A DNA stretch of 64,000 bases from Dehalococcoidia bacterium (GTDB lineage Bacteria; Chloroflexota; Dehalococcoidia; GIF9; UBA5629): contig JBEKIW010000003.1 of assembly GCA_050011565.1 (NCBI GenBank), positions 96,001 through 160,000 on the forward strand, in the 5' to 3' direction. This document shows, one piece after another, positions 1-64,000 of this stretch; within the stretch, counting starts at the first letter, position 1; every line of letters begins with the position of its first letter. The position numbers and the translations under genes are program-made. Under the pieces are notes generated by a model. It saw only the letters and a program-made list of their open reading frames with translations, was not told the origin of the DNA and made no database searches.

Positions 1-212
1 TGCTCACCGTGTACTCGTTGGGTTTGGGTATTCCCTTCATCGTGCTTGGCCTCGCCTGGGGAGCTATAATGCCGTTATGGAAAAGTATAAACCGCTACCT
101 CGGAGTTATTTCCATAGTAAGTGGTGCGCTGCTTATAGTCGTTGGTATACTAATGCTGACCGGTAATCTGGCGTGGCTAGGTCAATTCGTCCCGGTTGAA
201 CTCGGCCAATGA
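1..212 (+). CDS. ccdA: Cytochrome c biogenesis/disulfide-interchange protein CcdA, C-terminal part (runs off the left edge)
   Basis: YSLGLGIPF...ISIVSGALLIVVGILMLTG matches the CcdA C-terminus; followed by TlpA-like redoxin genes. Confidence 0.8.
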   Translation, partial: LTVYSLGLGIPFIVLGLAWGAIMPLWKSINRYLGVISIVSGALLIVVGILMLTGNLAWLGQFVPVELGQ

Positions 213-228
213 AAGGAGCGTCTATTAA

Positions 229-732
229 TTGCAAATAAAAACATCGATAGTACTGGCGGTCGCTGCCCTGATATTGATGGCAATGGTCGGTTGTGGCACA
301 ACCCAGATACCCCAAGTAGGTGATAAAGCTCCCGCTTTTACTCTGGAAAGCATTGAGGGGAAAAACATAAGCTTGAGTGATTTTCAAGGTAAAACAGTAT
401 TAATTGTGTTCACCAGTGTCAACTGCAAAGAATGTGAAACTCAAATACCTTATTTAGTTGGAGCCTACCAGCAAGAAAATGGAAAACTAGCGGTCTTAGA
501 TATCTACCACATGATTTACGACCCCAGATTAGTCAGGGATTACGTAACCAACAAGCAGTTCACTACCTTCCCCGCTCTCCCCGACCCGAACAATACAGTT
601 GCCAATGCTTACGGCGCCACACGCTACCCGCCAACAAATTTCATTATAGACGCAGCAGGAATAATCAAGTATAAAAAGATAGGGCGTTTCCAGAGTCAGG
701 AGGAAATTGAGGATATACTCAAGTCCTTATAG
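229..732 (+). CDS. TlpA/ResA-family thiol-disulfide redoxin, lipoprotein
   Basis: Lipobox MVGC, APAFTL, CKEC active site, cis-Pro motif YPPTNFII; RBS AAAGGAG. Confidence 0.85.
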   Translation: MQIKTSIVLAVAALILMAMVGCGTTQIPQVGDKAPAFTLESIEGKNISLSDFQGKTVLIVFTSVNCKECETQIPYLVGAYQQENGKLAVLDIYHMIYDPRLVRDYVTNKQFTTFPALPDPNNTVANAYGATRYPPTNFIIDAAGIIKYKKIGRFQSQEEIEDILKSL

Positions 733-877
733 CAGCCGCGCTGCAGCGAGGCCAAGGCTCGCAGATAGAGCAATAAACTAAAAGACTCCTAGTTTCGTTT
801 TTCTATAGGAGGTATAATATAAATAATTGTATAGTCTTTAATTCGGGATACAGAAGCGACTGGGAAACAGGAGCATA

Positions 878-2593
878 GTGCCAGGGATAATAAGATGTCC
901 TAGTTGCGGCCAGGAAATCGATTCGAACAGTCGGTTCTGTGTACATTGCACTGCGAGAATATGTCCCGGTTGCCACGGGCCTGTCCCTCCAAGAGCGATT
1001 TACTGCCCGCACTGCGGTTTTTCGGTTGGTCCGGCAGTGCCCGGCGCCGCAGAACAGCCACCGTCTGTACCAACACCCAGACCGTTTACGCCATCACAGG
1101 GTGGCATAATTGGGCCGCAGTCCAGACAATTTCCTTCATCGCAAGGCGGCATAACTGGACCACAGCCCGGACAATTTCCTTCGTCGCAAGGTGGCATAAT
1201 CGGACCGCAGCCCGGACAACCGCCATCATATCCCGGGACAGGAGGCACCATCCCGGGCACACCAATCCCCCAACCCATACCACCCCAGCAATACGGGACT
1301 GGCGAACCGCAGCCGGGAGCTTACGGTTCACCCGGCGGTAAGCCATATGCCGGTATGCAGCAACCGCCCATTACTGATAGAAGATTTAGGGACACGGGTC
1401 CGATACGGGTAAGGCGGTTTTCTCCGGCTCTGGTTATTATCATTCTCATTGTCGCTGCAGTCGGCCTTTCAGGTTTCGCCGTCTACAAAGCTGGCTGGCT
1501 GGAAACCCCGCTTAATAACGTCCAGAAATTTGTTAGCGGAATGAAGCTACCAGGGTGGTTACCTTTCGGCAACAAAGATACTATACCTCCTACCATTCAA
1601 AAAGCCTCGGTTTCAAACGTGACCATGGCCGGCGCAGTCATAACCTGGCAAACTGATGAACCGTCTACCAGTCAGGTAATGATTTGCGAATCAAGCGGTG
1701 GCTGCACCTGGACCGAGCTTGATGAAAATTTAGTTACCGACCATTCAGTAAACGTAGCTGACCTGAAGCCCAATACGGCCTATCACTTTACCGCTACCTC
1801 AACGGACGCGGGAGCGAATCAAGGGACTGCTGAAGGCGATTTCACGACCTCAGGTCAAGCCACAACAGCATCGTTGGTTATTTCGGGAATACAAGTATCC
1901 AACATCACCGACTTAGCGGGTACCATAAGCTGGATGACTGACAAACCTGGTACCAGCCAGGTAATATATGGCACCACGAATGCCTATGGCGCAACCACAA
2001 CACTTGACCAGAATTTGGCCACCAGTCACAACGCCACATTAGCCGGCCTGACGCCAAGTACTACCTATCACTTCAAAGTTACGTCGCAAGACGGCAGCGG
2101 AAACGAAGCGACGTCTCAAGACCAGACTTTTACTACTCACAGCACTGTGCCGACTTCAACAGAGGTAGGTACCGAGATTGGCATGCACGCTCCTGAGTTC
2201 ACTTTGTCGACACTCGATGGCAAACAGGTAAGCCTTACTGAGCTTCGAGGCAAGATGGTGATACTGAACTTCTGGCAGGACATCCAGCAAAGCAGAAATG
2301 AGCTGTCCGTGATACAGGAAGTTTACGTGAAATGGCCTCGGGACAAGCTGGCGGTACTGGCTATCAGTTGGAAACAGACTCAGGCAGTCACTCAGGCCGT
2401 TGCTACTAACAAAGGGCTGACTTTACCAGTTCTTCTTGATGAAACAGGGGAAGTGGCGGCAAAATATAATGTTACTAAAAGCCCGGCCACTTTATTTATC
2501 GATGCCCAGGGAATTGTCAGGGATACGATTAACTACCCCGCCACTTTAAAAAGTCTCACGCAAGTAGAAAGCATACTTAATTCCATGCAATGA
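878..2593 (+). CDS. Double zinc-ribbon / Pro-Gln-Gly-rich linker / TM / 2x FN3-like / redoxin-fold protein lacking CxxC
   Basis: Four N-terminal CxxC pairs, TM helix ALVIIILIVAAVGL, two WxTD(E/K)PxTSQV FN3-like modules, C-terminal APEFTL...NFWQDIQQS redoxin fold. Confidence 0.8.
   Translation: MPGIIRCPSCGQEIDSNSRFCVHCTARICPGCHGPVPPRAIYCPHCGFSVGPAVPGAAEQPPSVPTPRPFTPSQGGIIGPQSRQFPSSQGGITGPQPGQFPSSQGGIIGPQPGQPPSYPGTGGTIPGTPIPQPIPPQQYGTGEPQPGAYGSPGGKPYAGMQQPPITDRRFRDTGPIRVRRFSPALVIIILIVAAVGLSGFAVYKAGWLETPLNNVQKFVSGMKLPGWLPFGNKDTIPPTIQKASVSNVTMAGAVITWQTDEPSTSQVMICESSGGCTWTELDENLVTDHSVNVADLKPNTAYHFTATSTDAGANQGTAEGDFTTSGQATTASLVISGIQVSNITDLAGTISWMTDKPGTSQVIYGTTNAYGATTTLDQNLATSHNATLAGLTPSTTYHFKVTSQDGSGNEATSQDQTFTTHSTVPTSTEVGTEIGMHAPEFTLSTLDGKQVSLTELRGKMVILNFWQDIQQSRNELSVIQEVYVKWPRDKLAVLAISWKQTQAVTQAVATNKGLTLPVLLDETGEVAAKYNVTKSPATLFIDAQGIVRDTINYPATLKSLTQVESILNSMQ
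1091..1225 (+). repeat. Intragenic 45-bp tandem repeat x3 (SSQGGIIGPQPGQFP)
   Basis: Three consecutive copies similar to CATCGCAAGGYGGCATAAYYGGACCGCAGCCCGGACAATTTCCTT. Confidence 0.9.
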
Positions 2594-2672
2594 TATACAT
2601 GACTGCCCTTAATCCATAAAATTCCGACTTAATCTCAAGAAATTCTTGCTCAACTATGACTAAAAGCTTAAG

Positions 2673-3617
2673 GTGAATAATATGTTAGAGAATGATAGTA
2701 TTGAACAGAGCGATCCTCAAGAAGCCAAACACAACGCCGACGAACCGGAAGATATAGTTAAAAAACCTCGGAAAAGACGGCGCCGGCTACCAGCTAAAAA
2801 GCAAGTTACCCTAGCCGGGTGGTGGCCAAAGATAGCTATTGCCGCCATCATCTTGTGCCTGGTACTTGCAGGGTTCAGTATCTTTATGGTTAATAGAGAT
2901 AAAACAGTTCCCGTAATTCAAAATGTATCAATTTCCGATATAGCCCAAACAAGCGCCCTTATCAACTGGCAGACTAACGAACCTGCCGCCAGCGAGGTCA
3001 CCATTTGCAGCTCCAACAATTGCACTTCGTTAAAACTAGACGAATCACTGGTTACTAATCATTCCGCTACAGTCACTGACATCGAGCCGGGTACAAGATA
3101 TCAGCTTACTGTAGTGGCGAGAAATAAACAAGGTAAAGAAGCCAGCTTTGCCTTAGAACTTGTAACACCGCACAAGCCAGCAGCCGCGGTTGAAATAGGC
3201 CCTGAAATAGGAGAACGCGCCCCTGATTTTACCTTGCCAACCATTGACGGCAAAGCAACGAGCTTGAGTCAGTTTCGCGGCAAGATAGTAATGGTGAACT
3301 TCTGGGAAACTACATGCAGTGCCTGCGCCGGCGAGATGCCAGACATACAAGCAATCTTCGACACGTGGTCAAGTGACAACCTGGAGATACTCGCCGTTAA
3401 TCATGGAGAACGAGAAGCATTTGTACAGAGCTTTATTGATAGTAAAGGACTGACTTTCCCCGTATTGGTCGATTCAGACCAAGCAATCAGCAATGTGTAC
3501 CAGGTATCCACTATCCCCACTACCTTTTTTATCGACGCCGATGGCATTATTAAGAGAATCAAGTCAGGACGCTTTACGAGTCAATTTGAGATAGAAACCA
3601 TACTCAAGTCCCTCTGA
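2673..3617 (+). CDS. Membrane-anchored FN3-like + TlpA redoxin protein
   Basis: Basic patch plus TM helix, WQTNEPAASEV FN3-like domain, NFWETTCSAC, IPTTFFID. Confidence 0.85.
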   Translation: MNNMLENDSIEQSDPQEAKHNADEPEDIVKKPRKRRRRLPAKKQVTLAGWWPKIAIAAIILCLVLAGFSIFMVNRDKTVPVIQNVSISDIAQTSALINWQTNEPAASEVTICSSNNCTSLKLDESLVTNHSATVTDIEPGTRYQLTVVARNKQGKEASFALELVTPHKPAAAVEIGPEIGERAPDFTLPTIDGKATSLSQFRGKIVMVNFWETTCSACAGEMPDIQAIFDTWSSDNLEILAVNHGEREAFVQSFIDSKGLTFPVLVDSDQAISNVYQVSTIPTTFFIDADGIIKRIKSGRFTSQFEIETILKSL

Positions 3618-3775
3618 GCACAGCTTGGCCAAATTATTGAATTCGATCTTTTTTACAGCCTCGATTCTCTGTCTAGACACCCTGGAAAACTAGAGAAAGC
3701 GCTATACTGTAAGCTGAATTATAATTGCAATATCAGTATTTTGTAATATAAAATAGCTGGACTCCGGAGTGAGTT

Positions 3776-4726
3776 ATGAAAAGACGTAAATGGTACACGC
3801 TGCTAGTCCTGGGACTGGTTTTTATTGTATTAGGCTCGGCTGTAGCCTGCACCAAATCTGAAAAAGTCCAATATGCGCCTGATTTCACGCTGCAGAGCGT
3901 AAATGAGGCGATTGTTAATCTGAATGATTTTCGCGGCCGGCCGGTCATGCTTACCTTCTGGCGAATTAATTGCTCCGCTTGTGAATTCCAGATGCCTTTT
4001 ACACAGGAGCTTTACAATAAGTGGTCGAGCGACTCGCTGGCAGTGCTAACTATTAATGTCGGAGACAGAGCATCCGACGTTAAAGACTATATGGCTAGCC
4101 GTGGAATAACTTACCCTGTACTGCTCGACCAGCAAAGCAAAGTCGCCCAGGCCTACGGAATCGTTGGTGTGCCGACGACCTACTTCATCGATGGTAAAGG
4201 CGTACTAAAGGCATACCAGATTGGTGCCTTCCAGAGCGAAGATGCCATGGAAAGCGCTATTAAAAGCGTGTTCTCATCAATAACACTAAGTCCTAAAACT
4301 GAAACAAGTCCTGAGATTGGAAAAGTTGCCCCGGATTTCACCCTGGAAACCATTGATAGTCAAAGTATCTCATTGAATGACTTCCGAGGTAAAACTGTAT
4401 TATTGAACTTCTGGGTGAGCTCGTGCGATGCCTGTGTATCGGAATTACCTTACTTGCAAACAGCCTCTGACAACCGAACAGACCAGCAAGCGGTCATACT
4501 CACTGTCAATTGTGGGGAAAGCAGCCAGACTGTGCACAGCATAGTTGACCGCTTGAAACCTTCCTTCCCTGTGCTGCTTGACCCAGAAGGAACAATATGT
4601 ACAGCATATAAGCGCGGTGCCCCCACAGCTTTTCTTATCGATAGCAACGGCATTATCCGGGCGATAAAAGATGATGCTTTCGAAAACCCGGGCGAAGTAG
4701 AGAGCATGCTAGATTCTCTGCAATAG
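3776..4726 (+). CDS. Tandem two-domain TlpA redoxin, lipoprotein
   Basis: Lipobox AVAC; two redoxin domains with CSAC and CDAC. Confidence 0.85.
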   Translation: MKRRKWYTLLVLGLVFIVLGSAVACTKSEKVQYAPDFTLQSVNEAIVNLNDFRGRPVMLTFWRINCSACEFQMPFTQELYNKWSSDSLAVLTINVGDRASDVKDYMASRGITYPVLLDQQSKVAQAYGIVGVPTTYFIDGKGVLKAYQIGAFQSEDAMESAIKSVFSSITLSPKTETSPEIGKVAPDFTLETIDSQSISLNDFRGKTVLLNFWVSSCDACVSELPYLQTASDNRTDQQAVILTVNCGESSQTVHSIVDRLKPSFPVLLDPEGTICTAYKRGAPTAFLIDSNGIIRAIKDDAFENPGEVESMLDSLQ

Positions 4727-4770
4727 AAGCCGGGCAAGTTGTTCTTACCACCTTCCATAAAAGCAGGGAC

Positions 4771-5820
4771 ATGAGATTTTTAGGTGCGCTGCAGGATCTG
4801 GCCAGAGGATTAGGCGCGCTGCTCCTCGTCGTGGTTGCCGGCACCATCGGCTACAGGCTAATCGAAGGTTGGTCGTTCATGGACTCCCTGTTCATGACAA
4901 TTACAACTATAACCACGGTGGGATACGCCGAGGTACACCCTCTGTCGAAAGCCGGACAAATATTCACTGTTTTCCTGATTCTGGGCGGGGTCGGCACTGC
5001 CTTTTATATTCTCACCAGCCTAGTACAGTACATGCTTGAGGGAGAATTCGGAATTAGAATAGGGAGGCAACGTATGGAAGCCAAAATAAGAAGACTGAGT
5101 AACCATTTCATCGTCTGCGGCTACGGGCGAGTTGGACAGGCAATTGCCAATATACTCAGGCAGCAAGGGGTTAAACTTGTAACTATCGACCGAGACAGAG
5201 AAGTTGTCAACAAGGCACAACGAGCAGGTTATTTGATAATTCACGGTGATGCTACTAAAGATGAATCGTTGAAACAGTCACGGATAGACAGCGCCAGAGG
5301 TATAATTATCGCCCTGGGCGATGACGCCGATATTATTTATACCACACTTGCTGCCAAAGAGCTAAATGCGATGTTACCTATAGTCGCCCGCGCCAATAAT
5401 GAAGACGCCGAGAAAAAATTATTGCAGGCCGGTGCCCACCGTGTTGTAGCTCCAGAAATCATCGGCGGAGCACGAATGGCCAGGCTAGCCCTGCGCCCAC
5501 AAGCTGTGGAATTCATTGAGGCAGTCTTATTCGGTAAAGAGAAACAACTTCTAGTAGAGGAGATAGAGGCAGCAAAGAGCTCACCACTGGTCGGCTCTAC
5601 AATAAAAGAAATAGAAGAGCAATTTGCGGGAATAAGAATTCTGGCTTTGAAAGAGAAGAATGGAACATTGATTCCGAATCCAGGCCCGCACAGCATTGTT
5701 GAAAAAGAAAGCAGTTTAATCGCCTTCGGTACATTTGAGCAACTGCAGTCCATCGAGGGATGCTGCCAGCCGGGCAGAACAAGAACGCAGACAGTTAAAA
5801 AGCCCCGAGCCAATAGATAA
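4771..5820 (+). CDS. Potassium channel protein (2TM pore + TrkA-N/TrkA-C RCK domains)
   Basis: TITTVGYAE pore loop, IVCGYGRVG Rossmann motif, C-terminal TrkA-C. Confidence 0.9.
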   Translation: MRFLGALQDLARGLGALLLVVVAGTIGYRLIEGWSFMDSLFMTITTITTVGYAEVHPLSKAGQIFTVFLILGGVGTAFYILTSLVQYMLEGEFGIRIGRQRMEAKIRRLSNHFIVCGYGRVGQAIANILRQQGVKLVTIDRDREVVNKAQRAGYLIIHGDATKDESLKQSRIDSARGIIIALGDDADIIYTTLAAKELNAMLPIVARANNEDAEKKLLQAGAHRVVAPEIIGGARMARLALRPQAVEFIEAVLFGKEKQLLVEEIEAAKSSPLVGSTIKEIEEQFAGIRILALKEKNGTLIPNPGPHSIVEKESSLIAFGTFEQLQSIEGCCQPGRTRTQTVKKPRANR

Positions 5821-5924
5821 ATTCACACTGTTGTCTTCCGACACGACCTGCAGAAAAAATCAAGCCGACTGCAGTCACAAAGCCGGTCACTTATGCTAGA
5901 ATAGGCACCAAAAGGAGAGGATAA

Positions 5925-6980
5925 ATGATAAAGACACGCATGACTGAGATATTTGGAATAAAGCATCCTATCATGCTAGCCGGGATGAACTGGATAACTG
6001 AGCCGGAGCTGGTCGCTGCAGTTTGCAATGCCGGTGGATTAGGTGTTCTGGCCACCGCCGCCACCACACCGGAGGAGACACGAAAAAGCATCAGACAAAT
6101 TAGAAAGCTTACAGATAAACCGTTCGGCGTCAACCAGGTCCTTATTGGTCCCGGAGCAAAACAGAACATAGATGTAGCCATTGAGGAAAAAGTCCCCATC
6201 ATAAACTATTCATTGGGAAAGCCATGGTTCATTGAGGAGGTCCACAAATATGGCGGGAAAGTCTTGGGCACCACAGCCATCGCCAGACACGCGGTCAGAG
6301 CAGCAGAATTAGGTTGCGATGCTATCGTAATCACCGGTCAGGAGGCGGCAGCTCATGGAGCTAATGCTACCTCGATGGTGTTAATACCTCTCGTATCCAG
6401 TCAGATAAAAGTTCCGCTTATAGCTGCCGGTGGATTCTACAACGGCAGAGGACTAGCCGCCGCTCTAGTATTAGGGGCTGACGGCATATCCATGGGGACC
6501 AGATTTATGCTGTCTAAAGAGAGTCGGGTCCACGATAATTTTAAAAAGCTATGCCTCCAGGCTACTGAACAGGATACGCTGTACAGCGACCGGTTCGATG
6601 GCATGCCCGGCAGAGCGTTGAAAACCAAAGTGACTGAGGACATGATGAAGAGCGGATTACCGTTAACGGAAGCATTTAAGGGAGCCAGGGAAATAAAGCA
6701 ATTGCTTAAGCTATCATTCTGGCAATTCGTACGCCTCAGCTTTCAGATGATGCGGTCAGATGAGGGCTCGCCTCTTATGGTTCAAGCTCGTCAGGCCGCC
6801 GGCACGAGGAGACACCTGAAAGCAATAAATGAAGGTAACGAACAGGAAGGTATTCTATTTGCCGGAGAATGTTCCGGTGCAATAAATGAATTGCTCAGCG
6901 TTAAGCAGATTATCGACGGAGTAATAGCCGAGGCCGAAGAGACACTGGAAGCAACCAGAAAAAAGATTGGGAAATCATAG
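5925..6980 (+). CDS. Nitronate monooxygenase / FabK-like flavoenzyme
   Basis: HPIMLAGM, NAGGLG, EAAAHG, IAAGGF, MGTRF. Confidence 0.85.
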   Translation: MIKTRMTEIFGIKHPIMLAGMNWITEPELVAAVCNAGGLGVLATAATTPEETRKSIRQIRKLTDKPFGVNQVLIGPGAKQNIDVAIEEKVPIINYSLGKPWFIEEVHKYGGKVLGTTAIARHAVRAAELGCDAIVITGQEAAAHGANATSMVLIPLVSSQIKVPLIAAGGFYNGRGLAAALVLGADGISMGTRFMLSKESRVHDNFKKLCLQATEQDTLYSDRFDGMPGRALKTKVTEDMMKSGLPLTEAFKGAREIKQLLKLSFWQFVRLSFQMMRSDEGSPLMVQARQAAGTRRHLKAINEGNEQEGILFAGECSGAINELLSVKQIIDGVIAEAEETLEATRKKIGKS

Positions 6981-7025
6981 AGGGGCTACGGTCTCACAAT
7001 GTAGGGCAACGCCAGCCTACAGTAT

Positions 7026-8024
7026 TTAACTATCTCCACCATGGAGTCGCTGCTGTATCTGGCTTAGAATACGTTCGGCCTCCCGTACCATCGTCTCCAA
7101 CAGTTCCCGACAGCTGACGATTTCTTTAATGAGACCGATAGACTGACCGACAGCGAAGGGCGCTCCATCGACATCACCGTTTTCCCAGGCTTTCTCGGAG
7201 CGCTTGCCGGATATTAAAGGTATTATCTCCTCCAGCCCCTCATGCCGCCCCTCGACCTCCAGTACCTTGCCGACTAATTCGTTTTTAAGTGCCCGCATCT
7301 GCAAATCGATTGTCCGGCATATAAGCGTGGTATCATTTTCCTGACGGCGAACGATTTCCTCTTTGATTTTGGGATGTGCCGTACACTCCTCCGTGGCGAT
7401 AAACCGTGAAGCCATCATCACCCCTTCTGCACCGAGAACCAGGGCGGCAGCCAGGCTTCTGCCGTCAGCTATACCTCCGGCGGTAATAACCGGTATTTTC
7501 ACCGACTCGGAAATTCGCGGAGTCAGCAGCATTGTCGTTACATCGTCATTCAACGGGTGCCCCCCTTCTTCGAAACCGGCGGCAATAACTGCATCATAGC
7601 CAGCTTCTTCAGCATGCCTGGCATGCCTCACGGAACCGACTTTATGTATCAGTTTGACACCAACTTTCTTCGCCTGGCTGATAGCATCCATGCCCAGATA
7701 TCTATCTAACGGCGCACCCGAGATTTCAATTGCAGCCACCCCTTTTTCGCAGCAGGCTTGAAAATAATCCTGGTGCATTTCTTTGGTAATCCGCACCGAA
7801 GGCAGCAATGTAATATTCACGCAGAATGGCTTATCCGTGAGTTGCCGCGTTTTATCTATGGCTTTGCTAAGTTCATTTCCGGAGCCATAGTTTCCGGACG
7901 TCAAATTGCCGAGTCCGCCGGCGTTCGAAATAGCGGCACAGAGCTCAGGTTTAGCCAGCCACATCATACCGCCGCACATAACCGGGTGTTTGATACCAAG
8001 AAGTTTCGTCATTCCAGTTTTCAC
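7026..8024 (-). CDS. Nitronate monooxygenase / FabK-like flavoenzyme
   Basis: HPVMCGGM, EEGGH, TAGGIADG, MASRF; start moved to GTG 8024 behind a GGAGG RBS. Confidence 0.85.
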   Translation of the reverse strand: MKTGMTKLLGIKHPVMCGGMMWLAKPELCAAISNAGGLGNLTSGNYGSGNELSKAIDKTRQLTDKPFCVNITLLPSVRITKEMHQDYFQACCEKGVAAIEISGAPLDRYLGMDAISQAKKVGVKLIHKVGSVRHARHAEEAGYDAVIAAGFEEGGHPLNDDVTTMLLTPRISESVKIPVITAGGIADGRSLAAALVLGAEGVMMASRFIATEECTAHPKIKEEIVRRQENDTTLICRTIDLQMRALKNELVGKVLEVEGRHEGLEEIIPLISGKRSEKAWENGDVDGAPFAVGQSIGLIKEIVSCRELLETMVREAERILSQIQQRLHGGDS

Positions 8025-8194
8025 GGGTCGCCTCCAAACACTAAATATGCTTACCTCTACGCAGGCACAATTATAGCCCAGCGAAAGCAACGATAAAAGA
8101 ACATAAAAAAGATTTTGCTTCACTTCATCACTTCTGTTAGACTGCTAGTGGCTATTTGCGGGTAAACAAATCCTTTTGCAAAGGAGTCCTATCG

Positions 8195-9229
8195 ATGAGA
8201 ACAAGAATGACTGAATTATTCGAGATACAACATCCCATTATGTTAGCCGGCATGGCTTTCGTCAGCCTACCCAAGATTGTAGCTACTGTTTCTAACGCGG
8301 GCGGTTTGGGTATGTTCAACAGCGTGGCCAACACGCCCGACCAGATGAAAGACATCATCAAAGAGATTAAGTCACTCACCGATAAGCCGTTCGGTATAAA
8401 TGTTACGTTGCTCTTCCCCAACGCCAGAGAGAACGCAGAAGTAGCTATGGAAGAAAGAGTGCCCATCCTGAACTATGCGCTGGGGAAAGGCGATTGGCTT
8501 ATCAAAGCCGTGCACGAGTACGGCGGTAAGGTAATAGCCACAGTAGCCACAGAACGTCATGCACGGCGCGCTGAACTGGATGGAGCTGACGCAATTGTTG
8601 TCACCGGCCTAGAGGCAGCGGCACATGGTGGCGAACCTACATCACTGGTGCTTATACCTCTAATTGCCAGCCAGGTGAAAATTCCTATCATTGCCGCCGG
8701 TGGTTTCTGCGATGGCAGAGGATTGGCAGCGGCTTTGGCTCTGGGTGCCGACGGCATATCTATGGGCACCAGGTTCATGCTTACACAGGAGAGCCCGGTA
8801 GCTTTAACCGTTAAAGAGGTCGGTGTTAAAGCTACGGCCGAAGACACCTTTCGCTCAGATAAAATCGATGGCCTGCCCGGCAGGTACTGGAAGAATAAAG
8901 CTGCTACGGAGCGCGCAGAAGGAAAGGTGTCACTGACTCAAGCGGTGTCCAGCGGATGGCGAATAAAGAAAATGCTGGATGTTCCCTTCTTTAAACTTTT
9001 CCTAAGCGGTTTAAAGCAGAGAGGTGTCCAAGACCTGGCCCGTCAAGCTGTCAGCGTCGATTCTCTTAAGGCCCTACAGGAGCCCGGCGACGTGAATGAT
9101 ATAGTCGTGCCCCTGGGGCAGGTCGCCGGTAGGATAGACGATATACCTACGTGCCTGGATCTAATTGAAAAAACAGTCTCCGAAGCCGAATGGGTAATAA
9201 AAAGACTGAGAGAACAAGTCACTTCTTAA
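8195..9229 (+). CDS. Nitronate monooxygenase / FabK-like flavoenzyme
   Basis: HPIMLAGM, EAAAHGG, AAGGFCDGRG, MGTRF; start ATG 8195 behind AAGGAG. Confidence 0.85.
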   Translation: MRTRMTELFEIQHPIMLAGMAFVSLPKIVATVSNAGGLGMFNSVANTPDQMKDIIKEIKSLTDKPFGINVTLLFPNARENAEVAMEERVPILNYALGKGDWLIKAVHEYGGKVIATVATERHARRAELDGADAIVVTGLEAAAHGGEPTSLVLIPLIASQVKIPIIAAGGFCDGRGLAAALALGADGISMGTRFMLTQESPVALTVKEVGVKATAEDTFRSDKIDGLPGRYWKNKAATERAEGKVSLTQAVSSGWRIKKMLDVPFFKLFLSGLKQRGVQDLARQAVSVDSLKALQEPGDVNDIVVPLGQVAGRIDDIPTCLDLIEKTVSEAEWVIKRLREQVTS

Positions 9230-9334
9230 AAACAGAATTGCTCAAGTCGGTTGCCCTACCAAAAATTAACTAATATCTACCAGACAACCGAACTTGCCTG
9301 AAGCCACCAGACAGTCAAACATCTAACAGGTCAA

Positions 9335-9409
9335 TTATTTCTTTTTAGCGCCGGCTTTCTTGGCTGGCTTCTCAGCCTTTTTGGCATGAGCCGCACAGGT
9401 CTTACACAT
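9335..9409 (-). CDS. Putative 24-aa small protein MCKTCAAHAKKAEKPAKKAGAKKK
   Basis: Strong RBS AGAAAGGGG before ATG, extended -10 TGaTATAGT upstream, non-random CxxC + Lys/Ala composition. Confidence 0.6.
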   Translation of the reverse strand: MCKTCAAHAKKAEKPAKKAGAKKK

Positions 9410-9578
9410 AGCCTTAAACCCCTTTCTACTATTTGAGTCCTTATTTTTAACTATATCATCTACCAAAACAAACAGCCAATTTCCCCGATTTTTTACAGCA
9501 ACGGTCTTGACCACCCCTACACCAAGCAGTAGAATGCCACAAAGTATAATAGACGCGTCGGAGCTGTCGAACAGTAAC

Positions 9579-10067
9579 ATGTTAACCTGCAGGAAAGCAA
9601 CGCCGGATGATTTGGGACAAATCACCGAAATTTACAATGATGCTATACAAAAAACCACAGCTACATTTGACACTGAGCCCAAGAGTCTTGAGCAACAAGA
9701 AAGCTGGTTTGCCAACCATGATGCCAGTCATCCCGTATTAATTGCCGAAGAGGATGGACTTATCCTCGCCTGGGCATCTTTGAGCCAGTGGTCTGACAGA
9801 TGTGCCTATTGTGATACTACCGAAATATCGCTTTACGTCAAGGAAGAATACCGCAGAAAAGGAATTGGGAAACAACTTATGAAAGCGATTATCCAGGAGG
9901 GTAGGGCAGCAGGCTTACACACAGTAATTGCCAGAATAGCCGGCAGCAACAAAATAAGTGTCGACCTATGCAAATCTTTCGGGTTCCAGTATATAGGAAC
10001 CATGAGGGAAGTAGGCAAAAAATTTGGCCAGTTGTTGGACGTACATCTAATGCAGCTAATCTATTGA
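9579..10067 (+). CDS. GNAT N-acetyltransferase (phosphinothricin acetyltransferase/MnaT family)
   Basis: IYNDAI..TTATFDTEP, RRKGIGKQL, EVGKKFG..LDV. Confidence 0.9.
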   Translation: MLTCRKATPDDLGQITEIYNDAIQKTTATFDTEPKSLEQQESWFANHDASHPVLIAEEDGLILAWASLSQWSDRCAYCDTTEISLYVKEEYRRKGIGKQLMKAIIQEGRAAGLHTVIARIAGSNKISVDLCKSFGFQYIGTMREVGKKFGQLLDVHLMQLIY

Positions 10068-10095
10068 TATTAGGCACAAACTCAATTACTAAATT

Positions 10096-11343
10096 ATGTC
10101 TCAAAATCTTTCGTCACAACTTGAAAAGTACCTGCCGCCGCCGGTTCTAGCTCTGGTAAAAATTGCCGGCAAAGAGGCCAGCGAGCTGGGGCAGGAGCTA
10201 TATCTTGTCGGCGGGGTGGTGCGCGACCTGTTTCTGGGGCGTGCTAACTTCGACTTCGATTTAGTTGTCGAGGGAGATGCCATCAGCCTAGCCCGAAGGT
10301 TCGCCAAAGACAGCCAGGCAAAGTTAAAGATTCATTCTCGGTTCGGCACTGCCAAACTTGATTATCCCGGTTTCAGTCTGGACTTAGCCACCGCCCGCAG
10401 TGAAACCTATAGCAAACCGGGAGCTCTGCCCACCGTCAAGCCGGGCAGCCTCAAAGACGACCTCATCCGCCGTGACTTCTCCATCAACGCCATGGCTCTG
10501 CACCTCAACCCCCAACGATTCGGCGAGCTAATCGACCTGTATCACGGCAAAGAAGACCTCGAACGTAGCCTCATCCGTATACTGCACCCAAAAAGCTTCA
10601 TCGACGATGCCACCCGAATCTTGAGGGCGATACGCTACGAGCAAAGGTTAGGCTTCAAGCTGGATGCGGAAACAGAAAAATTGCTCCGTCGGGATGTGGC
10701 TATGCTCCATACCATAAGCGGCGACCGCATAAGGCATGAGTTGGAGCTAATACTGAAAGAAGATGAACCGGAACGAGCCCTCAGACGAGCTGAAGAGCTG
10801 GGAGTCCTCAGTCAACTGCATCCATTGCTCAAAGGCAACGGTTGGCTGGCTAAAACATTCGCTAAAGCCCGGCAGATAGGCAAACGGACATCACTTCCAG
10901 CACTTTATCTATGCCTGCTTATCTACAACCTGACTGAAAAGGCGAACGAGCAGTTCATCTCACGCCTCAACTTCTCCAAAAACTCGTCTCAAGCCATGCG
11001 ACAGACGCTGCAACTTAAGGCACAACTTCACAACCTGGCAAATCCCAGGCTAAAGCCCAGCGACATTTACCAGTTACTTCAAGACTATTCAGCGCCAGCC
11101 ATTCAAGCCAATGCTCTGGCATTGGAATCTCCGACAGCGAGCCAGCAACTGCACTTGTATCTAACCAAATTGCGTTATGTAAAGCCAATATTGAACGGGG
11201 AAGACCTGAAAAGAACGGGCATTCCCGCCGGACCCAAAATAGGCGATATTCTAAGCGCACTTCACAGGGCGCGACTTAACAGTGAAGTGCGGACCAGAAA
11301 AGACGAGGAAAGATTGGTTCAAAATTGGCGACATGCCCAATAA
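10096..11343 (+). CDS. CCA tRNA nucleotidyltransferase family protein
   Basis: LVGGVVRDL, DFDL, RRDFSINAMA, FIDDATRILRAIRY. Confidence 0.9.
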   Translation: MSQNLSSQLEKYLPPPVLALVKIAGKEASELGQELYLVGGVVRDLFLGRANFDFDLVVEGDAISLARRFAKDSQAKLKIHSRFGTAKLDYPGFSLDLATARSETYSKPGALPTVKPGSLKDDLIRRDFSINAMALHLNPQRFGELIDLYHGKEDLERSLIRILHPKSFIDDATRILRAIRYEQRLGFKLDAETEKLLRRDVAMLHTISGDRIRHELELILKEDEPERALRRAEELGVLSQLHPLLKGNGWLAKTFAKARQIGKRTSLPALYLCLLIYNLTEKANEQFISRLNFSKNSSQAMRQTLQLKAQLHNLANPRLKPSDIYQLLQDYSAPAIQANALALESPTASQQLHLYLTKLRYVKPILNGEDLKRTGIPAGPKIGDILSALHRARLNSEVRTRKDEERLVQNWRHAQ

Positions 11344-11354
11344 AACAAGTTCGA

Positions 11355-12215
11355 TTACACCATCTGTGGGATAATAGTAGATACAGCATAAGCTTCAAGC
11401 CCCTGCCAACTAAGTAGACTGCGAATTTTCTCAGCTTCGGCTTCAGCATCTACCGAAGCAAACAGAGCCGGCCCCGAGCCAGCCAAATGTATATCCTTAG
11501 CACCAACTTCGGCAAAGCGCTCCCGGTAAGTTTTAAGTCCGGGAAAAGCATCAAAGGCTACCTTGTCAAAAACATTAAAAAACAGGCTGGAAGCAATCTG
11601 CTTATCCTTAGACCAGCTTTTCACTGCTTTGTCAACTAAATGCCCGTTGGTAAAATGCCCGGTGTCCAAACGAGTATAAAGCTCCTGTGTTTTATCAGAT
11701 ATTCTGGGCAAAGGTGGTATTAGCAAGACAAACCAACTCGTCGCCGAAACCGGCAAAGGCGTTACCTTTTCGCCTCTGCCCTCTATCAAAGCCACACCCC
11801 TATGTATAAAAAAGGGTACGTCCGAGCCCAATCTGGCCGCCAGCTGGACCAGATCCGAAGTTGTCATATTCAATTCCCAAAGACGGTTTAGAGCCAGCAA
11901 AGTAGCTGCTCCATCGCTGCTGCCACCGCCCAGACCTGCACCCCAGGGAATCCGCTTCTCTAGCTTAATCCTGGCTCCTCTCTGGCAACCGCTGACCTCT
12001 CTGAGCAGTTCAGCCGCTTGAACCACCAGGTTATCCGAAGTCTGAAGACTCGGCTCACTGCATTCCAGGGAAATCGCATCAGCAGACTCGAAAGAAATGA
12101 CATCGCACAGACTGATTGTCTGAATCAGGGTGCGAATCTCGTGGTAGCCATCGTCACGCCTGCCCAGAACTTCGAGGACAAGGTTAATTTTAGCTGGCGC
12201 CAGGTACTTCAGCAT
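11355..12215 (-). CDS. ispE: 4-diphosphocytidyl-2-C-methyl-D-erythritol kinase
   Basis: APAKINL, RDDGYHE, KRIPWGAGLGGGSSD, LGSDVPFF; start set at MLKYLAPAK. Confidence 0.95.
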   Translation of the reverse strand: MLKYLAPAKINLVLEVLGRRDDGYHEIRTLIQTISLCDVISFESADAISLECSEPSLQTSDNLVVQAAELLREVSGCQRGARIKLEKRIPWGAGLGGGSSDGAATLLALNRLWELNMTTSDLVQLAARLGSDVPFFIHRGVALIEGRGEKVTPLPVSATSWFVLLIPPLPRISDKTQELYTRLDTGHFTNGHLVDKAVKSWSKDKQIASSLFFNVFDKVAFDAFPGLKTYRERFAEVGAKDIHLAGSGPALFASVDAEAEAEKIRSLLSWQGLEAYAVSTIIPQMV

Positions 12216-13078
12216 TGCATCCCAACCTTTTTTGAAACCGCCAAAACCTCGTACAGCTTCGCCCATTCTTCCAGGCTGAGCGTCTCCGCCCGGCGTTTAG
12301 GGTCTATATCAGCCTGATTCAAAAACGGGGCAACTTCAGCCGGTTTCATGCCCAAACCATGCGCCAGCGAATTATGCAATTGTTTCCGCGGTGAACTAAA
12401 GCCACTTTTGACCACTTCGAAAAAGCCGTTCATGTCAGCCACTTTAACCGCAGGCTCGGGCAACACATCAAAACGCAGTATAACCGAATCAACTTTCGGC
12501 TGAGGATAAAAACATCGAGACGGCACATACGATATTATCCTAATCTGACTATACACCTGGAGGCTGACAGCCAGCAGAGACATCTTTCCCGGGCCGGCAA
12601 CAATGGCTTCGCCAACTTCCTTCTGCACCATCATCACCATCAAAGATGGCTTCGGCGAGGCTTCTACAAAATAACGCAGCACGGGTGAGGTAATATAGTA
12701 CGGCAGATTAGCCACCACTTTATACTTGCTTTTACCGCCTAAAAGTTGCGACAGTTTGACTTTGAGTATATCAGCATTAATGACACGTAAATTTGACAGC
12801 GAAGCTAGTCGACGCTGCAGCAGAGAAGCCAGCTCGGCATCGAGTTCCACAGCGATGACATTGCCGGCATGCCGGGCTAGCTGACCGGTCAATATGCCCA
12901 GGCCTGGCCCAACTTCAATTACGGTGTCTCTAGAGGAAAGCTCAGCAGCTTCAACGATGGTGCTTAAAACTCCCTCGTCAATAAGGAAATGCTGGCCCAG
13001 GCTTTTCCTGGCTTTGAGGCCGGACCGGCGAAGCAGATTCTTGACCTGAGCTGAAAATGATGATGTTTTATCAGGCAC
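12209..13078 (-). CDS. rsmA: 16S rRNA adenine dimethyltransferase
   Basis: KSLGQHFL, EVGPGLG, VANLPY, PQPKVDS. Confidence 0.95.
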   Translation of the reverse strand: MPDKTSSFSAQVKNLLRRSGLKARKSLGQHFLIDEGVLSTIVEAAELSSRDTVIEVGPGLGILTGQLARHAGNVIAVELDAELASLLQRRLASLSNLRVINADILKVKLSQLLGGKSKYKVVANLPYYITSPVLRYFVEASPKPSLMVMMVQKEVGEAIVAGPGKMSLLAVSLQVYSQIRIISYVPSRCFYPQPKVDSVILRFDVLPEPAVKVADMNGFFEVVKSGFSSPRKQLHNSLAHGLGMKPAEVAPFLNQADIDPKRRAETLSLEEWAKLYEVLAVSKKVGMQC

Positions 13079-13087
13079 TTGACGCCT

Positions 13088-13951
13088 TCAAACTTTGAGC
13101 TTAAGTATTCTCCGGGCGTTCTTATACAGGACCTTCTCTATCACCTCCGGTTTATAGCCGCCGCTTTCAAATTCCTGCAACCATCGCTTCGGTGGAATTT
13201 CAGGATAATCCGAACCAAACATAAACTTATCCTGGAGGCGCCCGTTGACCTCTCTCTTTATAACTTCGGGGAAATACTTCGGCGCCCAGCCAGAGAGGTC
13301 GGCATAGACATTGCCTTTATGTAGCAAAACTGCGATTTGCTCTTCATGCCACGGCCAAGCAGGATGAATCATGATTATAGTCAGCTCAGGGAAATCCGCC
13401 GCCACATCATCGATATACGGAATAGGCATGGTGTATTTTAGACGTATCCCGTAACCGCCGGGCATGCCGGCCCCGGCTCCGGTAGTCCCGGTGTGAAAAG
13501 AGACCGGTATTTTCAGCTCAACGCACCTCTCATAAAGCGGATAAAACCGCCTGTCATTGGGGAAGAACGCCTGGAGGGCTTGCTGAAATTTTAGCCCCAT
13601 CAACCCTAGCTCCTTAACACATCTCTCCAATTCTCTTATAGCCGCCTTGCCCTTCCACGGGTCAATCATCGCCCAGCCGCCGATAAACACGTCGGGGAAT
13701 TTCTTGATTAGCCGGGCTACTTCATCATTGGTATTGCTGGTATCATAGCCGCTCACAGATTCGGCATCCCAGCCTATTAAGATAGCCTTTAAGTCCAGCT
13801 CCCTGAAATCCTGCGCCATCTCCTCATCGGTCTTGACCTTGTACTCGACTCCGTAATACTTGGAAATGTACTCCACCAGCTCCGGCCCCCACATACGCTT
13901 GCGGTCAAAGGCAGCCGTGCTGGGATGAGCATGAACATCGATAGCTTTCAT
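13088..13951 (-). CDS. Amidohydrolase family (Amidohydro_2) protein
   Basis: IDVHAH, FHTG, HPAWPW, FGSDYP. Confidence 0.85.
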   Translation of the reverse strand: MKAIDVHAHPSTAAFDRKRMWGPELVEYISKYYGVEYKVKTDEEMAQDFRELDLKAILIGWDAESVSGYDTSNTNDEVARLIKKFPDVFIGGWAMIDPWKGKAAIRELERCVKELGLMGLKFQQALQAFFPNDRRFYPLYERCVELKIPVSFHTGTTGAGAGMPGGYGIRLKYTMPIPYIDDVAADFPELTIIMIHPAWPWHEEQIAVLLHKGNVYADLSGWAPKYFPEVIKREVNGRLQDKFMFGSDYPEIPPKRWLQEFESGGYKPEVIEKVLYKNARRILKLKV

Positions 13952-13965
13952 TTCAAAATCTCCTG

Positions 13966-14757
13966 TTACATCATGGTGTAGCCGCCGCTAACACTGATGG
14001 TCTGCCCCGTTATATAACTGGCCGCATCCGAAGCCAGAAAGACAACCGCATTGGCAATGTCCTCCGGTTTGCCCAGTCGGCGCAATGGGTAAGCTTTCGC
14101 TGCCTTCTCCTGCGCCTCGGGGGTGAAAACTTGAGCCATCGATCCCTTCCACATACTCAATTCGCCGGCATACTCAGGATTTTCGGGCACGGTAACTCCC
14201 GGGCAAACCACGTTAACATTTATGCCGTAGCGACCCAGCTCGCGAGCCAATGATTTAGACAGGGCAATAACACCGCCTTTACAAGCAGCATAGACTGCTT
14301 CCCTGTATTCACCCATTCTGCCGGCGTCGGAGCCGATGCTGATAATCTTGCCGTATTTTCGCTCAATCATGTGGTCAAGGACAGCTCTGGCGCAATTTAC
14401 AATACCCCAGAAATTAATATTTACTTCTTTCTCCCATTCCGACCTCGTCTTCTCCATAAACAGCCGGTCTAAAGTCCAGCCCACATTATTTACTAAAACA
14501 TCCAGTTTCCCGAATTCCTCAATTGTTCCCTTGACCATAGCCGCCACCGAATCAAAACTGGTGACGTCGGTCTTGATAGCTATAACCTTACCGCTCAGAG
14601 AAGCAGCCTCTTTAGCCACCTTTTGTGCCTGAACTTCATCTATATCGGCAATAACCACGTTCGATTTTTCTTTAGCGAAGGCCAGGACTATAGCCCGACC
14701 GATATTCGAGCCGCCTCCGGTAACAATCACCGTTTTGTCTGCCAGATTCAAATCCAT
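13966..14757 (-). CDS. SDR oxidoreductase (BadH / hydroxyacyl-CoA dehydrogenase-like)
   Basis: TGGGSNIG, NNVGW, SDAGR, YAACK. Confidence 0.85.
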   Translation of the reverse strand: MDLNLADKTVIVTGGGSNIGRAIVLAFAKEKSNVVIADIDEVQAQKVAKEAASLSGKVIAIKTDVTSFDSVAAMVKGTIEEFGKLDVLVNNVGWTLDRLFMEKTRSEWEKEVNINFWGIVNCARAVLDHMIERKYGKIISIGSDAGRMGEYREAVYAACKGGVIALSKSLARELGRYGINVNVVCPGVTVPENPEYAGELSMWKGSMAQVFTPEAQEKAAKAYPLRRLGKPEDIANAVVFLASDAASYITGQTISVSGGYTMM

Positions 14758-14785
14758 TTCTCAAACCCCTGATTTTCAAAAATAT

Positions 14786-15055
14786 GGGCCGTGCACCGAC
14801 TGTCGATTTCTGCCTTTCAGCTTACTCCAGTTAGCCGGCTCCGACCAGGTAGCCTTGCGGCACCCGGAGAATACTATTTACCGCTGCTTCCTTCCGGACC
14901 TGACGGGGTTCATAGTTCTCCGCCGCGCAAGACCCAGCCCTCAACGCCACTTGACCGGAGCAGTCCTGAAAAACAAAAACCTCGAGCCGGACTTCAACCC
15001 CGCTATAGCGGATCTCGGGTACAGGGCACCGCTAGTTCCCCGTCTAGCACGACCC
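14786..15055 (-). ncRNA. ffs: Large (Alu-domain-containing) bacterial SRP RNA
   Basis: Minus strand reads GGGTCGTGCTAGACGGGGAACTAGCGGTGCCCTGTACCCG (Alu domain as in Bacillus scRNA), the helix-8 signature GAACCCCGTCAGGTCCGGAAGGAAGCAGCGGT, and a 3' end GCACGGCCC complementary to the 5' end. Confidence 0.95.
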
Positions 15056-15061
15056 AATCCA

Positions 15062-15090
15062 ATACTACTATGGAGTCTTGGACTTTTCAA
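15062..15090 (-). promoter_or_regulatory. sigma70-type promoter of SRP RNA
   Basis: TTGAAA-17nt-TAGTAT ending 6 nt before the GGG 5' end of the RNA. Confidence 0.7.
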
Positions 15091-15091
15091 G

Positions 15092-15820
15092 CTACCGGCC
15101 GACGCTTAAACGTAAAATAAGCGGCGTGGGCAGTCCCTGCTCTGCCATCTTTTTTTGCGTAGCTGGAATATCGTATTCAACCCGGTAGTGGCGGACAGTC
15201 TGAGCCTCAGTATCATAAATAGCATAGCTGGCTCTAGGGTCGCCGTCCCTGGGCTGCCCTACGCCACCCGGATTGATAATCATGCGTTTTTCTTTCAGCT
15301 TGAGGTTGGCTTCAGTAAATTCCCTGTAGACCGCTTTATCTGCGGCAAGCTCGAAAATGAGAGGGATATGGGAATGCCCTACCAGACAATAAGCCGTTTC
15401 AAAATAAGCAAAGTTGTCTTGGGCGGCTTCGGTCGATAGTAAATATTCCCATATAGGCTCCCGCGGGCTGCCATGGGCGAGTGTAAAATCGTCCTCACGA
15501 AGTGTGAGAGGCAGGCCCAGCAAATAGTCTCTGTCTTCAGCAGTTAGCTGCTCCGAGGTCCAATGAGCAGCCGCAGCCGCCACCGGATTGAATTCAGAGG
15601 TATCCATCTTACCTATGGCTGCCCAATCGTGATTGCCGGCAATGCATACAGGTTCAAATTGACGCAGACGTTTAATGCATTCATTGGGGTCAGGACCATA
15701 GCCTACCACATCGCCCAGACACCATATCTTATCAAAGCCACCCCTGCCATCAGCATCGCTAAGCACCGCCTCAAAGGCTGCCAGATTGCTGTGAATATCA
15801 GCCAGGATTGCATAGCGCAT
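15092..15820 (-). CDS. Metallophosphoesterase family protein
   Basis: DIHSN, GDVVGYG, GNHD, HGSP, GHSH, NPGGVGQPRD. Confidence 0.9.
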   Translation of the reverse strand: MRYAILADIHSNLAAFEAVLSDADGRGGFDKIWCLGDVVGYGPDPNECIKRLRQFEPVCIAGNHDWAAIGKMDTSEFNPVAAAAAHWTSEQLTAEDRDYLLGLPLTLREDDFTLAHGSPREPIWEYLLSTEAAQDNFAYFETAYCLVGHSHIPLIFELAADKAVYREFTEANLKLKEKRMIINPGGVGQPRDGDPRASYAIYDTEAQTVRHYRVEYDIPATQKKMAEQGLPTPLILRLSVGR

Positions 15821-15947
15821 AACGCTTAACTATAACATCTGAAGGTCGATTTGTTAAGTTGACATTCTAAGGGTATAGACAAAAAAATAGAAACAGGTAA
15901 AATAGTGTTTAAAATAACGTCAGAAGTAACGTATAGGGAAAGTCGAT

Positions 15948-16346
15948 ATGTATTATTTCGCTTATGCATCCAATCTAAATCGGAAACAGATAGTAGAGCG
16001 CGCTCCGGACAGCAAGCCGAAGTGCATTGCTACCTTGCCTAATTTTAAACTGACATTCACGGCGCGGGCCGGCCGGAAAGGCGGAGTTGCTAGCATAACA
16101 CCGCATCGGGGGGAAAAGGTACTGGGCGCTGTCTACGAAATATCGGAGAGGGATTTGAAACGGCTGGATGGGTATGAAGGTTATCCTACAGTCTACGACC
16201 GACGCAAGGTAACTGTTTGGACTGAGACCAACGAACCGATAGAAGCTATCACTTATATCAAGATTGAGCAATCGACGGAACTGAAGCCGGCGCCGGATTA
16301 TCTGGCTGTTATTCAGCAAGGCTACCGGGACTGGCAATTAGTTTGA
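15948..16346 (+). CDS. Gamma-glutamylcyclotransferase family protein
   Basis: YFAYASNL, LDGYEG. Confidence 0.85.
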   Translation: MYYFAYASNLNRKQIVERAPDSKPKCIATLPNFKLTFTARAGRKGGVASITPHRGEKVLGAVYEISERDLKRLDGYEGYPTVYDRRKVTVWTETNEPIEAITYIKIEQSTELKPAPDYLAVIQQGYRDWQLV

Positions 16347-16348
16347 GC

Positions 16349-16795
16349 TTATACTTTTGACCTGGTGTTCTTTTCTATGTCTATCAATACGTAACAAACG
16401 TCGGCAAAAGCTACTAGAAACAAGCCGGACAATATCGAAGCTATGAGACCAACTACCGCTATACCCACCGTGCCCAGACCGGCACTCAAGGGTATGAAAT
16501 CAGCCAATGCTCCTGTACCGCCGAGTGCTAACACAGCCAGAGCAATAGAAAAAAGGCTGCCGCCTATCATCACTACCCAGCCGATAATTCTATATACGGT
16601 GGCTACAGCCCTTAAAGCCCCGTATTTCCCGGACGGTGCGGTCTCTCTAACTACCGGCTTGGTGGGCGCTGCCGGCTGCGGCTCCCGAACTGGCTGCGGA
16701 ATGGCAACTGGCAATCTTTCTCCACAAGTTGTACAAAATTGTGGACCGGCACTATCCGCACCACAATGTGGACATCTAACTACCTGTTGTTGCAT
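16349..16795 (-). CDS. Zinc-ribbon membrane protein
   Basis: CPHC...FCTTCG, two TM helices, LIDIEKNTR tail. Confidence 0.8.
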   Translation of the reverse strand: MQQQVVRCPHCGADSAGPQFCTTCGERLPVAIPQPVREPQPAAPTKPVVRETAPSGKYGALRAVATVYRIIGWVVMIGGSLFSIALAVLALGGTGALADFIPLSAGLGTVGIAVVGLIASILSGLFLVAFADVCYVLIDIEKNTRSKV

Positions 16796-16820
16796 GTGTA
16801 ACTATTAAACCTCGTCCCAC

Positions 16821-17303
16821 TCAAGCGACAAATGGAAGCTTGTAGTTGAAGGCAAGGACCATTACTATAACGACAATTAAGTACAGTATGCCGCCGATTA
16901 ATATGCTCAATAATAGCAGCCGCCACCACAGACCCCAAGCCAAACCCCAGGTCGGCTTGAATTCAACTTGCTGACGAGGAAAGACAGGTTTTGCTGCCTT
17001 GGCCGGTACCTGCTGCGCTGGAACAGCCGGCACTTCCTGAGTCGGCGTAGTTGATATCTGCTGAGCCGGGGCAGTTGGCGCTTGCTGAGCCGCGGTAGTG
17101 GGCATCTGATGAACCACGGCAACCAATCTGGCTCCGCAACTTCCACAAAACTGCTGCCCGGGCAGATTCATGAAGCTGCAGTTAGGACATTTGACTTTTT
17201 GCTGCTGGACCTCAGTAACGAGCTTGGCTCCACATTTCCCGCAGAACTGTTGTCCCGCAGCGTTCGCTGTGCCACAGTTAGCGCATCTGACCATCTGCTC
17301 CAT
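16821..17303 (-). CDS. Double zinc-ribbon membrane protein
   Basis: Two CxNC...QQFCGxCG units, 8-aa Gln/Pro/Ala repeats, C-terminal TM; GGAGG RBS. Confidence 0.8.
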   Translation of the reverse strand: MEQMVRCANCGTANAAGQQFCGKCGAKLVTEVQQQKVKCPNCSFMNLPGQQFCGSCGARLVAVVHQMPTTAAQQAPTAPAQQISTTPTQEVPAVPAQQVPAKAAKPVFPRQQVEFKPTWGLAWGLWWRLLLLSILIGGILYLIVVIVMVLAFNYKLPFVA

Positions 17304-17436
17304 ATCACTGACCTCCTTAGCTATTTAAACGCATTATATAACTTGCATTTGACACATACAAGACTTCTTAAGCAAAAATGCCTGTTTTTTGACATGAAAA
17401 CGGTGTAATGATGAAATCCCAGCCTTGTCCCCCACT

Positions 17437-17571
17437 GCAAATCTCAAATCTCAATCCCCCAAATCATAAACAATACCAAAAATTTAAATCTCAAACTCGA
17501 AACAATTTTGGTAATTAATATTTGTGATTTTGGACTTATTTGGAGCTCGTGATTTCGAAATTGGATTTTTA
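17437..17571. repeat. 7-nt-periodic imperfect palindrome (empty copy A)
   Basis: AAATCTC AAATCTC ... AAATCATAAACAAT ... followed by GTGATTT TGGACTT ... GTGATTT CGAAATT GGATTTT. Confidence 0.75.
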
Positions 17572-17667
17572 ACCATCCGGGCGAGCACGCCACCAATGAC
17601 TCGCAGGCTATTGCGGGAATCAGCAGTTTCTTTAGCCTAACAGAGGCCGTATGTTATAATCGCAGCC

Positions 17668-18678
17668 ATGAACGTATCGGAACTGGGCGAATTCGGCCTA
17701 ATCGAGCTTCTGGCCGATATCGTCGATAAAACCAAAAATCCAAAAGATGTCTCCTGGCAACGCTTGGTCATCGGTACCGGTGACGATGCCGCTGCCTGGC
17801 GGGTGGACGATGCTATACAACTGGCCACGACAGACGGCCTGGTCCAGGATACGCACTTCGACTTGAATATCGTCACCTGGGAAGAGCTGGGCTGGAAAGC
17901 CATTGCTGTGAACCTGAGTGATATCGCCGCTATGGGCGGCGTCCCCAAATATGCACTTATTTCACTGGCCTTGCCCGGTGAACTCGAAACCGATAATGTC
18001 TCCAGCCTCTATCAGGGCATGGCTCAAATAGCCAGCAGGTTCGGAGTGGCTATAGTGGGTGGCAACATCGCTTCCGCAGACAAAACCATAATTAACGTAA
18101 CCGTTTTGGGTAGCCTGGAATCCGCTTCGGCGCTTACCCGCTCAGCAGCCGTGCCGGGTGACCAGATAGCCGTTACCGGATATTTGGGGCTATCGGCCGC
18201 CGGACTCAGGACGCTCAAGCAACATCTCAAATTCGACGTTGAAACCGCCCAACTTCTGCGCCAGGCGCATCTAAAGCCGATGCCTAGAGTAGATGAGGGG
18301 CAAATTCTGCTGCACCACGGGGTTAAAGCTGCTATAGATATAAGCGATGGTCTAATCGCCGACCTGACCCATATATGCCAGGCAAGCAAAGTCAGCGCCG
18401 GGATAAACCAAGACGAGCTGTTAATCCATCCGGCACTCAAAAACAACTTCAAATCGGATTACTTGCAGCTAGCATTAAGCGGCGGCGAAGACTATGAACT
18501 GCTCTTTACCGCCAGCAATCAGGTTATCGCCCAAATAAAACAGGCCATATCTTGTCCGGTGACGGTAATCGGTGACATAACACAAGGAAAACCGGGGCAG
18601 GTAACTCTAATTGACGCTGACGGTGGAATTATCCCGTGGCAAAAAGCAGGCTGGGAGCATTTCAAATCTCAGACATGA
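17668..18678 (+). CDS. thiL: Thiamine-monophosphate kinase
   Basis: GEFGLI, GDDAA, NLSDIAAMGG, DISDGL, GGEDYEL. Confidence 0.95.
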   Translation: MNVSELGEFGLIELLADIVDKTKNPKDVSWQRLVIGTGDDAAAWRVDDAIQLATTDGLVQDTHFDLNIVTWEELGWKAIAVNLSDIAAMGGVPKYALISLALPGELETDNVSSLYQGMAQIASRFGVAIVGGNIASADKTIINVTVLGSLESASALTRSAAVPGDQIAVTGYLGLSAAGLRTLKQHLKFDVETAQLLRQAHLKPMPRVDEGQILLHHGVKAAIDISDGLIADLTHICQASKVSAGINQDELLIHPALKNNFKSDYLQLALSGGEDYELLFTASNQVIAQIKQAISCPVTVIGDITQGKPGQVTLIDADGGIIPWQKAGWEHFKSQT

Positions 18679-19166
18679 ACGCCAAAATGATAGAGTTAAA
18701 ACTTATCTCTCGCAGCTCAGAGCAGACACAGCACCTGGGAACGCGGCTCGGCGAGCTGGCTCAGTCCGGTGACGTATTTCTTCTCACCGGCAACCTGGGA
18801 ACTGGTAAGACCTGCCTGACACAGGGCATCGCCTGGGGACTCGGCGTCAAAGAATATGCCTTCAGCCCCTCCTTCGTTATAATAAGAGAATACCACGGCA
18901 GGCTACCCCTATACCATATAGATTTCTATCGGCTCGACCGCATCGAGGAAATAGTCGACCTGGGGCTTAACGAATATCTGTGCGGCAAAGGTGTTTGCGT
19001 CGTCGAATGGGCGGAGAAAGGCATAGCCGTGCTGCCCAAAGAGCACCTTCTGATTAATCTAAGCTATATGTCCGATACGGAGCGCTCCATTAGCCTTGAG
19101 CCTAAAGGTCATCGCTATGCCGAATTGTTAAAATCTCTTGATTCGGACCTAAAAACATGGAGCTAG
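18675..19166 (+). CDS. tsaE: t6A biosynthesis ATPase
   Basis: GNLGTGKT, SPSF, HIDFYRL, VVEWAE; start uncertain (18675 or 18687). Confidence 0.93.
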   Translation: MNAKMIELKLISRSSEQTQHLGTRLGELAQSGDVFLLTGNLGTGKTCLTQGIAWGLGVKEYAFSPSFVIIREYHGRLPLYHIDFYRLDRIEEIVDLGLNEYLCGKGVCVVEWAEKGIAVLPKEHLLINLSYMSDTERSISLEPKGHRYAELLKSLDSDLKTWS

Positions 19167-19834
19167 CTATAGATACTTCAACCGACTTTTGCAGCATCGG
19201 CTTATCTTGCGAGGGAGAGACGTTAGCCGAAATGGCCTGGCATTCCGGGCAGAACCATACCGTGGAACTGGCGCCAAATATAACTCGTCTACTAAATCAG
19301 GCCAAAAGCAGTCCTCAGTCGTTGGACGCCATATTCGTAGCCAAAGGCCCCGGCAGCTTCAACGGACTTAGAGTGGGCATAAGTACCGCCAAAGGTTTAG
19401 CCTTTGCCCTTGATATACCACTGGTTGGAATCAGTACCTTAGAAGTCGAGGCTTATCCTTTCGCCTTTGCTAAACTCCCTATATGCCCGATTCATAACGC
19501 CGGCCGTGGTGAGATTGCCGCCGCCGTTTATCAATTAAAAGATACCTGGCGCTGCCTTACATCGGAACATATCACCACCACCGACGCCTTATGTCGACAA
19601 ATCAAACAGAAAACGGTATTCTGCGGTGAAATCCCGCCGTCTATCATCGAGGAATTAAAAAAATGTCTGGCCGGGTACGCCATAATACCTAACGCTGCAG
19701 CCAGGTTGAGGCATGCCAGCTATCTGGCAGCATTAGGCTGGCAACGTCTGGACGGAGGACAACTTGACGATGCCGCTAGTCTCCAGCCGTTGTACCTGCG
19801 CCAGCCGCCGATTACTCAACGCAAAGTGAAATAA
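19157..19834 (+). CDS. tsaB: t6A biosynthesis protein TsaB
   Basis: LAIDTST, GPGSFNGLRVG, PLYLR. Confidence 0.93.
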   Translation: MELAIDTSTDFCSIGLSCEGETLAEMAWHSGQNHTVELAPNITRLLNQAKSSPQSLDAIFVAKGPGSFNGLRVGISTAKGLAFALDIPLVGISTLEVEAYPFAFAKLPICPIHNAGRGEIAAAVYQLKDTWRCLTSEHITTTDALCRQIKQKTVFCGEIPPSIIEELKKCLAGYAIIPNAAARLRHASYLAALGWQRLDGGQLDDAASLQPLYLRQPPITQRKVK

Positions 19835-19852
19835 CTTTATAAGGAGACTAAA

Positions 19853-20269
19853 ATGGAACGAAGCCTGGTGCTAATTAAACCCGATGCCATGCAACGAGGG
19901 CTGGCCGGAGTCATCATCTCCCGCCTGGAGAGGCGAGGTCTTAAGATGGTGGCTATGAAAATGGTGCAAATGGATAAGGCTTTAGCCCAGCGGCATTACG
20001 CAGTCCATAAAGATAAAGCCTTCTTCAACGACCTGGTGGAATTCATCATTTCCAGCCCCATTATCGCCGCCATTTTTGAGGGGGAGAAAGCCATAGAAGC
20101 GATTCGACAGACTATGGGTGCTACCGACCCGGTAAAGGCTTCCCCCGGCAGCATACGCGGTGACTTCGGGTTGGATATTCAGCAGAATCTGGTACACGGC
20201 TCTGACTCAGCAGAAAATGCCGAAAGGGAGATAAGCCTTTTCTTTAAGCCACAGGAACTTTTAAGTTAA
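19853..20269 (+). CDS. ndk: Nucleoside diphosphate kinase
   Basis: IKPDA, PGSIRGDF, NLVHGSDS. Confidence 0.97.
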   Translation: MERSLVLIKPDAMQRGLAGVIISRLERRGLKMVAMKMVQMDKALAQRHYAVHKDKAFFNDLVEFIISSPIIAAIFEGEKAIEAIRQTMGATDPVKASPGSIRGDFGLDIQQNLVHGSDSAENAEREISLFFKPQELLS

Positions 20270-20391
20270 CCAATCACCAAATCCTAATGACTAATAATCA
20301 AAAATATTAATGGACTAATAGTTTTGAATTTGGTTTTTCGAATTTTGGTATTGTTTCGGATTTGGAGCTTAGGATTTAAGATTTGAAGTTA
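20270..20391. repeat. 7-nt-periodic imperfect palindrome (empty copy B)
   Basis: AATCACC AAATCCT AATGACT AATAATC ... GGTATTGTTTCGGATTT GGAGCTT AGGATTT AAGATTT, between convergent ndk and rsfS. Confidence 0.75.
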
Positions 20392-20408
20392 CTGGGGTGG
20401 GTATTGGT

Positions 20409-20768
20409 TTATTGTATCCTGATTACCGCTGTGGCTTCATGCCATAGATCGTCCAGCCGATAATAGTCGCGCTGTAATGGTGAGAAAATGTGGACTATAA
20501 CGTCTCCCAGGTCGAGCAGAATCCAGCCTGAATCGGCAGCCCCTTCAATATGGAAAGGAATGATATCGTCACGCTTCAGTTTTTCTCGAATCTCTTGCCG
20601 GATAGCCTCAATCTGGCGGGGGCTGTCTCCGCTACAAATAACAAAATAGTCAGCAAAGGAGCAAACTTGCTTGGTATCCAGCATGACTATATTGTCAGCC
20701 TGTTTATCCGAAGCCGCCTCCACCGCCAGCCGCGCCATGTCTATTGATTTCAGAACTCGATTTTCCAA
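20409..20768 (-). CDS. rsfS: Ribosome silencing factor
   Basis: DKQADNI, ADYFVICSG, WILLDLGDVIVHIF, YYRLDDLW. Confidence 0.95.
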   Translation of the reverse strand: MENRVLKSIDMARLAVEAASDKQADNIVMLDTKQVCSFADYFVICSGDSPRQIEAIRQEIREKLKRDDIIPFHIEGAADSGWILLDLGDVIVHIFSPLQRDYYRLDDLWHEATAVIRIQ

Positions 20769-20921
20769 ATCAGCTTAATAGAACCAGATATAATTATAGC
20801 ACATCTGCGTGCGCTCGCTTAATATGACGTCCTAAAACCGTGTAGCTACATACCTCGTAGTGGAAGCCAGGCGTTCTCGAAGCTCTTTTTCTATATTCAC
20901 TGGCTTTTGCTATAATAAGAT

Positions 20922-22778
20922 GTGGCTCAAAATATGAAACCGAAGTGGTGGCAAGGTAGTTTATTCTACATTCTTATTCTGGTGGCTATACTAGCTCTGG
21001 CCTTCAGCTTCCTGCCGACGACCAAAAAGCCCAAGGAAGTGGACTTTTACACATTCATCGCCCAGGTCAAGCAAGGCGTAGCCGACACTATACAACAGGA
21101 CGGAACTACCATCATCGGCTTGAAAGACGATGAGAAAAAAATCCAGTCGTCCTTTGTCGGCAGTACCAAAGAGCTTATGGATAGTCTGACAGCTGCCGGA
21201 ATACCGCTAGGAGAAAACGGAGTGAAATTTGACGTCAAATCCGGTGGCTTCGACTGGGGAGGCGTGTTAATCAGCTTTGTACCTTTGCTTCTATTCGGTG
21301 CGCTGCTTTTTTTCCTCTTCCGTTCCGCCAGAGGTGCCAATACCCAGGCTTTCAATTTTGCCAAGAGTCGGGCTCGTCTGGCATCTAACAACAAGTCTAC
21401 TATCACCTTTGCCGATGTGGCTGGAGTCGATGAGGCTAAGGGGGAACTCCAGGAAATAGTCGAGTTTCTTAAATCACCCCAAAAATTCCTGGCTTTGGGC
21501 GCCCGCATCCCACGAGGTGTTCTATTAGTTGGGCCACCCGGGTGTGGAAAGACTCTAATAGCCAAAGCTGTTGCCGGCGAGGCCGGAGTTCCCTTTTTCT
21601 CTATCAGCGGCAGCGAGTTCGTGGAGATGTTCGTCGGTGTGGGCGCTTCCCGTGTCAGAGACCTCTTTGACCAGGCCAAACACAATGCACCATGCATCGT
21701 CTTTGTCGATGAAATCGATGCCGTGGGCAGGCACCGCGGCGCCGGTCTTGGCGGAGGCCATGACGAACGAGAGCAAACCCTCAACCAGATACTGGTTGAA
21801 ATGGACGGCTTCGACAGCAGCACCAACGTTATCGTCATCTCGGCTACCAACCGGCCCGATATACTTGACCCGGCTCTGCTGCGCCCAGGCCGCTTTGACC
21901 GCCATGTTGTAATCGACCAGCCGGATATAAATGGTCGCAAAGCCATTCTTGAGGTCCATTCTAAGGGCAAGCCTCTAGCTAAAGACGCGGACCTGGAGGT
22001 GCTAGCCAAACAGACTCCCGGCTTCAGCGGCGCTGATTTAGCCAACCTGCTCAATGAGGGAGCCATTCTGGCAGCTAGACGTGACCGCAAAGATGTCGGC
22101 ATGAAAGAGCTGGAGGACTCAATCGACCGCGTTATCGCCGGTCCGGAAAAGAAGGGCCGGATTATTAGCCAGAAGGAAAAAGAAATAATAGCTTACCATG
22201 AAACAGGCCATGCCCTGGTTGCCAAAATGCTGCCCAATGCCGACCCGGTACACAAGATATCTGTCGTGGCTCGAGGTATGATTGGCGGCTGGACTCGCTT
22301 TCTGCCCACCGAAGACCGCCATTTGTGGACACATTCTCAGTTCGAAGATAGGCTGACCGTGAGTATGGCGGGACGGGCGGCTGAAGAGATTATATTCGGC
22401 GAAGTAACCACCGGCGCCCAGAATGATTTGGAACAATCGACAAACCTCGCCCGAAAGATGGTTACCGAATACGGAATGAGCGACAAGCTTGGGCCTCGCA
22501 CCTTCGGCAAGCGTGAGGAACTCATTTTCCTCGGCCGTGAGATACATGAGCAGCGCAATTACGGTGACAAGGTGGCCGATGAAATTGATGAAGAGGTTAA
22601 TGCACTTATTCAGAATGCTCACAATACTGCCAAGAAAATTCTGAATGGAAACAAAGAACGGCTGAAGCTGGTCGCCGAACGCCTGATGGTCGAGGAGACC
22701 ATAGAAGAAGCCGAGTTCGAGTCGCTGATCAAAGAACCACTGCCTTCACCCGAATTGCAGCCTACACCAGCCTCGTAA
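20922..22778 (+). CDS. ftsH: ATP-dependent zinc metalloprotease FtsH
   Basis: Two TM helices, [31 protein letters not shown]. Confidence 0.97.
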
Positions 22779-22781
22779 GAG

Positions 22782-22931
22782 GCAAATCCTAATTATCAAA
22801 ATCCAAAGGTCAAAACACATGTTTGGTTTTTAATGATTTGAATTTAGATATTGTTTGGGATTTGATGCATGGGATTTAGTGCCTGACCGCGATGGGCTTT
22901 AAAATTTAACTTTTTGTCTTTAATTTTTAAT
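22782..22931. repeat. 7-nt-periodic imperfect palindrome (copy C) plus an extra arm
   Basis: AAATCCT AATTATC AAAATCC AAAGGTC ... GATATTGTTTGGGATTT GATGCAT GGGATTT; a second arm at 22897-22931 follows the opposite gene's stop codon. Confidence 0.7.
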
Positions 22932-23894
22932 CTATTTCCGTCTTTCTACAATATAAGCTGCCAAATCAATCAGCGACTTTCGGGCGCTGTTATCAGGCAG
23001 CTTTTCCGCCGCTCTGCGAGCTTTGGAGCAAAATTCAGATGCCAGGGTCAGGCAATCGGCAATAACCCGAGAATCACGAATTTTTGCCACAGCCTGTGAT
23101 ACATCTTCCGCATCTTTCTTTCCAAAAAAGTTTTTTATCAACTTATCTTCCGGATAGGACTCGGCAAAAAGTATAGTTGGCAAAGTCAGCGTGCCTTCAC
23201 GTAAATCAGAGCCTACCGGCTTACCCAGCTCATCTTCTTCACCGACGAAGTCCAGAACATCATCCACAATCTGGAAGGCCATACCGAGATTGCGTCCGTA
23301 GTCCCCTATGGCCTCAATAGCCTCTTCCGGCGCCTGACTTAAAATAGCACCCGACTCGGTTGATGTCGAAAAAAGGCAGGCTGTCTTGGCGCCTATCCAG
23401 GCAAAGTAATAATCACGAAGTTTTGCCGTATCGGAAGTAACACCGGTCTGCTTCAATTCGCCGGCGGAAATAGTCATCAGCGTTTGAGAAAAAAGCTTTA
23501 CGGCCCTCAAGTTTCCGGTGCCGGCCACCAGGCTGCCAGCTTTGGCAAACAGGTAATCGCCAAGCAGCAGGGCACTGTTTTCACCCCAGGCGCGGCTGAC
23601 CGTCGGTTTGCCGCGGCGCACGGGAGAATTATCCACGATGTCGTCATGGACCAGTGTGGCCGTATGGAGAAGCTCTATCGCCGCCCCCATCGGTACCAGC
23701 AGATGAGGTTCATAATTATAAAACTTGCCTGAAAGCAGGGTAAGTGCCGGCCGGACCCGTTTCCCGCCGGTCTTCAAGGTGTATGCCAGCAAATGCGCCA
23801 GCAAAGAAAATTCAACATCTGTTATCTCTTCCAGGCTTTGCTCGACCTTTTTCAGGTCTTTTTGGACGGGTTTGTAAATATCACTTAGATTCAT
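22932..23894 (-). CDS. Polyprenyl diphosphate synthase
   Basis: GGKRVRP, HDDIVD..RRG, FQIVDDVLD; start set at MNLSDIY. Confidence 0.93.
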   Translation of the reverse strand: MNLSDIYKPVQKDLKKVEQSLEEITDVEFSLLAHLLAYTLKTGGKRVRPALTLLSGKFYNYEPHLLVPMGAAIELLHTATLVHDDIVDNSPVRRGKPTVSRAWGENSALLLGDYLFAKAGSLVAGTGNLRAVKLFSQTLMTISAGELKQTGVTSDTAKLRDYYFAWIGAKTACLFSTSTESGAILSQAPEEAIEAIGDYGRNLGMAFQIVDDVLDFVGEEDELGKPVGSDLREGTLTLPTILFAESYPEDKLIKNFFGKKDAEDVSQAVAKIRDSRVIADCLTLASEFCSKARRAAEKLPDNSARKSLIDLAAYIVERRK

Positions 23895-23895
23895 T

Positions 23896-25563
23896 TTAGC
23901 TGCCGGACCCCAACCGGCTGGTTTCCTCATCGACAATGCTGTCATCCAGTTTGCGGAACAGCGGCTCCGGCGACAGCAGCTTCTGCCCCGCCATCACCGA
24001 CTGGACCTGCCAGCCGTTTGTCTCAATGCTGCCGTCGAATCCTAAAAACTTATGAAGCTTCTCCGAGCTGAAAGGCAGATACGGGTAAAGAATTGTTTTC
24101 AAAGCCGCTAGCACCGATATGGCTACGTAAGTAGCTGTAGCCGAGGCCTGCTTATCCTTCTTAATCGCCTTCCATGGAGCTTTATCGTCCAGGTACCGGT
24201 TAGCCTCCTGACACAATGCCATAGCCGCCTTAATTCCCTCTTTGAAGTGGCAGCCATTAATTAGTCTATCAACGTCGCCAAGCGTTTCCTGAGCTTTAGC
24301 TAGAAGCCCTTGTCCCTGGCTGTCAATCTCCCCGGGCAACGGCACCGCCCCATCGAAATTGCGGTAGGCAAACGTCAGCACTCGATGGGCCAAATTGCCG
24401 TAGGTCGCTACCAACTCATCGTTATTGCGGCGGAGAAATTCGCGCCATGAGAAATCCGTGTCACCGGTTTCCGGCATGTTAGCCGACAGCAGATAACGTA
24501 ACGGGTCGGGGTCGTAACGTTCCAGATAATCGGGCAGCCAGACCGCCCAGTTGCGACTGGTAGACAGCCGCTTGCCTTCGATCGTCAGAAACTCGTTAGC
24601 CGGCACATCATAGGGCAGGTTAAGCCCGCCATAGCCCATCAGCATCGTTGGCCAGATAAGCGTATGGAACGGTATGTTATCCTTGCCGATGAAGTAATAA
24701 CTTTTGGCATCGCCGCTCCAGAATTGATGCCAAGCGTCTACGTCACCGTGCGATTTCGCCCACTCCTTGCTGGCTGAAAAATAACCGATGACGGCTTCAA
24801 ACCAGACATAGATACGCTTATTCTCGAATCCCGGCTGAGGTACGGTTACGCCCCAGGATATATCGCGGGTAATCGCCCGATCTTTGAGGCCGCCTTCCAG
24901 AAAGCCGATGGTGAAATTAAGTACGTTTTGACGCCAGTAAGTCTTGTCCCCTAACCATGATTTCAGCCTGTCCTCGAAAGCGCTGAGGCGGAGAAAGAAA
25001 TGCTCCGAGACCTCGAAGCGCGGCTCGGCACCACAAATCCGGCAGCGCAAATCAAGCAGGTCGCTGGGGTTCATGGTCCTGCCGCACTCATCGCACTGGT
25101 CGCCCCTTGCCTGTGGGAACTGACAGTAAGGACAGGTGCCTTCAACATAGCGGTCGGGCAGGAAGCGCTGGCACTGCGGGCAATAGGCTTGAGGCACGGC
25201 GTTCTTATATATGAAGCCTTCATCCAGCAGCTTGAGGAAAATATCATGAGTGGTCTGGGCGTGGTTCTCAGTGCCGGTGGTGGTAAACAGGTCCCAGGAT
25301 ATGCCCAATTTCTGCCAGCAATCAAGAAAGTCCTGGTGATACCTGGACACTATCTCCTGCGGCGACTTATTTTCCTGCTCGGCGCGCAGTGTTATGGGCG
25401 TACCGTGCTGGTCGCTGCCGGAAACCATCAACACCTTATTGCCCTTGAGACGGTGATACCGGGCGAAGATATCCGCCGGCAGATAGGCGCCGGCGATATG
25501 CCCTAGGTGCAGCGGACCATTGGCATAAGGCCAGGCAACACCGATAAAGATAGTCTCAGCCAA
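23896..25563 (-). CDS. metG: Methionyl-tRNA synthetase
   Basis: WPYANGPLHLGH, Zn knuckles, FIGKDNIPFH, KRLSTS. Confidence 0.97.
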   Translation of the reverse strand: MAETIFIGVAWPYANGPLHLGHIAGAYLPADIFARYHRLKGNKVLMVSGSDQHGTPITLRAEQENKSPQEIVSRYHQDFLDCWQKLGISWDLFTTTGTENHAQTTHDIFLKLLDEGFIYKNAVPQAYCPQCQRFLPDRYVEGTCPYCQFPQARGDQCDECGRTMNPSDLLDLRCRICGAEPRFEVSEHFFLRLSAFEDRLKSWLGDKTYWRQNVLNFTIGFLEGGLKDRAITRDISWGVTVPQPGFENKRIYVWFEAVIGYFSASKEWAKSHGDVDAWHQFWSGDAKSYYFIGKDNIPFHTLIWPTMLMGYGGLNLPYDVPANEFLTIEGKRLSTSRNWAVWLPDYLERYDPDPLRYLLSANMPETGDTDFSWREFLRRNNDELVATYGNLAHRVLTFAYRNFDGAVPLPGEIDSQGQGLLAKAQETLGDVDRLINGCHFKEGIKAAMALCQEANRYLDDKAPWKAIKKDKQASATATYVAISVLAALKTILYPYLPFSSEKLHKFLGFDGSIETNGWQVQSVMAGQKLLSPEPLFRKLDDSIVDEETSRLGSGS

Positions 25564-25591
25564 TTTTGTAACTCTTCGCTATTATTACTTC

Positions 25592-25797
25592 CATGTCATT
25601 GCAGGTCCTTCGCTATATATCATTCTGAGTCTGCAGCCCGCTTCTTCTAAGACTTATCTCGCGCTCATTCTGAGCTTGTCGAAGAATCTGCGCTGGGTAC
25701 CCTGGAGCATTCGCTCCAGGGTCTGGTTACATTTCCCAATCCATGCACTATTTCTCTGTCATTGCGAGTCCTTCCACTGAAGGACGTGGCAATCTCT
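25592..25797. repeat. Cluster of short REP-like palindromes (TCATT(G/C)..AG...AATCT type)
   Basis: TGTCATTGCGAGTCCTTC-CACT-GAAGGACGTGGCAATCT, TCATTCTGAGCTTGTCGAAGAATCT, two further TCATT starts, and hairpin ACCCTGGAGC-ATTC-GCTCCAGGGT. Confidence 0.6.
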
Positions 25798-25837
25798 ACT
25801 CTCTGAGGGCACATTTTAAACATTTAGCCCCGGGATG

Positions 25838-26074
25838 TCAGGCTCGGATATCTGCCCCTGAATCGATATTTATCGGAAAGAAGGTCAGCACCTCTTCACC
25901 TTTTTCCTTCACATAAGCGGCGTAGCCTTTGGCCACAGAGCACTCGACGCAGAATTGCGACTTCTCGCCCTCTTTCTTTTCCACAACCAGATACCTCTGT
26001 CCCGCCTCGATAAGTCGCTGACAATTATCACATTTGATTTCGCCTACGGCAACGCATCCACGATTCATTGTCAA
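25838..26074 (-). CDS. Small putative zinc-binding protein
   Basis: CDNC...FCVEC; 4-nt overlap with the rsmI stop codon, GGAG RBS. Confidence 0.7.
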   Translation of the reverse strand: MTMNRGCVAVGEIKCDNCQRLIEAGQRYLVVEKKEGEKSQFCVECSVAKGYAAYVKEKGEEVLTFFPINIDSGADIRA

Positions 26075-26892
26075 TCTCCTTTAGTGGCCTTTAACCACGC
26101 TTGATAAAGTTTCTTCTTCGATATACCGCTCGATTCGGACAGTCGGGCTACTGCTTCCTTAGCGCCGGCCCCCTGCCGATAAAGTTTACGCAGTTCGGTT
26201 TCAATTCGCCGGCTAATCTCAGGTTCCTGCTCAGCCTTGCCCTGGATGACCAGCGTGAACTCGCCCCTGGGCTGAGTGAAATGCTCTATTGCCTGGCTCA
26301 CTCTGCCCCTGAAAACTTCCTCATAAACCTTGGTAAGCTCGCGGCAGACCGCAGCCCTTCTATCCCCGAAAATTTCCAGAGCATCGTTCAACGTCTCGAT
26401 AAGCCGGTGCGGCGCTTCGAAAGCTACCATAGTCCGTGGTTCATCAGCCTCGGACTTGAACAAGCGTCGCCTGGCTCCCTGCCGGCGGGGCAAAAAGCCG
26501 AGATAAAGGAACTGATCAGCCGGCAGCCCCGATACAACCAGAGCCGTAATCACCGCCGAGGCGCCGGGGACGGGGACAACGGGAATGTCGCGCTCGATGG
26601 CAGCAGCGATAAGCTCATAGCCCGGGTCGCTCAATCCCGGCATACCCGCTTCGGAGACCAGAGCTACATCTTTTTCCTTAAGGCAGTCCAGCAGATAGTC
26701 GAGCTTAGCTCGCTTGTTGTGCTCGTGGTAGCTGGTCAGCGGTGTCTTTATGTCGTAAAAATTAAGCAGTCGGCGTGCAGTACGCGTATCTTCGGCAGCG
26801 ATCAACTTCACCTGTTTCAACAAACGCAAAGCCCGCAGAGAGATATCTTCCAAATTGCCAATCGGTGTAGCTACGACGTAAAGTGACGGCAC
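26071..26892 (-). CDS. rsmI: 16S rRNA C1402 2'-O-methyltransferase
   Basis: LYVVATPIGNLEDI, AAEDTR, SDPG, RELTK. Confidence 0.95.
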   Translation of the reverse strand: MPSLYVVATPIGNLEDISLRALRLLKQVKLIAAEDTRTARRLLNFYDIKTPLTSYHEHNKRAKLDYLLDCLKEKDVALVSEAGMPGLSDPGYELIAAAIERDIPVVPVPGASAVITALVVSGLPADQFLYLGFLPRRQGARRRLFKSEADEPRTMVAFEAPHRLIETLNDALEIFGDRRAAVCRELTKVYEEVFRGRVSQAIEHFTQPRGEFTLVIQGKAEQEPEISRRIETELRKLYRQGAGAKEAVARLSESSGISKKKLYQAWLKATKGD

Positions 26893-27019
26893 AACTTAAT
26901 CGCCCTAATTATAGCCCACATGCGTTAGCTGGTCTAGCCCGTCACTAGAGAAACTTTTCCTTGACTTGAAGTCCTCATCTTTGCTATAGTCTGCAAAATA
27001 ACCTGCGGACTACTAAAAC

Positions 27020-28165
27020 ATGGCGGCACCAAAAATCAAAAACATGGAACGCGCTTACGGCTTCGAAGAAGTCGCCATTGTCCCAGGTGACGTAACCATC
27101 AACCCCGACCAGACAAACACAGATTTCAAAATCGGAGACTTCACTTTCTCCATCCCTATCCTGGCTGCTGCCATGGACGCTGCAGTCGATGCAAACTTCG
27201 CCATTCTGCTGCATAAGCTCGGCGGGCTCGCCGTTCTCAACCTCGACGGTGTACAGGCGAGATATAAAAATCCTGAAGAGATTCTGGCTCAAATCGTTCA
27301 AGCCCCTGATAAAGAAGTTACTGCACTGCTGCAGAAAGTCTACTCAGAACCCGTCAAAGACGAGCTTATCGGTGAGCGCGTCCAGACCATAAAGCGTGCC
27401 GGAGCTACCTGCGCCGTCTCTCTGATTCCAGCCAATACCAAGCGGCTGGCACAGGTGGCTAAAGAAGCCGGCGCCGATATAATCTTCGTTCAGTCCACGG
27501 TTACTACTGCCCGCCATGTCTCCAAAAGCTACCGCGGTCTCATATTCTCCGATCTATGTCAGACCCTGGGGCTGCCCATCGTAGTCGGCAACTGCGTTAC
27601 TTACAGCGCCGCCCTAGAACTAATGAGAACGGGCATCGCCGGCTTACTGGTCGGCGTCGGCCCCGGTGCCGCCTGTACCACCAGAGAGGTCCTCGGCGTC
27701 GGCGTACCTCAAGTAACCGCCACTATGAACTGCGCCGCTGCCCGCGCCGCTTACTTTAACGAAACAGGCAAATACGTAACGGTGATTACCGATGGCGGCA
27801 TGCGCACCGGCAGCGACCTGTGCAAGGCATTTGCTTCGGGGGCGGACGCAGTAATGCTTGGGTCGATAATGGCTCAGGCTGAAGAAGCTCCGGGGAAGGG
27901 CTATCACTGGGGCATGTCTCACCCACACCCATCATTACCCAGAGGTACCAGAATTAAGGCGGGCATTCGAGCACCGCTACAACGCCTCCTTTTCGGTCCC
28001 ACCTCAGCTACCGACGGCACGGAAAACTTCGTCGGTGCGCTGCACACAGCCATGGGCGTATGCGGTGCCCGCAACATAAAGGACATGCACAAAGCCAAAA
28101 TGGTGATCGCTCCATCGATCAAGACCGAGGGCAAGTATTTCCAGGCGATGCAGCGGATATGCTAG
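27020..28165 (+). CDS. guaB3: GuaB3-family IMP dehydrogenase-related protein
   Basis: AYGFEEVAIVPG, GVGPGAACTTR, DGG, HWGM. Confidence 0.9.
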   Translation: MAAPKIKNMERAYGFEEVAIVPGDVTINPDQTNTDFKIGDFTFSIPILAAAMDAAVDANFAILLHKLGGLAVLNLDGVQARYKNPEEILAQIVQAPDKEVTALLQKVYSEPVKDELIGERVQTIKRAGATCAVSLIPANTKRLAQVAKEAGADIIFVQSTVTTARHVSKSYRGLIFSDLCQTLGLPIVVGNCVTYSAALELMRTGIAGLLVGVGPGAACTTREVLGVGVPQVTATMNCAAARAAYFNETGKYVTVITDGGMRTGSDLCKAFASGADAVMLGSIMAQAEEAPGKGYHWGMSHPHPSLPRGTRIKAGIRAPLQRLLFGPTSATDGTENFVGALHTAMGVCGARNIKDMHKAKMVIAPSIKTEGKYFQAMQRIC

Positions 28166-28172
28166 CGCCCCG

Positions 28173-28787
28173 CTAGATAAAGACCGAAACGCAGAACCAG
28201 ATACCGAAACCGACCAGAGCCGCAGCACAGATACCGAAGACGACACGTTGAACCGTTTGCGTCCACAGATGCTTGGTCCTGAAAACGCTGACTGAAACGA
28301 CCTGTTCCCAGACCAGATCACATGACCAGTGCACAACGGCGAAAATGAGCAAACCCCAGATGCCGAACTGAGCCGCGGTGACTATCAGGGCTATGCCGAT
28401 GGTCGCCCACCACAGAAAGAAATAGGGATTGGCGCCGGTCAACATAATTCCGGTTACCAGCGAGTTATACGGCAGGTCAGCAGTTTCCGCCATGTTTTTT
28501 CTAAAGCCTCTCAATACCATCAGACCCATAAAAACCAGCATCAAGCCGCCGGCCAGACCGACGATCTTTTTAACTTCGGGAGAGGTGAAGAAATGGGCAA
28601 AACCGAAATAGATGAGCGCCATCAAAGGCAGTTCAACAACGGCATGGCCGAGAGCAATGAAAATGCCAGCGTTTTGCTCTCGGTAACCTTTAGCTATGGT
28701 AGCTGCAGTAAGCGGTCCGGGCATCATAACGCCGGAAAGTGATATTCCAGCAGCAGAAAGCAGAAATAGACCGAAGCTGGCATCCAT
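28173..28787 (-). CDS. LysE-family translocator
   Basis: SGVMMPGPL, LGHAVVELP, NPYFFLWW. Confidence 0.85.
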   Translation of the reverse strand: MDASFGLFLLSAAGISLSGVMMPGPLTAATIAKGYREQNAGIFIALGHAVVELPLMALIYFGFAHFFTSPEVKKIVGLAGGLMLVFMGLMVLRGFRKNMAETADLPYNSLVTGIMLTGANPYFFLWWATIGIALIVTAAQFGIWGLLIFAVVHWSCDLVWEQVVSVSVFRTKHLWTQTVQRVVFGICAAALVGFGIWFCVSVFI

Positions 28788-28798
28788 AAGCGGGATGT

Positions 28799-29560
28799 CT
28801 AAATATCCTCTTCCTCTTCTTCCTCGGCCTCAGTCTCCAGCTCACCGCTCACCCGAGGCAAAATCGCCGCCCTGGTTTTACGTTTAACAGTACGGGATAG
28901 ACCAGCCGCCGATTTCTTCAGGTTGGCGAATACCTCCGCCGAGAGCGCTTCAGGCAGCACCAGCCCATTAACACCGGCTTTGAATAAGCCACTGAGTTCG
29001 TCGGCGGTGACAGTGGAACTCAGAGTTATTAACAGGGGCTTGTTCAGGAGTTCCGTGAGACGCTGATAAATAAGCAAACGTTCGATGGTAATAGCCGGCT
29101 CGTCACCGGTTACCAGCACGCCGTCAATTTCCAGCGGCAGCCCATTTATGGCCCTGACCAAGCCCGGCTCCAGCGAAGGCTCTAGCTTAAGCACCCTGCC
29201 CAGTCCCTCCTTATTCACTGCCTCGAGCGGAGTTTTCAGTCCAAAAACCACGAAATCGCAGCCCAGGTCGATAGACTTGGCAATCGCCTCTTTCTCGGTG
29301 CTTTCCAGTGAGAACCCAAGTGGAACATCACCTATAGCCTTGGTCAACTCTCCAAAGCTCTTGGCGCTGATACCTTTAGCGCTGATAATGCCAGCATCGA
29401 TGCCGGCAGCGACTAAGGCACTAGCCTCCGTTGTACCCGTTTTCGTCAGACTGGCAATGATTAATAGCGGAGCGCTTTCGGCTTCATCGGACTTACGGAA
29501 GCCCATAGCCGGCGCCGAGCCCCGATAGACACGCTGCAGCTTTTCAGCAAACTTGCTCAT
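28799..29560 (-). CDS. Hypothetical protein, possible TIM-barrel fold, acidic tail
   Basis: Long ORF with PAMGFR, GCDFVVF and AGVNGLV; start set at MSKFAEKL. Confidence 0.7.
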   Translation of the reverse strand: MSKFAEKLQRVYRGSAPAMGFRKSDEAESAPLLIIASLTKTGTTEASALVAAGIDAGIISAKGISAKSFGELTKAIGDVPLGFSLESTEKEAIAKSIDLGCDFVVFGLKTPLEAVNKEGLGRVLKLEPSLEPGLVRAINGLPLEIDGVLVTGDEPAITIERLLIYQRLTELLNKPLLITLSSTVTADELSGLFKAGVNGLVLPEALSAEVFANLKKSAAGLSRTVKRKTRAAILPRVSGELETEAEEEEEEDI

Positions 29561-29624
29561 GTTATTAATAATCGGATGTAATATTTTAAGCAAAACGTTC
29601 ATTAAAAGCAAAACAACAGCCCCA

Positions 29625-29682
29625 GTTTAGGAAATTGGAATTTGTTTGGGATTTGGGATTTGTAATTTGTGATTTGAAATTT
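29625..29682. repeat. 7-nt-periodic repeat, single arm (copy D)
   Basis: GGAAATT GGAATTTGTTTGGGATTT GGGATTT GTAATTT GTGATTT GAAATTT. Confidence 0.75.
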
Positions 29683-29737
29683 CCCCCAGGGAGTTGTTTG
29701 AATTATGGTCAATGTAATGTTAATATGACCCGATTAG

Positions 29738-30565
29738 ATGGCAGGCGAGAATAACATAAAGATGCGGATTGAAAAGCTCTGCCTTTCCTTCGGCGGAGTT
29801 AGAGCCCTTATAGATGTAAGTCTCGACGTAAAAGATAAGGCAATTCTAGCTGTTATCGGCCCAAATGGCGCCGGCAAGACCTGCATACTCAACTGCATAA
29901 ACGGCTTCTACAAGCCGCAAGAGGGTGAAATATACTACGAAGGCAAGAAAATCACCCGTCTCCGACCGGATAAGATAGCCAGAATGGGTATAGCCAGGAC
30001 TTTCCAGAACATCGAGCTGTATTCCGGCCTGACAGCCTTAGATAATCTCATGGCTGCCAGGCATGTGTTGATGAAGCAGAGCACAGCCGCGAGCGCTCTA
30101 TATTTCGGTCCCGCCCATAAGGAAGAAATCGAACATCGCCGAGCGGTCGAGGACATCATCGACTTCCTGGAGATAGAGCCGATTAGAAAAAAAGTGGTCG
30201 GCACACTGCCCTACGGAATGCGCAAACGTGTTGAGCTTGGCCGCGCTCTGGCTCTGGAACCGAAAATACTGCTGCTCGACGAACCGATGGCCGGCATGAA
30301 CCTGGAGGAGAAAGAGGACATCGCCCGGTTCATCATAGACATATTCGAGGGGCAGGGAGAAACTTATCCCGAAACACCAGTCCTCAGAGACGGAGTTAGC
30401 TGCATTATTCTGGTGGAGCATGACATGGGAGTGGTGATGGACATAGCCGATAGGATTGCCGTTCTTGATTTCGGGCGCAAGATTGCCGAGGGCACACCGG
30501 AAGAAATCAAAAACAACCCGCAGGTCATATCGGCGTACTTAGGCACAGAAAAAGTTAAAAGTTAA
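29738..30565 (+). CDS. Liv-type ABC transporter ATP-binding subunit (LivG-like)
   Basis: GPNGAGKT, ARTFQN, LPYG, LLDEP, VEHDM, AYLG. Confidence 0.92.
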   Translation: MAGENNIKMRIEKLCLSFGGVRALIDVSLDVKDKAILAVIGPNGAGKTCILNCINGFYKPQEGEIYYEGKKITRLRPDKIARMGIARTFQNIELYSGLTALDNLMAARHVLMKQSTAASALYFGPAHKEEIEHRRAVEDIIDFLEIEPIRKKVVGTLPYGMRKRVELGRALALEPKILLLDEPMAGMNLEEKEDIARFIIDIFEGQGETYPETPVLRDGVSCIILVEHDMGVVMDIADRIAVLDFGRKIAEGTPEEIKNNPQVISAYLGTEKVKS

Positions 30566-31087
30566 AAACCAAAAGTCAAAAGTACAAATAAAAAATTAAA
30601 AATTATTTCATGCCTTTTAGAGTCATAATATCAGCATAAATTAAATATTAAAAGTTAAAATGCAAAATGATAAGCCAAGATTTAGAGATATGCTCAAAAC
30701 GCGAGTTTACAGTTTTGCGTTGGATATAATCACATTTGTTGACCAATTACCTAAAGGGCAAGTTTCAAGCGTTATCGGTGAGCAATTATTACGGAGTGCC
30801 ACCAGCATTGGAGCCAATGTTGTTGAGTCTCAAGGTGCCGCTTCAAGAAAAGACTATGCTAATTTCTTTCGTCATGCCTTGAAATCAGCTAATGAGACAA
30901 AATTCTGGTTAGGTCTCCTGCGGGATTCAGGTAAAGCGGACAAGATGACAACTGATAAGCTTTTAAAAGAGTCAAATGAATTGGCCAAAATACTGGCTAC
31001 CAGCATCATCACCCTAAAGGGGCGGGGATAATTTTTTAAACTTTTAACTTGAATTTTTGATATTTGAGTTTTGATTTTTGACTTACG
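30550..31087. mobile_element. Putative cassette: heptad-repeat inverted arms enclosing a four-helix-bundle gene
   Basis: Left arm AAAAGTT AAAAGTT AAAAACC AAAAGTC (30550-30604); right arm GATATTT GAGTTTT GATTTTT GACTTAC (31032-31087). Mobility is inferred. Confidence 0.55.
30660..31031 (+). CDS. Four helix bundle protein (23S rRNA IVS protein / TIGR02436-like family)
   Basis: QLLRSATSIGANVVE, ALKSANETKFWL, ESNELAKIL. Confidence 0.92.
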   Translation: MQNDKPRFRDMLKTRVYSFALDIITFVDQLPKGQVSSVIGEQLLRSATSIGANVVESQGAASRKDYANFFRHALKSANETKFWLGLLRDSGKADKMTTDKLLKESNELAKILATSIITLKGRG

Positions 31088-31088
31088 T

Positions 31089-31880
31089 TTATAGCCATCG
31101 CTTGCGCCGCTTGTAATGCTTGACTGACCGGTAGCTCTTCTTGGTGCCGACCGCCGATAGGCCCATGTAAAATTCCTTTACGTCTTCGTTATTCCTCAGG
31201 AAATCGGCGGTACCATCGAGCACCACCCGCCCGTTTTCCATGACATAGCCGTAATGGGCGATCTTGAGCGCAATTCTGACATTCTGTTCCACCAGCAAAA
31301 TGGACGTTTTCTTCTCAGTATTGAATCGCTGTATGATGGCATAAATCTCTTCCACCAGCATCGGCGCCAGACCAAGCGACGGCTCATCCAGCATCATAAG
31401 CTTGGGCGCCGACATCATTGCCCGGCCGATGACCAGCATCTGCTGCTCGCCGCCGGAAAGATAGCCGGCAATGTTATGGCGCAGATTTTTAAGCCGCGGA
31501 AAATAGCCATAAACCATGCCCAGGTCTTCTCTAATAGCATGACCGTCTCGTCGGTTATGAGCGCCCACCATAAGGTTCTCCTCAGCAGTCAGATGCCCAA
31601 AGACGCGCCGGCCTTCCAGCGCCTGAACAATACCCAGCTTGCCTATCTCAACCGCACTCTTTTTGTCGATTCTCTGTCCGTCCCACTCAATGCTGCCGTC
31701 AACCACATCCCCCTCTTCAACTTGAAGCAGGCCGGATATGGCTTTGAGCGTGGTGGTTTTGCCGGCACCGTTGGCGCCCAGCAGAGCCACCACAGTGCAG
31801 TCCTCGACAGCCAAAGAGATGCCGTGTAAAACTCTTATCACGTTCAGATAGGCAACTTCGATGCTGTTCAGTCTAAGCAT
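31089..31880 (-). CDS. Liv-type ABC transporter ATP-binding subunit (LivF-like)
   Basis: GANGAGKT, LSGGEQQM, DEPSLGLAP, YKRRKRWL tail typical of CoA-ligase-linked Liv systems. Confidence 0.92.
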   Translation of the reverse strand: MLRLNSIEVAYLNVIRVLHGISLAVEDCTVVALLGANGAGKTTTLKAISGLLQVEEGDVVDGSIEWDGQRIDKKSAVEIGKLGIVQALEGRRVFGHLTAEENLMVGAHNRRDGHAIREDLGMVYGYFPRLKNLRHNIAGYLSGGEQQMLVIGRAMMSAPKLMMLDEPSLGLAPMLVEEIYAIIQRFNTEKKTSILLVEQNVRIALKIAHYGYVMENGRVVLDGTADFLRNNEDVKEFYMGLSAVGTKKSYRSVKHYKRRKRWL

Positions 31881-31895
31881 ATGGCCTGCTCTGGG

Positions 31896-31927
31896 CAGGG
31901 TCTCCCCCTTTCCGGGGGAGACCCTGC
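31896..31927. terminator. Hairpin between the substrate-binding gene and livF
   Basis: GCAGGGTCTCCCC-TTTCCG-GGGGAGACCCTGC 13-bp perfect stem; terminator or mRNA stabiliser. Confidence 0.6.
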
Positions 31928-31942
31928 TAGAATCAACAATCG

Positions 31943-33208
31943 TTACTTTCCAAACCAGTCGTACGTTTCATACTTAATCAGGGGCGCTTCCACCCAGTCA
32001 GTCAGCGGAGTAATTTTGCCGCTAACTATCTGGAGAACTCGATTAAATTTGTCAAGCCTGTTATCACCGGGTGTGTAACTTACAGCACCATGAAGTCCGG
32101 CAACATCGTAGTTCTGCAGCTTTTGTATGCCCTGGGTCTCCACGGCCTGCCAGGCTGCGGCATCGCCTTTGGCCAGCGTGTCATAGCCGACGTTCTTCAC
32201 CGCCAGCTCCAGAGCCTTGGCCACAATCAGACCCTGTGCCCACGAGACCATATAGTCAGCATTACCTACATTCTCGGGGTGATACTGCTGGCAATATTCC
32301 ACCATCTTGGCCATGCCCGGCACATTATCTCCCCACTGCACCGTTGGATATACACCATAAACGCCTTCGACGACATCGGCACCACCCAAATCAATCAGAG
32401 CTTTGGTCATGCCAGCATGGCAGCAACCGATGGTTACGCCCGGATACATGCCCAGGTCTCTGGCATTCTTGATAATAACCGCGGTCGGCGCCGGTGTACT
32501 GGAAATATACAGTACGTCCGGGGTCAAGCCTTTAACTCGCGTTAGCGTATCCATTTCAGAGGTCGTGGTCGCCGCATGCTCATCCATGGAGACGACCTCA
32601 ATGCCCAGTTCGTCAGCCTTGGCCTTGAAGGCATCTCGAGCCCCGTATCCCGTGGGATTGTTAAGCATAAGTAGTGCAAATTTAGGCTTGCCCGTACCCT
32701 TCCAGATGTTCTTCATGTAGTAGTTAGCGAAAACTATAGCGTCATCGCCATAGTCAGGTGTTTGGCCGTAGATATGCGCTGGCGGCCGGTACAACGAAGG
32801 CGAGCTGAAGCAGGAAATGCCCGGGAATCCCGCCTCGTTGGCAGCCCCCTTAGCGGGTGACATCTCGGCAGAAGCCGCCGTGGTAAATAACAGACAGCCA
32901 CTAGACATGAATCCATTAACGATGGTGACCACTTTAGTAGGGTCGTAGTTGCTATCTAGAATTGTAGCCTCAATCGGGTATCCGCCGGCGCCGCCCAGTT
33001 CGGTATTAATGTATTTAATAACGTCGGTGTTACCGTTCATCATGGGAAGCCCCTTCTCAGCGGCTTTACCCGTAGAGGGGTTCATCATACCGATTTTCAA
33101 TACCTGTCCGGGTTGAGCTTTAGGGGCACAAGCACCGGCAAAGGGCATCACCGCTATTACCAGCGCCAAGCATAAAACTCCAATTACCATTAACGATTTT
33201 TTAGTCAA
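31943..33208 (-). CDS. Liv-type ABC substrate-binding lipoprotein
   Basis: Lipobox AGAC, periplasmic binding protein type I features, GGAGG RBS before TTG. Confidence 0.88.
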   Translation of the reverse strand: MTKKSLMVIGVLCLALVIAVMPFAGACAPKAQPGQVLKIGMMNPSTGKAAEKGLPMMNGNTDVIKYINTELGGAGGYPIEATILDSNYDPTKVVTIVNGFMSSGCLLFTTAASAEMSPAKGAANEAGFPGISCFSSPSLYRPPAHIYGQTPDYGDDAIVFANYYMKNIWKGTGKPKFALLMLNNPTGYGARDAFKAKADELGIEVVSMDEHAATTTSEMDTLTRVKGLTPDVLYISSTPAPTAVIIKNARDLGMYPGVTIGCCHAGMTKALIDLGGADVVEGVYGVYPTVQWGDNVPGMAKMVEYCQQYHPENVGNADYMVSWAQGLIVAKALELAVKNVGYDTLAKGDAAAWQAVETQGIQKLQNYDVAGLHGAVSYTPGDNRLDKFNRVLQIVSGKITPLTDWVEAPLIKYETYDWFGK

Positions 33209-33279
33209 AGCATTAACCTCCTAAAAATATTTTACGCCCGGTAACTATTTATAAACATTACATCTTCATGCCTCCTCGT

Positions 33280-34329
33280 TTAATATGAGAACGGCCACAG
33301 ACGGTAAGCGGCCTTGAATAGTGCCCAGCGATGCGCCAGCCCCCGTGGCTCCAGAATTAGAAACAATATGATGGCCAGGCCGAACACCATCGGCCCCAGG
33401 CCGGTAGTAAAGCCGGTCGACAGCGAGGGTATGGCGTTTTCAATGAATGGAGATATATAAATAACCACCTGCTGCAGAAGTCGTATAACCACCACACCCA
33501 GAATAGGACCGATGGTCGTGCCCAGTCCGCCGATAATCACCATACCTATATACAGTATAGAGTCGGTTAGTGTAAAGTTCTCGGCATTCAAAAAGCCGGT
33601 CCAGTGTGCGAGCAGGGCACCGGCAATTCCAGCCAGAAAACAGCCGATGAAGAAAGCCAGAAGCTTGTAGTAAAGCAGATTGATACCCATTACTTCAGCC
33701 GCCAGGTCGTTATCCCTGACGGCAATAAAGGCTCTGCCCACCCTGCCCCTGGCCAGATTTTTAGCCAGAAATATACACAGCGCCACAATGACCATAATCA
33801 GGTAGAACTGGCTGGCTTGACTTCTAAACACGAAACCGAAAATAGAGGCACGGGGAACGTCCATGCCCACAAAGCCGCCGGTTACCGACCAGTGGTTGAT
33901 AATCCAGATGATGATAAATTGAGCGGCAATGGTGGTAATCGCCAGATAAAAACCTTTAACCCGCACCGACGGCAAGCCGAAGATAATACCTATCAGCCCG
34001 GCACTGAAACCGGAACAAATAAGTCCAGCTAAGAATGGAAGGCCAAGCCTGCTGGTCAAAATTGCTGTAGTATAGGCACCTACCGCCATAAAACCGGCAT
34101 GCCCGATGGATAGCTGTCCGCAGTAGCCGATAAGTATATTCAAACCGGTAACAGCGATTATAGTAATCCCTATTAAGTTGAATATGCCCAGCCAGTTATC
34201 ACGTAAATACAACGGCGCGGTAAAAACAAGGATTAAAAATCCGATAAAAAATGCCCAGTGAGTCTTGGTCCGCAGGACGGCCATGTCCCTGGCGTAATCG
34301 TAATTACGCGTACCGCTGGGTAAATCCAT
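33280..34329 (-). CDS. Liv-type ABC permease (LivM-like)
   Basis: GYCGQLSIGH, GFYLAITT, GRAFIAVRDNDLAA, IIGGLG. Confidence 0.92.
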   Translation of the reverse strand: MDLPSGTRNYDYARDMAVLRTKTHWAFFIGFLILVFTAPLYLRDNWLGIFNLIGITIIAVTGLNILIGYCGQLSIGHAGFMAVGAYTTAILTSRLGLPFLAGLICSGFSAGLIGIIFGLPSVRVKGFYLAITTIAAQFIIIWIINHWSVTGGFVGMDVPRASIFGFVFRSQASQFYLIMVIVALCIFLAKNLARGRVGRAFIAVRDNDLAAEVMGINLLYYKLLAFFIGCFLAGIAGALLAHWTGFLNAENFTLTDSILYIGMVIIGGLGTTIGPILGVVVIRLLQQVVIYISPFIENAIPSLSTGFTTGLGPMVFGLAIILFLILEPRGLAHRWALFKAAYRLWPFSY

Positions 34330-34332
34330 TAC

Positions 34333-35217
34333 TTATATCCTCTCTATCCGCGTCTCGCCGAAAAGCCCGTAAGGCTTGATAATCATGACGATTATTATAA
34401 TGATGAACGGAATAATATCTTTAATCCCCGGCCCGATCAGCGGCGTGAGATAGCCGCCGCCAAAGTTTTCGCACAACCCTATTATCGGTCCGGCCACCAT
34501 GCAGCCGATAAATGAATCCAGGCCGCCCAGTATCACCACCGAGAACGATTTCAGCCCGGTCTCCACCAGCCCAAAGGTGACGCCACCAATGCTGGAGACG
34601 AGCACACCACCGATAGCTGCCACCACGCAGGCAAAAATCCACGATATTGAAAAAACGCTGGTCACCGGAATAGCGCATGCCTGTACCGCCATCTGGTCGT
34701 CAGCGGTCGCCCTCATGGCTATACCCATCTTGTGGTATTTAAAAAACAAGGATAGAAGGCCAAACAGCGCTAGAGATATGACCGCCGCCCACATATATTC
34801 CTGAGAAACTACTGCCGGACCGATATGAATCGGCTGCTGGGGGAAAAGACGAGGCAAACGAGCGACGCTTACGGGCCAGACAAAAGTAACCAGGCCTTCA
34901 AGAAAATAGGCCACACCCAGCGTTACCGTAATCAACGCCAATATCGGTTGAGCAATCAGCGGACGTAAGGTGAATCGCTCTATAGCCCAGCCCAGGAATA
35001 CGGCAAAGACAATAGTCAGCGGCAGTCCGACCCAGTAGGGAAACTTGGCCTGCACCAGCATACCGTAGGTAAACCATGAGGAAATCAAAACGAGCTGCCC
35101 CAGTGCCAGGTTAGCCACGCTGCTGGACTTCCATATTAAGGCAAAACCCAGGGCGATAAGCGCATAAACCATGCCCACTGCTAAACCCGTAATAGTATAT
35201 TGAAGCAGTTCAGCCAT
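34333..35217 (-). CDS. Liv-type ABC permease (LivH-like)
   Basis: YALIALGF, GIAMRATADD, VILGGLDS, KPYGLFG. Confidence 0.92.
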   Translation of the reverse strand: MAELLQYTITGLAVGMVYALIALGFALIWKSSSVANLALGQLVLISSWFTYGMLVQAKFPYWVGLPLTIVFAVFLGWAIERFTLRPLIAQPILALITVTLGVAYFLEGLVTFVWPVSVARLPRLFPQQPIHIGPAVVSQEYMWAAVISLALFGLLSLFFKYHKMGIAMRATADDQMAVQACAIPVTSVFSISWIFACVVAAIGGVLVSSIGGVTFGLVETGLKSFSVVILGGLDSFIGCMVAGPIIGLCENFGGGYLTPLIGPGIKDIIPFIIIIIVMIIKPYGLFGETRIERI

Positions 35218-37434
35218 TTAATTCACCTGCCTGACGTTGATAGCCGTGCTGACCACACCGTGTCTACCGTCTCTGTATGTCACGGGTGCCTCGACAGTCA
35301 CGTTCTTTTTATCTCCGTACATTGCCTCAATCAAGTCCTTATACCGCTGTTCCACAAAGTCCCGGCGCAGTTTTCTGGTCCTGGTAAGCTCGGCTTCATC
35401 GGCGTCGAACTCCTTATGCAGCAGGACGAATTTCCTGACTCTGGAACCCTCCGGCAAATAGCTGTTCACGCGGATTAAGTCCTTCTGTACCAGATCGGCA
35501 ACTTCTTTTTTCTGGGACAGGTCGACGAAAGTGGTATACGGAAGACCGTGACGCTCTGCCCATTTGCCCACCATGGCGAAATCTATATTGACTATGGCGC
35601 CAACGAAGCCTCTCTCCTTGCCACCCACAACCATGGCATCTTTTATGTAGGGACTGAACCTGAGCCTGCCCTCGATATACTGAGGTGCATACTTCGTGCC
35701 GGAAGCCAGCTCACCCATGTGTTCCACGCGGTCCATGAATATCAGGTGTCCCTGGTCATTGATGTTAACCGCGTCGCCTGTCCGGCACCAGCCGTTTACT
35801 ACCACCGCCACCGTCTTCTCCGGGTCCTTAAAGTATTCTTTGAAAAGACATTCACTTCTGACCAGCAGTTCTCCTTCATCGGTCACTCTAACTTCCACGC
35901 CTGATGCCGGCCGGCCCACGCTCTGAAAATCAATCTCCCCTTTGCCGTGAGAGGAGATAAAGCCGGCTTCGGTACTGGCATAGTTCTGTCTCAGTTCAAT
36001 GCCAATGGCATGTATTAAGCGGAAGGTATCCAGGCTGAGCACCGAGCTGCCGGTAACGGCCAGTCTGGCTTTAACCAACCCCAGCCTATCCTTCAGTGGT
36101 CTAAAAAGCAATGCGTACGCTAATCCGTACAGCGTCCGCCAGAACAAGTCCGGTGTCTTGCTTTCGAAGCTCAGGTCGGCCATCTTATAGCCTACCGGCA
36201 TAAACAGGTTATAAAAGAAGCGCTTTATGGGGTTGGCATCGGTTATTTTCACCTGGATTTCGCTGACCAGGCTCTCCCATTGACGAGGCCCGTAGATAAC
36301 AAAGTCGGGGCCGACCTCCCGCGTATCCTCGGCAATTGTCTCCGGCTCCTCGGGAAAGTTAATCCTGGCGCCGGTCAGCAAATGGGGTACGGTAGCAAAA
36401 AAGCTGTCGCCCACCCAGGCCGGCGGGAAGTTAGAGACCAAATCATCGTTGCCCGTAAACGGAAAACGGTCAACAAATCCCCGAGAGGTATTTATCAGCG
36501 CTTTATGGGTAATCACCGCCCCTTTGGGCAAACCGGTAGTACCGGAGGTATAGTAAATAAAGGCGGTGTCACTACCTTTCCCCTTCTTCACATTCTGCTC
36601 GAATAATTTCGGATGCTTTTTTTCGTATTCCTTGCCCTGATCAACAACGTCGACAAAATTCAGTAAGAACGCCGTTGGCCATAATCCCTCTTTTAAAAAG
36701 AGTATCGCATCTTCGATAAGCTTCTCATCGTCAGGCGTAAGAATTATCTTATCAGGATGACCGTCAGGCCTTTTAATGGTGATGTTTTCGCGACTCATTT
36801 TTTCAAATATAGGTATAAACTCATTGAGTTGGCTGCGTATTTTCTCTTTATGGATTTCAACGTTCTTTAGTTCTTTGACTCGGGAAAGCCTTTCGATCTG
36901 TTCGTGGCTAATGGGGAAATTTAAACTATCCTCGCATTTTAGCAATAGATCACACATTTTATTAACAAATTCATTTTTGGCAATTGGCAAAGTCTCTGGA
37001 TAATTTTTCAGCCCCTTCGGGTCCCAGTAAATCACTTTCTTCAGCGAAGGCAGTTCCTCCTTTATCTCAAGGAATTTATCGGTCTGCTCCTGGTCATTGA
37101 CAATGGCGAATTTGGCACCCGCGTGAGCGGCGACGTATTTCACTTCGGAAGGTATGGCGTCGACGAAAATGCCGGTGGCGATACCGCCAGCGGCTTGGGC
37201 TGCAAACTCTCCCCAGAACCATTCCGGCTCATTGTCGCCGATGATGCAGACCACGTCTCCGGGCTTAAAGCCCAGGCTTATCAAGCCCAAAGAGAAGGAT
37301 TTCACATTTTCGTAATATTCTTTCCAGCTATATCGCCGCCAGATGCCGCGGTGCTTCATGGACATGGCAGTCCTCTGACCCCACTTCTCGCAGTTGCTCT
37401 TTATCAGTTGCGGTATCGTCTCGCTATCAGCCAT
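35218..37434 (-). CDS. AMP-dependent acyl-CoA ligase (FadD-like) with an internal insertion
   Basis: YTSGTTGLPKG, YASTE, RTGDA, ELTRTRKLRR. Confidence 0.9.
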   Translation of the reverse strand: MADSETIPQLIKSNCEKWGQRTAMSMKHRGIWRRYSWKEYYENVKSFSLGLISLGFKPGDVVCIIGDNEPEWFWGEFAAQAAGGIATGIFVDAIPSEVKYVAAHAGAKFAIVNDQEQTDKFLEIKEELPSLKKVIYWDPKGLKNYPETLPIAKNEFVNKMCDLLLKCEDSLNFPISHEQIERLSRVKELKNVEIHKEKIRSQLNEFIPIFEKMSRENITIKRPDGHPDKIILTPDDEKLIEDAILFLKEGLWPTAFLLNFVDVVDQGKEYEKKHPKLFEQNVKKGKGSDTAFIYYTSGTTGLPKGAVITHKALINTSRGFVDRFPFTGNDDLVSNFPPAWVGDSFFATVPHLLTGARINFPEEPETIAEDTREVGPDFVIYGPRQWESLVSEIQVKITDANPIKRFFYNLFMPVGYKMADLSFESKTPDLFWRTLYGLAYALLFRPLKDRLGLVKARLAVTGSSVLSLDTFRLIHAIGIELRQNYASTEAGFISSHGKGEIDFQSVGRPASGVEVRVTDEGELLVRSECLFKEYFKDPEKTVAVVVNGWCRTGDAVNINDQGHLIFMDRVEHMGELASGTKYAPQYIEGRLRFSPYIKDAMVVGGKERGFVGAIVNIDFAMVGKWAERHGLPYTTFVDLSQKKEVADLVQKDLIRVNSYLPEGSRVRKFVLLHKEFDADEAELTRTRKLRRDFVEQRYKDLIEAMYGDKKNVTVEAPVTYRDGRHGVVSTAINVRQVN

Positions 37435-37462
37435 AGCCTAATGCCTTAATCTGCCCCTTAAC

Positions 37463-37490
37463 AAAAAAGCCTCCCGCCTGGGAGGCTTTT
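37463..37490 (-). terminator. Attenuator terminator upstream of the CoA-ligase/ABC operon
   Basis: Minus strand AGCCTCCC-AGGC-GGGAGGCT-TTTTTG. Confidence 0.85.
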
Positions 37491-37523
37491 ACTTTCTGTT
37501 TTATCTTATTCCTGCTCTATGGT

Positions 37524-37610
37524 TTAGTTCGATGTGCTCCCAGGCGCAACGGCAGGCAGGCTAAAGAAAAAGAAGAAAAATAAATTAAAACTGCGAGCCT
37601 GAGTCTGCAT
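37524..37610 (-). CDS. Phe-rich attenuator leader peptide MQTQARSFNLFFFFFFSLPAVAPGSTSN
   Basis: Translated by hand; six consecutive Phe codons; contains CGCCTGGGAG, complementary to the terminator 5' arm; alternative in-frame GTG at 37622. Confidence 0.85.
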   Translation of the reverse strand: MQTQARSFNLFFFFFFSLPAVAPGSTSN

Positions 37611-37630
37611 TTCGAACTTCACGAAACGAG

Positions 37631-37659
37631 ATAGTATCATAACAGATTCAGCCTGTCAA
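37631..37659 (-). promoter_or_regulatory. sigma70-type promoter of the Phe leader
   Basis: TTGACA-17nt-TACTAT. Confidence 0.75.
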
Positions 37660-37689
37660 TAGATTGAAAGCTATCGCAATATCTCTCTC

Positions 37690-37740
37690 TTTGATTTTTT
37701 ACTTGTACTTTTGACCTTTGGTTTTTAAATTTTGATTTTC
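37690..37740 (-). repeat. 7-nt-periodic repeat, single arm (copy F), inverted near-copy of 30557-30600
   Basis: Reverse complement AAAATTTAAAAACCAAAGGTCAAAAGTACAAGTAAAAAATCAAA; 40/44 identical by hand alignment. Confidence 0.8.
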
Positions 37741-37742
37741 GT

Positions 37743-38651
37743 TTACTCTGCCTTCGGTGGTGCCGGGTTTACCAGGCCGGCTGCCAGCGTGCCGGGCATG
37801 AAGTCGAACAGCTCGTCAATCGTCCAGCCACCGATCTTGACCAATGCTTTTTCCTGCACCGGCTCGGAAAATAGAGCCACCGTTCCCGTCTGAACGAAGA
37901 AAGTACGGCCGTTTACATTAGCGGCAGCGTCAGATGCCAGCCAGACGACCAGCGGCGCGATGTCGTTGGGGTCCATCTTCTCCATGGCGGCGATGATAGC
38001 CTCTCTTCCCGCCTTCTTCCAGGCGGCTTTCAGCTCATCGCTCAACGTCATCCTAGTGCCGGCATTGGGCCTGATAGCATTGCAGGTCACGCCATACCTG
38101 CCCATGTCTCTGGATACCTGCCGGGTGAAGCCGACAATGCCTTCCTTGGCAGCGCCGTAATTCGCCTGACCGAAGGTGGCGCCCAGTCCGGCAAGTGATG
38201 ATGTATTTATGATGCGCCCGCTTTTCTGTTCCCTGAAAAGAGCACAGGCGAACTTGGTGGTGAAAAAGTGGCCGTAGAGATGCACTTTCATCACCAGGTC
38301 CCAGTCTTCCTCGGTCATGTTGTATATCATCTTGTCGCGGAGAATTCCGGCGTTGTTGACCAGTATATCCAGCCTGCCGAATTTGTCGACGGCAGTTTTG
38401 ATAATGTTTTCGCCGCCGACCAGCGTGGTCACCGAGTCGTAGTTGGCTACGGCTTCTCCACCCATCTTCTTGATTTCGTCTACTACTTTATCCGCTGCCG
38501 ACGTGGAAGTGCCCGTACCAGCAACGGTGCCGCCGAGGTCATTGACCACCACTTTGGCACCCTCGGATGCCAGCGCCAGAGATTCACCCCGGCCGATGCC
38601 GCCGCCGGCGCCGGTGACCACAGCTACTTTGCCCTTCAGTCTATCGCCCAT
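37743..38651 (-). CDS. SDR oxidoreductase (MFE-2-like hydroxyacyl-CoA dehydrogenase)
   Basis: TGAGGGIG, VVVNDLGG, NNAGILRD, GQANYGAAK. Confidence 0.88.
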   Translation of the reverse strand: MGDRLKGKVAVVTGAGGGIGRGESLALASEGAKVVVNDLGGTVAGTGTSTSAADKVVDEIKKMGGEAVANYDSVTTLVGGENIIKTAVDKFGRLDILVNNAGILRDKMIYNMTEEDWDLVMKVHLYGHFFTTKFACALFREQKSGRIINTSSLAGLGATFGQANYGAAKEGIVGFTRQVSRDMGRYGVTCNAIRPNAGTRMTLSDELKAAWKKAGREAIIAAMEKMDPNDIAPLVVWLASDAAANVNGRTFFVQTGTVALFSEPVQEKALVKIGGWTIDELFDFMPGTLAAGLVNPAPPKAE

Positions 38652-38696
38652 TTTTTAACTCCTTTTCGTTTTTATTTTACGCAAAGATAAACTTGT

Positions 38697-38909
38697 TTAA
38701 GATTTAACAACAAATATCGGGATGAGAATTCCCAGATAAATCAGCACTCCCGCTGCCATCCAGATTATGGCGATAACCTGCATATCTCTCGCTTTTTGTT
38801 TCTTTTCATTTTCAGGTGCTCGAAAATATCTTCCTAAATAAAAAAGGGGCAGTCCGATAGCTATCATGACTACTCCCATTACCCATAAAATCAGTCTGGT
38901 AATATCCAT
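38697..38909 (-). CDS. Small two-TM membrane protein
   Basis: Two hydrophobic helices, AAGGGG RBS. Confidence 0.65.
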   Translation of the reverse strand: MDITRLILWVMGVVMIAIGLPLFYLGRYFRAPENEKKQKARDMQVIAIIWMAAGVLIYLGILIPIFVVKS

Positions 38910-38958
38910 TACTATACCCCTTTTGGAATATTTTTGAGTTCAAACGATTCGCAAAAAG

Positions 38959-39423
38959 CTAACTCTTGTTCGGCAGTATGACGGTAGCCGTACCGGGAGT
39001 GGTCACCTCGCCCTTGCCGTTCTCAATCCAGATATCGCAGTCCGCGCAGTGCTCACCGCCCTCGGCGTATTTCTTGGTGACCTTACCCTTGCACTGCCAG
39101 GTCTCGCCTTCTTCAGGTGTCATCGGCGTGGCCATCTTCCGCGGCCAGTCCATGGCACGGTAGCTGCAGGCGAATTTCTTCAGCGTACCCTGCTCACCCA
39201 TCCAGTCGGTCATCAATTGGACCAGCCACTGTCGCTTCAAGGCGCCGTGGACAATGGGGCTGCCCACTCCCTGAACAGCAGCAAAGGCGGCGTCATAGTG
39301 AAGCGGATTGAAGTCGCCCGAGGCGCCCGCCCATTTGACCAGCATACGGGTGGTAGCTATTTTTGGTAACGGCGTTACCTCACCGCCTACCTCAACATTT
39401 TCCCAGTAAAGTTGTTTAGCCAT
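38959..39423 (-). CDS. MaoC-family (R)-hydratase, catalytic subunit
   Basis: AGASGDFNPLHYD, IVHGAL. Confidence 0.88.
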   Translation of the reverse strand: MAKQLYWENVEVGGEVTPLPKIATTRMLVKWAGASGDFNPLHYDAAFAAVQGVGSPIVHGALKRQWLVQLMTDWMGEQGTLKKFACSYRAMDWPRKMATPMTPEEGETWQCKGKVTKKYAEGGEHCADCDIWIENGKGEVTTPGTATVILPNKS

Positions 39424-39441
39424 CTTATTCCTCCTCGAATG

Positions 39442-39942
39442 CTAGCGATAAATAGCAGTGGCGCGGGCTATAGCCACCAGCTCATCTTTCTGGTTATGAT
39501 AAGTTGTCTCGATAATTACAAAAGCCATCTTGCCCGTTTTGCCTTCCCGCTCAGTGACGTCTTTAATCATTGATTTGGCTGACAACATATCGCCGGCGCG
39601 GACCGGCAGGAAAAACTCGTACTCTATGCCGCCATCGACAACGCGCCAGTAGCCTCCTTTAGCCAGTGCCGCCCTCATACCCTCGGCAACTTCCGGAGGG
39701 TCGCTGATATCAGTGGGCCGCTGGAAGGTCATGCCTCTGGGCAGATTGACCGGCCAGCCGAAGAAGCCGGGAGGCGCGATAATCGAACCGTATCTCGATT
39801 TCCCGGCATGTTTTTCGTCCCAGTAAAGCGGATTGGTTTCTTCCACGGCATCGGCAAAGCGCTTGATAGACCCCTTCTCCACCTCGCAGGCAACAACACC
39901 GATGCTTTTCCCGATGAATTTGCTTATCTCTTCCGGCAGCAT
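39442..39942 (-). CDS. MaoC-like dehydratase N-terminal-domain subunit
   Basis: VEKGSIKRFADAV..TNPLYWD, IAPPGF, PVRAGD. Confidence 0.85.
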   Translation of the reverse strand: MLPEEISKFIGKSIGVVACEVEKGSIKRFADAVEETNPLYWDEKHAGKSRYGSIIAPPGFFGWPVNLPRGMTFQRPTDISDPPEVAEGMRAALAKGGYWRVVDGGIEYEFFLPVRAGDMLSAKSMIKDVTEREGKTGKMAFVIIETTYHNQKDELVAIARATAIYR

Positions 39943-40074
39943 AATTACACCTCCTGATAGAAACTGGAAGCAAACGCCATTGTATATTTGTGGTTACCTG
40001 TTGTCAAAGGTCTGTTATAAATTTATACGGGCTTATATACTTGGTGCAAGTGCAGACTGTGGTAGAATAGCGGC

Positions 40075-40878
40075 ATGCAAAAAGTCAAATGGCCATCAAC
40101 TATTATCGGTATCGCAATTCTCCTTATCGGGTGGGGGTTGGATATGGCTGGAATAACGAATATGATAGTGGCCATTGTTTTATGGGTTGTTGGTGGCATA
40201 CTTCTTATCATCGGTATTTCTTCATGGATATATTATTTCTGGCCTTGGTTTAAAAAAGTATTCTGGAAAGGGAAAAAGAATACATCTATTACAACGGAAG
40301 ATTATGCCCAAAATAAAGAGGTGGATAAATTAAGACGTATAAAAGCAAATTTAATACATTTTAGAAGAGAACTAAATTGGATTTTGTATCTTTACACACA
40401 CGATTTATTTGGGAATCTTGATAATAAACTTAAAAAACATGAACTTCTAGAAGGGGAAGAATTCAAAGATGACATATCTGTATTTGACGAGATATATGGA
40501 TATTATAACTGGGAATATGGTTATGCTATACGAAAATATGATGCTGCAAAATTAGTCTATCCATTCAATAAGAGACACATTGAGGGTACTTTTGCCAAGG
40601 CATTGGGCGCTTTAAGTAAAATTGAAAAACAAATAAATGGGTTTCCCATGCTTTTGGAATTGAATGATGAGGCATCTCACATAATGGGATTATCATCTGA
40701 AATAGACAAATATAGGTTATTGTTAAACGAGTGGTCAACAAACAAAAATATTGATAAACCCATTATCGATTATTATGGTAATGATTTAGTTACACTGGGC
40801 ACAAAAATCTGGACTATTTTAAAGGCCATTAATAACGAGATAGAAAAGATTCCAAATGAAGTTAAATTAGGGTCGTAA
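40075..40878 (+). CDS. Hypothetical AT-rich protein with two N-terminal TM helices
   Basis: 267-codon ORF, visibly AT-richer than its neighbours; no motif recognised. Confidence 0.65.
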   Translation: MQKVKWPSTIIGIAILLIGWGLDMAGITNMIVAIVLWVVGGILLIIGISSWIYYFWPWFKKVFWKGKKNTSITTEDYAQNKEVDKLRRIKANLIHFRRELNWILYLYTHDLFGNLDNKLKKHELLEGEEFKDDISVFDEIYGYYNWEYGYAIRKYDAAKLVYPFNKRHIEGTFAKALGALSKIEKQINGFPMLLELNDEASHIMGLSSEIDKYRLLLNEWSTNKNIDKPIIDYYGNDLVTLGTKIWTILKAINNEIEKIPNEVKLGS

Positions 40879-41007
40879 GTACTTTATATTTTAAATTATC
40901 AGCGCTAATGAATTTCAAAAGTGTATGACTAAACAAATATAGATTCTCACGATTGTTAAATAGCCATTCTAATTCATCGGGATAATTTTTATTATTTTGA
41001 CCTGCCG

Positions 41008-41147
41008 CTACATACACCTCCCCACCGACTCAGCAATAAGCTTAAGCTCAGCCATCACACCGGTTCTTGCCGATTTCGGTCAGTAGCGCGTTGTTCTCCA
41101 TATTCCTGGCTCCGACCTGAAGTATATCGGCGCATTCTGCTACCCGG
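41008..41147 (-). pseudogene. Internally deleted remnant of an aroF paralog
   Basis: Encodes RVAECADILQVGARNMENNALLTEIGKNRC fused out of frame to MAELKLIAESVGRCM*, matching two separate parts of aroF (41593-42609). Confidence 0.85.
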
Positions 41148-41244
41148 ATAAACTCAGCTTAAAGGTACACTTTTGTTCATATTTTATTGAAACCTTGATG
41201 GAGAGTGCTACAATGGATACAGCAATAAAAGCAAGGAGGTTATC

Positions 41245-41466
41245 ATGGAAGAGTCTGTAGGTAAGGTTGTCACGTTAATCGGATCCAGTCGCGAGTCCTT
41301 CGAAAAGGCTATTGCAAATGCTGTAGCGGCGGCAGCGAAGACATTGCATGAGATACACGTTGCCGATGTACGGAAGCTGTATGTGCACGTTGAGAATGGC
41401 AAGATTACCAGCTATCGGGCAAGGGTCAGGGTGGCCTTTCAATACGATCCAAAATATAAGAAGTAG
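41245..41466 (+). CDS. Dodecin family protein
   Basis: KVVTLIGSSRESFEKAI..A..TL, VENGKI..YR..V.VAF; GGAGG RBS. Confidence 0.85.
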   Translation: MEESVGKVVTLIGSSRESFEKAIANAVAAAAKTLHEIHVADVRKLYVHVENGKITSYRARVRVAFQYDPKYKK

Positions 41467-41592
41467 TTATAATCCGGTAAGCTGCTAGACCCTCTATACG
41501 ACTAATAGTTTATGATGATTTCAGGTCAGGTGGCCTGCGAAGTAATTGCAGCCTGTTGCTACCTGAGAAGTTCTGTTTTTGTGACCGGCCAG

Positions 41593-42609
41593 CTAAATAT
41601 ACCTCCCCACCGCCTCGGCAATGAGCTTAAGCTCGGTCATCAACCGGGCAAAGTCCGACGGTGTCAGCGATTGGAGGCCATCCACCAGGGCTTCCTTGGG
41701 GTTGGGATGGGCTTCGATGAGGAGACCGTCGGCACCGGCGGCTATAGCCGCTTTAGCCAGCGCGGGCACCAGAGAATAATGTCCGGCGGCGTGGCTGGGG
41801 TCGACAACTAAAGGCAAGTGGCTGGATTTCTTTATCACGGGAATCGAGCCGATATCCAGAGAAAAACGAGTGCTGTCCTCGAAGGTCCTGATGCCCCTCT
41901 CACATAAAATAACCCGGTCATTGCCACCAGCCAATAAATAGTCGGCGGCGGTAAGCCATTCGGTAACCGTAGCCGATAAGCCCCGCTTAAGTAGAACAGG
42001 GCACCGGCTCTTACCGATTTCGGTCAGTAGCGCATAGTTCTGCATATTCCTGGCTCCGACCTGGAGTATGTCAGCATACTGCGATACCCTGTCGACATCA
42101 TGAGGTGCCACCACCTCAGTGATTACAGGCATGCCGAATTGCTGCTTGGTCTGCTGTAACATCTTTAGACCGGCCTCCTCCAGACCTTGAAAGGCAAAAG
42201 GTGAGGTGCGCGGTTTATAGGCGCCGCCTCGTAGAATGCAGGCTCCAGCCTCCTTAACCATCATGGCTGCCGCCATGAGCTGTTTCTCGCCTTCGACGGC
42301 ACAGGGGCCGGCCATGACCACAATGCGCTTGCCGCCGATTTGAACCCCGTTGACGGAAACTACGGTGTTCTCCGGTTTGAACTCGCGGGCACTGAGCTTG
42401 TACGGCTTCATAATCCTGGTCACGCTCTCCACACCGGGGAGAACGGCAAAGATGTCAATAGGCAGCTGGCCGGTATTGGGTCCCAGCAAAGCGACGACCA
42501 CCTTGTTGGTGCCCAGATTCAACTGGACGCCCAGCCCTAGCTCCTTGGCCCGCTGCACGACGTCGTCTACTTCTGCTTGAGGAGCGCCGGTTCTCATTTC
42601 AACTATCAT
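41593..42609 (-). CDS. aroF: DAHP synthase (type I-beta with N-terminal regulatory domain)
   Basis: AGPCAVE, RGGAYKPRTSP, GARNMQN, LLKRG, CERGIRTF, VDPSH. Confidence 0.95.
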   Translation of the reverse strand: MIVEMRTGAPQAEVDDVVQRAKELGLGVQLNLGTNKVVVALLGPNTGQLPIDIFAVLPGVESVTRIMKPYKLSAREFKPENTVVSVNGVQIGGKRIVVMAGPCAVEGEKQLMAAAMMVKEAGACILRGGAYKPRTSPFAFQGLEEAGLKMLQQTKQQFGMPVITEVVAPHDVDRVSQYADILQVGARNMQNYALLTEIGKSRCPVLLKRGLSATVTEWLTAADYLLAGGNDRVILCERGIRTFEDSTRFSLDIGSIPVIKKSSHLPLVVDPSHAAGHYSLVPALAKAAIAAGADGLLIEAHPNPKEALVDGLQSLTPSDFARLMTELKLIAEAVGRYI

Positions 42610-42632
42610 GATTGTAACTCCTTAATTTTTTT

Positions 42633-42670
42633 CACCCTCACCCTGACCCTCTCCCCTCAAGGGAGAGGGA
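42633..42670. repeat. REP-like hairpin CACCCTCACCCTGACCCTCTCCC-CTCAA-GGGAGAGGG
   Basis: Seen directly between the aroF attenuator and its RBS. Confidence 0.65.
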
Positions 42671-42676
42671 ACATTT

Positions 42677-42710
42677 AAAAACAGAAAGCCTCCCGCGGGG
42701 CGGGAGGCTC
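42677..42710 (-). terminator. Attenuator terminator upstream of aroF
   Basis: Minus strand AGCCTCCCGC-CCC-GCGGGAGGCT-TTCTGTTTTT. Confidence 0.85.
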
Positions 42711-42740
42711 TTTTTGCCTTAGATATTTTGCTGCTGTTTT

Positions 42741-42830
42741 TTAGGTCGATGCCATCCCAGACCCGCGCCGAGGCGTGCTAAACCAAAAGCCAAAGAAAAA
42801 CCAGCTATAGCTGCGAGTCAGGTTATGCAT
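42741..42830 (-). CDS. Aromatic leader peptide MHNLTRSYSWFFFGFWFSTPRRGSGMAST
   Basis: Translated by hand; Y, 2 W and 5 F within 10 codons; CGCGGG..GGGATGGC can pair with the terminator 5' arm; alternative in-frame ATG at 42839. Confidence 0.85.
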   Translation of the reverse strand: MHNLTRSYSWFFFGFWFSTPRRGSGMAST

Positions 42831-42849
42831 TTCGACCATGGTGTTTAGA

Positions 42850-42879
42850 ATGATAGCAATAAATGTTGAACGTTGTCAA
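42850..42879 (-). promoter_or_regulatory. sigma70-type promoter of the aroF leader
   Basis: TTGACA-18nt-TATCAT with extended TG. Confidence 0.7.
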
Positions 42880-42928
42880 CCAGATCAGGGTCCGTCTAAT
42901 ATGGATAAAAGTTTAAATCCTAAATTAG

Positions 42929-43088
42929 AAAATCCCTCTCAATCTCCCTTTACGAAAGGGAGAGGTTAGTTGCTAGCTTTGCGAAAGGGAGAAGCTGGTT
43001 TTTGCCCGTTGCTACTCTCCCCCTTAGAAAAAGGGGGATTAAGGGGGATTTAAAATCACTCTCAGTCTCTCCTTACGAAAGGGAGAGG
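42929..43088. repeat. Cluster of CCCCCTT/AAGGGGG REP-like palindromes
   Basis: AAAATCCCTCTCAATCTCCCTTTACGAAAGGGAGAG plus three related units. Confidence 0.8.
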
Positions 43089-43119
43089 TCCCATCAATCC
43101 AGGAGGAAAAGGAGCAATA

Positions 43120-43575
43120 CTAGACCAGGGGAATTGTGGTGCCGGTGGCTTTGGCGATGAGCTTGCCGTCCTGGTTGGTCACCATCATCTCGGAGATGCA
43201 GACCCGCCTGCCGGCCCTGACCACACGGCATTCGGCGATAAGCTCGTCTTTCACATCGGCGCTGGCGACAAAATGGATGTTGAACTGCGAGGCTACGTTA
43301 GGAGTGATTACGGAGTTGGTGCCGTAGGCGAAAGCCTGGTCAGCCACAGCCATGATAATGCCGCCGAAGACCAGGTTATTGAAGTTAAGGTATTCGGGCT
43401 TAAGCTTCGCCGATACTCTGGCATAGCCCTCGGATAACTCCAGCAACTTTATGTCTAAAAATTTGGCGATAGGCTCACTACCGGCTTTTGCCTTCAAGGC
43501 TGCTACATTGTCAGAGGCATTGGCGCCCACAGCGGCATTTGCTCCGGGTTTTTGTTTATCAGTTTTCTTATCCAT
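43120..43575 (-). CDS. PaaI-family hotdog thioesterase
   Basis: LNFNNLVFGGIIMAVADQAF, LIAKATG. Confidence 0.85.
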   Translation of the reverse strand: MDKKTDKQKPGANAAVGANASDNVAALKAKAGSEPIAKFLDIKLLELSEGYARVSAKLKPEYLNFNNLVFGGIIMAVADQAFAYGTNSVITPNVASQFNIHFVASADVKDELIAECRVVRAGRRVCISEMMVTNQDGKLIAKATGTTIPLV

Positions 43576-43581
43576 AATATA

Positions 43582-44769
43582 TTAACGCAAGCCAAATTTT
43601 TTGGCTGCTTTTTTGAAGCCGTCCAGAGAACCTTTTAAGGTCTTGTCATCAACGCAGTACGAAATGCGAAAATAGCCCGGTGTGCCGAAGCCCCGCCCCG
43701 GCACCACCAGCACATTCCACTGCCGCAGCTCGTTGACAAAGGCAACGTCATCCTCTACCGGCGACTTAGGAAACATGTAGAAAGCACCATGCGGCTTTAC
43801 CACCGAGTAGCCCAGGTCAACAAGATTGCCATAAAGAAAATCCCTCTTCTTTTGATAATCGGCTATAGAGACGGTGACATGCTGCAGGTTCTTCACCAGG
43901 TGCTGCATCAACGCCGGTGCATTGACAAATCCCAAAATCCGGGTGCAGAAAATAAAGCCGTTGACCAGCTCATCATGCTGGCTGCAATCCGGATGTATGG
44001 CGATATAACCAATGCGCTCACCAGGTAGCGCCAGGTCTTTGGAATGGGAATGAACAACTATGGTGTGGCGGTGGTGATGGAAAACAGGCGGGTATGGCAA
44101 CCCGTCAAATATGATTTTGCGATATGCCTCGTCGCTTATAAGATAAATCTGCTTGTCGTTTTGAGCCTCTTTTCGACGCAGCAGCTCGCCTAATTGCATC
44201 ACCAGGTCCCGGCTGTAGACCGCGCCGGTCGGGTTATTAGGAGAATTGATAATGACGGCTTTTGTCTTGGTCGAAATGGCGGCTTCAAGGGAATCCAGCT
44301 TCGGCACAAATTGCTCATTCGTGGGCAAGACCTTGATAACTCCACCGTGATTATCTATGTAGTTGCCGAATTCCATGAAGTAAGGAGCGAACACAATCAC
44401 CTCGTCTCCGGGATTCAGTATTGTCTTCAATACCACATTCAAGCCGCCGGCAGCGCCGCAGGTCATGACAATATCGTTGCCGCAGAATTTAATGCCGGTC
44501 TCGTGCGAGAGCTGTACGGCAACGGCGGCTCGTGTGTCTGCATAACCGGCATTCTCCATATATCTGTGCATACCCGGCACAGGTTTTTTCATCAGCTTCT
44601 TCAATTCCTGGTTAAACTCAGGCGGCGGCTCCATGACCGGATTCCCCAGGGACAGGTCGAAAACATCCTTCTCACCGTATCGCTTTTTGAGATTAGCCCC
44701 TTCCTCGAACATCCTCCGTATCCACGACCCCTCCATCATGCGTTTGCTGACATTATCTGACACCGGCAC
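43582..44769 (-). CDS. Class I PLP aminotransferase (aspartate/aromatic)
   Basis: DLSLGNP, NSPNNPTG, DEAY, SHSKDLALPGERIGY. Confidence 0.92.
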   Translation of the reverse strand: MPVSDNVSKRMMEGSWIRRMFEEGANLKKRYGEKDVFDLSLGNPVMEPPPEFNQELKKLMKKPVPGMHRYMENAGYADTRAAVAVQLSHETGIKFCGNDIVMTCGAAGGLNVVLKTILNPGDEVIVFAPYFMEFGNYIDNHGGVIKVLPTNEQFVPKLDSLEAAISTKTKAVIINSPNNPTGAVYSRDLVMQLGELLRRKEAQNDKQIYLISDEAYRKIIFDGLPYPPVFHHHRHTIVVHSHSKDLALPGERIGYIAIHPDCSQHDELVNGFIFCTRILGFVNAPALMQHLVKNLQHVTVSIADYQKKRDFLYGNLVDLGYSVVKPHGAFYMFPKSPVEDDVAFVNELRQWNVLVVPGRGFGTPGYFRISYCVDDKTLKGSLDGFKKAAKKFGLR

Positions 44770-45352
44770 GAGACATCTCCTCCCTGCCTTTATCGAAGGC
44801 GACCATGTTCATTTTTAGAATGTTGGGTGACAGCCGTTGAGAAATGCAGTCTTTCCAAACATCAATGCCAATGGGCAGAAACGAAGATAAACAGCCCAGC
44901 ATAATCATATTCAGCGTCCTGATATCGCCCAGTTCCTTAGCCTGGCGGGTGCCATCAACGAAGTAAAAACGCTCAGCCCACTGCCGCAATATGCCCTCTA
45001 TCTCCTTATCGCCCGGGTACCGCTGGGTCCCTAGGCTCACCGACAATGGCGGCGTCGACTGATTATTGACAATGGAGGCACCGCCCTCGTGTAAATAGTA
45101 GCTCCACCTGGCTGCCTCCAATTTCTCGAAAGCGACCAGTATATCGACCTCGCCTTCTTTGATTAAAGGCGACCACACCTTATCAGATATACGAACATGA
45201 CTGACGACGCTGCCGCCTCGCTGTGCCATACCCAACGTATCCGTTTTCTTGACATCATAACCGGCAGCCAGTGCCACCTCACCCAGTATATCGCTGGCCA
45301 GAACTATACCCTGCCCGCCTACGCCCACCATAAGCAAGTCCTGCTTTTTCAC
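44753..45352 (-). CDS. iorB: Indolepyruvate:ferredoxin oxidoreductase beta subunit
   Basis: GVGGQG, GMAQRGGSV.SHVR; GTG start overlaps the iorA stop (GTGA). Confidence 0.92.
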   Translation of the reverse strand: MKKQDLLMVGVGGQGIVLASDILGEVALAAGYDVKKTDTLGMAQRGGSVVSHVRISDKVWSPLIKEGEVDILVAFEKLEAARWSYYLHEGGASIVNNQSTPPLSVSLGTQRYPGDKEIEGILRQWAERFYFVDGTRQAKELGDIRTLNMIMLGCLSSFLPIGIDVWKDCISQRLSPNILKMNMVAFDKGREEMSRAGVR

Positions 45353-47166
45353 TTCGACTCTCCGACAGCAGTCAATGGGCCTATTGCCTTTTTGGGGCAG
45401 AGCTGCTCGCAGATGGTACAGGCAGCACCAGCACACAGCGCGGCATCGATGTAAATCTGCTCATCCAGATTTTGTATTGCCGGACAGCCGATTCTCAGGC
45501 ACGTCTCGCAGTCGTCGCATTTTTCTATATCAACAGCTCTTTGGCCGGAGCGCTTTCGCAGCCGTACCGAGCAAGCTCCGCGGACTATTATGACAGACAG
45601 CTCAGGGTTATCCAGCGAACTTCTCACCGCCGCTCTAAGAGCTTTCATATCAAAGGCGTCAACTACCTTGACGTCGTTAACTCCGACGCCTTTAACCAGC
45701 CGCTCCAGCTCAACCATCCGGGTCTTTTTGCCCTTGGCTGAAACTCCCGTTCCGGGATGGTCCTGGTGTCCGGTCATAGCCGTAGTGCCGTTATCCAGTA
45801 TGATAATCGTCACTCCCGATTTGTTGTAGACGGCATCGACCACGCCGGTAATACCGGAATGGAGGAACGTGGAGTCGCCGATAACAGCCACCACCTTGCC
45901 CTCAACGCCGGCCTTCTCCATTCCCAGAGCCTGACCGATGCCCGCACCCATACAGGCGGTAGTATCCATAGCGCGCAGCGGCGGATAGGTAGCCAGCGTA
46001 TAGCAGCCGATATCGCCGGTGATAATCAACTTCCCTTGCTCTTCCGACTTGCCTCTGGCATCCAGCAGCTTGGACCTCTGGCCTATGGTGTTAAGCACAA
46101 AGAATATGCCGGCATGCGGACAACCGCCGCACAGGACGGGGGGCCGTCCCGGTAATCCCTGCGGCAGCGGCACCTGCCTGCGTGAAGGCTTGGCTAATAG
46201 TCCAGCACGGTAACCGGCTGCCTCGACAATGCCCGGATTCAACTCACCGATTCTGGGGATGAACTCCTTTCCCGTCACCTTTATACCCATGGCCAGTATA
46301 TTTTCCTCCAGGAATGGGTCGAGCTCTTCAATAACGATTAGCCTGTCCACCTGTGCGGCGAACTCTTGGAGTAACTTCCGCGGCAGCGGATAGGTCATGC
46401 CCAGCTTAAGAAAAGAAGCCCTGGGAAATGCCTCTCTGGCGTACTGGTAGGCAACGCCGCTGCTGACCACACCGAGGTGGCATTCTCCCTTGATTATCTG
46501 GTTGCCGGGAAAGGTATCGGCATAGGCAGTAAGCTTGACCAGGCGCTGCTCGACGACCGGCCTCCGGAGACGGACATGAACTGGCAGCATGACATATTTC
46601 TCTACATCGTGCTTGAAGCTGGCTGGATTTGCCGGCGCCACCCGGCTCCGGTTCGTCTCCACCACGGACTTGGAATGAGAAATGCGGGTGCTGGAGCGCA
46701 CCAGCACCGGCGTATCGAACCGCTCACTGAGTTCAAAGGCAACAGCCATCAATTCATAGGCTTCCTGGCTGTCGCTGGGCTCAAGCATGGGCACCTTAGC
46801 CAGTTTGGCATAGTGGCGCGTGTCCTGCTCGTTCTGGGTGCTGAAGACACCAGGGTCATCGGCTACAATCACCACCAGTCCACCATTAATGCCGGTTATA
46901 GATGCCGCCATAAAAGGATCACTGGCTACATTCAGTCCCACCTGCTTCATGGATACCAGAGCTCGAACTCCAGCATAAGCGGCTCCCATGCCCAGCTCCA
47001 TAGCCACCTTCTCATTCGTCGACCACTCCGCGTAGACATCGTCAAAGCGGGCTATCGATTCAAGTATTTCGGTGCTGGGCGTACCGGGATAGGCTGCTGC
47101 CACCATAACGCCGGCATGATAGGCTCCGAGGGCAAAGGCTTCGTTTCCGGAGAGCAGTTTTTTCAT
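45349..47166 (-). CDS. iorA: Indolepyruvate:ferredoxin oxidoreductase alpha subunit
   Basis: GNEA, YPGTPSTE, MKQVGLNVA, GDIGCY, IGDSTF.HSG, C-terminal ferredoxin. Confidence 0.95.
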   Translation of the reverse strand: MKKLLSGNEAFALGAYHAGVMVAAAYPGTPSTEILESIARFDDVYAEWSTNEKVAMELGMGAAYAGVRALVSMKQVGLNVASDPFMAASITGINGGLVVIVADDPGVFSTQNEQDTRHYAKLAKVPMLEPSDSQEAYELMAVAFELSERFDTPVLVRSSTRISHSKSVVETNRSRVAPANPASFKHDVEKYVMLPVHVRLRRPVVEQRLVKLTAYADTFPGNQIIKGECHLGVVSSGVAYQYAREAFPRASFLKLGMTYPLPRKLLQEFAAQVDRLIVIEELDPFLEENILAMGIKVTGKEFIPRIGELNPGIVEAAGYRAGLLAKPSRRQVPLPQGLPGRPPVLCGGCPHAGIFFVLNTIGQRSKLLDARGKSEEQGKLIITGDIGCYTLATYPPLRAMDTTACMGAGIGQALGMEKAGVEGKVVAVIGDSTFLHSGITGVVDAVYNKSGVTIIILDNGTTAMTGHQDHPGTGVSAKGKKTRMVELERLVKGVGVNDVKVVDAFDMKALRAAVRSSLDNPELSVIIVRGACSVRLRKRSGQRAVDIEKCDDCETCLRIGCPAIQNLDEQIYIDAALCAGAACTICEQLCPKKAIGPLTAVGESK

Positions 47167-47253
47167 CGTTTTACCGGCTCAATGTGGAAAGCAATAAACC
47201 AGGTTAGCATTATGCCACGTGAGGAACCTAAATGGCAACTGGGTGGTAGGAGG

Positions 47254-47328
47254 AAAATCCCCCTTAGTCCCCCTTTTCCAAAGGGGGAGAGTTTCTTCCT
47301 TTCCTAAAGGGAGATTGAGAGGGATTTT
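47254..47328. repeat. CCCCCTT/AAGGGGG REP-like doublet, inverted copy of 42929-43051
   Basis: Units 35/38 and 30/31 identical to those at 43014-43051 and 42929-42959 (hand alignment). Confidence 0.85.
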
Positions 47329-48415
47329 ATTTGACTAATCCCTTGGCTTTAAGAAGCTCGGCGATGAGTATGGCGCCACCCGCCGCGCCCCGAACCGTAT
47401 TATGGTGCAGACCGATAAAGCGGTAGTCGAAGACATTACATTTTCGCAGTCTGCCCACGGAGACCGTCATGCCTCTGCCGGCATTCCTGTCCTTCTGCGG
47501 CTGCGGCCGGTTGACCTCCGTACGGTATATCATCGGCGGGATAGGCGCCGAGGGCAGTTTCAATTCCTGCGGCAAAGCCGTGAAATTCTGCCAGATACTG
47601 ATAATCTGATCCATCTCCGGTTTTTTGCCGGCAAACTGGAGGCTGACGCAAGCCGTATGTCCATCGGTCACGGCAACCCTGTTGCAGTGCGCTGAAATCT
47701 TGATACTTTCATCGTCGACAAAACTGCCGTTCTTTATCTTGCCGAAAATCTTCTTCGGTTCCACCTCTGATTTCTCTTCCTCACCGGAGATATACGGGAC
47801 GATGTTGTCTACCAGGTCGATAGCAGCCGGCCCGGGATAGCCGGCGCCGGACAGCGCTTGAAGAGTGGTGACAATCATCTTATCTACCGCATAACCGGCT
47901 TTCATCAGCGCGTAGATAGGCAGCATATAGCTCTGAATACTGCAATTAGGTTTGACCACAATGAATCCCTGGCTCCAGCCGTGATTTTTCTGCTGGGCGG
48001 GAATAATATCGAGATGGTCGGCGTTGATTTCCGGTATAAGCACCGGCACGTCTTCCGTATGCCGGTGAGCGGAGTTGTTGGAGACTACGGCGAATCCCTT
48101 GGCGGCGTATTCTGATTCCATGGCGATAATTGCCTGTTTATCCATTTCAACCGCCGAGAAGATGATGCTGCACTTTCCCTTTGCTTTCCCGATATTGCTG
48201 GCATCTTCAACCACTACGTCTCTAACTTCCTCCGGAATGTCCTCCCTCATGTGCCAGCGTCCGGCAACGGCCTCGCTGTATTTCTTGCCGGCCGAATTTG
48301 CCGATGCTGCCAGATGCACCACCTCGAACCAGGGGTGATTGTTCAACAGTCTTATGAAGTTCTGGCCAACCATTCCGGTGGCACCAATGACACCTACCTT
48401 AATCTTTTTTTCCAT
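47327..48415 (-). CDS. asd: Aspartate-semialdehyde dehydrogenase (archaeal/fungal type)
   Basis: GATGMVGQ, PNCS, QALSGAGY, HCNRV, HNTVRGAAG. Confidence 0.95.
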   Translation of the reverse strand: MEKKIKVGVIGATGMVGQNFIRLLNNHPWFEVVHLAASANSAGKKYSEAVAGRWHMREDIPEEVRDVVVEDASNIGKAKGKCSIIFSAVEMDKQAIIAMESEYAAKGFAVVSNNSAHRHTEDVPVLIPEINADHLDIIPAQQKNHGWSQGFIVVKPNCSIQSYMLPIYALMKAGYAVDKMIVTTLQALSGAGYPGPAAIDLVDNIVPYISGEEEKSEVEPKKIFGKIKNGSFVDDESIKISAHCNRVAVTDGHTACVSLQFAGKKPEMDQIISIWQNFTALPQELKLPSAPIPPMIYRTEVNRPQPQKDRNAGRGMTVSVGRLRKCNVFDYRFIGLHHNTVRGAAGGAILIAELLKAKGLVK

Positions 48416-48603
48416 GTCTGCTCCTCCGGATACAGTATTTAAGCTCCCGGTGAGAAATTATAGCAGTTTTCGAATGCCCATTGTCCAGTTTGCCTTCAAT
48501 CAGCCGCTCACACTATGATTTATTGTTCCATATCAATTATAGGTGCTACAATTCAACGAATGTCGGTTAATGCACAAGCTTGACGAACAGGAGTCAGTGA
48601 AAA

Positions 48604-49005
48604 ATGAAGACTAAAACAATCCACCAGACAGTGACGTTTAAAGCCACTCCACATGAAGTATACGAGACGCTTATGGACTCGAAAAAACACGCGGAGCTTG
48701 TCGGTGCTGAAGCGAAAATAAGCAAAAAAGTTGGCGCCAAATTCAGTATTTATGAGGGCGAAATCGAAGGTGTAAATCTCGAACTGGTGCCCGACCACAA
48801 GATCGTTCAGTCGTGGCGGTACAACGACTGGCCGGAAGGCCACTACTCAAAGGCTACTTTCTTGCTTGAAGAAAGCAAGGGCACCACGAAACTAACTTTT
48901 ACCCAGACCGAAGTCCCCGAGGAACGTTACGAAGATGTCTCGCAGGGGTGGCATGACTACTACTGGTCACCTATGAAAGAGATGCTGGAGAAACCAAAGA
49001 AATAG
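48604..49005 (+). CDS. SRPBCC / Aha1-domain protein
   Basis: ATPHEVYETL, KIVQSWR..DWPEG, GWHDYYW. Confidence 0.88.
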   Translation: MKTKTIHQTVTFKATPHEVYETLMDSKKHAELVGAEAKISKKVGAKFSIYEGEIEGVNLELVPDHKIVQSWRYNDWPEGHYSKATFLLEESKGTTKLTFTQTEVPEERYEDVSQGWHDYYWSPMKEMLEKPKK

Positions 49006-49045
49006 TCACTGCTGGCGCCAGCATGGGTCAAACACCCAATGAAGG

Positions 49046-49882
49046 TTAGGCGCCCATGGCAGCAACTACGATGGTACCTGGCCCGCCGTGTACGCCCAAT
49101 CCGGCGCCTATTCTGGTCATTAAAATGTGTTTCTCGTCGATGACAGACCCCAGCATTTTCTTGAGCTTTTCAGCCTCTTCGGGGACCGTGCTCTGGGCTA
49201 TGCCAACCTCCATCAGATTGGGATAATTCTTAACAAACTTGAATACCTGCTCTACACCCTTGGTGTACGAGCGAGCCATACCTGCCTGAATGAGTTCACC
49301 ATCGCGCATTTTAAGTATGGGCTTTACATTCAGCAGTGCGCCTACCAGCGCCCTGGTCCTGGTTATGCGCCCGCCCTTGAGTAGATATTGCAGCGTGTCA
49401 AGCAGTCCCCGGATTTGAGTCTTACCGATAGCTTTCTTCGTCTCCTCCAAAACCTCTGCCAGCTTACCGCCACTGTTAGCTACTCGAGCCGCTGCTAAAA
49501 CTATTAGCCCCAGACCTACTGATACCGACAAACTATCAAATACATGCACTTCGCACTTGGGCTTGGCTATCTCGAGCCCCTGCAGCGCTGCGTTATAGGT
49601 GCCGCTGACTTTAGTCGGTAGATGTATGGAAACAATAGCCTCAGCATCTTTGGCAAGAGCGGTATACGTCTCAGCAAAGTCAGCGGGCATCGGCTGCGTG
49701 GTGGTGGGATAAATCGGGCCTTCCACCAATTTCTTGTACAGCTCATCCGGCCCTATGTCTACTCCGTCTTTGTATGCCTTATCACCGAAATAGATGTACA
49801 CCGGGACAATGGTTATACCCAGTTTCTTAGCCAGCTCGAGCGGTATATCCGAGCCGCTGTCAGTGACAATCTTTACCGTCAA
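49046..49882 (-). CDS. DegV-family fatty acid-binding protein
   Basis: IVTDSGSD, SGTY, LLKGGRI, LNVKPIL, HGGPG. Confidence 0.93.
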   Translation of the reverse strand: MTVKIVTDSGSDIPLELAKKLGITIVPVYIYFGDKAYKDGVDIGPDELYKKLVEGPIYPTTTQPMPADFAETYTALAKDAEAIVSIHLPTKVSGTYNAALQGLEIAKPKCEVHVFDSLSVSVGLGLIVLAAARVANSGGKLAEVLEETKKAIGKTQIRGLLDTLQYLLKGGRITRTRALVGALLNVKPILKMRDGELIQAGMARSYTKGVEQVFKFVKNYPNLMEVGIAQSTVPEEAEKLKKMLGSVIDEKHILMTRIGAGLGVHGGPGTIVVAAMGA

Positions 49883-49995
49883 AACTCACCTCCGAATACT
49901 TCCGATAGTAAAAGTCACCGAATTCTACCTGCGGTTAAGGGGAAATGCAATACCTTGCTATGCTATGGCACGGTGGATGAATAGATAGAAACGCT

Positions 49996-51201
49996 CTACT
50001 CGTGGCGCAGAGATTCGATGGGGTCGAGCCGGGCGGCTCTAAAAGCCGGATAGGTGCCGGATATGACGCCGATTCCAATGGACACAGCCAGCGCCAGTAT
50101 GACAATGCCCGCTGAAATCTGAGCCCCAACGGTTAACTCTCCAAATGCAACGTTCTTCAGGAACAACGAGAAGAATAACGCCAGGGCTAAGCCAATCAAA
50201 CCGCCGGACAGACTCAGTGCCGCTGCTTCAATTAGAAACTGGATTAAAATATCACGCCTTTTAGCACCGATGGCTTTGCGTATGCCGATTTCTCGTGTGC
50301 GTTCGGACACCGAAACCAGCATTATATTCATAATTCCGATGCCGCCTACAAGAAGCGAGATGGCGCCGACGCTGCTTAAGAAAAAAGAAAAGGCAGCCAG
50401 TTGTGATTGCAATTGATTAAGTACATCGCGCATGTCCCTGATCTGGAAATCATCTGAAGCCCCCGACCCGATAAAATGCCGCGCTCTCATGATGGAGGTT
50501 ATCTCGGCAATAGCCGCATCCACCTGGTCGGGACTGGCCGCCTTTACCGCAATCTGCTGGATATTGTTGCCGCCTGATATTTTGGATTGCATAGTGGTAA
50601 GTGGCATCAGTATAAAGCTGTCTCCAGTGAAACCACCCATTTTCGCTACGGCGCCGACAACCTGGTATCTACCACCGGCGACACGTATGGTCTGGCCCAC
50701 TGCCGTTTGATTCCCGAATAAGTCCTGGGCCGTCTGCCAGCCGAGCACCACCACATTCTGCCTGGCTGCCAGGTCCTGGTCGGTTATGAATCTGCCAGCT
50801 GAAAGATCATATTTTTTTATCTCACCTATTAACGGCGTTATTCCCGTAGCCTGCACATTTACGTTATTATTGCCGTAAGATGCACTGACTCCCTTGCTAA
50901 GGGTAGGCGCAGCTAGGGCTATCGACGGAGCCAGGGATTTATCTGCCAGCGCCTGCGCATCGTCAAAAGTCAACGGACGAATAATAGAAACAGTTTTATC
51001 TGTAGTGCCGGAAACATAAAGAGCGCTGGCTCCCAGATTTTCAAAAGTCTGCTGCATACTTTTCTGGAATCCGTTTCCCAGGGCCACCAGCAGGACCACC
51101 GCGCTAACTCCGATAATAATGCCCAGCATGGTGAGAGACGACCGCAGTTTATTGGCAAATATCGACTGCCAAGCGGTTTTAAGGCTCTCCAGTATATTCA
51201 A
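49996..51201 (-). CDS. MacB-type ABC permease
   Basis: NKLRSSLTMLGIIIG, GGIGIMNIMLVSVSERTREIGIRKAIGA, LDPIESLRHE. Confidence 0.93.
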   Translation of the reverse strand: MNILESLKTAWQSIFANKLRSSLTMLGIIIGVSAVVLLVALGNGFQKSMQQTFENLGASALYVSGTTDKTVSIIRPLTFDDAQALADKSLAPSIALAAPTLSKGVSASYGNNNVNVQATGITPLIGEIKKYDLSAGRFITDQDLAARQNVVVLGWQTAQDLFGNQTAVGQTIRVAGGRYQVVGAVAKMGGFTGDSFILMPLTTMQSKISGGNNIQQIAVKAASPDQVDAAIAEITSIMRARHFIGSGASDDFQIRDMRDVLNQLQSQLAAFSFFLSSVGAISLLVGGIGIMNIMLVSVSERTREIGIRKAIGAKRRDILIQFLIEAAALSLSGGLIGLALALFFSLFLKNVAFGELTVGAQISAGIVILALAVSIGIGVISGTYPAFRAARLDPIESLRHE

Positions 51202-51884
51202 CGCTTCTTTTCCTCTACTATTTTTCCATCCCTGATATAGATCGTCCTCTCCGTGTAAGAGGCGATATCTTCTTCGTGGGTAACGATAACGATAGTAATC
51301 CCTTTTTTGCGCTGTTCCAGTAAAACATCCATGATATTGTGGCTGGATTGGGTATCCAGGTTGCCTGTCGGTTCATCGGCAAGTATTATCCGCGGATTAT
51401 TTACCAGGGCGCGGGCGATAGCCACTCTCTGCTGTTCGCCGCCAGACATTTCGGTCGGGTGATGGCGCGCCCTGTTGCCGATGCCTACGGCTTCCAGCGC
51501 CGCCATAGCGCCTTGCCGCCTCTGACGGTGGCCGGCATACATCATCGGCAATTCCACGTTCTCCAGCGCCGTCATTTTAGGCAACAGGTTGTAGGACTGG
51601 AAAACAAAACCCAGTTTTCTATTTCTTATCACCGCCAGCTCATTATCGCTGAGGCTGGAGACATCCTGACTATCCAGACAGTAAATTCCACCAGAAGGGC
51701 GGTCCAGGCAGCCGATTATATTCATAAGCGTAGACTTGCCGGAGCCGGATGGCCCCATGATGGAAACTACTTCACCTTTCTCGCACCGAAAAGAAATACC
51801 GTCCAGGGCATTAACCTTAACCTCTCCAAGGTCATACACCTTGGTCACATCCTTTAATTCAATAATGCCATCTGATTCAGCCAT
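51198..51884 (-). CDS. MacB/LolD-type ABC ATPase
   Basis: GPSGSGKS, FVFQSYNL, MSGGEQQR, ADEPTGNLD. Confidence 0.95.
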   Translation of the reverse strand: MAESDGIIELKDVTKVYDLGEVKVNALDGISFRCEKGEVVSIMGPSGSGKSTLMNIIGCLDRPSGGIYCLDSQDVSSLSDNELAVIRNRKLGFVFQSYNLLPKMTALENVELPMMYAGHRQRRQGAMAALEAVGIGNRARHHPTEMSGGEQQRVAIARALVNNPRIILADEPTGNLDTQSSHNIMDVLLEQRKKGITIVIVTHEEDIASYTERTIYIRDGKIVEEKKR

Positions 51885-51932
51885 GTCGTAACACCAAATC
51901 CAAGAAGATTATACAATATAGAAGCCGGTCTA

Positions 51933-53657
51933 TTAACGTATCGGGATACCTGTACCTCGCGTCCCCTGCCGAGAGGCACCGTTACTCGTTGTCGGCGGAG
52001 TTCCCGTTACCGTGACTTTGTCTCCTTCTTTTAATCCCGATAGCACCTCAGCGTACTGAAAGGTTTGCTGGCCCAAAGTAACCGGCCTGTATTCGGGCTG
52101 TCCCGTCGTTGGGTTGATGACCGCCACCACGGGGCCCTCACGCGTCTCTACAATTACCGATACGGGCACCAGCAATGCGCCTTTAGCGCTGTATATGCTG
52201 ATATCGGCAGTGGCGCTTAAGCCACCTCTGAGTTCGACATCAGTCGGGTCCAGCTGAATGGTAATAGCAAATTTAATGACGTTGCCGGAAGCTACGCCAA
52301 AGGGAGAGATAAATTTAACCGTACCGGTAAATACCTTGTTGGGTATGGCATCCACTGTGATATTTACCTTTTGCCCGGGTTGCACTTTCATAATGTCGAT
52401 TTCATCAACCGTTCCTTCGAACCTGATGGAGTTGGTATCAACCAGCGTGATGGCTGTCGTCGACGAATAGTTCTGCGCCGAAAGTACGGAGGATTTCTTG
52501 AGGTTTGCGCTGACCACAGTGCCATCGGCAGGGGCTATGATGGCCGTATTCATGATGGCCTGCTTCGCCTGGAATAGAGATATTTGAGCACTTTGAAGGC
52601 TGAGGTTGTATTGCTGCAATGTTTGCCAGTTGATGTTTTTCCCGACCACAAAGAGTGACGTCTGATTTTCCAGAACGTCCCGGCCGACGAGCAGGTTAAG
52701 CTGGGTAATATACAACTTCTTGGCGGCTTCAATCGGCTCGGCGCCGTCCTGTGCCAGATAGTTCTCCAAATCCTGCAGAGAACGAATAGATGACTGCAGG
52801 AAATCAGCGCTGGTAGCGGTATCCGGATATTCGAACATCTCGCTGCCCTTGAGATATACAGTGCTTTCAGCCAGATTGTAAGCCGTAAACATTTCCTGCT
52901 GGGCAGCAGCTAATTTAGACGCCACTTTATCATATGCTCCGACTTTCATATCACTGCTTATGTCCAAAAGTTTCTGCTGGTACTTCTGCATGTAATCGAC
53001 CACCGCCGCATCAGTGGGAGTCGGAGATTTAAAGCCGCCTTCGTAAAGGTCAGGATAGTAAGTCGAGTTTATCTTGGCTCCGGCCAGTGCGGCGGCATCG
53101 GGCTTGGATGCGATAAGGTCCGCACCCACTTCGACGTCGAAATAGGTCATTATTAAATCACGACCGGCGTCTTTGTAATCCCCCTGCTTGAACTCGTTAA
53201 CCGCCGTATCCAAATCTTTTCGTGCCTGGTCAAATATGCGGGGCACGCTCAAATCAGGATAAGTATAAGGAAGATGGTCGCAGCCCACCGCAGCACTGTC
53301 GGTCTTTGACTGCACCGTTATATTATTTTGCGCCGTCTGTACACTTAGCAAGGCGGTTTTAATGGCATTCCTCTGAGTCGTATCATCGAGCATAGCCAGC
53401 AGTGCACCCTGCTTTACCTTATCACCTTCTTCAACAAATATTTGTTGCACCTGCCCGTTGGTGCCGAAGCGCAGGTCGTACTCATCGGGCATGGTGAGGT
53501 GGCCATCGGATGATACATTGATATTCAGGTCTCCCTTTTTTACTTCGAAAACCTGGCCCGGGGTAGCAGTAGTAGCGGTGCTCTTAGCGCAGGCACCAGC
53601 CACTATCGGGAATACGATAACGGCCAGTATCAGTATGCTTATCAGGATTTTTTTCAT
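51933..53657 (-). CDS. Membrane-fusion (MacA-like adaptor) lipoprotein with a long helical insert
   Basis: Lipobox AGAC, GQVQQIFVEEGD, IIAPADGTV, VDEIDI, SGLKEGD. Confidence 0.88.
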   Translation of the reverse strand: MKKILISILILAVIVFPIVAGACAKSTATTATPGQVFEVKKGDLNINVSSDGHLTMPDEYDLRFGTNGQVQQIFVEEGDKVKQGALLAMLDDTTQRNAIKTALLSVQTAQNNITVQSKTDSAAVGCDHLPYTYPDLSVPRIFDQARKDLDTAVNEFKQGDYKDAGRDLIMTYFDVEVGADLIASKPDAAALAGAKINSTYYPDLYEGGFKSPTPTDAAVVDYMQKYQQKLLDISSDMKVGAYDKVASKLAAAQQEMFTAYNLAESTVYLKGSEMFEYPDTATSADFLQSSIRSLQDLENYLAQDGAEPIEAAKKLYITQLNLLVGRDVLENQTSLFVVGKNINWQTLQQYNLSLQSAQISLFQAKQAIMNTAIIAPADGTVVSANLKKSSVLSAQNYSSTTAITLVDTNSIRFEGTVDEIDIMKVQPGQKVNITVDAIPNKVFTGTVKFISPFGVASGNVIKFAITIQLDPTDVELRGGLSATADISIYSAKGALLVPVSVIVETREGPVVAVINPTTGQPEYRPVTLGQQTFQYAEVLSGLKEGDKVTVTGTPPTTSNGASRQGTRGTGIPIR

Positions 53658-53661
53658 CTTA

Positions 53662-55773
53662 TTATCTACCCGACGGCGGCGGTGGCCCTCCGACCCCGCG
53701 AGGGAAGCCGGTTACGACCGGCGCGCCGGTTATCTTCTCTTGACCTATTACTTTATCGCCCTCTTTCAAGCCGGACAATACCTCGGCAAATTGCAGGTTT
53801 TGACTACCGAGTGTGACCTCCCTTTTCTCCTGCTTGCCTGTAGCTTCATCGACTACCGTAACAAAAGACCCGGCAGAAGTGGTGGTAACTGCCGACAAGG
53901 GCACCAGCAGTACATTGGCCGCACCGGATATGGCGATATCAGCCGTGGCCGTAAGGCCGCCCTTGAGCGCCACGTCTGTAGGGTCAAGCTGGATGGTTAC
54001 CGGAAATTTAACGACGTTGCTGGTGTTCGGCGTGCCGAAGGGTGAAATGAATGACACTTTGCCGGTGAACGTTTTATTCGGTACGGCATCCACGGAAATC
54101 GTCGCCTTTTGACCCGTCTTTATTTTCAGAATATCTATCTCGTCGACCTGCCCCTGAAACTTAATCTGGCGGGTATCGACAAGTTGAACCGCAGTCTTGG
54201 AAGCATAGTCGATAGCGGAGAGCACATCATTTTTCTTGACGCCCACACTTACCACCGTGCCGTCGAACGGCGCCAGTATTACCGTCTTGAGGAAATTGTC
54301 CTTCGAGTTGCCCAGGCCAATTAAAGCGTTTGCCAGGTCCACGTGGTACTGCTGCTCATTTTTCAGAGACAGGCCATGCTGCAATACATAACCGTTGCTA
54401 TCCAAAATGCTGTTGCAGATTTGCATGTAATGCAGCGCAATTCGCAGGTTGTCATTTAATTCAGGTGAGGTTAGTCCGCCGGTCTCTATGCCTTTCAGCG
54501 CGGCGTTCAGCTTGTCGGCAGCGGCTCCGTAGAAATACAGGCTTATGTCCTTTCCGTAAACGGTGGAATAGTTGTGCGCTTTTATCACATTTATATTGTT
54601 TCTGACCGCTTTACCTATATCGCCAACCTGCTTCAGCAGTGAGTTGAACATCGGGCTGGCTTGCTCGCCTTTACCTTGAGCTATCAATCCCCGGACGGTC
54701 TCTATATCCGCCTGCCCCTGCTTTATTGTATCCACCACCTGGCGCAGTTGTACGATATAGGAGACGGCGAACGACTGGTCCGTATTTATCTCTAGCAATA
54801 TTATGTCGGTTTCGTTATCGGAGACTAACGGCGCCATGTTGCCCAACCCTGATTTCGGGTTATTTATGGCGTCTTCCAGTATCTGTATGCAGGCATCCAG
54901 GTCGGACAGTGCCACATATAATTCAGATGCCGCCGCGTCATAGCTTTTAATCTGGTACAACATGTTTGCGCGGTTGACCTCATCCTGCGCCCAATTAAAG
55001 GCCGACAGGGCCGTGGCATTCGGATAATAGTATGGAGAACTGGTGCCCAAATTATCACTATTCTGTTTAAGAGTGTATGTATTTTTGGTTATCGATTGAA
55101 TTTGTCTATGTGTAGTCTGAAATTTATCACCTGTGTCAAGATCTGGTACCGCAGCGTCTACTGTAGTATTTGTAATGGTTATTACTTCGGTCACTATCGA
55201 GGTACCCGGTTCACCGCTGTCGCTGGTAGTCGTACTTGTTGATGAACTTGTGGTAGGTCCAGATGCGAGAGGAGGGGTGGCACTTGAATCGTATACTGTC
55301 ACGCTTGTTGTGTCGGGAAATGAACCAGAACTGGTAGATGAAGTTTGAAGATTCTTTTCATATATATAGTTCCGAAACTGGGGCAGCAGCGGCACGTTTT
55401 CATACAGCTTGCTCAATACCGTCTGCACATTATTGTTGGAGGATTCGACGCCCAATTTTTCAGTAGTATTATTCAGCGTCGCCAGCACAGTCCCTTCTTT
55501 AACGAAATCGCCTTCTTCCACGAACACGTCCTGGACATCTCCCGGCGCACCGAAGAGCAAATTGTACGCCTGAGGCATCACCAGGTTGCCATCAACCGAG
55601 GTAGATACCGTCAGATTGCCTGACCGCACGGTAGTCACCTGCGTGGCTGCTGCCGGCGTCGTTGTTTTTGGAGCGCAGCCAATACCGGAAATAAGCAAAG
55701 CAGCTACACAAATAACGGAGGCTAGACTTTTAACTAATTTAGACATGTCTGTATTTTGCTTCGCTGTTTTCAA
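53662..55773 (-). CDS. Membrane-fusion (MacA-like adaptor) lipoprotein with a long insert incl. Ser/Thr-rich tract
   Basis: Lipobox GIGC, GDVQDVFVEEGD, ILAPFDGTV, VDEIDI, SGLKEGD; start TTG 55773 or ATG 55746. Confidence 0.88.
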   Translation of the reverse strand: MKTAKQNTDMSKLVKSLASVICVAALLISGIGCAPKTTTPAAATQVTTVRSGNLTVSTSVDGNLVMPQAYNLLFGAPGDVQDVFVEEGDFVKEGTVLATLNNTTEKLGVESSNNNVQTVLSKLYENVPLLPQFRNYIYEKNLQTSSTSSGSFPDTTSVTVYDSSATPPLASGPTTSSSTSTTTSDSGEPGTSIVTEVITITNTTVDAAVPDLDTGDKFQTTHRQIQSITKNTYTLKQNSDNLGTSSPYYYPNATALSAFNWAQDEVNRANMLYQIKSYDAAASELYVALSDLDACIQILEDAINNPKSGLGNMAPLVSDNETDIILLEINTDQSFAVSYIVQLRQVVDTIKQGQADIETVRGLIAQGKGEQASPMFNSLLKQVGDIGKAVRNNINVIKAHNYSTVYGKDISLYFYGAAADKLNAALKGIETGGLTSPELNDNLRIALHYMQICNSILDSNGYVLQHGLSLKNEQQYHVDLANALIGLGNSKDNFLKTVILAPFDGTVVSVGVKKNDVLSAIDYASKTAVQLVDTRQIKFQGQVDEIDILKIKTGQKATISVDAVPNKTFTGKVSFISPFGTPNTSNVVKFPVTIQLDPTDVALKGGLTATADIAISGAANVLLVPLSAVTTTSAGSFVTVVDEATGKQEKREVTLGSQNLQFAEVLSGLKEGDKVIGQEKITGAPVVTGFPRGVGGPPPPSGR

Positions 55774-55781
55774 TGAAATTT

Positions 55782-55813
55782 ACTCTAACAGGGAAATATT
55801 AAGATATTATTAA
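55782..55813 (-). promoter_or_regulatory. Putative OmpR-type direct-repeat site + -10
   Basis: TTAATA-atatc-TTAATA-9nt-TAGAGT. Confidence 0.65.
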
Positions 55814-55982
55814 GATAGCAATTTTTAGGCGATAATAAAAGTGAAACGACTTTCTATAACCTATTTTGCGCAAGTTAATATTATACGTCTCCAACCGTTT
55901 ATTTGGCAAACCAATCCCTGCTCGACCCACTGCCTGTATTCGTAACCTCATTAAATCGCTTCATCATTCGATGCCCGTAAAA

Positions 55983-56011
55983 AGAAGAGGGGAAGAATTC
56001 CTCCCCCCTTC
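55983..56011 (-). terminator. Probable intrinsic terminator of the 56042-56809 gene
   Basis: Minus strand AGAAGGGGGGAGGAATTCTTCCCCTCTTCT followed by a T run. Confidence 0.6.
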
Positions 56012-56041
56012 TACGACTGACTCCGGCTGCAGATAATGTTT

Positions 56042-56809
56042 CTAATATGTCGTTGGACTGGCACCTGTCTGGGGGTTTTGAGTTCCTTGAAATCTATGCC
56101 ACGGCCCTCCACCCCGTTGCCCAGGTGATTTAGGTTCAGGCAGTGGAACATCGGGTTTTGCCGCCAGCCATGCCTTGAAAGCATCATACTGCGCCTGGGT
56201 TATTTTGCCGTCTTTCAACAGCTGGTCTAAGTTTCCGGGGCGGACTCCTACTCCGGGGACATCCGGCCTGGAGGCAAGCCATGCCTTCAAACTATCGGCC
56301 TGCTCTTGAGTCAATTTGCCATTTTCCACCAGGTTCTGAAGTCCGGCGTCGGGTCTTTGCGCACCCCATCCCGGTCCAGGCTGTCCCAACGGCAACGGAA
56401 CATCCGGTTTCGCATCCATCCACGCTTTGTACGCTTCATACTGCTCTTGAGTTATTTTGCCGTCTTTTAATAGCTGGTCCATGTTTCTGGGATTGACTCC
56501 AGGGAGAACCGGTTTGGAGTCCAGCCAGGCCTTCAATTTATCGGCCTGGTCTTGTGTCAGCTTCCCGCTGGTTACCAGGTTCTGAAGCCCGGTATTCTGC
56601 CTTTCCGTACGCATTTCTGAAACGGCTTGCTTGAACGCATCCGTTAACTTCTGTACGTCGATGTTCAATATCTGGGCAACCCTGGCTAGTAATCCGTTTG
56701 ACTTTCCCTGGGTGTTTTGCCCATCATCGGCAAGTACTACACCTGCAGAACCAGCCATCATCGTAACCGCCAGTATGCTTGATAACAGCAATTTCGTAAT
56801 TTTCCTCAC
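56042..56809 (-). CDS. Secreted protein with four GK(L/I)TQxQ(A/Y)...KAW...KPD repeats
   Basis: Signal peptide ending VLA, duplicated approximately 68-aa unit, AAGGAGG RBS. Confidence 0.85.
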   Translation of the reverse strand: MRKITKLLLSSILAVTMMAGSAGVVLADDGQNTQGKSNGLLARVAQILNIDVQKLTDAFKQAVSEMRTERQNTGLQNLVTSGKLTQDQADKLKAWLDSKPVLPGVNPRNMDQLLKDGKITQEQYEAYKAWMDAKPDVPLPLGQPGPGWGAQRPDAGLQNLVENGKLTQEQADSLKAWLASRPDVPGVGVRPGNLDQLLKDGKITQAQYDAFKAWLAAKPDVPLPEPKSPGQRGGGPWHRFQGTQNPQTGASPTTY

Positions 56810-56919
56810 TTTTTTAGCCTCCTTGGTTTTACTTGAACAGTTATTATAACAATAGATTGTTTCCCGAAATTAGTCTTTTTGTAAAATCTATGTAAAATCC
56901 AGCGGAGCTTAAAAGAATC

Positions 56920-58635
56920 TTATGAAGAACCGGGGCTTGACCCCCAGTCACCTTCTTCGCGATAGACATACTTTCCGCCCCTGAGCCAGGAGGCACCTGC
57001 CGCAATGAGACACATCACTATGGAGAAGATTAAAACTTCGACCAGCCCATGATCGAACGCACCGGATATTAGCTGAGGGAAGAATGTCCTAGAGGTAATG
57101 GTGGCTGCCTGAGCTGGCGGCAAGGCATGAAGCACCTGCGGGGGAATCAGTGTGCCGAGAGGATTGTAGCCCAGGAACGCGGCGAATAAATAGGTTATGG
57201 CCGGCACATCAGCTAGCCGCTGCGCAATCGGCGCCGGCATGCCCTGCTGCGTCAGCCCGCCGTACATAGCGGACGGCACCAAGGCGTTCATACCCAATAT
57301 CATGAAAGAGAAGAAGATGGTTATCGATAAGGGCATTCCGGCATTAATCAGCGTGGCTCGCATGCCGGAACTCACACCACGATGCCGTGCTGGTACGCTG
57401 TTCATAATAGCCGCTGTATTGGGCGCGGTAAACATGCCCATAGCCACACCGTTAAGCAGAATTAATACAGCGAAGGCAGGATAGGAGAAATTTACCGGCA
57501 GGACTATCATCAGCCCGAAGCTGATGGCAGCCAGCAGCATGCCGCCGGTGGCAAAATAGCGCGCACCGTATCTATCGGAAAGGCGACCGAAAAGAGGTCC
57601 GGCTACGAGAAACCCGATGCTCATGGGTACCATGTAAATTCCGGCCCACAGAGGTGTTACCTCGAAGTCGTAGCCGCGCATAGGCAGCCAGATACCCTGC
57701 AGCCAGATTACCAGCATAAACATCAGCCCGCCTCGCGCCACCGAAGCCAGGAACCCGGCGACATTGCCGGCAGCGAAAGCCCGGATGCGGAATAAGTTAA
57801 GCCGGAACATCGGCACCCGCACCCGTCGTTCAATAAAAATAAAAGCAACTAAGAGAACAATTCCTCCTATAAGCATGCCTAAAACAAAGGGTGTGGTCCA
57901 GCTCATCAAAGAAGCACCGCTCGGATTGATACCGTAGGTAATGCCGGTCAATAACATGCTGAGACCGGCGGCAAAGGTGATGTTGCCCAACCAGTCAATC
58001 GGCTCGCGTTTCCTGATACCGATTTCCTTAAGCGACAGGTAAGCCCAAACGGTTCCTATAATACCTATGGGCACATTGAACAGAAAGACCCAACGCCATC
58101 CTATTTCCGCCAGCAATCCACCGACCAGTATGCCCAGTAAACTACCGGCGATGCCGGCCACCTGGTTTAGTCCTAGAGCCATACCGCGCTGCTCCACCGG
58201 AAAAGCGTCGGTGAGTATGGCTGCCGAATTAGCGAACAGGAACGCGCTGCCGATTCCCTGGACCACGCGAAAGATAATCAACTCCACAGCTCCGGCAGGC
58301 CCGGTGCTCCAAGTGACGGCACATAGAAGTGAACCAATAGTGAAGATGGCGAACCCGAGGTTATACATTCGGGTCCGGCCAAAAAGGTCGCCCAGCCGGC
58401 CGAAGGTGACCACGAGAACTGCCAGTACCAGCATATAACCTACTAGCAGCCAGAGCAAGTAGGTGAAGCTGTTAGGGGCCAGTGGGTTAATGCCGATGCC
58501 CCTAAAGATGACCGGAAGCGCCAGGATTAAGCTGGATGAATTGAGGAAAGCCAGCAGTACAGCTAATGTCGTATTCGACAGGGCAATCCACTTATAAGTA
58601 CTGCTAACCGGTGATTGGGTCGAGTCTATTTCCAT
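56920..58635 (-). CDS. MFS transporter, DHA2 (EmrB/QacA)-like
   Basis: GRLGDLFGR, FRVVQGIG, WRWVFLFNVPIG, about 14 TM helices. Confidence 0.92.
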   Translation of the reverse strand: MEIDSTQSPVSSTYKWIALSNTTLAVLLAFLNSSSLILALPVIFRGIGINPLAPNSFTYLLWLLVGYMLVLAVLVVTFGRLGDLFGRTRMYNLGFAIFTIGSLLCAVTWSTGPAGAVELIIFRVVQGIGSAFLFANSAAILTDAFPVEQRGMALGLNQVAGIAGSLLGILVGGLLAEIGWRWVFLFNVPIGIIGTVWAYLSLKEIGIRKREPIDWLGNITFAAGLSMLLTGITYGINPSGASLMSWTTPFVLGMLIGGIVLLVAFIFIERRVRVPMFRLNLFRIRAFAAGNVAGFLASVARGGLMFMLVIWLQGIWLPMRGYDFEVTPLWAGIYMVPMSIGFLVAGPLFGRLSDRYGARYFATGGMLLAAISFGLMIVLPVNFSYPAFAVLILLNGVAMGMFTAPNTAAIMNSVPARHRGVSSGMRATLINAGMPLSITIFFSFMILGMNALVPSAMYGGLTQQGMPAPIAQRLADVPAITYLFAAFLGYNPLGTLIPPQVLHALPPAQAATITSRTFFPQLISGAFDHGLVEVLIFSIVMCLIAAGASWLRGGKYVYREEGDWGSSPGSS

Positions 58636-58830
58636 TTGAAAAGAAGAAACTACTTGCCTTTCTATAGGGTCAAGCCAAACGGAATATTATCATCTATTTC
58701 ACTTGCCCTGTCAACAAACTTTTGTGGGTTGCTCAGTGTAGAAAGAAATGGCTCAGTCTGGGCAGTATTTAGTTGTTGTTATGTTTTTAATGACAACGAG
58801 TTCTCGTTTAGAGAATTATTTACTGGTTAT

Positions 58831-59028
58831 TTAACCAAGCTGGTTTCTGAACCAGGCGGCTATTACCGATAATATAATGCTGAATGAGCCGAAACCAAAA
58901 GCAGCAGTCATCCTGGACCCGCTCGATAACATGGCTAACCCGACGAATCCCATAACCAGTCCCAGGCAGCCCACCACGAAGAGTATCCACACAGATATGG
59001 TCACCAGCGCTAACAACATTTTCGGCAT
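58831..59028 (-). CDS. Small two-TM membrane protein
   Basis: AAGGAGG RBS, two hydrophobic helices. Confidence 0.7.
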   Translation of the reverse strand: MPKMLLALVTISVWILFVVGCLGLVMGFVGLAMLSSGSRMTAAFGFGSFSIILSVIAAWFRNQLG

Positions 59029-59221
59029 TGATTTTCTACCTCCTTTTTCTAACAGCGAATTAGCTTGGAAAAATTAACCTGACTGAGCTATTTCCACCAA
59101 CGGACAGTGCGTGTATTTACACTATATTACTCTCCATTAGTAACCTTAGCAATATCTCTAGTACACGACTTCTTCACTTCAATGCCGGCATATCAATGAA
59201 TAAAATGGACAAATGTTTCAA

Positions 59222-59680
59222 TTAATATACCTGACAATCTATTTCCTTAAGTGATTGAGGAGGGACCGGTTCATCCTCTCTTGTTGATGGCAAAACAATT
59301 TCCTCCTTTAATTGTTTTCGCAAATTTATTGCTTCGCTCCAATCCAATTTAGCTATTTCACCAATATATTCCTGAATTCGCTGATCACCGGAAAGAGCGT
59401 AGGTGGTAAGGCCATTACTATCGTGCTGGCCTATAAGAATGCCTTTTTCGACCAAGGCTGTCATTGCATCCCTCAAGTTAATCCTTGCAGTATTCAACGC
59501 CCTGGCGACGGTGTAAAGACTCAATTTTGACTTGGGATGTCTTCCCCAGAAGCAGAGTAGCCTGAATTGTATACCACTGCAACCGATGTCTTTGAGAAAT
59601 AATAGTAGATCGTAATTCACTATCCGATTTATTTTGTAGTCAGTTACCATGTCTGTTTTCTCCTTTTTCACAACTTTCAT
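59222..59680 (-). CDS. Hypothetical protein, probable winged-helix fold
   Basis: LSLYTVARAL...LRDAMTALVEKGIL...TTYAL pattern; alternative start ATG 59650 has GGAG RBS. Confidence 0.65.
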   Translation of the reverse strand: MKVVKKEKTDMVTDYKINRIVNYDLLLFLKDIGCSGIQFRLLCFWGRHPKSKLSLYTVARALNTARINLRDAMTALVEKGILIGQHDSNGLTTYALSGDQRIQEYIGEIAKLDWSEAINLRKQLKEEIVLPSTREDEPVPPQSLKEIDCQVY

Positions 59681-59709
59681 CTATACTTCGTCAACCCACT
59701 GATACGTCA

Positions 59710-59741
59710 ATGGTAACAAGCAAATATTAATTTCTCGTTAA
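59710..59741 (-). promoter_or_regulatory. Putative OmpR-type direct-repeat site + -10
   Basis: TTAACG-agaaa-TTAATA-9nt-TACCAT. Confidence 0.6.
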
Positions 59742-59880
59742 GATTTTAAGCTGGAACTATACACTCTCGCTTACAATCAGCTGCCATATTTATCGCGGCT
59801 GCTAAGTATCAGCGTAAGTCTCATGGTGCGATAGATTACTACTCAGGCAACCTAGTCTTAAGAGACACATCACATAAAAA

Positions 59881-59912
59881 TTAACAGTTTTTTAACATTT
59901 GATGGTTATAAT
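59881..59912 (+). promoter_or_regulatory. Putative OmpR-type direct-repeat site + -10
   Basis: TTAACA-gtttt-TTAACA-9nt-TATAAT. Confidence 0.7.
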
Positions 59913-59992
59913 TAAAGCATGATGATTCCACTCTTGACTGTATATCATTTGAACAAAGTTATGAGCGTATCCGTAAAAAGAGGATAACTCTT

Positions 59993-60376
59993 ATGCGGCA
60001 GATATATTTCTGTCCTAATTGTAGGGCACCAATCGGTTACAGTGATAGGTTTTGCGGTAACTGCGGTATTAACTTGAAGTGGGAGATACGACAAGTCTCA
60101 CCTCACTCAATACCTTTATGGTACGATTGTCAGAATCCCGGCCAACAACAAACGTCGAGTAGTCAGCAGCCACAGTGTAATCAGCCACCCTATAATCAGG
60201 CATTGGTATCGGGATATGCGAATCAAAACCAGCAGCAATATGTGCATGGTAATCGTGCCACTACCTCGTCAGGTAAGCGCTCACCGGTTGATGGCACCGC
60301 AAAACCAATAAGTTCTGAGATTTCCAAGCTGCTGGCAGACTTCTTCAACAAGCAGGCTAAATGCAGCTTAAGATAA
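59993..60376 (+). CDS. Zinc-ribbon protein with Gln-rich region
   Basis: CPNC...FCGNCG; AGAGGA RBS. Confidence 0.7.
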   Translation: MRQIYFCPNCRAPIGYSDRFCGNCGINLKWEIRQVSPHSIPLWYDCQNPGQQQTSSSQQPQCNQPPYNQALVSGYANQNQQQYVHGNRATTSSGKRSPVDGTAKPISSEISKLLADFFNKQAKCSLR

Positions 60377-60396
60377 GTGCCCGATACCAAAAAATC

Positions 60397-60428
60397 TTAA
60401 TCAGATTTTAATATTAGGTTGCTATGCT
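60397..60428 (+). promoter_or_regulatory. Putative OmpR-type direct-repeat site + -10
   Basis: TTAATC-agatt-TTAATA-9nt-TATGCT. Confidence 0.65.
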
Positions 60429-60463
60429 TAAATCATCTACATAAGAAAGGAGGTGACACAGAA

Positions 60464-60892
60464 ATGCGGCTGAACAAAAAATTGATTATTATTGCGGTAT
60501 CAGTGGCTGTGCTGCTAATCGGGAGCATCGCCGGGGTTGTACTGGCTGCAGGCAACGACAACAGCAATCAGTCTAATGCTCAAGGCGAGGACCTGTTGGC
60601 AAAGGTCTGCACCATATACCAGCAGAACACGGGCAACGCTATTGATGAAACAGCGCTCAAAAACGCTTTCACTCAGGCTGAAAATGAGGCGCAGTTGGCG
60701 CGGGAGCAAACCCGCCTTAATGACCAGGTAACGCAGGGCAAGATAACCCAGGATCAGGCTGACCAGTATCTAAAGTGGTGGCAGTCGAGGCCCAATTTAC
60801 CGGGTGGATTTGGCTTTGGTGGACCTGGTGGTTTCCCCGGTCGGGGTGCACCGTGCGTCCCACCTGCAACAGCTCCTAGCACGACACAATAG
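60464..60892 (+). CDS. Secreted protein with a single GKITQDQAD...WWQSRP motif (paralog of 56042-56809)
   Basis: AAAGGAGGTG RBS before ATG 60464, signal peptide ending VLA. Confidence 0.85.
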   Translation: MRLNKKLIIIAVSVAVLLIGSIAGVVLAAGNDNSNQSNAQGEDLLAKVCTIYQQNTGNAIDETALKNAFTQAENEAQLAREQTRLNDQVTQGKITQDQADQYLKWWQSRPNLPGGFGFGGPGGFPGRGAPCVPPATAPSTTQ

Positions 60893-60919
60893 CTGACCAA
60901 ACCTAGGACTTCTGCCTAT

Positions 60920-60955
60920 ATTAGAGAGGGAGAGAAATATTCTCTCCCTCTCTAA
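60920..60955 (+). terminator. Hairpin/terminator after 60892
   Basis: ATTAGAGAGGGGAGAG-AAATATT-CTCTCCCTCTCTAAT. Confidence 0.55.
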
Positions 60956-60983
60956 TTATTGTATATAGGGCTTAAAAATAAAC

Positions 60984-61015
60984 TTAACAATTTTTTAACA
61001 TTTGTGTTATAACAT
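60984..61015 (+). promoter_or_regulatory. Putative autoregulatory OmpR-type site + -10
   Basis: TTAACA-atttt-TTAACA-9nt-TAACAT directly upstream of the response regulator. Confidence 0.7.
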
Positions 61016-61045
61016 TAACAGCGTTGAATAATCAAGAGAGCAAAT

Positions 61046-61741
61046 ATGGCCAGTAAAAGGGTTTTGGTAGTTGATGACGATGTGAAGACAGTAGAACTGG
61101 TCAAACTTTACCTGAGCCGGGATGGCTACAGCGTTATGACTGCCTACGATGGTACTGAGGCTCTGCGCCTGTCTCGTCAAAGTCACCCCGACCTTATCGT
61201 CCTGGACTTAATGCTGCCAGGGACGGATGGCCTTGAGGTCTGCCGTAGTATTAGAAGTGAATCCGATGTACCAATAATTATGCTTACTGCCAGAACTACG
61301 GACGAAGATAAGCTAACCGGTCTGAATTTAGGGGCTGATGATTATGTGTCCAAGCCCTTTAGCCCGAGGGAGCTGGCAGCCAGAGTCCGGACAGTTCTCA
61401 GGCGCTTGCCTGGTGAACGTGGCCCTGCAGAGATTAAGCGGGGCGAACTTGTCCTGAATTTTCTCAAGCAGGAAGTATCTTTTGCTGGCAAGCCTCTAAA
61501 TCTTACGCCGGTTGAATTCAAGTTGCTGGGAGTTCTCGTTAGAGAAGCTGGAAGAGTTTTCAGCCGGGCAGAACTTGTTGAAAAAGCCCTGGGCTACGAC
61601 TACAGGGGCTTTGACCGTACCATTGATGTGCATATTCTGAACCTGCGTCGGAAACTGGAGCCCGACCCCGTACACCCTAAGTACATAAAGACAGCATACG
61701 GCGCTGGTTACAGGTTCTCAGAGGTCCAAGGTGATACATAG
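61046..61741 (+). CDS. OmpR-family response regulator
   Basis: [43 protein letters not shown]. Confidence 0.95.
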
Positions 61742-63113
61742 TTTACGATTTCGCCTCCTGATGGCTTTCGCCCTCGTAATACTGGTCGCAGTCGGAGCCA
61801 TATATTTATTTGTCAGCCATGCCAGCGTGGTTGAAATCGGGCGGTTTGGCGAAAGAAGCGAACAAGCACGCTTTGGAAGATTAGCCTTCGAGCTAAATCG
61901 GTATTACCACGACCATGGGGACTGGGAGGGCATTCAACCCTATGTGGAACAGTGGGGCAGTCTCTACGGACGACGGATTATACTTACGGACTCCAGTGGG
62001 CTAGTAGTAGCAGATTCCCAAAAAGAATTGTTGGGGCAGCAATACTTTCCTGATACACCAGGTATGCGCTTCCCGCCACCGCCAGAAGGAGGTCCCGGTA
62101 CACCAGGCATGAACTCCCCGTCACCGCCGGAAGGAGACAGCGTGGGAACTTTATACATGAGCCCCGAACCATCAGCGGTTTTCCCTTCACCACTGAGTCT
62201 TTCCCAGGCAGTGAGTCATTACCTTCTCTGGGGTGCACTGCTGGCGGCTGCCGTTGCTTTCTTAATAACCTATTTTCTGTCCCGGCGAATTTCAGCACCG
62301 GTCAAGGCTCTTACCGTTGCTGCCAGACAGATGGGCCAGGGAGACCTGTCTCAGAGGGTACTGTCTAAGGACAAAGGTGAGCTAGGCGAGCTGGCTCAAG
62401 CCTTTAACACCATGGCGGAAAATCTGGAGCGAGGTGAGTTCCTTCGCCGCAATATGATAGCTGATATTGCCCACGAGTTGAGAACGCCACTATCCAATCT
62501 CAAAGGTTATCTGGAAGCAATGACCGATGGTGTTATAAAGCCAGGTTCAGGCACAATCCGCTCCCTTGACGAAGAAGCAAACCTCTTATCGCGAATGGTT
62601 GACGACCTGCAAGAGTTGAGCCTGGCTGAAGCCGGCGAGCTCAAGCTGGATTGTCAGATACAAGATATCACCAAGTTATTAAAACAGACGGTAGCTGTGA
62701 GGCAGACTCAGGCGGCGGCAAAAGGAGTATCATTATCCGCTGACCTGCCTAGAAAACTGCCACGGGTGAAAATTGACACCCATCGTATTAACCAGGTCTT
62801 GCTCAATCTTATAGATAACGCCATAACTCACACACCAAAAGGCGGTATCATAACCATAACCGCGAGGAAGCTTGATCAATGGCTGGAGATCAGCGTGGAA
62901 GATACCGGAGAGGGCATTTCTGCTAAGGACTTGCCGAATGTCTTTGAGCGTTTCTACAGGGTGGATAAATCGCGAGCCAGGGCAACCGGAGGTGCGGGCC
63001 TGGGGCTTGCTATTGCCAAAAGCCTGCTAGAGGCACATGGAGGCAAGATTGAAGTACGGAGCGAAGAAGGTAAAGGTAGCCGCTTCTCCTTCACGCTACC
63101 CGTCGCACCGTAG
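61731..63113 (+). CDS. HAMP-domain sensor histidine kinase (BaeS-like)
   Basis: [35 protein letters not shown]. Confidence 0.95.
62051..62140 (+). repeat. Intragenic 45-bp tandem duplication in the sensor domain
   Basis: [15 protein letters not shown] / [15 protein letters not shown]. Confidence 0.75.
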
Positions 63114-63302
63114 ACAGCCACTTATATAATTTTTGCTCCTGCCGAATCAACTGGCCTGGGGCATCGCCATCGACATCATACTCGTCACCCATACCCTCTT
63201 CCTGATTTTTAAGACTGGTTTGCACCTAAGCTTGTCCTCCTTCCAGAGGCAAGGAAAAGCTTAAAAAATCATAACATTTGCCAAAATTAAACCAAAAGGG
63301 TA

Positions 63303-63331
63303 TTGACAAGGTCTATTTGGTATGTTATCAT
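63303..63331 (+). promoter_or_regulatory. sigma70-type promoter
   Basis: TTGACA-17nt-TATCAT. Confidence 0.7.
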
Positions 63332-63382
63332 ATGGTATACGGCAACCGCTTGCCGCTTACCACATAATTAAAGAAGGAAGAA

Positions 63383-63835
63383 ATGATGAAGAGAGTCTAT
63401 GTGCAAGAGGAAATCTGCATGGGCTGCGGCCTCTGCCGGGTTTACTGCCAGACAGAGCATTCCAGAACTAAAGATATAATCAAAGCCTTTAAGAAAGAGA
63501 GCCCGCGTTCGGTGCCCCGTATTCGCGTAGAAAGAAAAGGTGAAATTTCCTTCTCCCTTCAGTGCCGGCATTGCGACGAGCCGTGGTGCGTTTACTCCTG
63601 TCTAACAGGGGCGATGCAAAAGGACCCGACAACAGGTATAGTTACCGTCGATACCCAAAAGTGTATGGGCTGTTGGACATGTATACTAGCTTGCCCTAGC
63701 GGAGCATTGACCAGAGACAATGGTGAAAAAGTTGTCGCCAAGTGTGACCTGTGCCCCGGACGTGATGTGCCGGCTTGCGTGGCTAACTGCCCGAATGAAG
63801 CACTGGTATTTATAGAAGATGGTGTAGGTAAATAA
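63383..63835 (+). CDS. 4Fe-4S dicluster (CooF/HydN-like) protein
   Basis: CMGCGLC..C, CRHCDEPWC...C, CMGCWTC..ACP, KCDLC....PACV.NCP. Confidence 0.9.
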   Translation: MMKRVYVQEEICMGCGLCRVYCQTEHSRTKDIIKAFKKESPRSVPRIRVERKGEISFSLQCRHCDEPWCVYSCLTGAMQKDPTTGIVTVDTQKCMGCWTCILACPSGALTRDNGEKVVAKCDLCPGRDVPACVANCPNEALVFIEDGVGK

Positions 63836-63852
63836 CTTGCAGGGATAAAGAG

Positions 63853-64000
63853 TTGAAAAAAAAGATTGCTATAGTTGACTATGGTGCCGGCAACCTGGGC
63901 AGCGTGGCTAATGCCATTGTCAAACTCGGTTATGAGCCAAATGTTACCGGCAAGCCGTCGGAAGTGCTCAGCGCTGCAGCAGTTATACTGCCCGGCGTCG
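63853..64000 (+). CDS. hisH: Imidazole glycerol phosphate synthase glutamine amidotransferase, N-terminal part (runs off the right edge)
   Basis: TTG start; MKKKIAIVDYGAGNLGSVANA...VILPGV translated by hand. Confidence 0.9.
   Translation, partial: MKKKIAIVDYGAGNLGSVANAIVKLGYEPNVTGKPSEVLSAAAVILPGV

What the first reader, a model, noticed from the sequence alone, without database searches (positions are those of the whole stretch)
29738..47166. Candidate aryl-acid salvage pathway to aromatic amino acids clustered with de novo aroF
Seen within 18 kb: ABC importer + CoA ligase (Phe-attenuated), iorAB, a class I aminotransferase and a PaaI thioesterase in one operon, and attenuated aroF. Established: IOR interconverts arylacetyl-CoA + CO2 and arylpyruvate, and reductive carboxylation of phenylacetate to Phe is known in Methanococcus maripaludis and rumen anaerobes. 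Inference: uptake -> arylacetyl-CoA -> IorAB carboxylation -> transamination -> Phe, with PaaI relieving CoA trapping. The starvation-type regulation argues for an anabolic direction rather than the catabolic one usually assumed.
Basis: inference. Interest (0 to 1): 0.75.

Follow-up and report, generated by a model that had tools for sequence, protein, structure and literature searches.

The report
Phenylalanine-switched aryl-acid salvage gene cluster
In an uncultured Dehalococcoidia bacterium, a phenylalanine-sensing RNA switch turns on an acid importer and CoA ligase that sit beside an indolepyruvate oxidoreductase and an aminotransferase, which suggests the cell rebuilds phenylalanine from scavenged phenylacetate and does not use this enzyme only to ferment amino acids.

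Summary
Window 29738-47166 holds a LIV-type ABC importer with a 738-aa AMP-forming CoA ligase, a tight iorA-iorB-aminotransferase-PaaI-like operon, and a DAHP synthase gene.

Both the ligase/importer operon and aroF sit behind paralogous leader-peptide attenuators. The ligase leader has FFFFFF; the aroF leader mixes F, W and Y. These are the only two such leaders found in the 2.0-Mb genome.

The anabolic reading is supported by comparison but is not proven:
- In Dehalococcoidia relatives, iorAB-(AT)-(PaaI) lies directly upstream of fadD-livHM-SBP-livF, and in two loci the gap is about 45 nt.
- A covariance model of the leader hit 69 sites in 50 of 151 genomes of the order. Of 52 sites examined, 19 precede fadD-liv (6-8 Phe codons) and 27 precede DAHP synthases.
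- Single sites precede an orthologue of the aminotransferase and a TRAP transporter plus CoA ligase (Tyr-rich leader).
- A Syntrophaceae genome repeats the same logic with an unrelated leader.

Points against or left open:
- The ior operon itself has no attenuator.
- The de novo pathway (pheA, aroC, aroH, three DAHP synthases) is complete.
- The ligase is not a PaaK.
- Substrate and IOR direction are untested.

The scan had earlier noted similar Phe leaders and a similar ior cluster on other DNA. This locus joins the two.

The parts
29738..30565 (+). livG-like ABC ATPase, transcribed convergently towards the rest of the importer; no leader upstream
   Evidence: Pfam ABC_tran + BCA_ABC_TP_C. 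NCBIfam LivG scores 237 bits, below its cut-off of 362. The position opposite livF is conserved in relatives.
31089..31880 (-). livF-like ABC ATPase, last gene of the attenuated operon
   Evidence: Pfam ABC_tran. NCBIfam LivF scores 206.6 bits, below its cut-off of 441.
31943..33208 (-). Periplasmic/extracellular solute-binding protein (Peripla_BP_6); ligand unknown
   Evidence: Pfam PF13458, 100.9 bits. There are only weak PDB relatives (E 3e-7 and worse), labelled LIV-binding proteins or 'extracellular ligand-binding receptor'.
33280..35217 (-). livM-like (33280-34329) and livH-like (34333-35217) permeases
   Evidence: Pfam BPD_transp_2. The livH start directly abuts the ligase stop.
35218..37434 (-). 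AMP-forming acyl-CoA ligase (AMP-binding + AMP-binding_C_3, FadD11/FACS-like), first gene of the attenuated operon; carries an insert at 36663-36984
   Evidence: Pfam. No NCBIfam model reaches its cut-off. Orthologues are 633-669 aa and lack residues ~150-255. The insert has 37% GC against 50% for the gene and is unique in the genome.
37459..37659 (-). Phe leader-peptide attenuator of the ligase/importer operon. Promoter 37659-37631; mini-ORF 37610-37524 (7 Phe in 28 codons); helix 1:2; antiterminator CGCCUGGGAG pairing with CUCCCAGGCG; terminator 37490-37465 plus T-run.
   Evidence: Conserved in relatives. Structure counts. R1 hit at C3:133461-133625.
41593..42609 (-). aroF: DAHP synthase type I-beta with N-terminal ferredoxin-like (FXD) domain
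   Evidence: Pfam DAHP_synth_1 + DAHP_snth_FXD. NCBIfam NF006421 scores 467 bits, above its cut-off of 335.
42680..42879 (-). Mixed Phe/Trp/Tyr leader-peptide attenuator of aroF, paralogous to the ligase leader. Promoter 42879-42850; mini-ORF 42839-42741; terminator 42711-42685.
   Evidence: z-score -3.33. 73% column identity to the ligase leader. Conserved in relatives.
43120..43575 (-). PaaI-like hotdog-fold thioesterase, last gene of the ior operon
   Evidence: Pfam 4HBT. TIGR00369 hotdog domain scores 68.3 bits, above its cut-off of 36.6. TIGR02286 PaaI scores 80 bits, below its cut-off of 118.9. Best PDB hits are PaaI chains at E 4.6e-11.
43582..44769 (-). PLP aminotransferase, class I/II, PRK06836 family
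   Evidence: NF005305 scores 556 bits, above its cut-off of 376. PDB relatives: 3ELE at E 2e-84, then Thermus AspAT and Pyrococcus aromatic aminotransferase 1DJU. A 57% identical orthologue in G029 sits behind a leader of the same RNA family.
44753..47166 (-). iorA (45349-47166) and iorB (44753-45436): indolepyruvate:ferredoxin oxidoreductase
   Evidence: TIGR03336 scores 690 bits, above its cut-off of 650.9. NF005322 scores 237.8 bits, just above its cut-off of 237.
47209..47238 (-). Promoter-like site of the ior operon; no leader ORF or terminator between it and iorA
   Evidence: No leader was seen before iorA in L037, L043 or L046 either.

Best explanation
This is a phenylalanine-supply locus with two branches.

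(1) De novo branch. aroF (DAHP synthase) sits behind a leader peptide rich in Phe, Trp and Tyr codons.

(2) Salvage branch.
- When charged tRNA-Phe runs short, ribosomes stall in the FFFFFF leader. The antiterminator then forms and the operon ligase-livH-livM-SBP-livF is transcribed.
- The ABC system, together with the separately transcribed livG, imports an aromatic carboxylic acid, most likely phenylacetate.
- The AMP-forming ligase traps it as the CoA thioester.
- IorAB, made from its own unattenuated promoter, carboxylates arylacetyl-CoA reductively with reduced ferredoxin to give phenylpyruvate.
- The PRK06836 aminotransferase then makes phenylalanine.
- The PaaI-like thioesterase probably hydrolyses wrongly activated or stalled acyl-CoAs.

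Shown here: gene identities at family level, the attenuator anatomy and its conservation, the regulon of the leader family, and the synteny, fusion, co-occurrence and co-loss of the modules.

Inferred: the transported substrate, the ligase specificity, the direction of IOR in vivo, and the role of PaaI.
For: Attenuators
- Both have a promoter, a mini-ORF and a terminator.
- The helix enclosing the leader ORF plus the terminator is paired in 84.8% of cells across 18 sequences, against at most 52.8% when the partners are slid. Eight pairs change on both sides, and 0 of 500 shuffles reach the covariation score.
- These are the only two Phe-type leaders in the genome.

Regulon of leader model R1
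- R1 gave 69 hits in 50 of 151 genomes of the order.
- Of 52 hits examined:
  - 19 precede fadD-liv orthologues, with 6-8 Phe and at most one Trp or Tyr in the leader.
  - 27 precede DAHP synthase homologues, with mixed F/W/Y leaders.
  - 1 precedes a 57% identical orthologue of the window's aminotransferase.
  - 2 precede LIV-type ABC genes.
  - 1 has a Tyr-rich leader and precedes TRAP DctPQM followed by a 479-aa AMP ligase.

Synteny
- Among the loci fetched around 16 fadD orthologues, ior/AT/PaaI lie upstream in the same orientation wherever enough contig exists: L036, L037, L047, L043 and L046, with the contig-end cases L039 and L041. The exceptions are L040 and L044.
- Among 16 Dehalococcoidia iorA loci, 7 run iorAB-(AT)-(PaaI)-fadD-livHM-(SBP)-livF (SBP not detected in L072).
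- In L070 and L072 the gap between AT and fadD is about 45 nt with no leader, so they form one operon.

Co-occurrence in 40 relatives
- Both modules 14; fadD only 3, two of them at contig ends next to PaaI/AT; iorA only 4; neither 19.
- G005 (same genus, 96% complete) has lost fadD-liv and has no IOR alpha at E<=1e-60.

Other support
- PaaK-like ligase genes lie inside the same importer cluster in L073, L076 and L079.
- In a Syntrophaceae MAG the operon SBP-livG-ligase-livHM-livF...paaK-like sits behind an unrelated F/Y leader (MLENISLKRAVFFYFFSFINRVCQRDS*) plus terminator.
- Precedent: Porat et al. showed aryl acids feed a second, IOR-dependent aromatic amino-acid pathway in M. maripaludis. 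I saw this only as cited in a passage of PMC4162585.
- From established knowledge: catabolic IOR pathways conserve energy with ADP-forming acyl-CoA synthetases (passage in PMC5817080), whereas AMP-forming ligases normally activate acids.
Against: - There is no experimental or expression data.
- IOR is reversible, and the ior-AT-PaaI operon has no attenuator in this window or in L037, L043 and L046.
- The importer belongs to the LIV family, whose classic members carry amino acids (by recall, E. coli LIV-I also carries Phe). The binding protein's best PDB hit is labelled a branched-chain amino-acid binder, though only at E 3e-7.
- The ligase is FACS/FadD11-like and reaches no curated family cut-off. 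It is not a PaaK. The genome's three PaaK-like genes lie elsewhere.
- A thioesterase in the same operon would oppose an anabolic flux.
- The de novo pathway is complete.
- The antiterminator is conserved (80.6% of cells paired, against at most 53.3% when slid) but shows no significant covariation.
- In this genome the ligase carries a 107-aa low-GC insert that might impair it.
- L064 and L067 have ior-AT-PaaI with at least 7 kb downstream and no fadD. In G007 the two modules lie on different large contigs.
- Relatives are not independent samples.
Confidence: 0.6

Rival explanations
1. The attenuated ABC system is a phenylalanine (or aromatic amino-acid) importer of the LIV type. Phe starvation simply raises Phe uptake. 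The CoA ligase has an accessory or unrelated role, and the neighbouring IorAB-aminotransferase operon works independently in either direction.
For: - Family-level membership in the LIV-type ABC family.
- The top PDB hit of the binding protein is labelled a branched-chain amino-acid binding protein.
- By recall, E. coli LIV-I also carries Phe.
- Leader control fits an amino-acid scavenger just as well.
- Two R1 leaders precede LIV ABC genes where no ligase comes first (G090, G136).
Against: - The ligase is the first gene, abuts livH, and is kept in all 19 leader-linked operons.
- The same module is fused to iorAB-AT in L070 and L072.
- The same module holds PaaK-like genes in L073, L076, L079 and L146.
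- A Tyr leader controls a TRAP transporter (by established knowledge, a family that carries carboxylic acids) plus a CoA ligase in G090.
- G005 lost the importer/ligase and IOR together.
- G000 has three other LIV-type clusters without a fadD-type ligase (one has only a 23%-identical fadD-like match) that could serve amino-acid uptake.
Confidence: 0.17
2. The importer/ligase takes up and activates some other phenyl compound or hydrophobic acid that spares phenylalanine without passing through IorAB, for example phenylpyruvate, phenyllactate, cinnamate or phenylpropionate. Its closeness to ior would then reflect a shared aromatic-acid theme and not one linear pathway.
For: - The ligase family is generic and FACS-like.
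- In genus g1 an SDR-MaoC-hotdog set typical of beta-oxidation-like steps lies next to the operon.
- The ior operon is not co-regulated.
- In G005 the retained Phe leader drives an MBL-fold protein and a BcrAD-type ATPase beside a GlcD/GlcF-like 2-hydroxy-acid oxidase pair.
Against: - A CoA thioester of a C6-C2 acid is exactly the IOR substrate.
- Phenylpyruvate would need no CoA ligase.
- The SDR/MaoC genes are missing from most relatives that keep ior-fadD adjacency (L041, L043, L046, L070-L079).
- fadD-liv and window-type iorA co-occur in 14 of the 21 of 40 relatives that have either, and are both missing in 19.
Confidence: 0.12
3. The cluster is catabolic. Aromatic amino acids or aryl acids are taken up and fermented through the aminotransferase and IorAB in the oxidative direction. 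The thioesterase, or the ligase running backwards, releases the aryl acid.
For: - This is the usual reading of ior in genomes of anaerobes (passages in PMC10116835, and PMC5817080).
- A thioesterase after IOR fits release of the acid.
- A second iorAB paralogue shows the genome uses this enzyme type more than once.
Against: - A Phe-codon leader shuts the importer/ligase off when Phe is plentiful, which is the opposite of what a Phe-degrading system needs.
- The same leader family otherwise controls biosynthetic DAHP synthases.
- No ADP-forming acyl-CoA synthetase was found among the annotated ORFs of >=80 aa in 27000-51201.
- AMP-forming ligases normally consume ATP.
Confidence: 0.08

Closest known systems
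IOR-dependent aryl-acid assimilation into aromatic amino acids in Methanococcus maripaludis (Porat et al.; seen here only as cited in a passage of PMC4162585; details recalled). Also the reductive carboxylation of phenylacetate in rumen bacteria (recalled, no call).
   Same: It is an optional second route beside an intact de novo pathway. IorAB plus an aminotransferase would convert an activated aryl acid into the amino acid.
   Different: - The host here is an uncultured bacterium of the Dehalococcoidia.
- Uptake (LIV-type ABC) and activation (FACS-like AMP ligase) genes are physically joined to iorAB-AT.
- The uptake/activation module is under a Phe leader-peptide attenuator.
- No labelling or enzymology exists for this system.
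Enterobacterial pheL-pheA and pheM-pheST leader-peptide attenuators (Rfam Phe_leader; name and accession recalled)
   Same: A short ORF with a run of Phe codons, a terminator and a competing antiterminator, so that the element senses charged tRNA-Phe through ribosome stalling.
   Different: - The RNA sequence is unrelated; no Rfam family matches at gathering threshold.
- The phylum is different.
- The targets are an importer/CoA-ligase operon and DAHP synthase, not pheA or pheST.
- pheA in this genome has no such leader (R1 and the mini-ORF scan hit only the two window sites).
iorAB-paaK (phenylacetate-CoA ligase family) gene pairs that are widespread in anaerobes
   Same: IOR is linked to an aryl-acid-activating ligase. 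A PaaK-like gene lies next to iorAB in 19 of 58 iorA loci with <60% identity to the window iorA (all but one outside Dehalococcoidia). PaaK-like genes also lie inside the importer cluster in L073, L076 and L079.
   Different: In this window the linked ligase is a 738-aa FACS-like enzyme. The PaaK-like position between livF and livG is taken by a four-helix-bundle gene (30660-31031). The genome's three PaaK-like genes lie on another contig.
LIV-family ABC importers for aromatic acids in Rhodopseudomonas palustris (CouP and related Peripla_BP_6 proteins; ligands recalled from structural-genomics papers, not seen in a call)
   Same: A Peripla_BP_6 binding protein with LivHMGF-type permease and ATPases beside a CoA ligase. 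Several of the weak PDB hits (3sg0, 4dqd, 3tx6, 3ukj, 4jb0, 3uk0) are, by recall, such aromatic-acid binders.
   Different: The similarity is weak (E 5.5e-7 and worse), and the hits are interleaved with amino-acid binders. The R. palustris systems serve catabolism of lignin monomers.

Membership tests
Classical leader-peptide transcription attenuator | Short translated ORF with a cluster of codons for the regulating amino acid | tested here: met
   7 Phe in 28 codons in the ligase leader; 5 Phe, 2 Trp and 1 Tyr in 32 codons in the aroF leader. The cluster is kept in all 19 fadD-linked and all 27 DAHPS-linked leaders examined.
Classical leader-peptide transcription attenuator | Intrinsic terminator between the leader ORF and the regulated gene | tested here: met
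   Terminators at 37490-37465 and 42711-42685, followed by T-runs. The terminator helix is paired in 91.7% of cells across 18 sequences.
Classical leader-peptide transcription attenuator | Mutually exclusive antiterminator whose formation depends on where the ribosome sits | tested here: inconclusive
   A perfect 10-bp complement joins the end of the leader ORF to the 5' arm and loop of the terminator. In register, 80.6% of cells pair, against at most 53.3% when slid. Covariation is not above shuffles (213 of 500). Function was not tested.
Rfam Phe_leader (enterobacterial) | Match to the curated covariance model at gathering score | tested here: not met
   The Rfam 15 scan of the whole window at gathering threshold returned only the SRP RNA.
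Indolepyruvate:ferredoxin oxidoreductase IorAB | Alpha and beta subunits above the curated family cut-offs, encoded side by side | tested here: met
   TIGR03336 scores 690.2 bits (cut-off 650.9). NF005322 scores 237.8 bits (cut-off 237), so it passes only barely.
Indolepyruvate:ferredoxin oxidoreductase IorAB | Physiological direction (oxidative decarboxylation or reductive carboxylation) | not testable with these tools
   Only regulatory and synteny inference is available.
M. maripaludis-type aryl-acid to aromatic amino-acid pathway | Uptake and CoA activation of aryl acids, IOR, transamination, and label transfer into the amino acid | tested here: inconclusive
   Genes for all four steps are present and linked. 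The substrates of the importer and ligase, and label transfer, are untested.
PaaK phenylacetate-CoA ligase | Match to TIGR02155 above cut-off | tested here: not met
   The family search of the genome hits only C1:46060-49987 (190 bits or less, cut-off 646.3) and nothing in the window. The window ligase is AMP-binding + AMP-binding_C_3.
PaaI hydroxyphenylacetyl-CoA thioesterase | Match to TIGR02286 above cut-off | tested here: not met
   80 bits against a cut-off of 118.9. The general hotdog thioesterase domain TIGR00369 is met at 68.3 bits (cut-off 36.6). PaaI chains are the best PDB hits, at E 4.6e-11.
High-affinity branched-chain amino-acid transporter LivFGHM/LivJ | Equivalog-level matches of all components | tested here: not met
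   LivG 237 bits (cut-off 362), LivF 207 (441), LivM 142 (366), LivH 99 (379), binding protein 25 (477). Only the Pfam family level is met.
DAHP synthase type I-beta | Match above the curated cut-off, with an N-terminal regulatory domain | tested here: met
   NF006421 scores 467 bits (cut-off 335). Pfam DAHP_snth_FXD covers residues 1-68.

The most novel reading that the evidence does not exclude
Many strict anaerobes (Dehalococcoidia, Syntrophia and probably others) may run a previously unrecognised, tRNA-charging-controlled salvage regulon. In it, shortage of an aromatic amino acid switches on a carboxylic-acid importer (LIV-type ABC or TRAP) plus a CoA ligase. These feed IOR working in reverse, so CO2 and an environmental aryl acid are turned into the amino acid. 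If so, ior genes in sediment and subsurface genomes, routinely read as markers of amino-acid fermentation, are often biosynthetic. Phenylacetate and its relatives would then be traded as amino-acid precursors in anoxic communities.
Probability: 0.45. Interest if true: 0.75.

Novelty: new variant of a known kind. Interest (0 to 1): 0.64.

Why it matters
IOR is reversible, and genome-based reconstructions of uncultured anaerobes almost always book it as peptide fermentation. This locus offers a sequence-level handle on direction. The uptake and activation genes joined to iorAB-aminotransferase are switched on by phenylalanine starvation, through the same RNA scaffold that controls DAHP synthase.

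If the reading is right, it changes three things:
- how carbon and amino-acid budgets of Dehalococcoidia and other sediment anaerobes are inferred
- the view of aryl acids, which become shared amino-acid precursors in anoxic communities
- practical cultivation, since supplements such as phenylacetate, 4-hydroxyphenylacetate and indoleacetate could help lineages that resist culture

It also adds a well-conserved leader-peptide attenuator family outside the Proteobacteria, with a clearly defined regulon.

Tried and rejected
- **RNA evidence.** The look-up of sequencing runs (kind rna) on window 37300-47200 listed no RNA holder, so no reads could be laid.
- **Rfam.** No known RNA family matches either leader at gathering threshold.
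- **Binding-protein specificity from sequence.** PDB relatives are too distant (E 3e-7 and worse) and mix amino-acid and other binders. I did not fold the protein, because a fold match would not separate the two classes.
- **Ligase specificity.** PDB hits cover fatty-acid, coumarate, malonate and benzoate ligases alike.
- **Leaders before iorA.** None was seen in the window, L037, L043 or L046. A crude aromatic mini-ORF scan of the 74 iorA loci gave only noise outside Dehalococcoidia.
- **Other amino-acid leaders in the genome.** For example Leu/Ile/Val leaders before similar importer/ligase modules: none was convincing.
- **T-boxes.** There are two in the genome, and neither is in the window.
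- **Missing pheA.** The idea that the genome lacks pheA was rejected.
- **Literature.** Searches for this regulation or for IOR direction in Dehalococcoidia found no paper describing it. The B. fragilis paper only reports phenylacetate as a product. The library lacks most subscription journals, and I did not read Porat et al. 2004 or the rumen work.
- **Errors corrected.** One search had a wrong structure length and was redone. One search had too many words and was redone. One search had a wrong frame and was redone.

Full report
**What is there**

The window is G000:C3:96001-160000 of a 2.0-Mb, 99% complete genome. Earlier notes of this scan call it an uncultured Dehalococcoidia bacterium. 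The named records fetched agree: the closest iorA loci are Dehalococcoidales/Dehalococcoidia MAGs.

On the minus strand, in the order they are read:
- asd (47327-48415)
- iorA (45349-47166, TIGR03336 690 bits, above cut-off)
- iorB (44753-45436)
- a PRK06836 aminotransferase (43582-44769)
- a PaaI-like hotdog thioesterase (43120-43575; below the PaaI equivalog cut-off, above the general hotdog thioesterase cut-off)
- aroF (41593-42609, DAHP synthase with FXD domain)
- a hotdog-MaoC-SDR trio (39942-37743)
- a 738-aa AMP-forming CoA ligase (37434-35218), abutting livH (35217-34333)
- livM, a Peripla_BP_6 binding protein and livF (ending at 31089)

livG (29738-30565) and a four-helix-bundle gene (30660-31031) are on the plus strand and converge on livF.

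The four genes iorA to PaaI overlap or are 6 nt apart, so they form one operon. The ligase and livH are contiguous.

**The two attenuators**

Upstream of the ligase and of aroF lie two paralogous leaders with 73% column identity. Each has:
- a near-consensus promoter (TTGACA-17-TACTAT and TTGACA-18-TATCAT)
- a mini-ORF
- a long helix joining the start and the end of the mini-ORF
- a GC-rich terminator with a T-run

The ligase leader encodes MQTQARSFNLFFFFFFSLPAVAPGSTSN. The aroF leader encodes MVEMHNLTRSYSWFFFGFWFSTPRRGSGMAST.

In the ligase leader, the last codons of the ORF (CGCCUGGGAG) are a perfect complement of the 5' arm plus loop of the terminator (CUCCCAGGCG). A ribosome stalled on the Phe run would free this segment to form the antiterminator. 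A ribosome that reaches the stop codon would cover it, and the terminator would form. This is the classical mechanism.

On an alignment of 18 leaders from 12 genomes:
- The enclosing helix plus terminator is paired in 84.8% of cells, against at most 52.8% when the partners are slid. Eight pairs change on both sides, and no shuffle out of 500 reaches the covariation score.
- The antiterminator is conserved in sequence (80.6% paired, against at most 53.3% when slid) but shows no covariation above shuffles. Its pairing rests on conservation and complementarity, not on compensatory change.

A genome-wide scan found no other Phe-type leader, and the covariance model R1 hits only these two sites in G000. 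Rfam has no match. The ior operon has a promoter-like site but no leader, here and in three relatives.

**Synteny**

Orthologues of the ligase (73-93% identity) were found in 17 of 40 relatives, counting a partial one in G020. Flanks were fetched for the 16 others. The block ligase-livH-livM-SBP-livF with livG opposite is conserved.

Where enough contig exists, ior-AT-PaaI lies upstream in the same orientation.
- In genus g1 it is separated from the ligase by aroF and a variable stretch (L036, L037, L047).
- In other genera and families it is directly adjacent (L041, L043, L046; L039 has only aroF in between).
- L040 and L044 are exceptions.

Starting instead from iorA (74 loci; map), the 16 Dehalococcoidia loci with at least 60% identity divide as follows:
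- 7 read iorA-iorB-(AT)-(PaaI)-ligase-livH-livM-(SBP)-livF; the SBP was not detected in L072.
- 2 have at least 7 kb downstream without the ligase (L064, L067).
- 1 has aroF and then the contig end (L068).
- 6 end too early to tell.

In L070 and L072 the aminotransferase is followed by the ligase after about 45 nt with no leader, so there the whole set is one operon.

In L073, L076 and L079 a PaaK-like gene follows livF. That is where G000 has the four-helix-bundle gene.

In the other 58 loci (below 60% identity to the window iorA; all but one from outside Dehalococcoidia), the FACS-like ligase is never next to ior. A PaaK-like gene is next to it in 19. Two Anaerolineae loci (L084, L134) read liv genes-iorA-iorB-paaK-like. 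A rumen Lentisphaeria locus (L112) has iorB-paaK-like-AT (44%)-iorA.

**Co-occurrence**

In the 40 relatives:
- 14 have both the ligase orthologue and a window-type iorA.
- 3 have the ligase only. Two of these are contigs that end right at PaaI/AT.
- 4 have iorA only. All four are fragmented assemblies, 77-91% complete.
- 19 have neither, including all ten genomes of family f4.

These genomes are related, so the counts are descriptive and not a test.

G005 is the same genus, 96% complete and in 6 contigs. It keeps guaB3-lysE-hyp270 and a Phe leader but has other genes in place of ligase-liv. It has no IOR alpha subunit at E<=1e-60. This looks like joint loss.

**Regulon of the leader family**

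Model R1 found 69 sites in 50 of 151 genomes sampled from the order. I examined 52 of them. The 17 not examined are the weakest (E between 2.3e-5 and 9.1e-4).

| Gene downstream of the leader | Sites | Leader content |
|---|---|---|
| ligase-liv orthologues | 19 | 6-8 Phe, at most one Trp or Tyr |
| DAHP synthase homologues | 27 | mixed Phe/Trp/Tyr, some Tyr-dominated or Trp/Phe |
| monocistronic aminotransferase, 57% identical to the window's (G029) | 1 | Y/F-rich |
| LIV-type ABC genes (G090, G136) | 2 | G090: Y/F/W; G136: 2 Phe, 1 Trp |
| TRAP DctP-DctQ-DctM followed by a 479-aa AMP-forming ligase (G090) | 1 | Tyr-rich (…VYYYSYYYG…) |
| the G005 replacement genes | 1 | Phe-rich |
| class IV aminotransferase; weak hit with a non-aromatic mini-ORF, probably false | 1 | non-aromatic |

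So the same RNA scaffold controls the entry enzyme of de novo aromatic synthesis and acid-importer/CoA-ligase modules. The codon content is matched to the target.

By established knowledge, TRAP systems carry carboxylic acids. The TRAP case therefore argues that what is imported under starvation is an acid and not the amino acid.

**An independent replicate**

Earlier notes of this scan reported Phe leaders before importer/ligase operons in Syntrophales and Desulfobacterota. I tested one case myself.

In the Syntrophaceae MAG behind L104 (G041), a 39% identical ligase sits in SBP-livG-ligase-livH-livM-livF, with a PaaK-like gene a little further downstream. It is preceded by MLENISLKRAVFFYFFSFINRVCQRDS* and a terminator with nine T's. 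The leader sequence is unrelated to R1, so the logic has arisen or been kept independently. That genome also has IOR, on other contigs.

**The rest of the aromatic pathway**

The genome has:
- pheA (PDT + ACT), with no such leader upstream
- chorismate synthase
- AroH chorismate mutase next to a second DAHP synthase
- a T-box-controlled trpEGDCF-DAHPS-trpBA operon
- three tandem PaaK-like genes
- a second iorAB paralogue beside an FrhB-like gene

The de novo route is therefore intact, and the salvage route would be optional. This mirrors what Porat et al. reported for M. maripaludis, which I saw only as cited in PMC4162585.

**Interpretation**

Phe starvation derepresses an aryl-acid importer and ligase. 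The thioester is carboxylated by IorAB, and the keto acid is transaminated to Phe.

Shown:
- family-level identities of the genes
- the attenuator anatomy and its conservation
- the regulon of the leader family
- the synteny, fusion and co-loss of the modules

Inferred:
- the substrate (phenylacetate is the natural candidate for a Phe-only leader)
- the ligase specificity
- the in-vivo direction of IOR
- the thioesterase role (proofreading or CoA rescue)

Main weaknesses:
- The LIV family could carry Phe itself.
- ior is not co-regulated.
- The ligase is not of the PaaK type.
- In this very genome the ligase carries a low-GC in-frame insert absent from all orthologues.
- There are no expression or biochemical data.

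The catabolic reading is the least likely, because a Phe-codon leader turns the operon off when Phe is abundant.

**Novelty**

Both ingredients are known: IOR-dependent aryl-acid assimilation and leader-peptide attenuation. New as far as my searches go (a library without most subscription journals) are:
- the leader family
- its regulon (DAHP synthase plus importer/ligase modules)
- the physical joining of that module to iorAB-aminotransferase in Dehalococcoidia

The scan had already noted the two halves separately on other DNA: e1-689601 for the ior-AT-ligase block with direction left open, and e1-4836697 and others for Phe leaders before importer/ligase operons. This locus shows both together, and so supplies the regulatory argument for direction.

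Noticed in passing
window 36663-36984 (-): There is an in-frame insert of about 107 aa in the CoA ligase, just before the P-loop motif. It has 37% GC against 50% for the gene, no Pfam match and no other copy in the genome. It is absent from all orthologues, including the 93% identical one in G012.
   Followed up: partly
window 37743-39942 (-) and 40075-40878 (+): An SDR-MaoC-FAS1-type hotdog operon with its own promoter (40007-39979) and a low-GC unknown gene sit between the ligase leader and aroF. This stretch varies between relatives: 1-6 kb of different genes in L033, L036 and L037. It behaves like an insertion hotspot.
   Followed up: partly
L182/L197 (G005:C2:258000-272500): In a genome of the same genus the Phe leader is kept, but it drives an MBL-fold protein and a BcrAD/BadFG-type ATPase. 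A GlcD-like FAD oxidase and a CCG/Fe-S protein lie convergent to them. The ligase-liv operon and livG are gone, and no IOR alpha was found in that genome.
   Followed up: partly
L183/L198 (G090:C23) and L185/L199 (G090:C21): In a family-f4 genome, a Tyr-rich leader of the same RNA family precedes a TRAP DctPQM transporter plus a 479-aa AMP ligase. A Y/F/W leader precedes a LIV-type ABC system that is followed by trpD, trpB and a TrpB-like gene.
   Followed up: partly
L188/L196 (G029:C7:11667-13064): A Y/F-rich leader of the same family precedes a monocistronic aminotransferase that is 57% identical to the window's.
   Followed up: partly
L147 (G000:C1:411000-422500) and L148 (G000:C3:198000-207000): There are two further DAHP synthase paralogues. 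One is embedded in a trpEGDCF-DAHPS-trpBA operon downstream of a T-box (C1:421336-421605). The other follows an AroH chorismate mutase and precedes ribF and tyrS.
   Followed up: partly
L060 (G000:C1:685456-689152): A second iorAB paralogue (IOR_alpha 590 bits, below cut-off) lies next to an FrhB/FdhB-like protein and an FAD_binding_2 flavoprotein. It may be the catabolic counterpart.
   Followed up: no
window 42620-42670, 42925-43110, 47260-47325: Palindromic repeat units of the type CTCTCCCTT..AAGGGAGAG / GGGTGAGGGTGA fill the intergenic spaces around the leaders and between asd and iorA.
   Followed up: no
G004:C80:1901-3616 and G012:C19:11552-12451: The window-type iorA of two relatives carries an in-frame stop (TGA and TAA respectively). 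These could be pseudogenes or assembly errors.
   Followed up: no
window 14789-15052 (-): Bacterial large SRP RNA (212 bits). It is the only Rfam match in the window.
   Followed up: no
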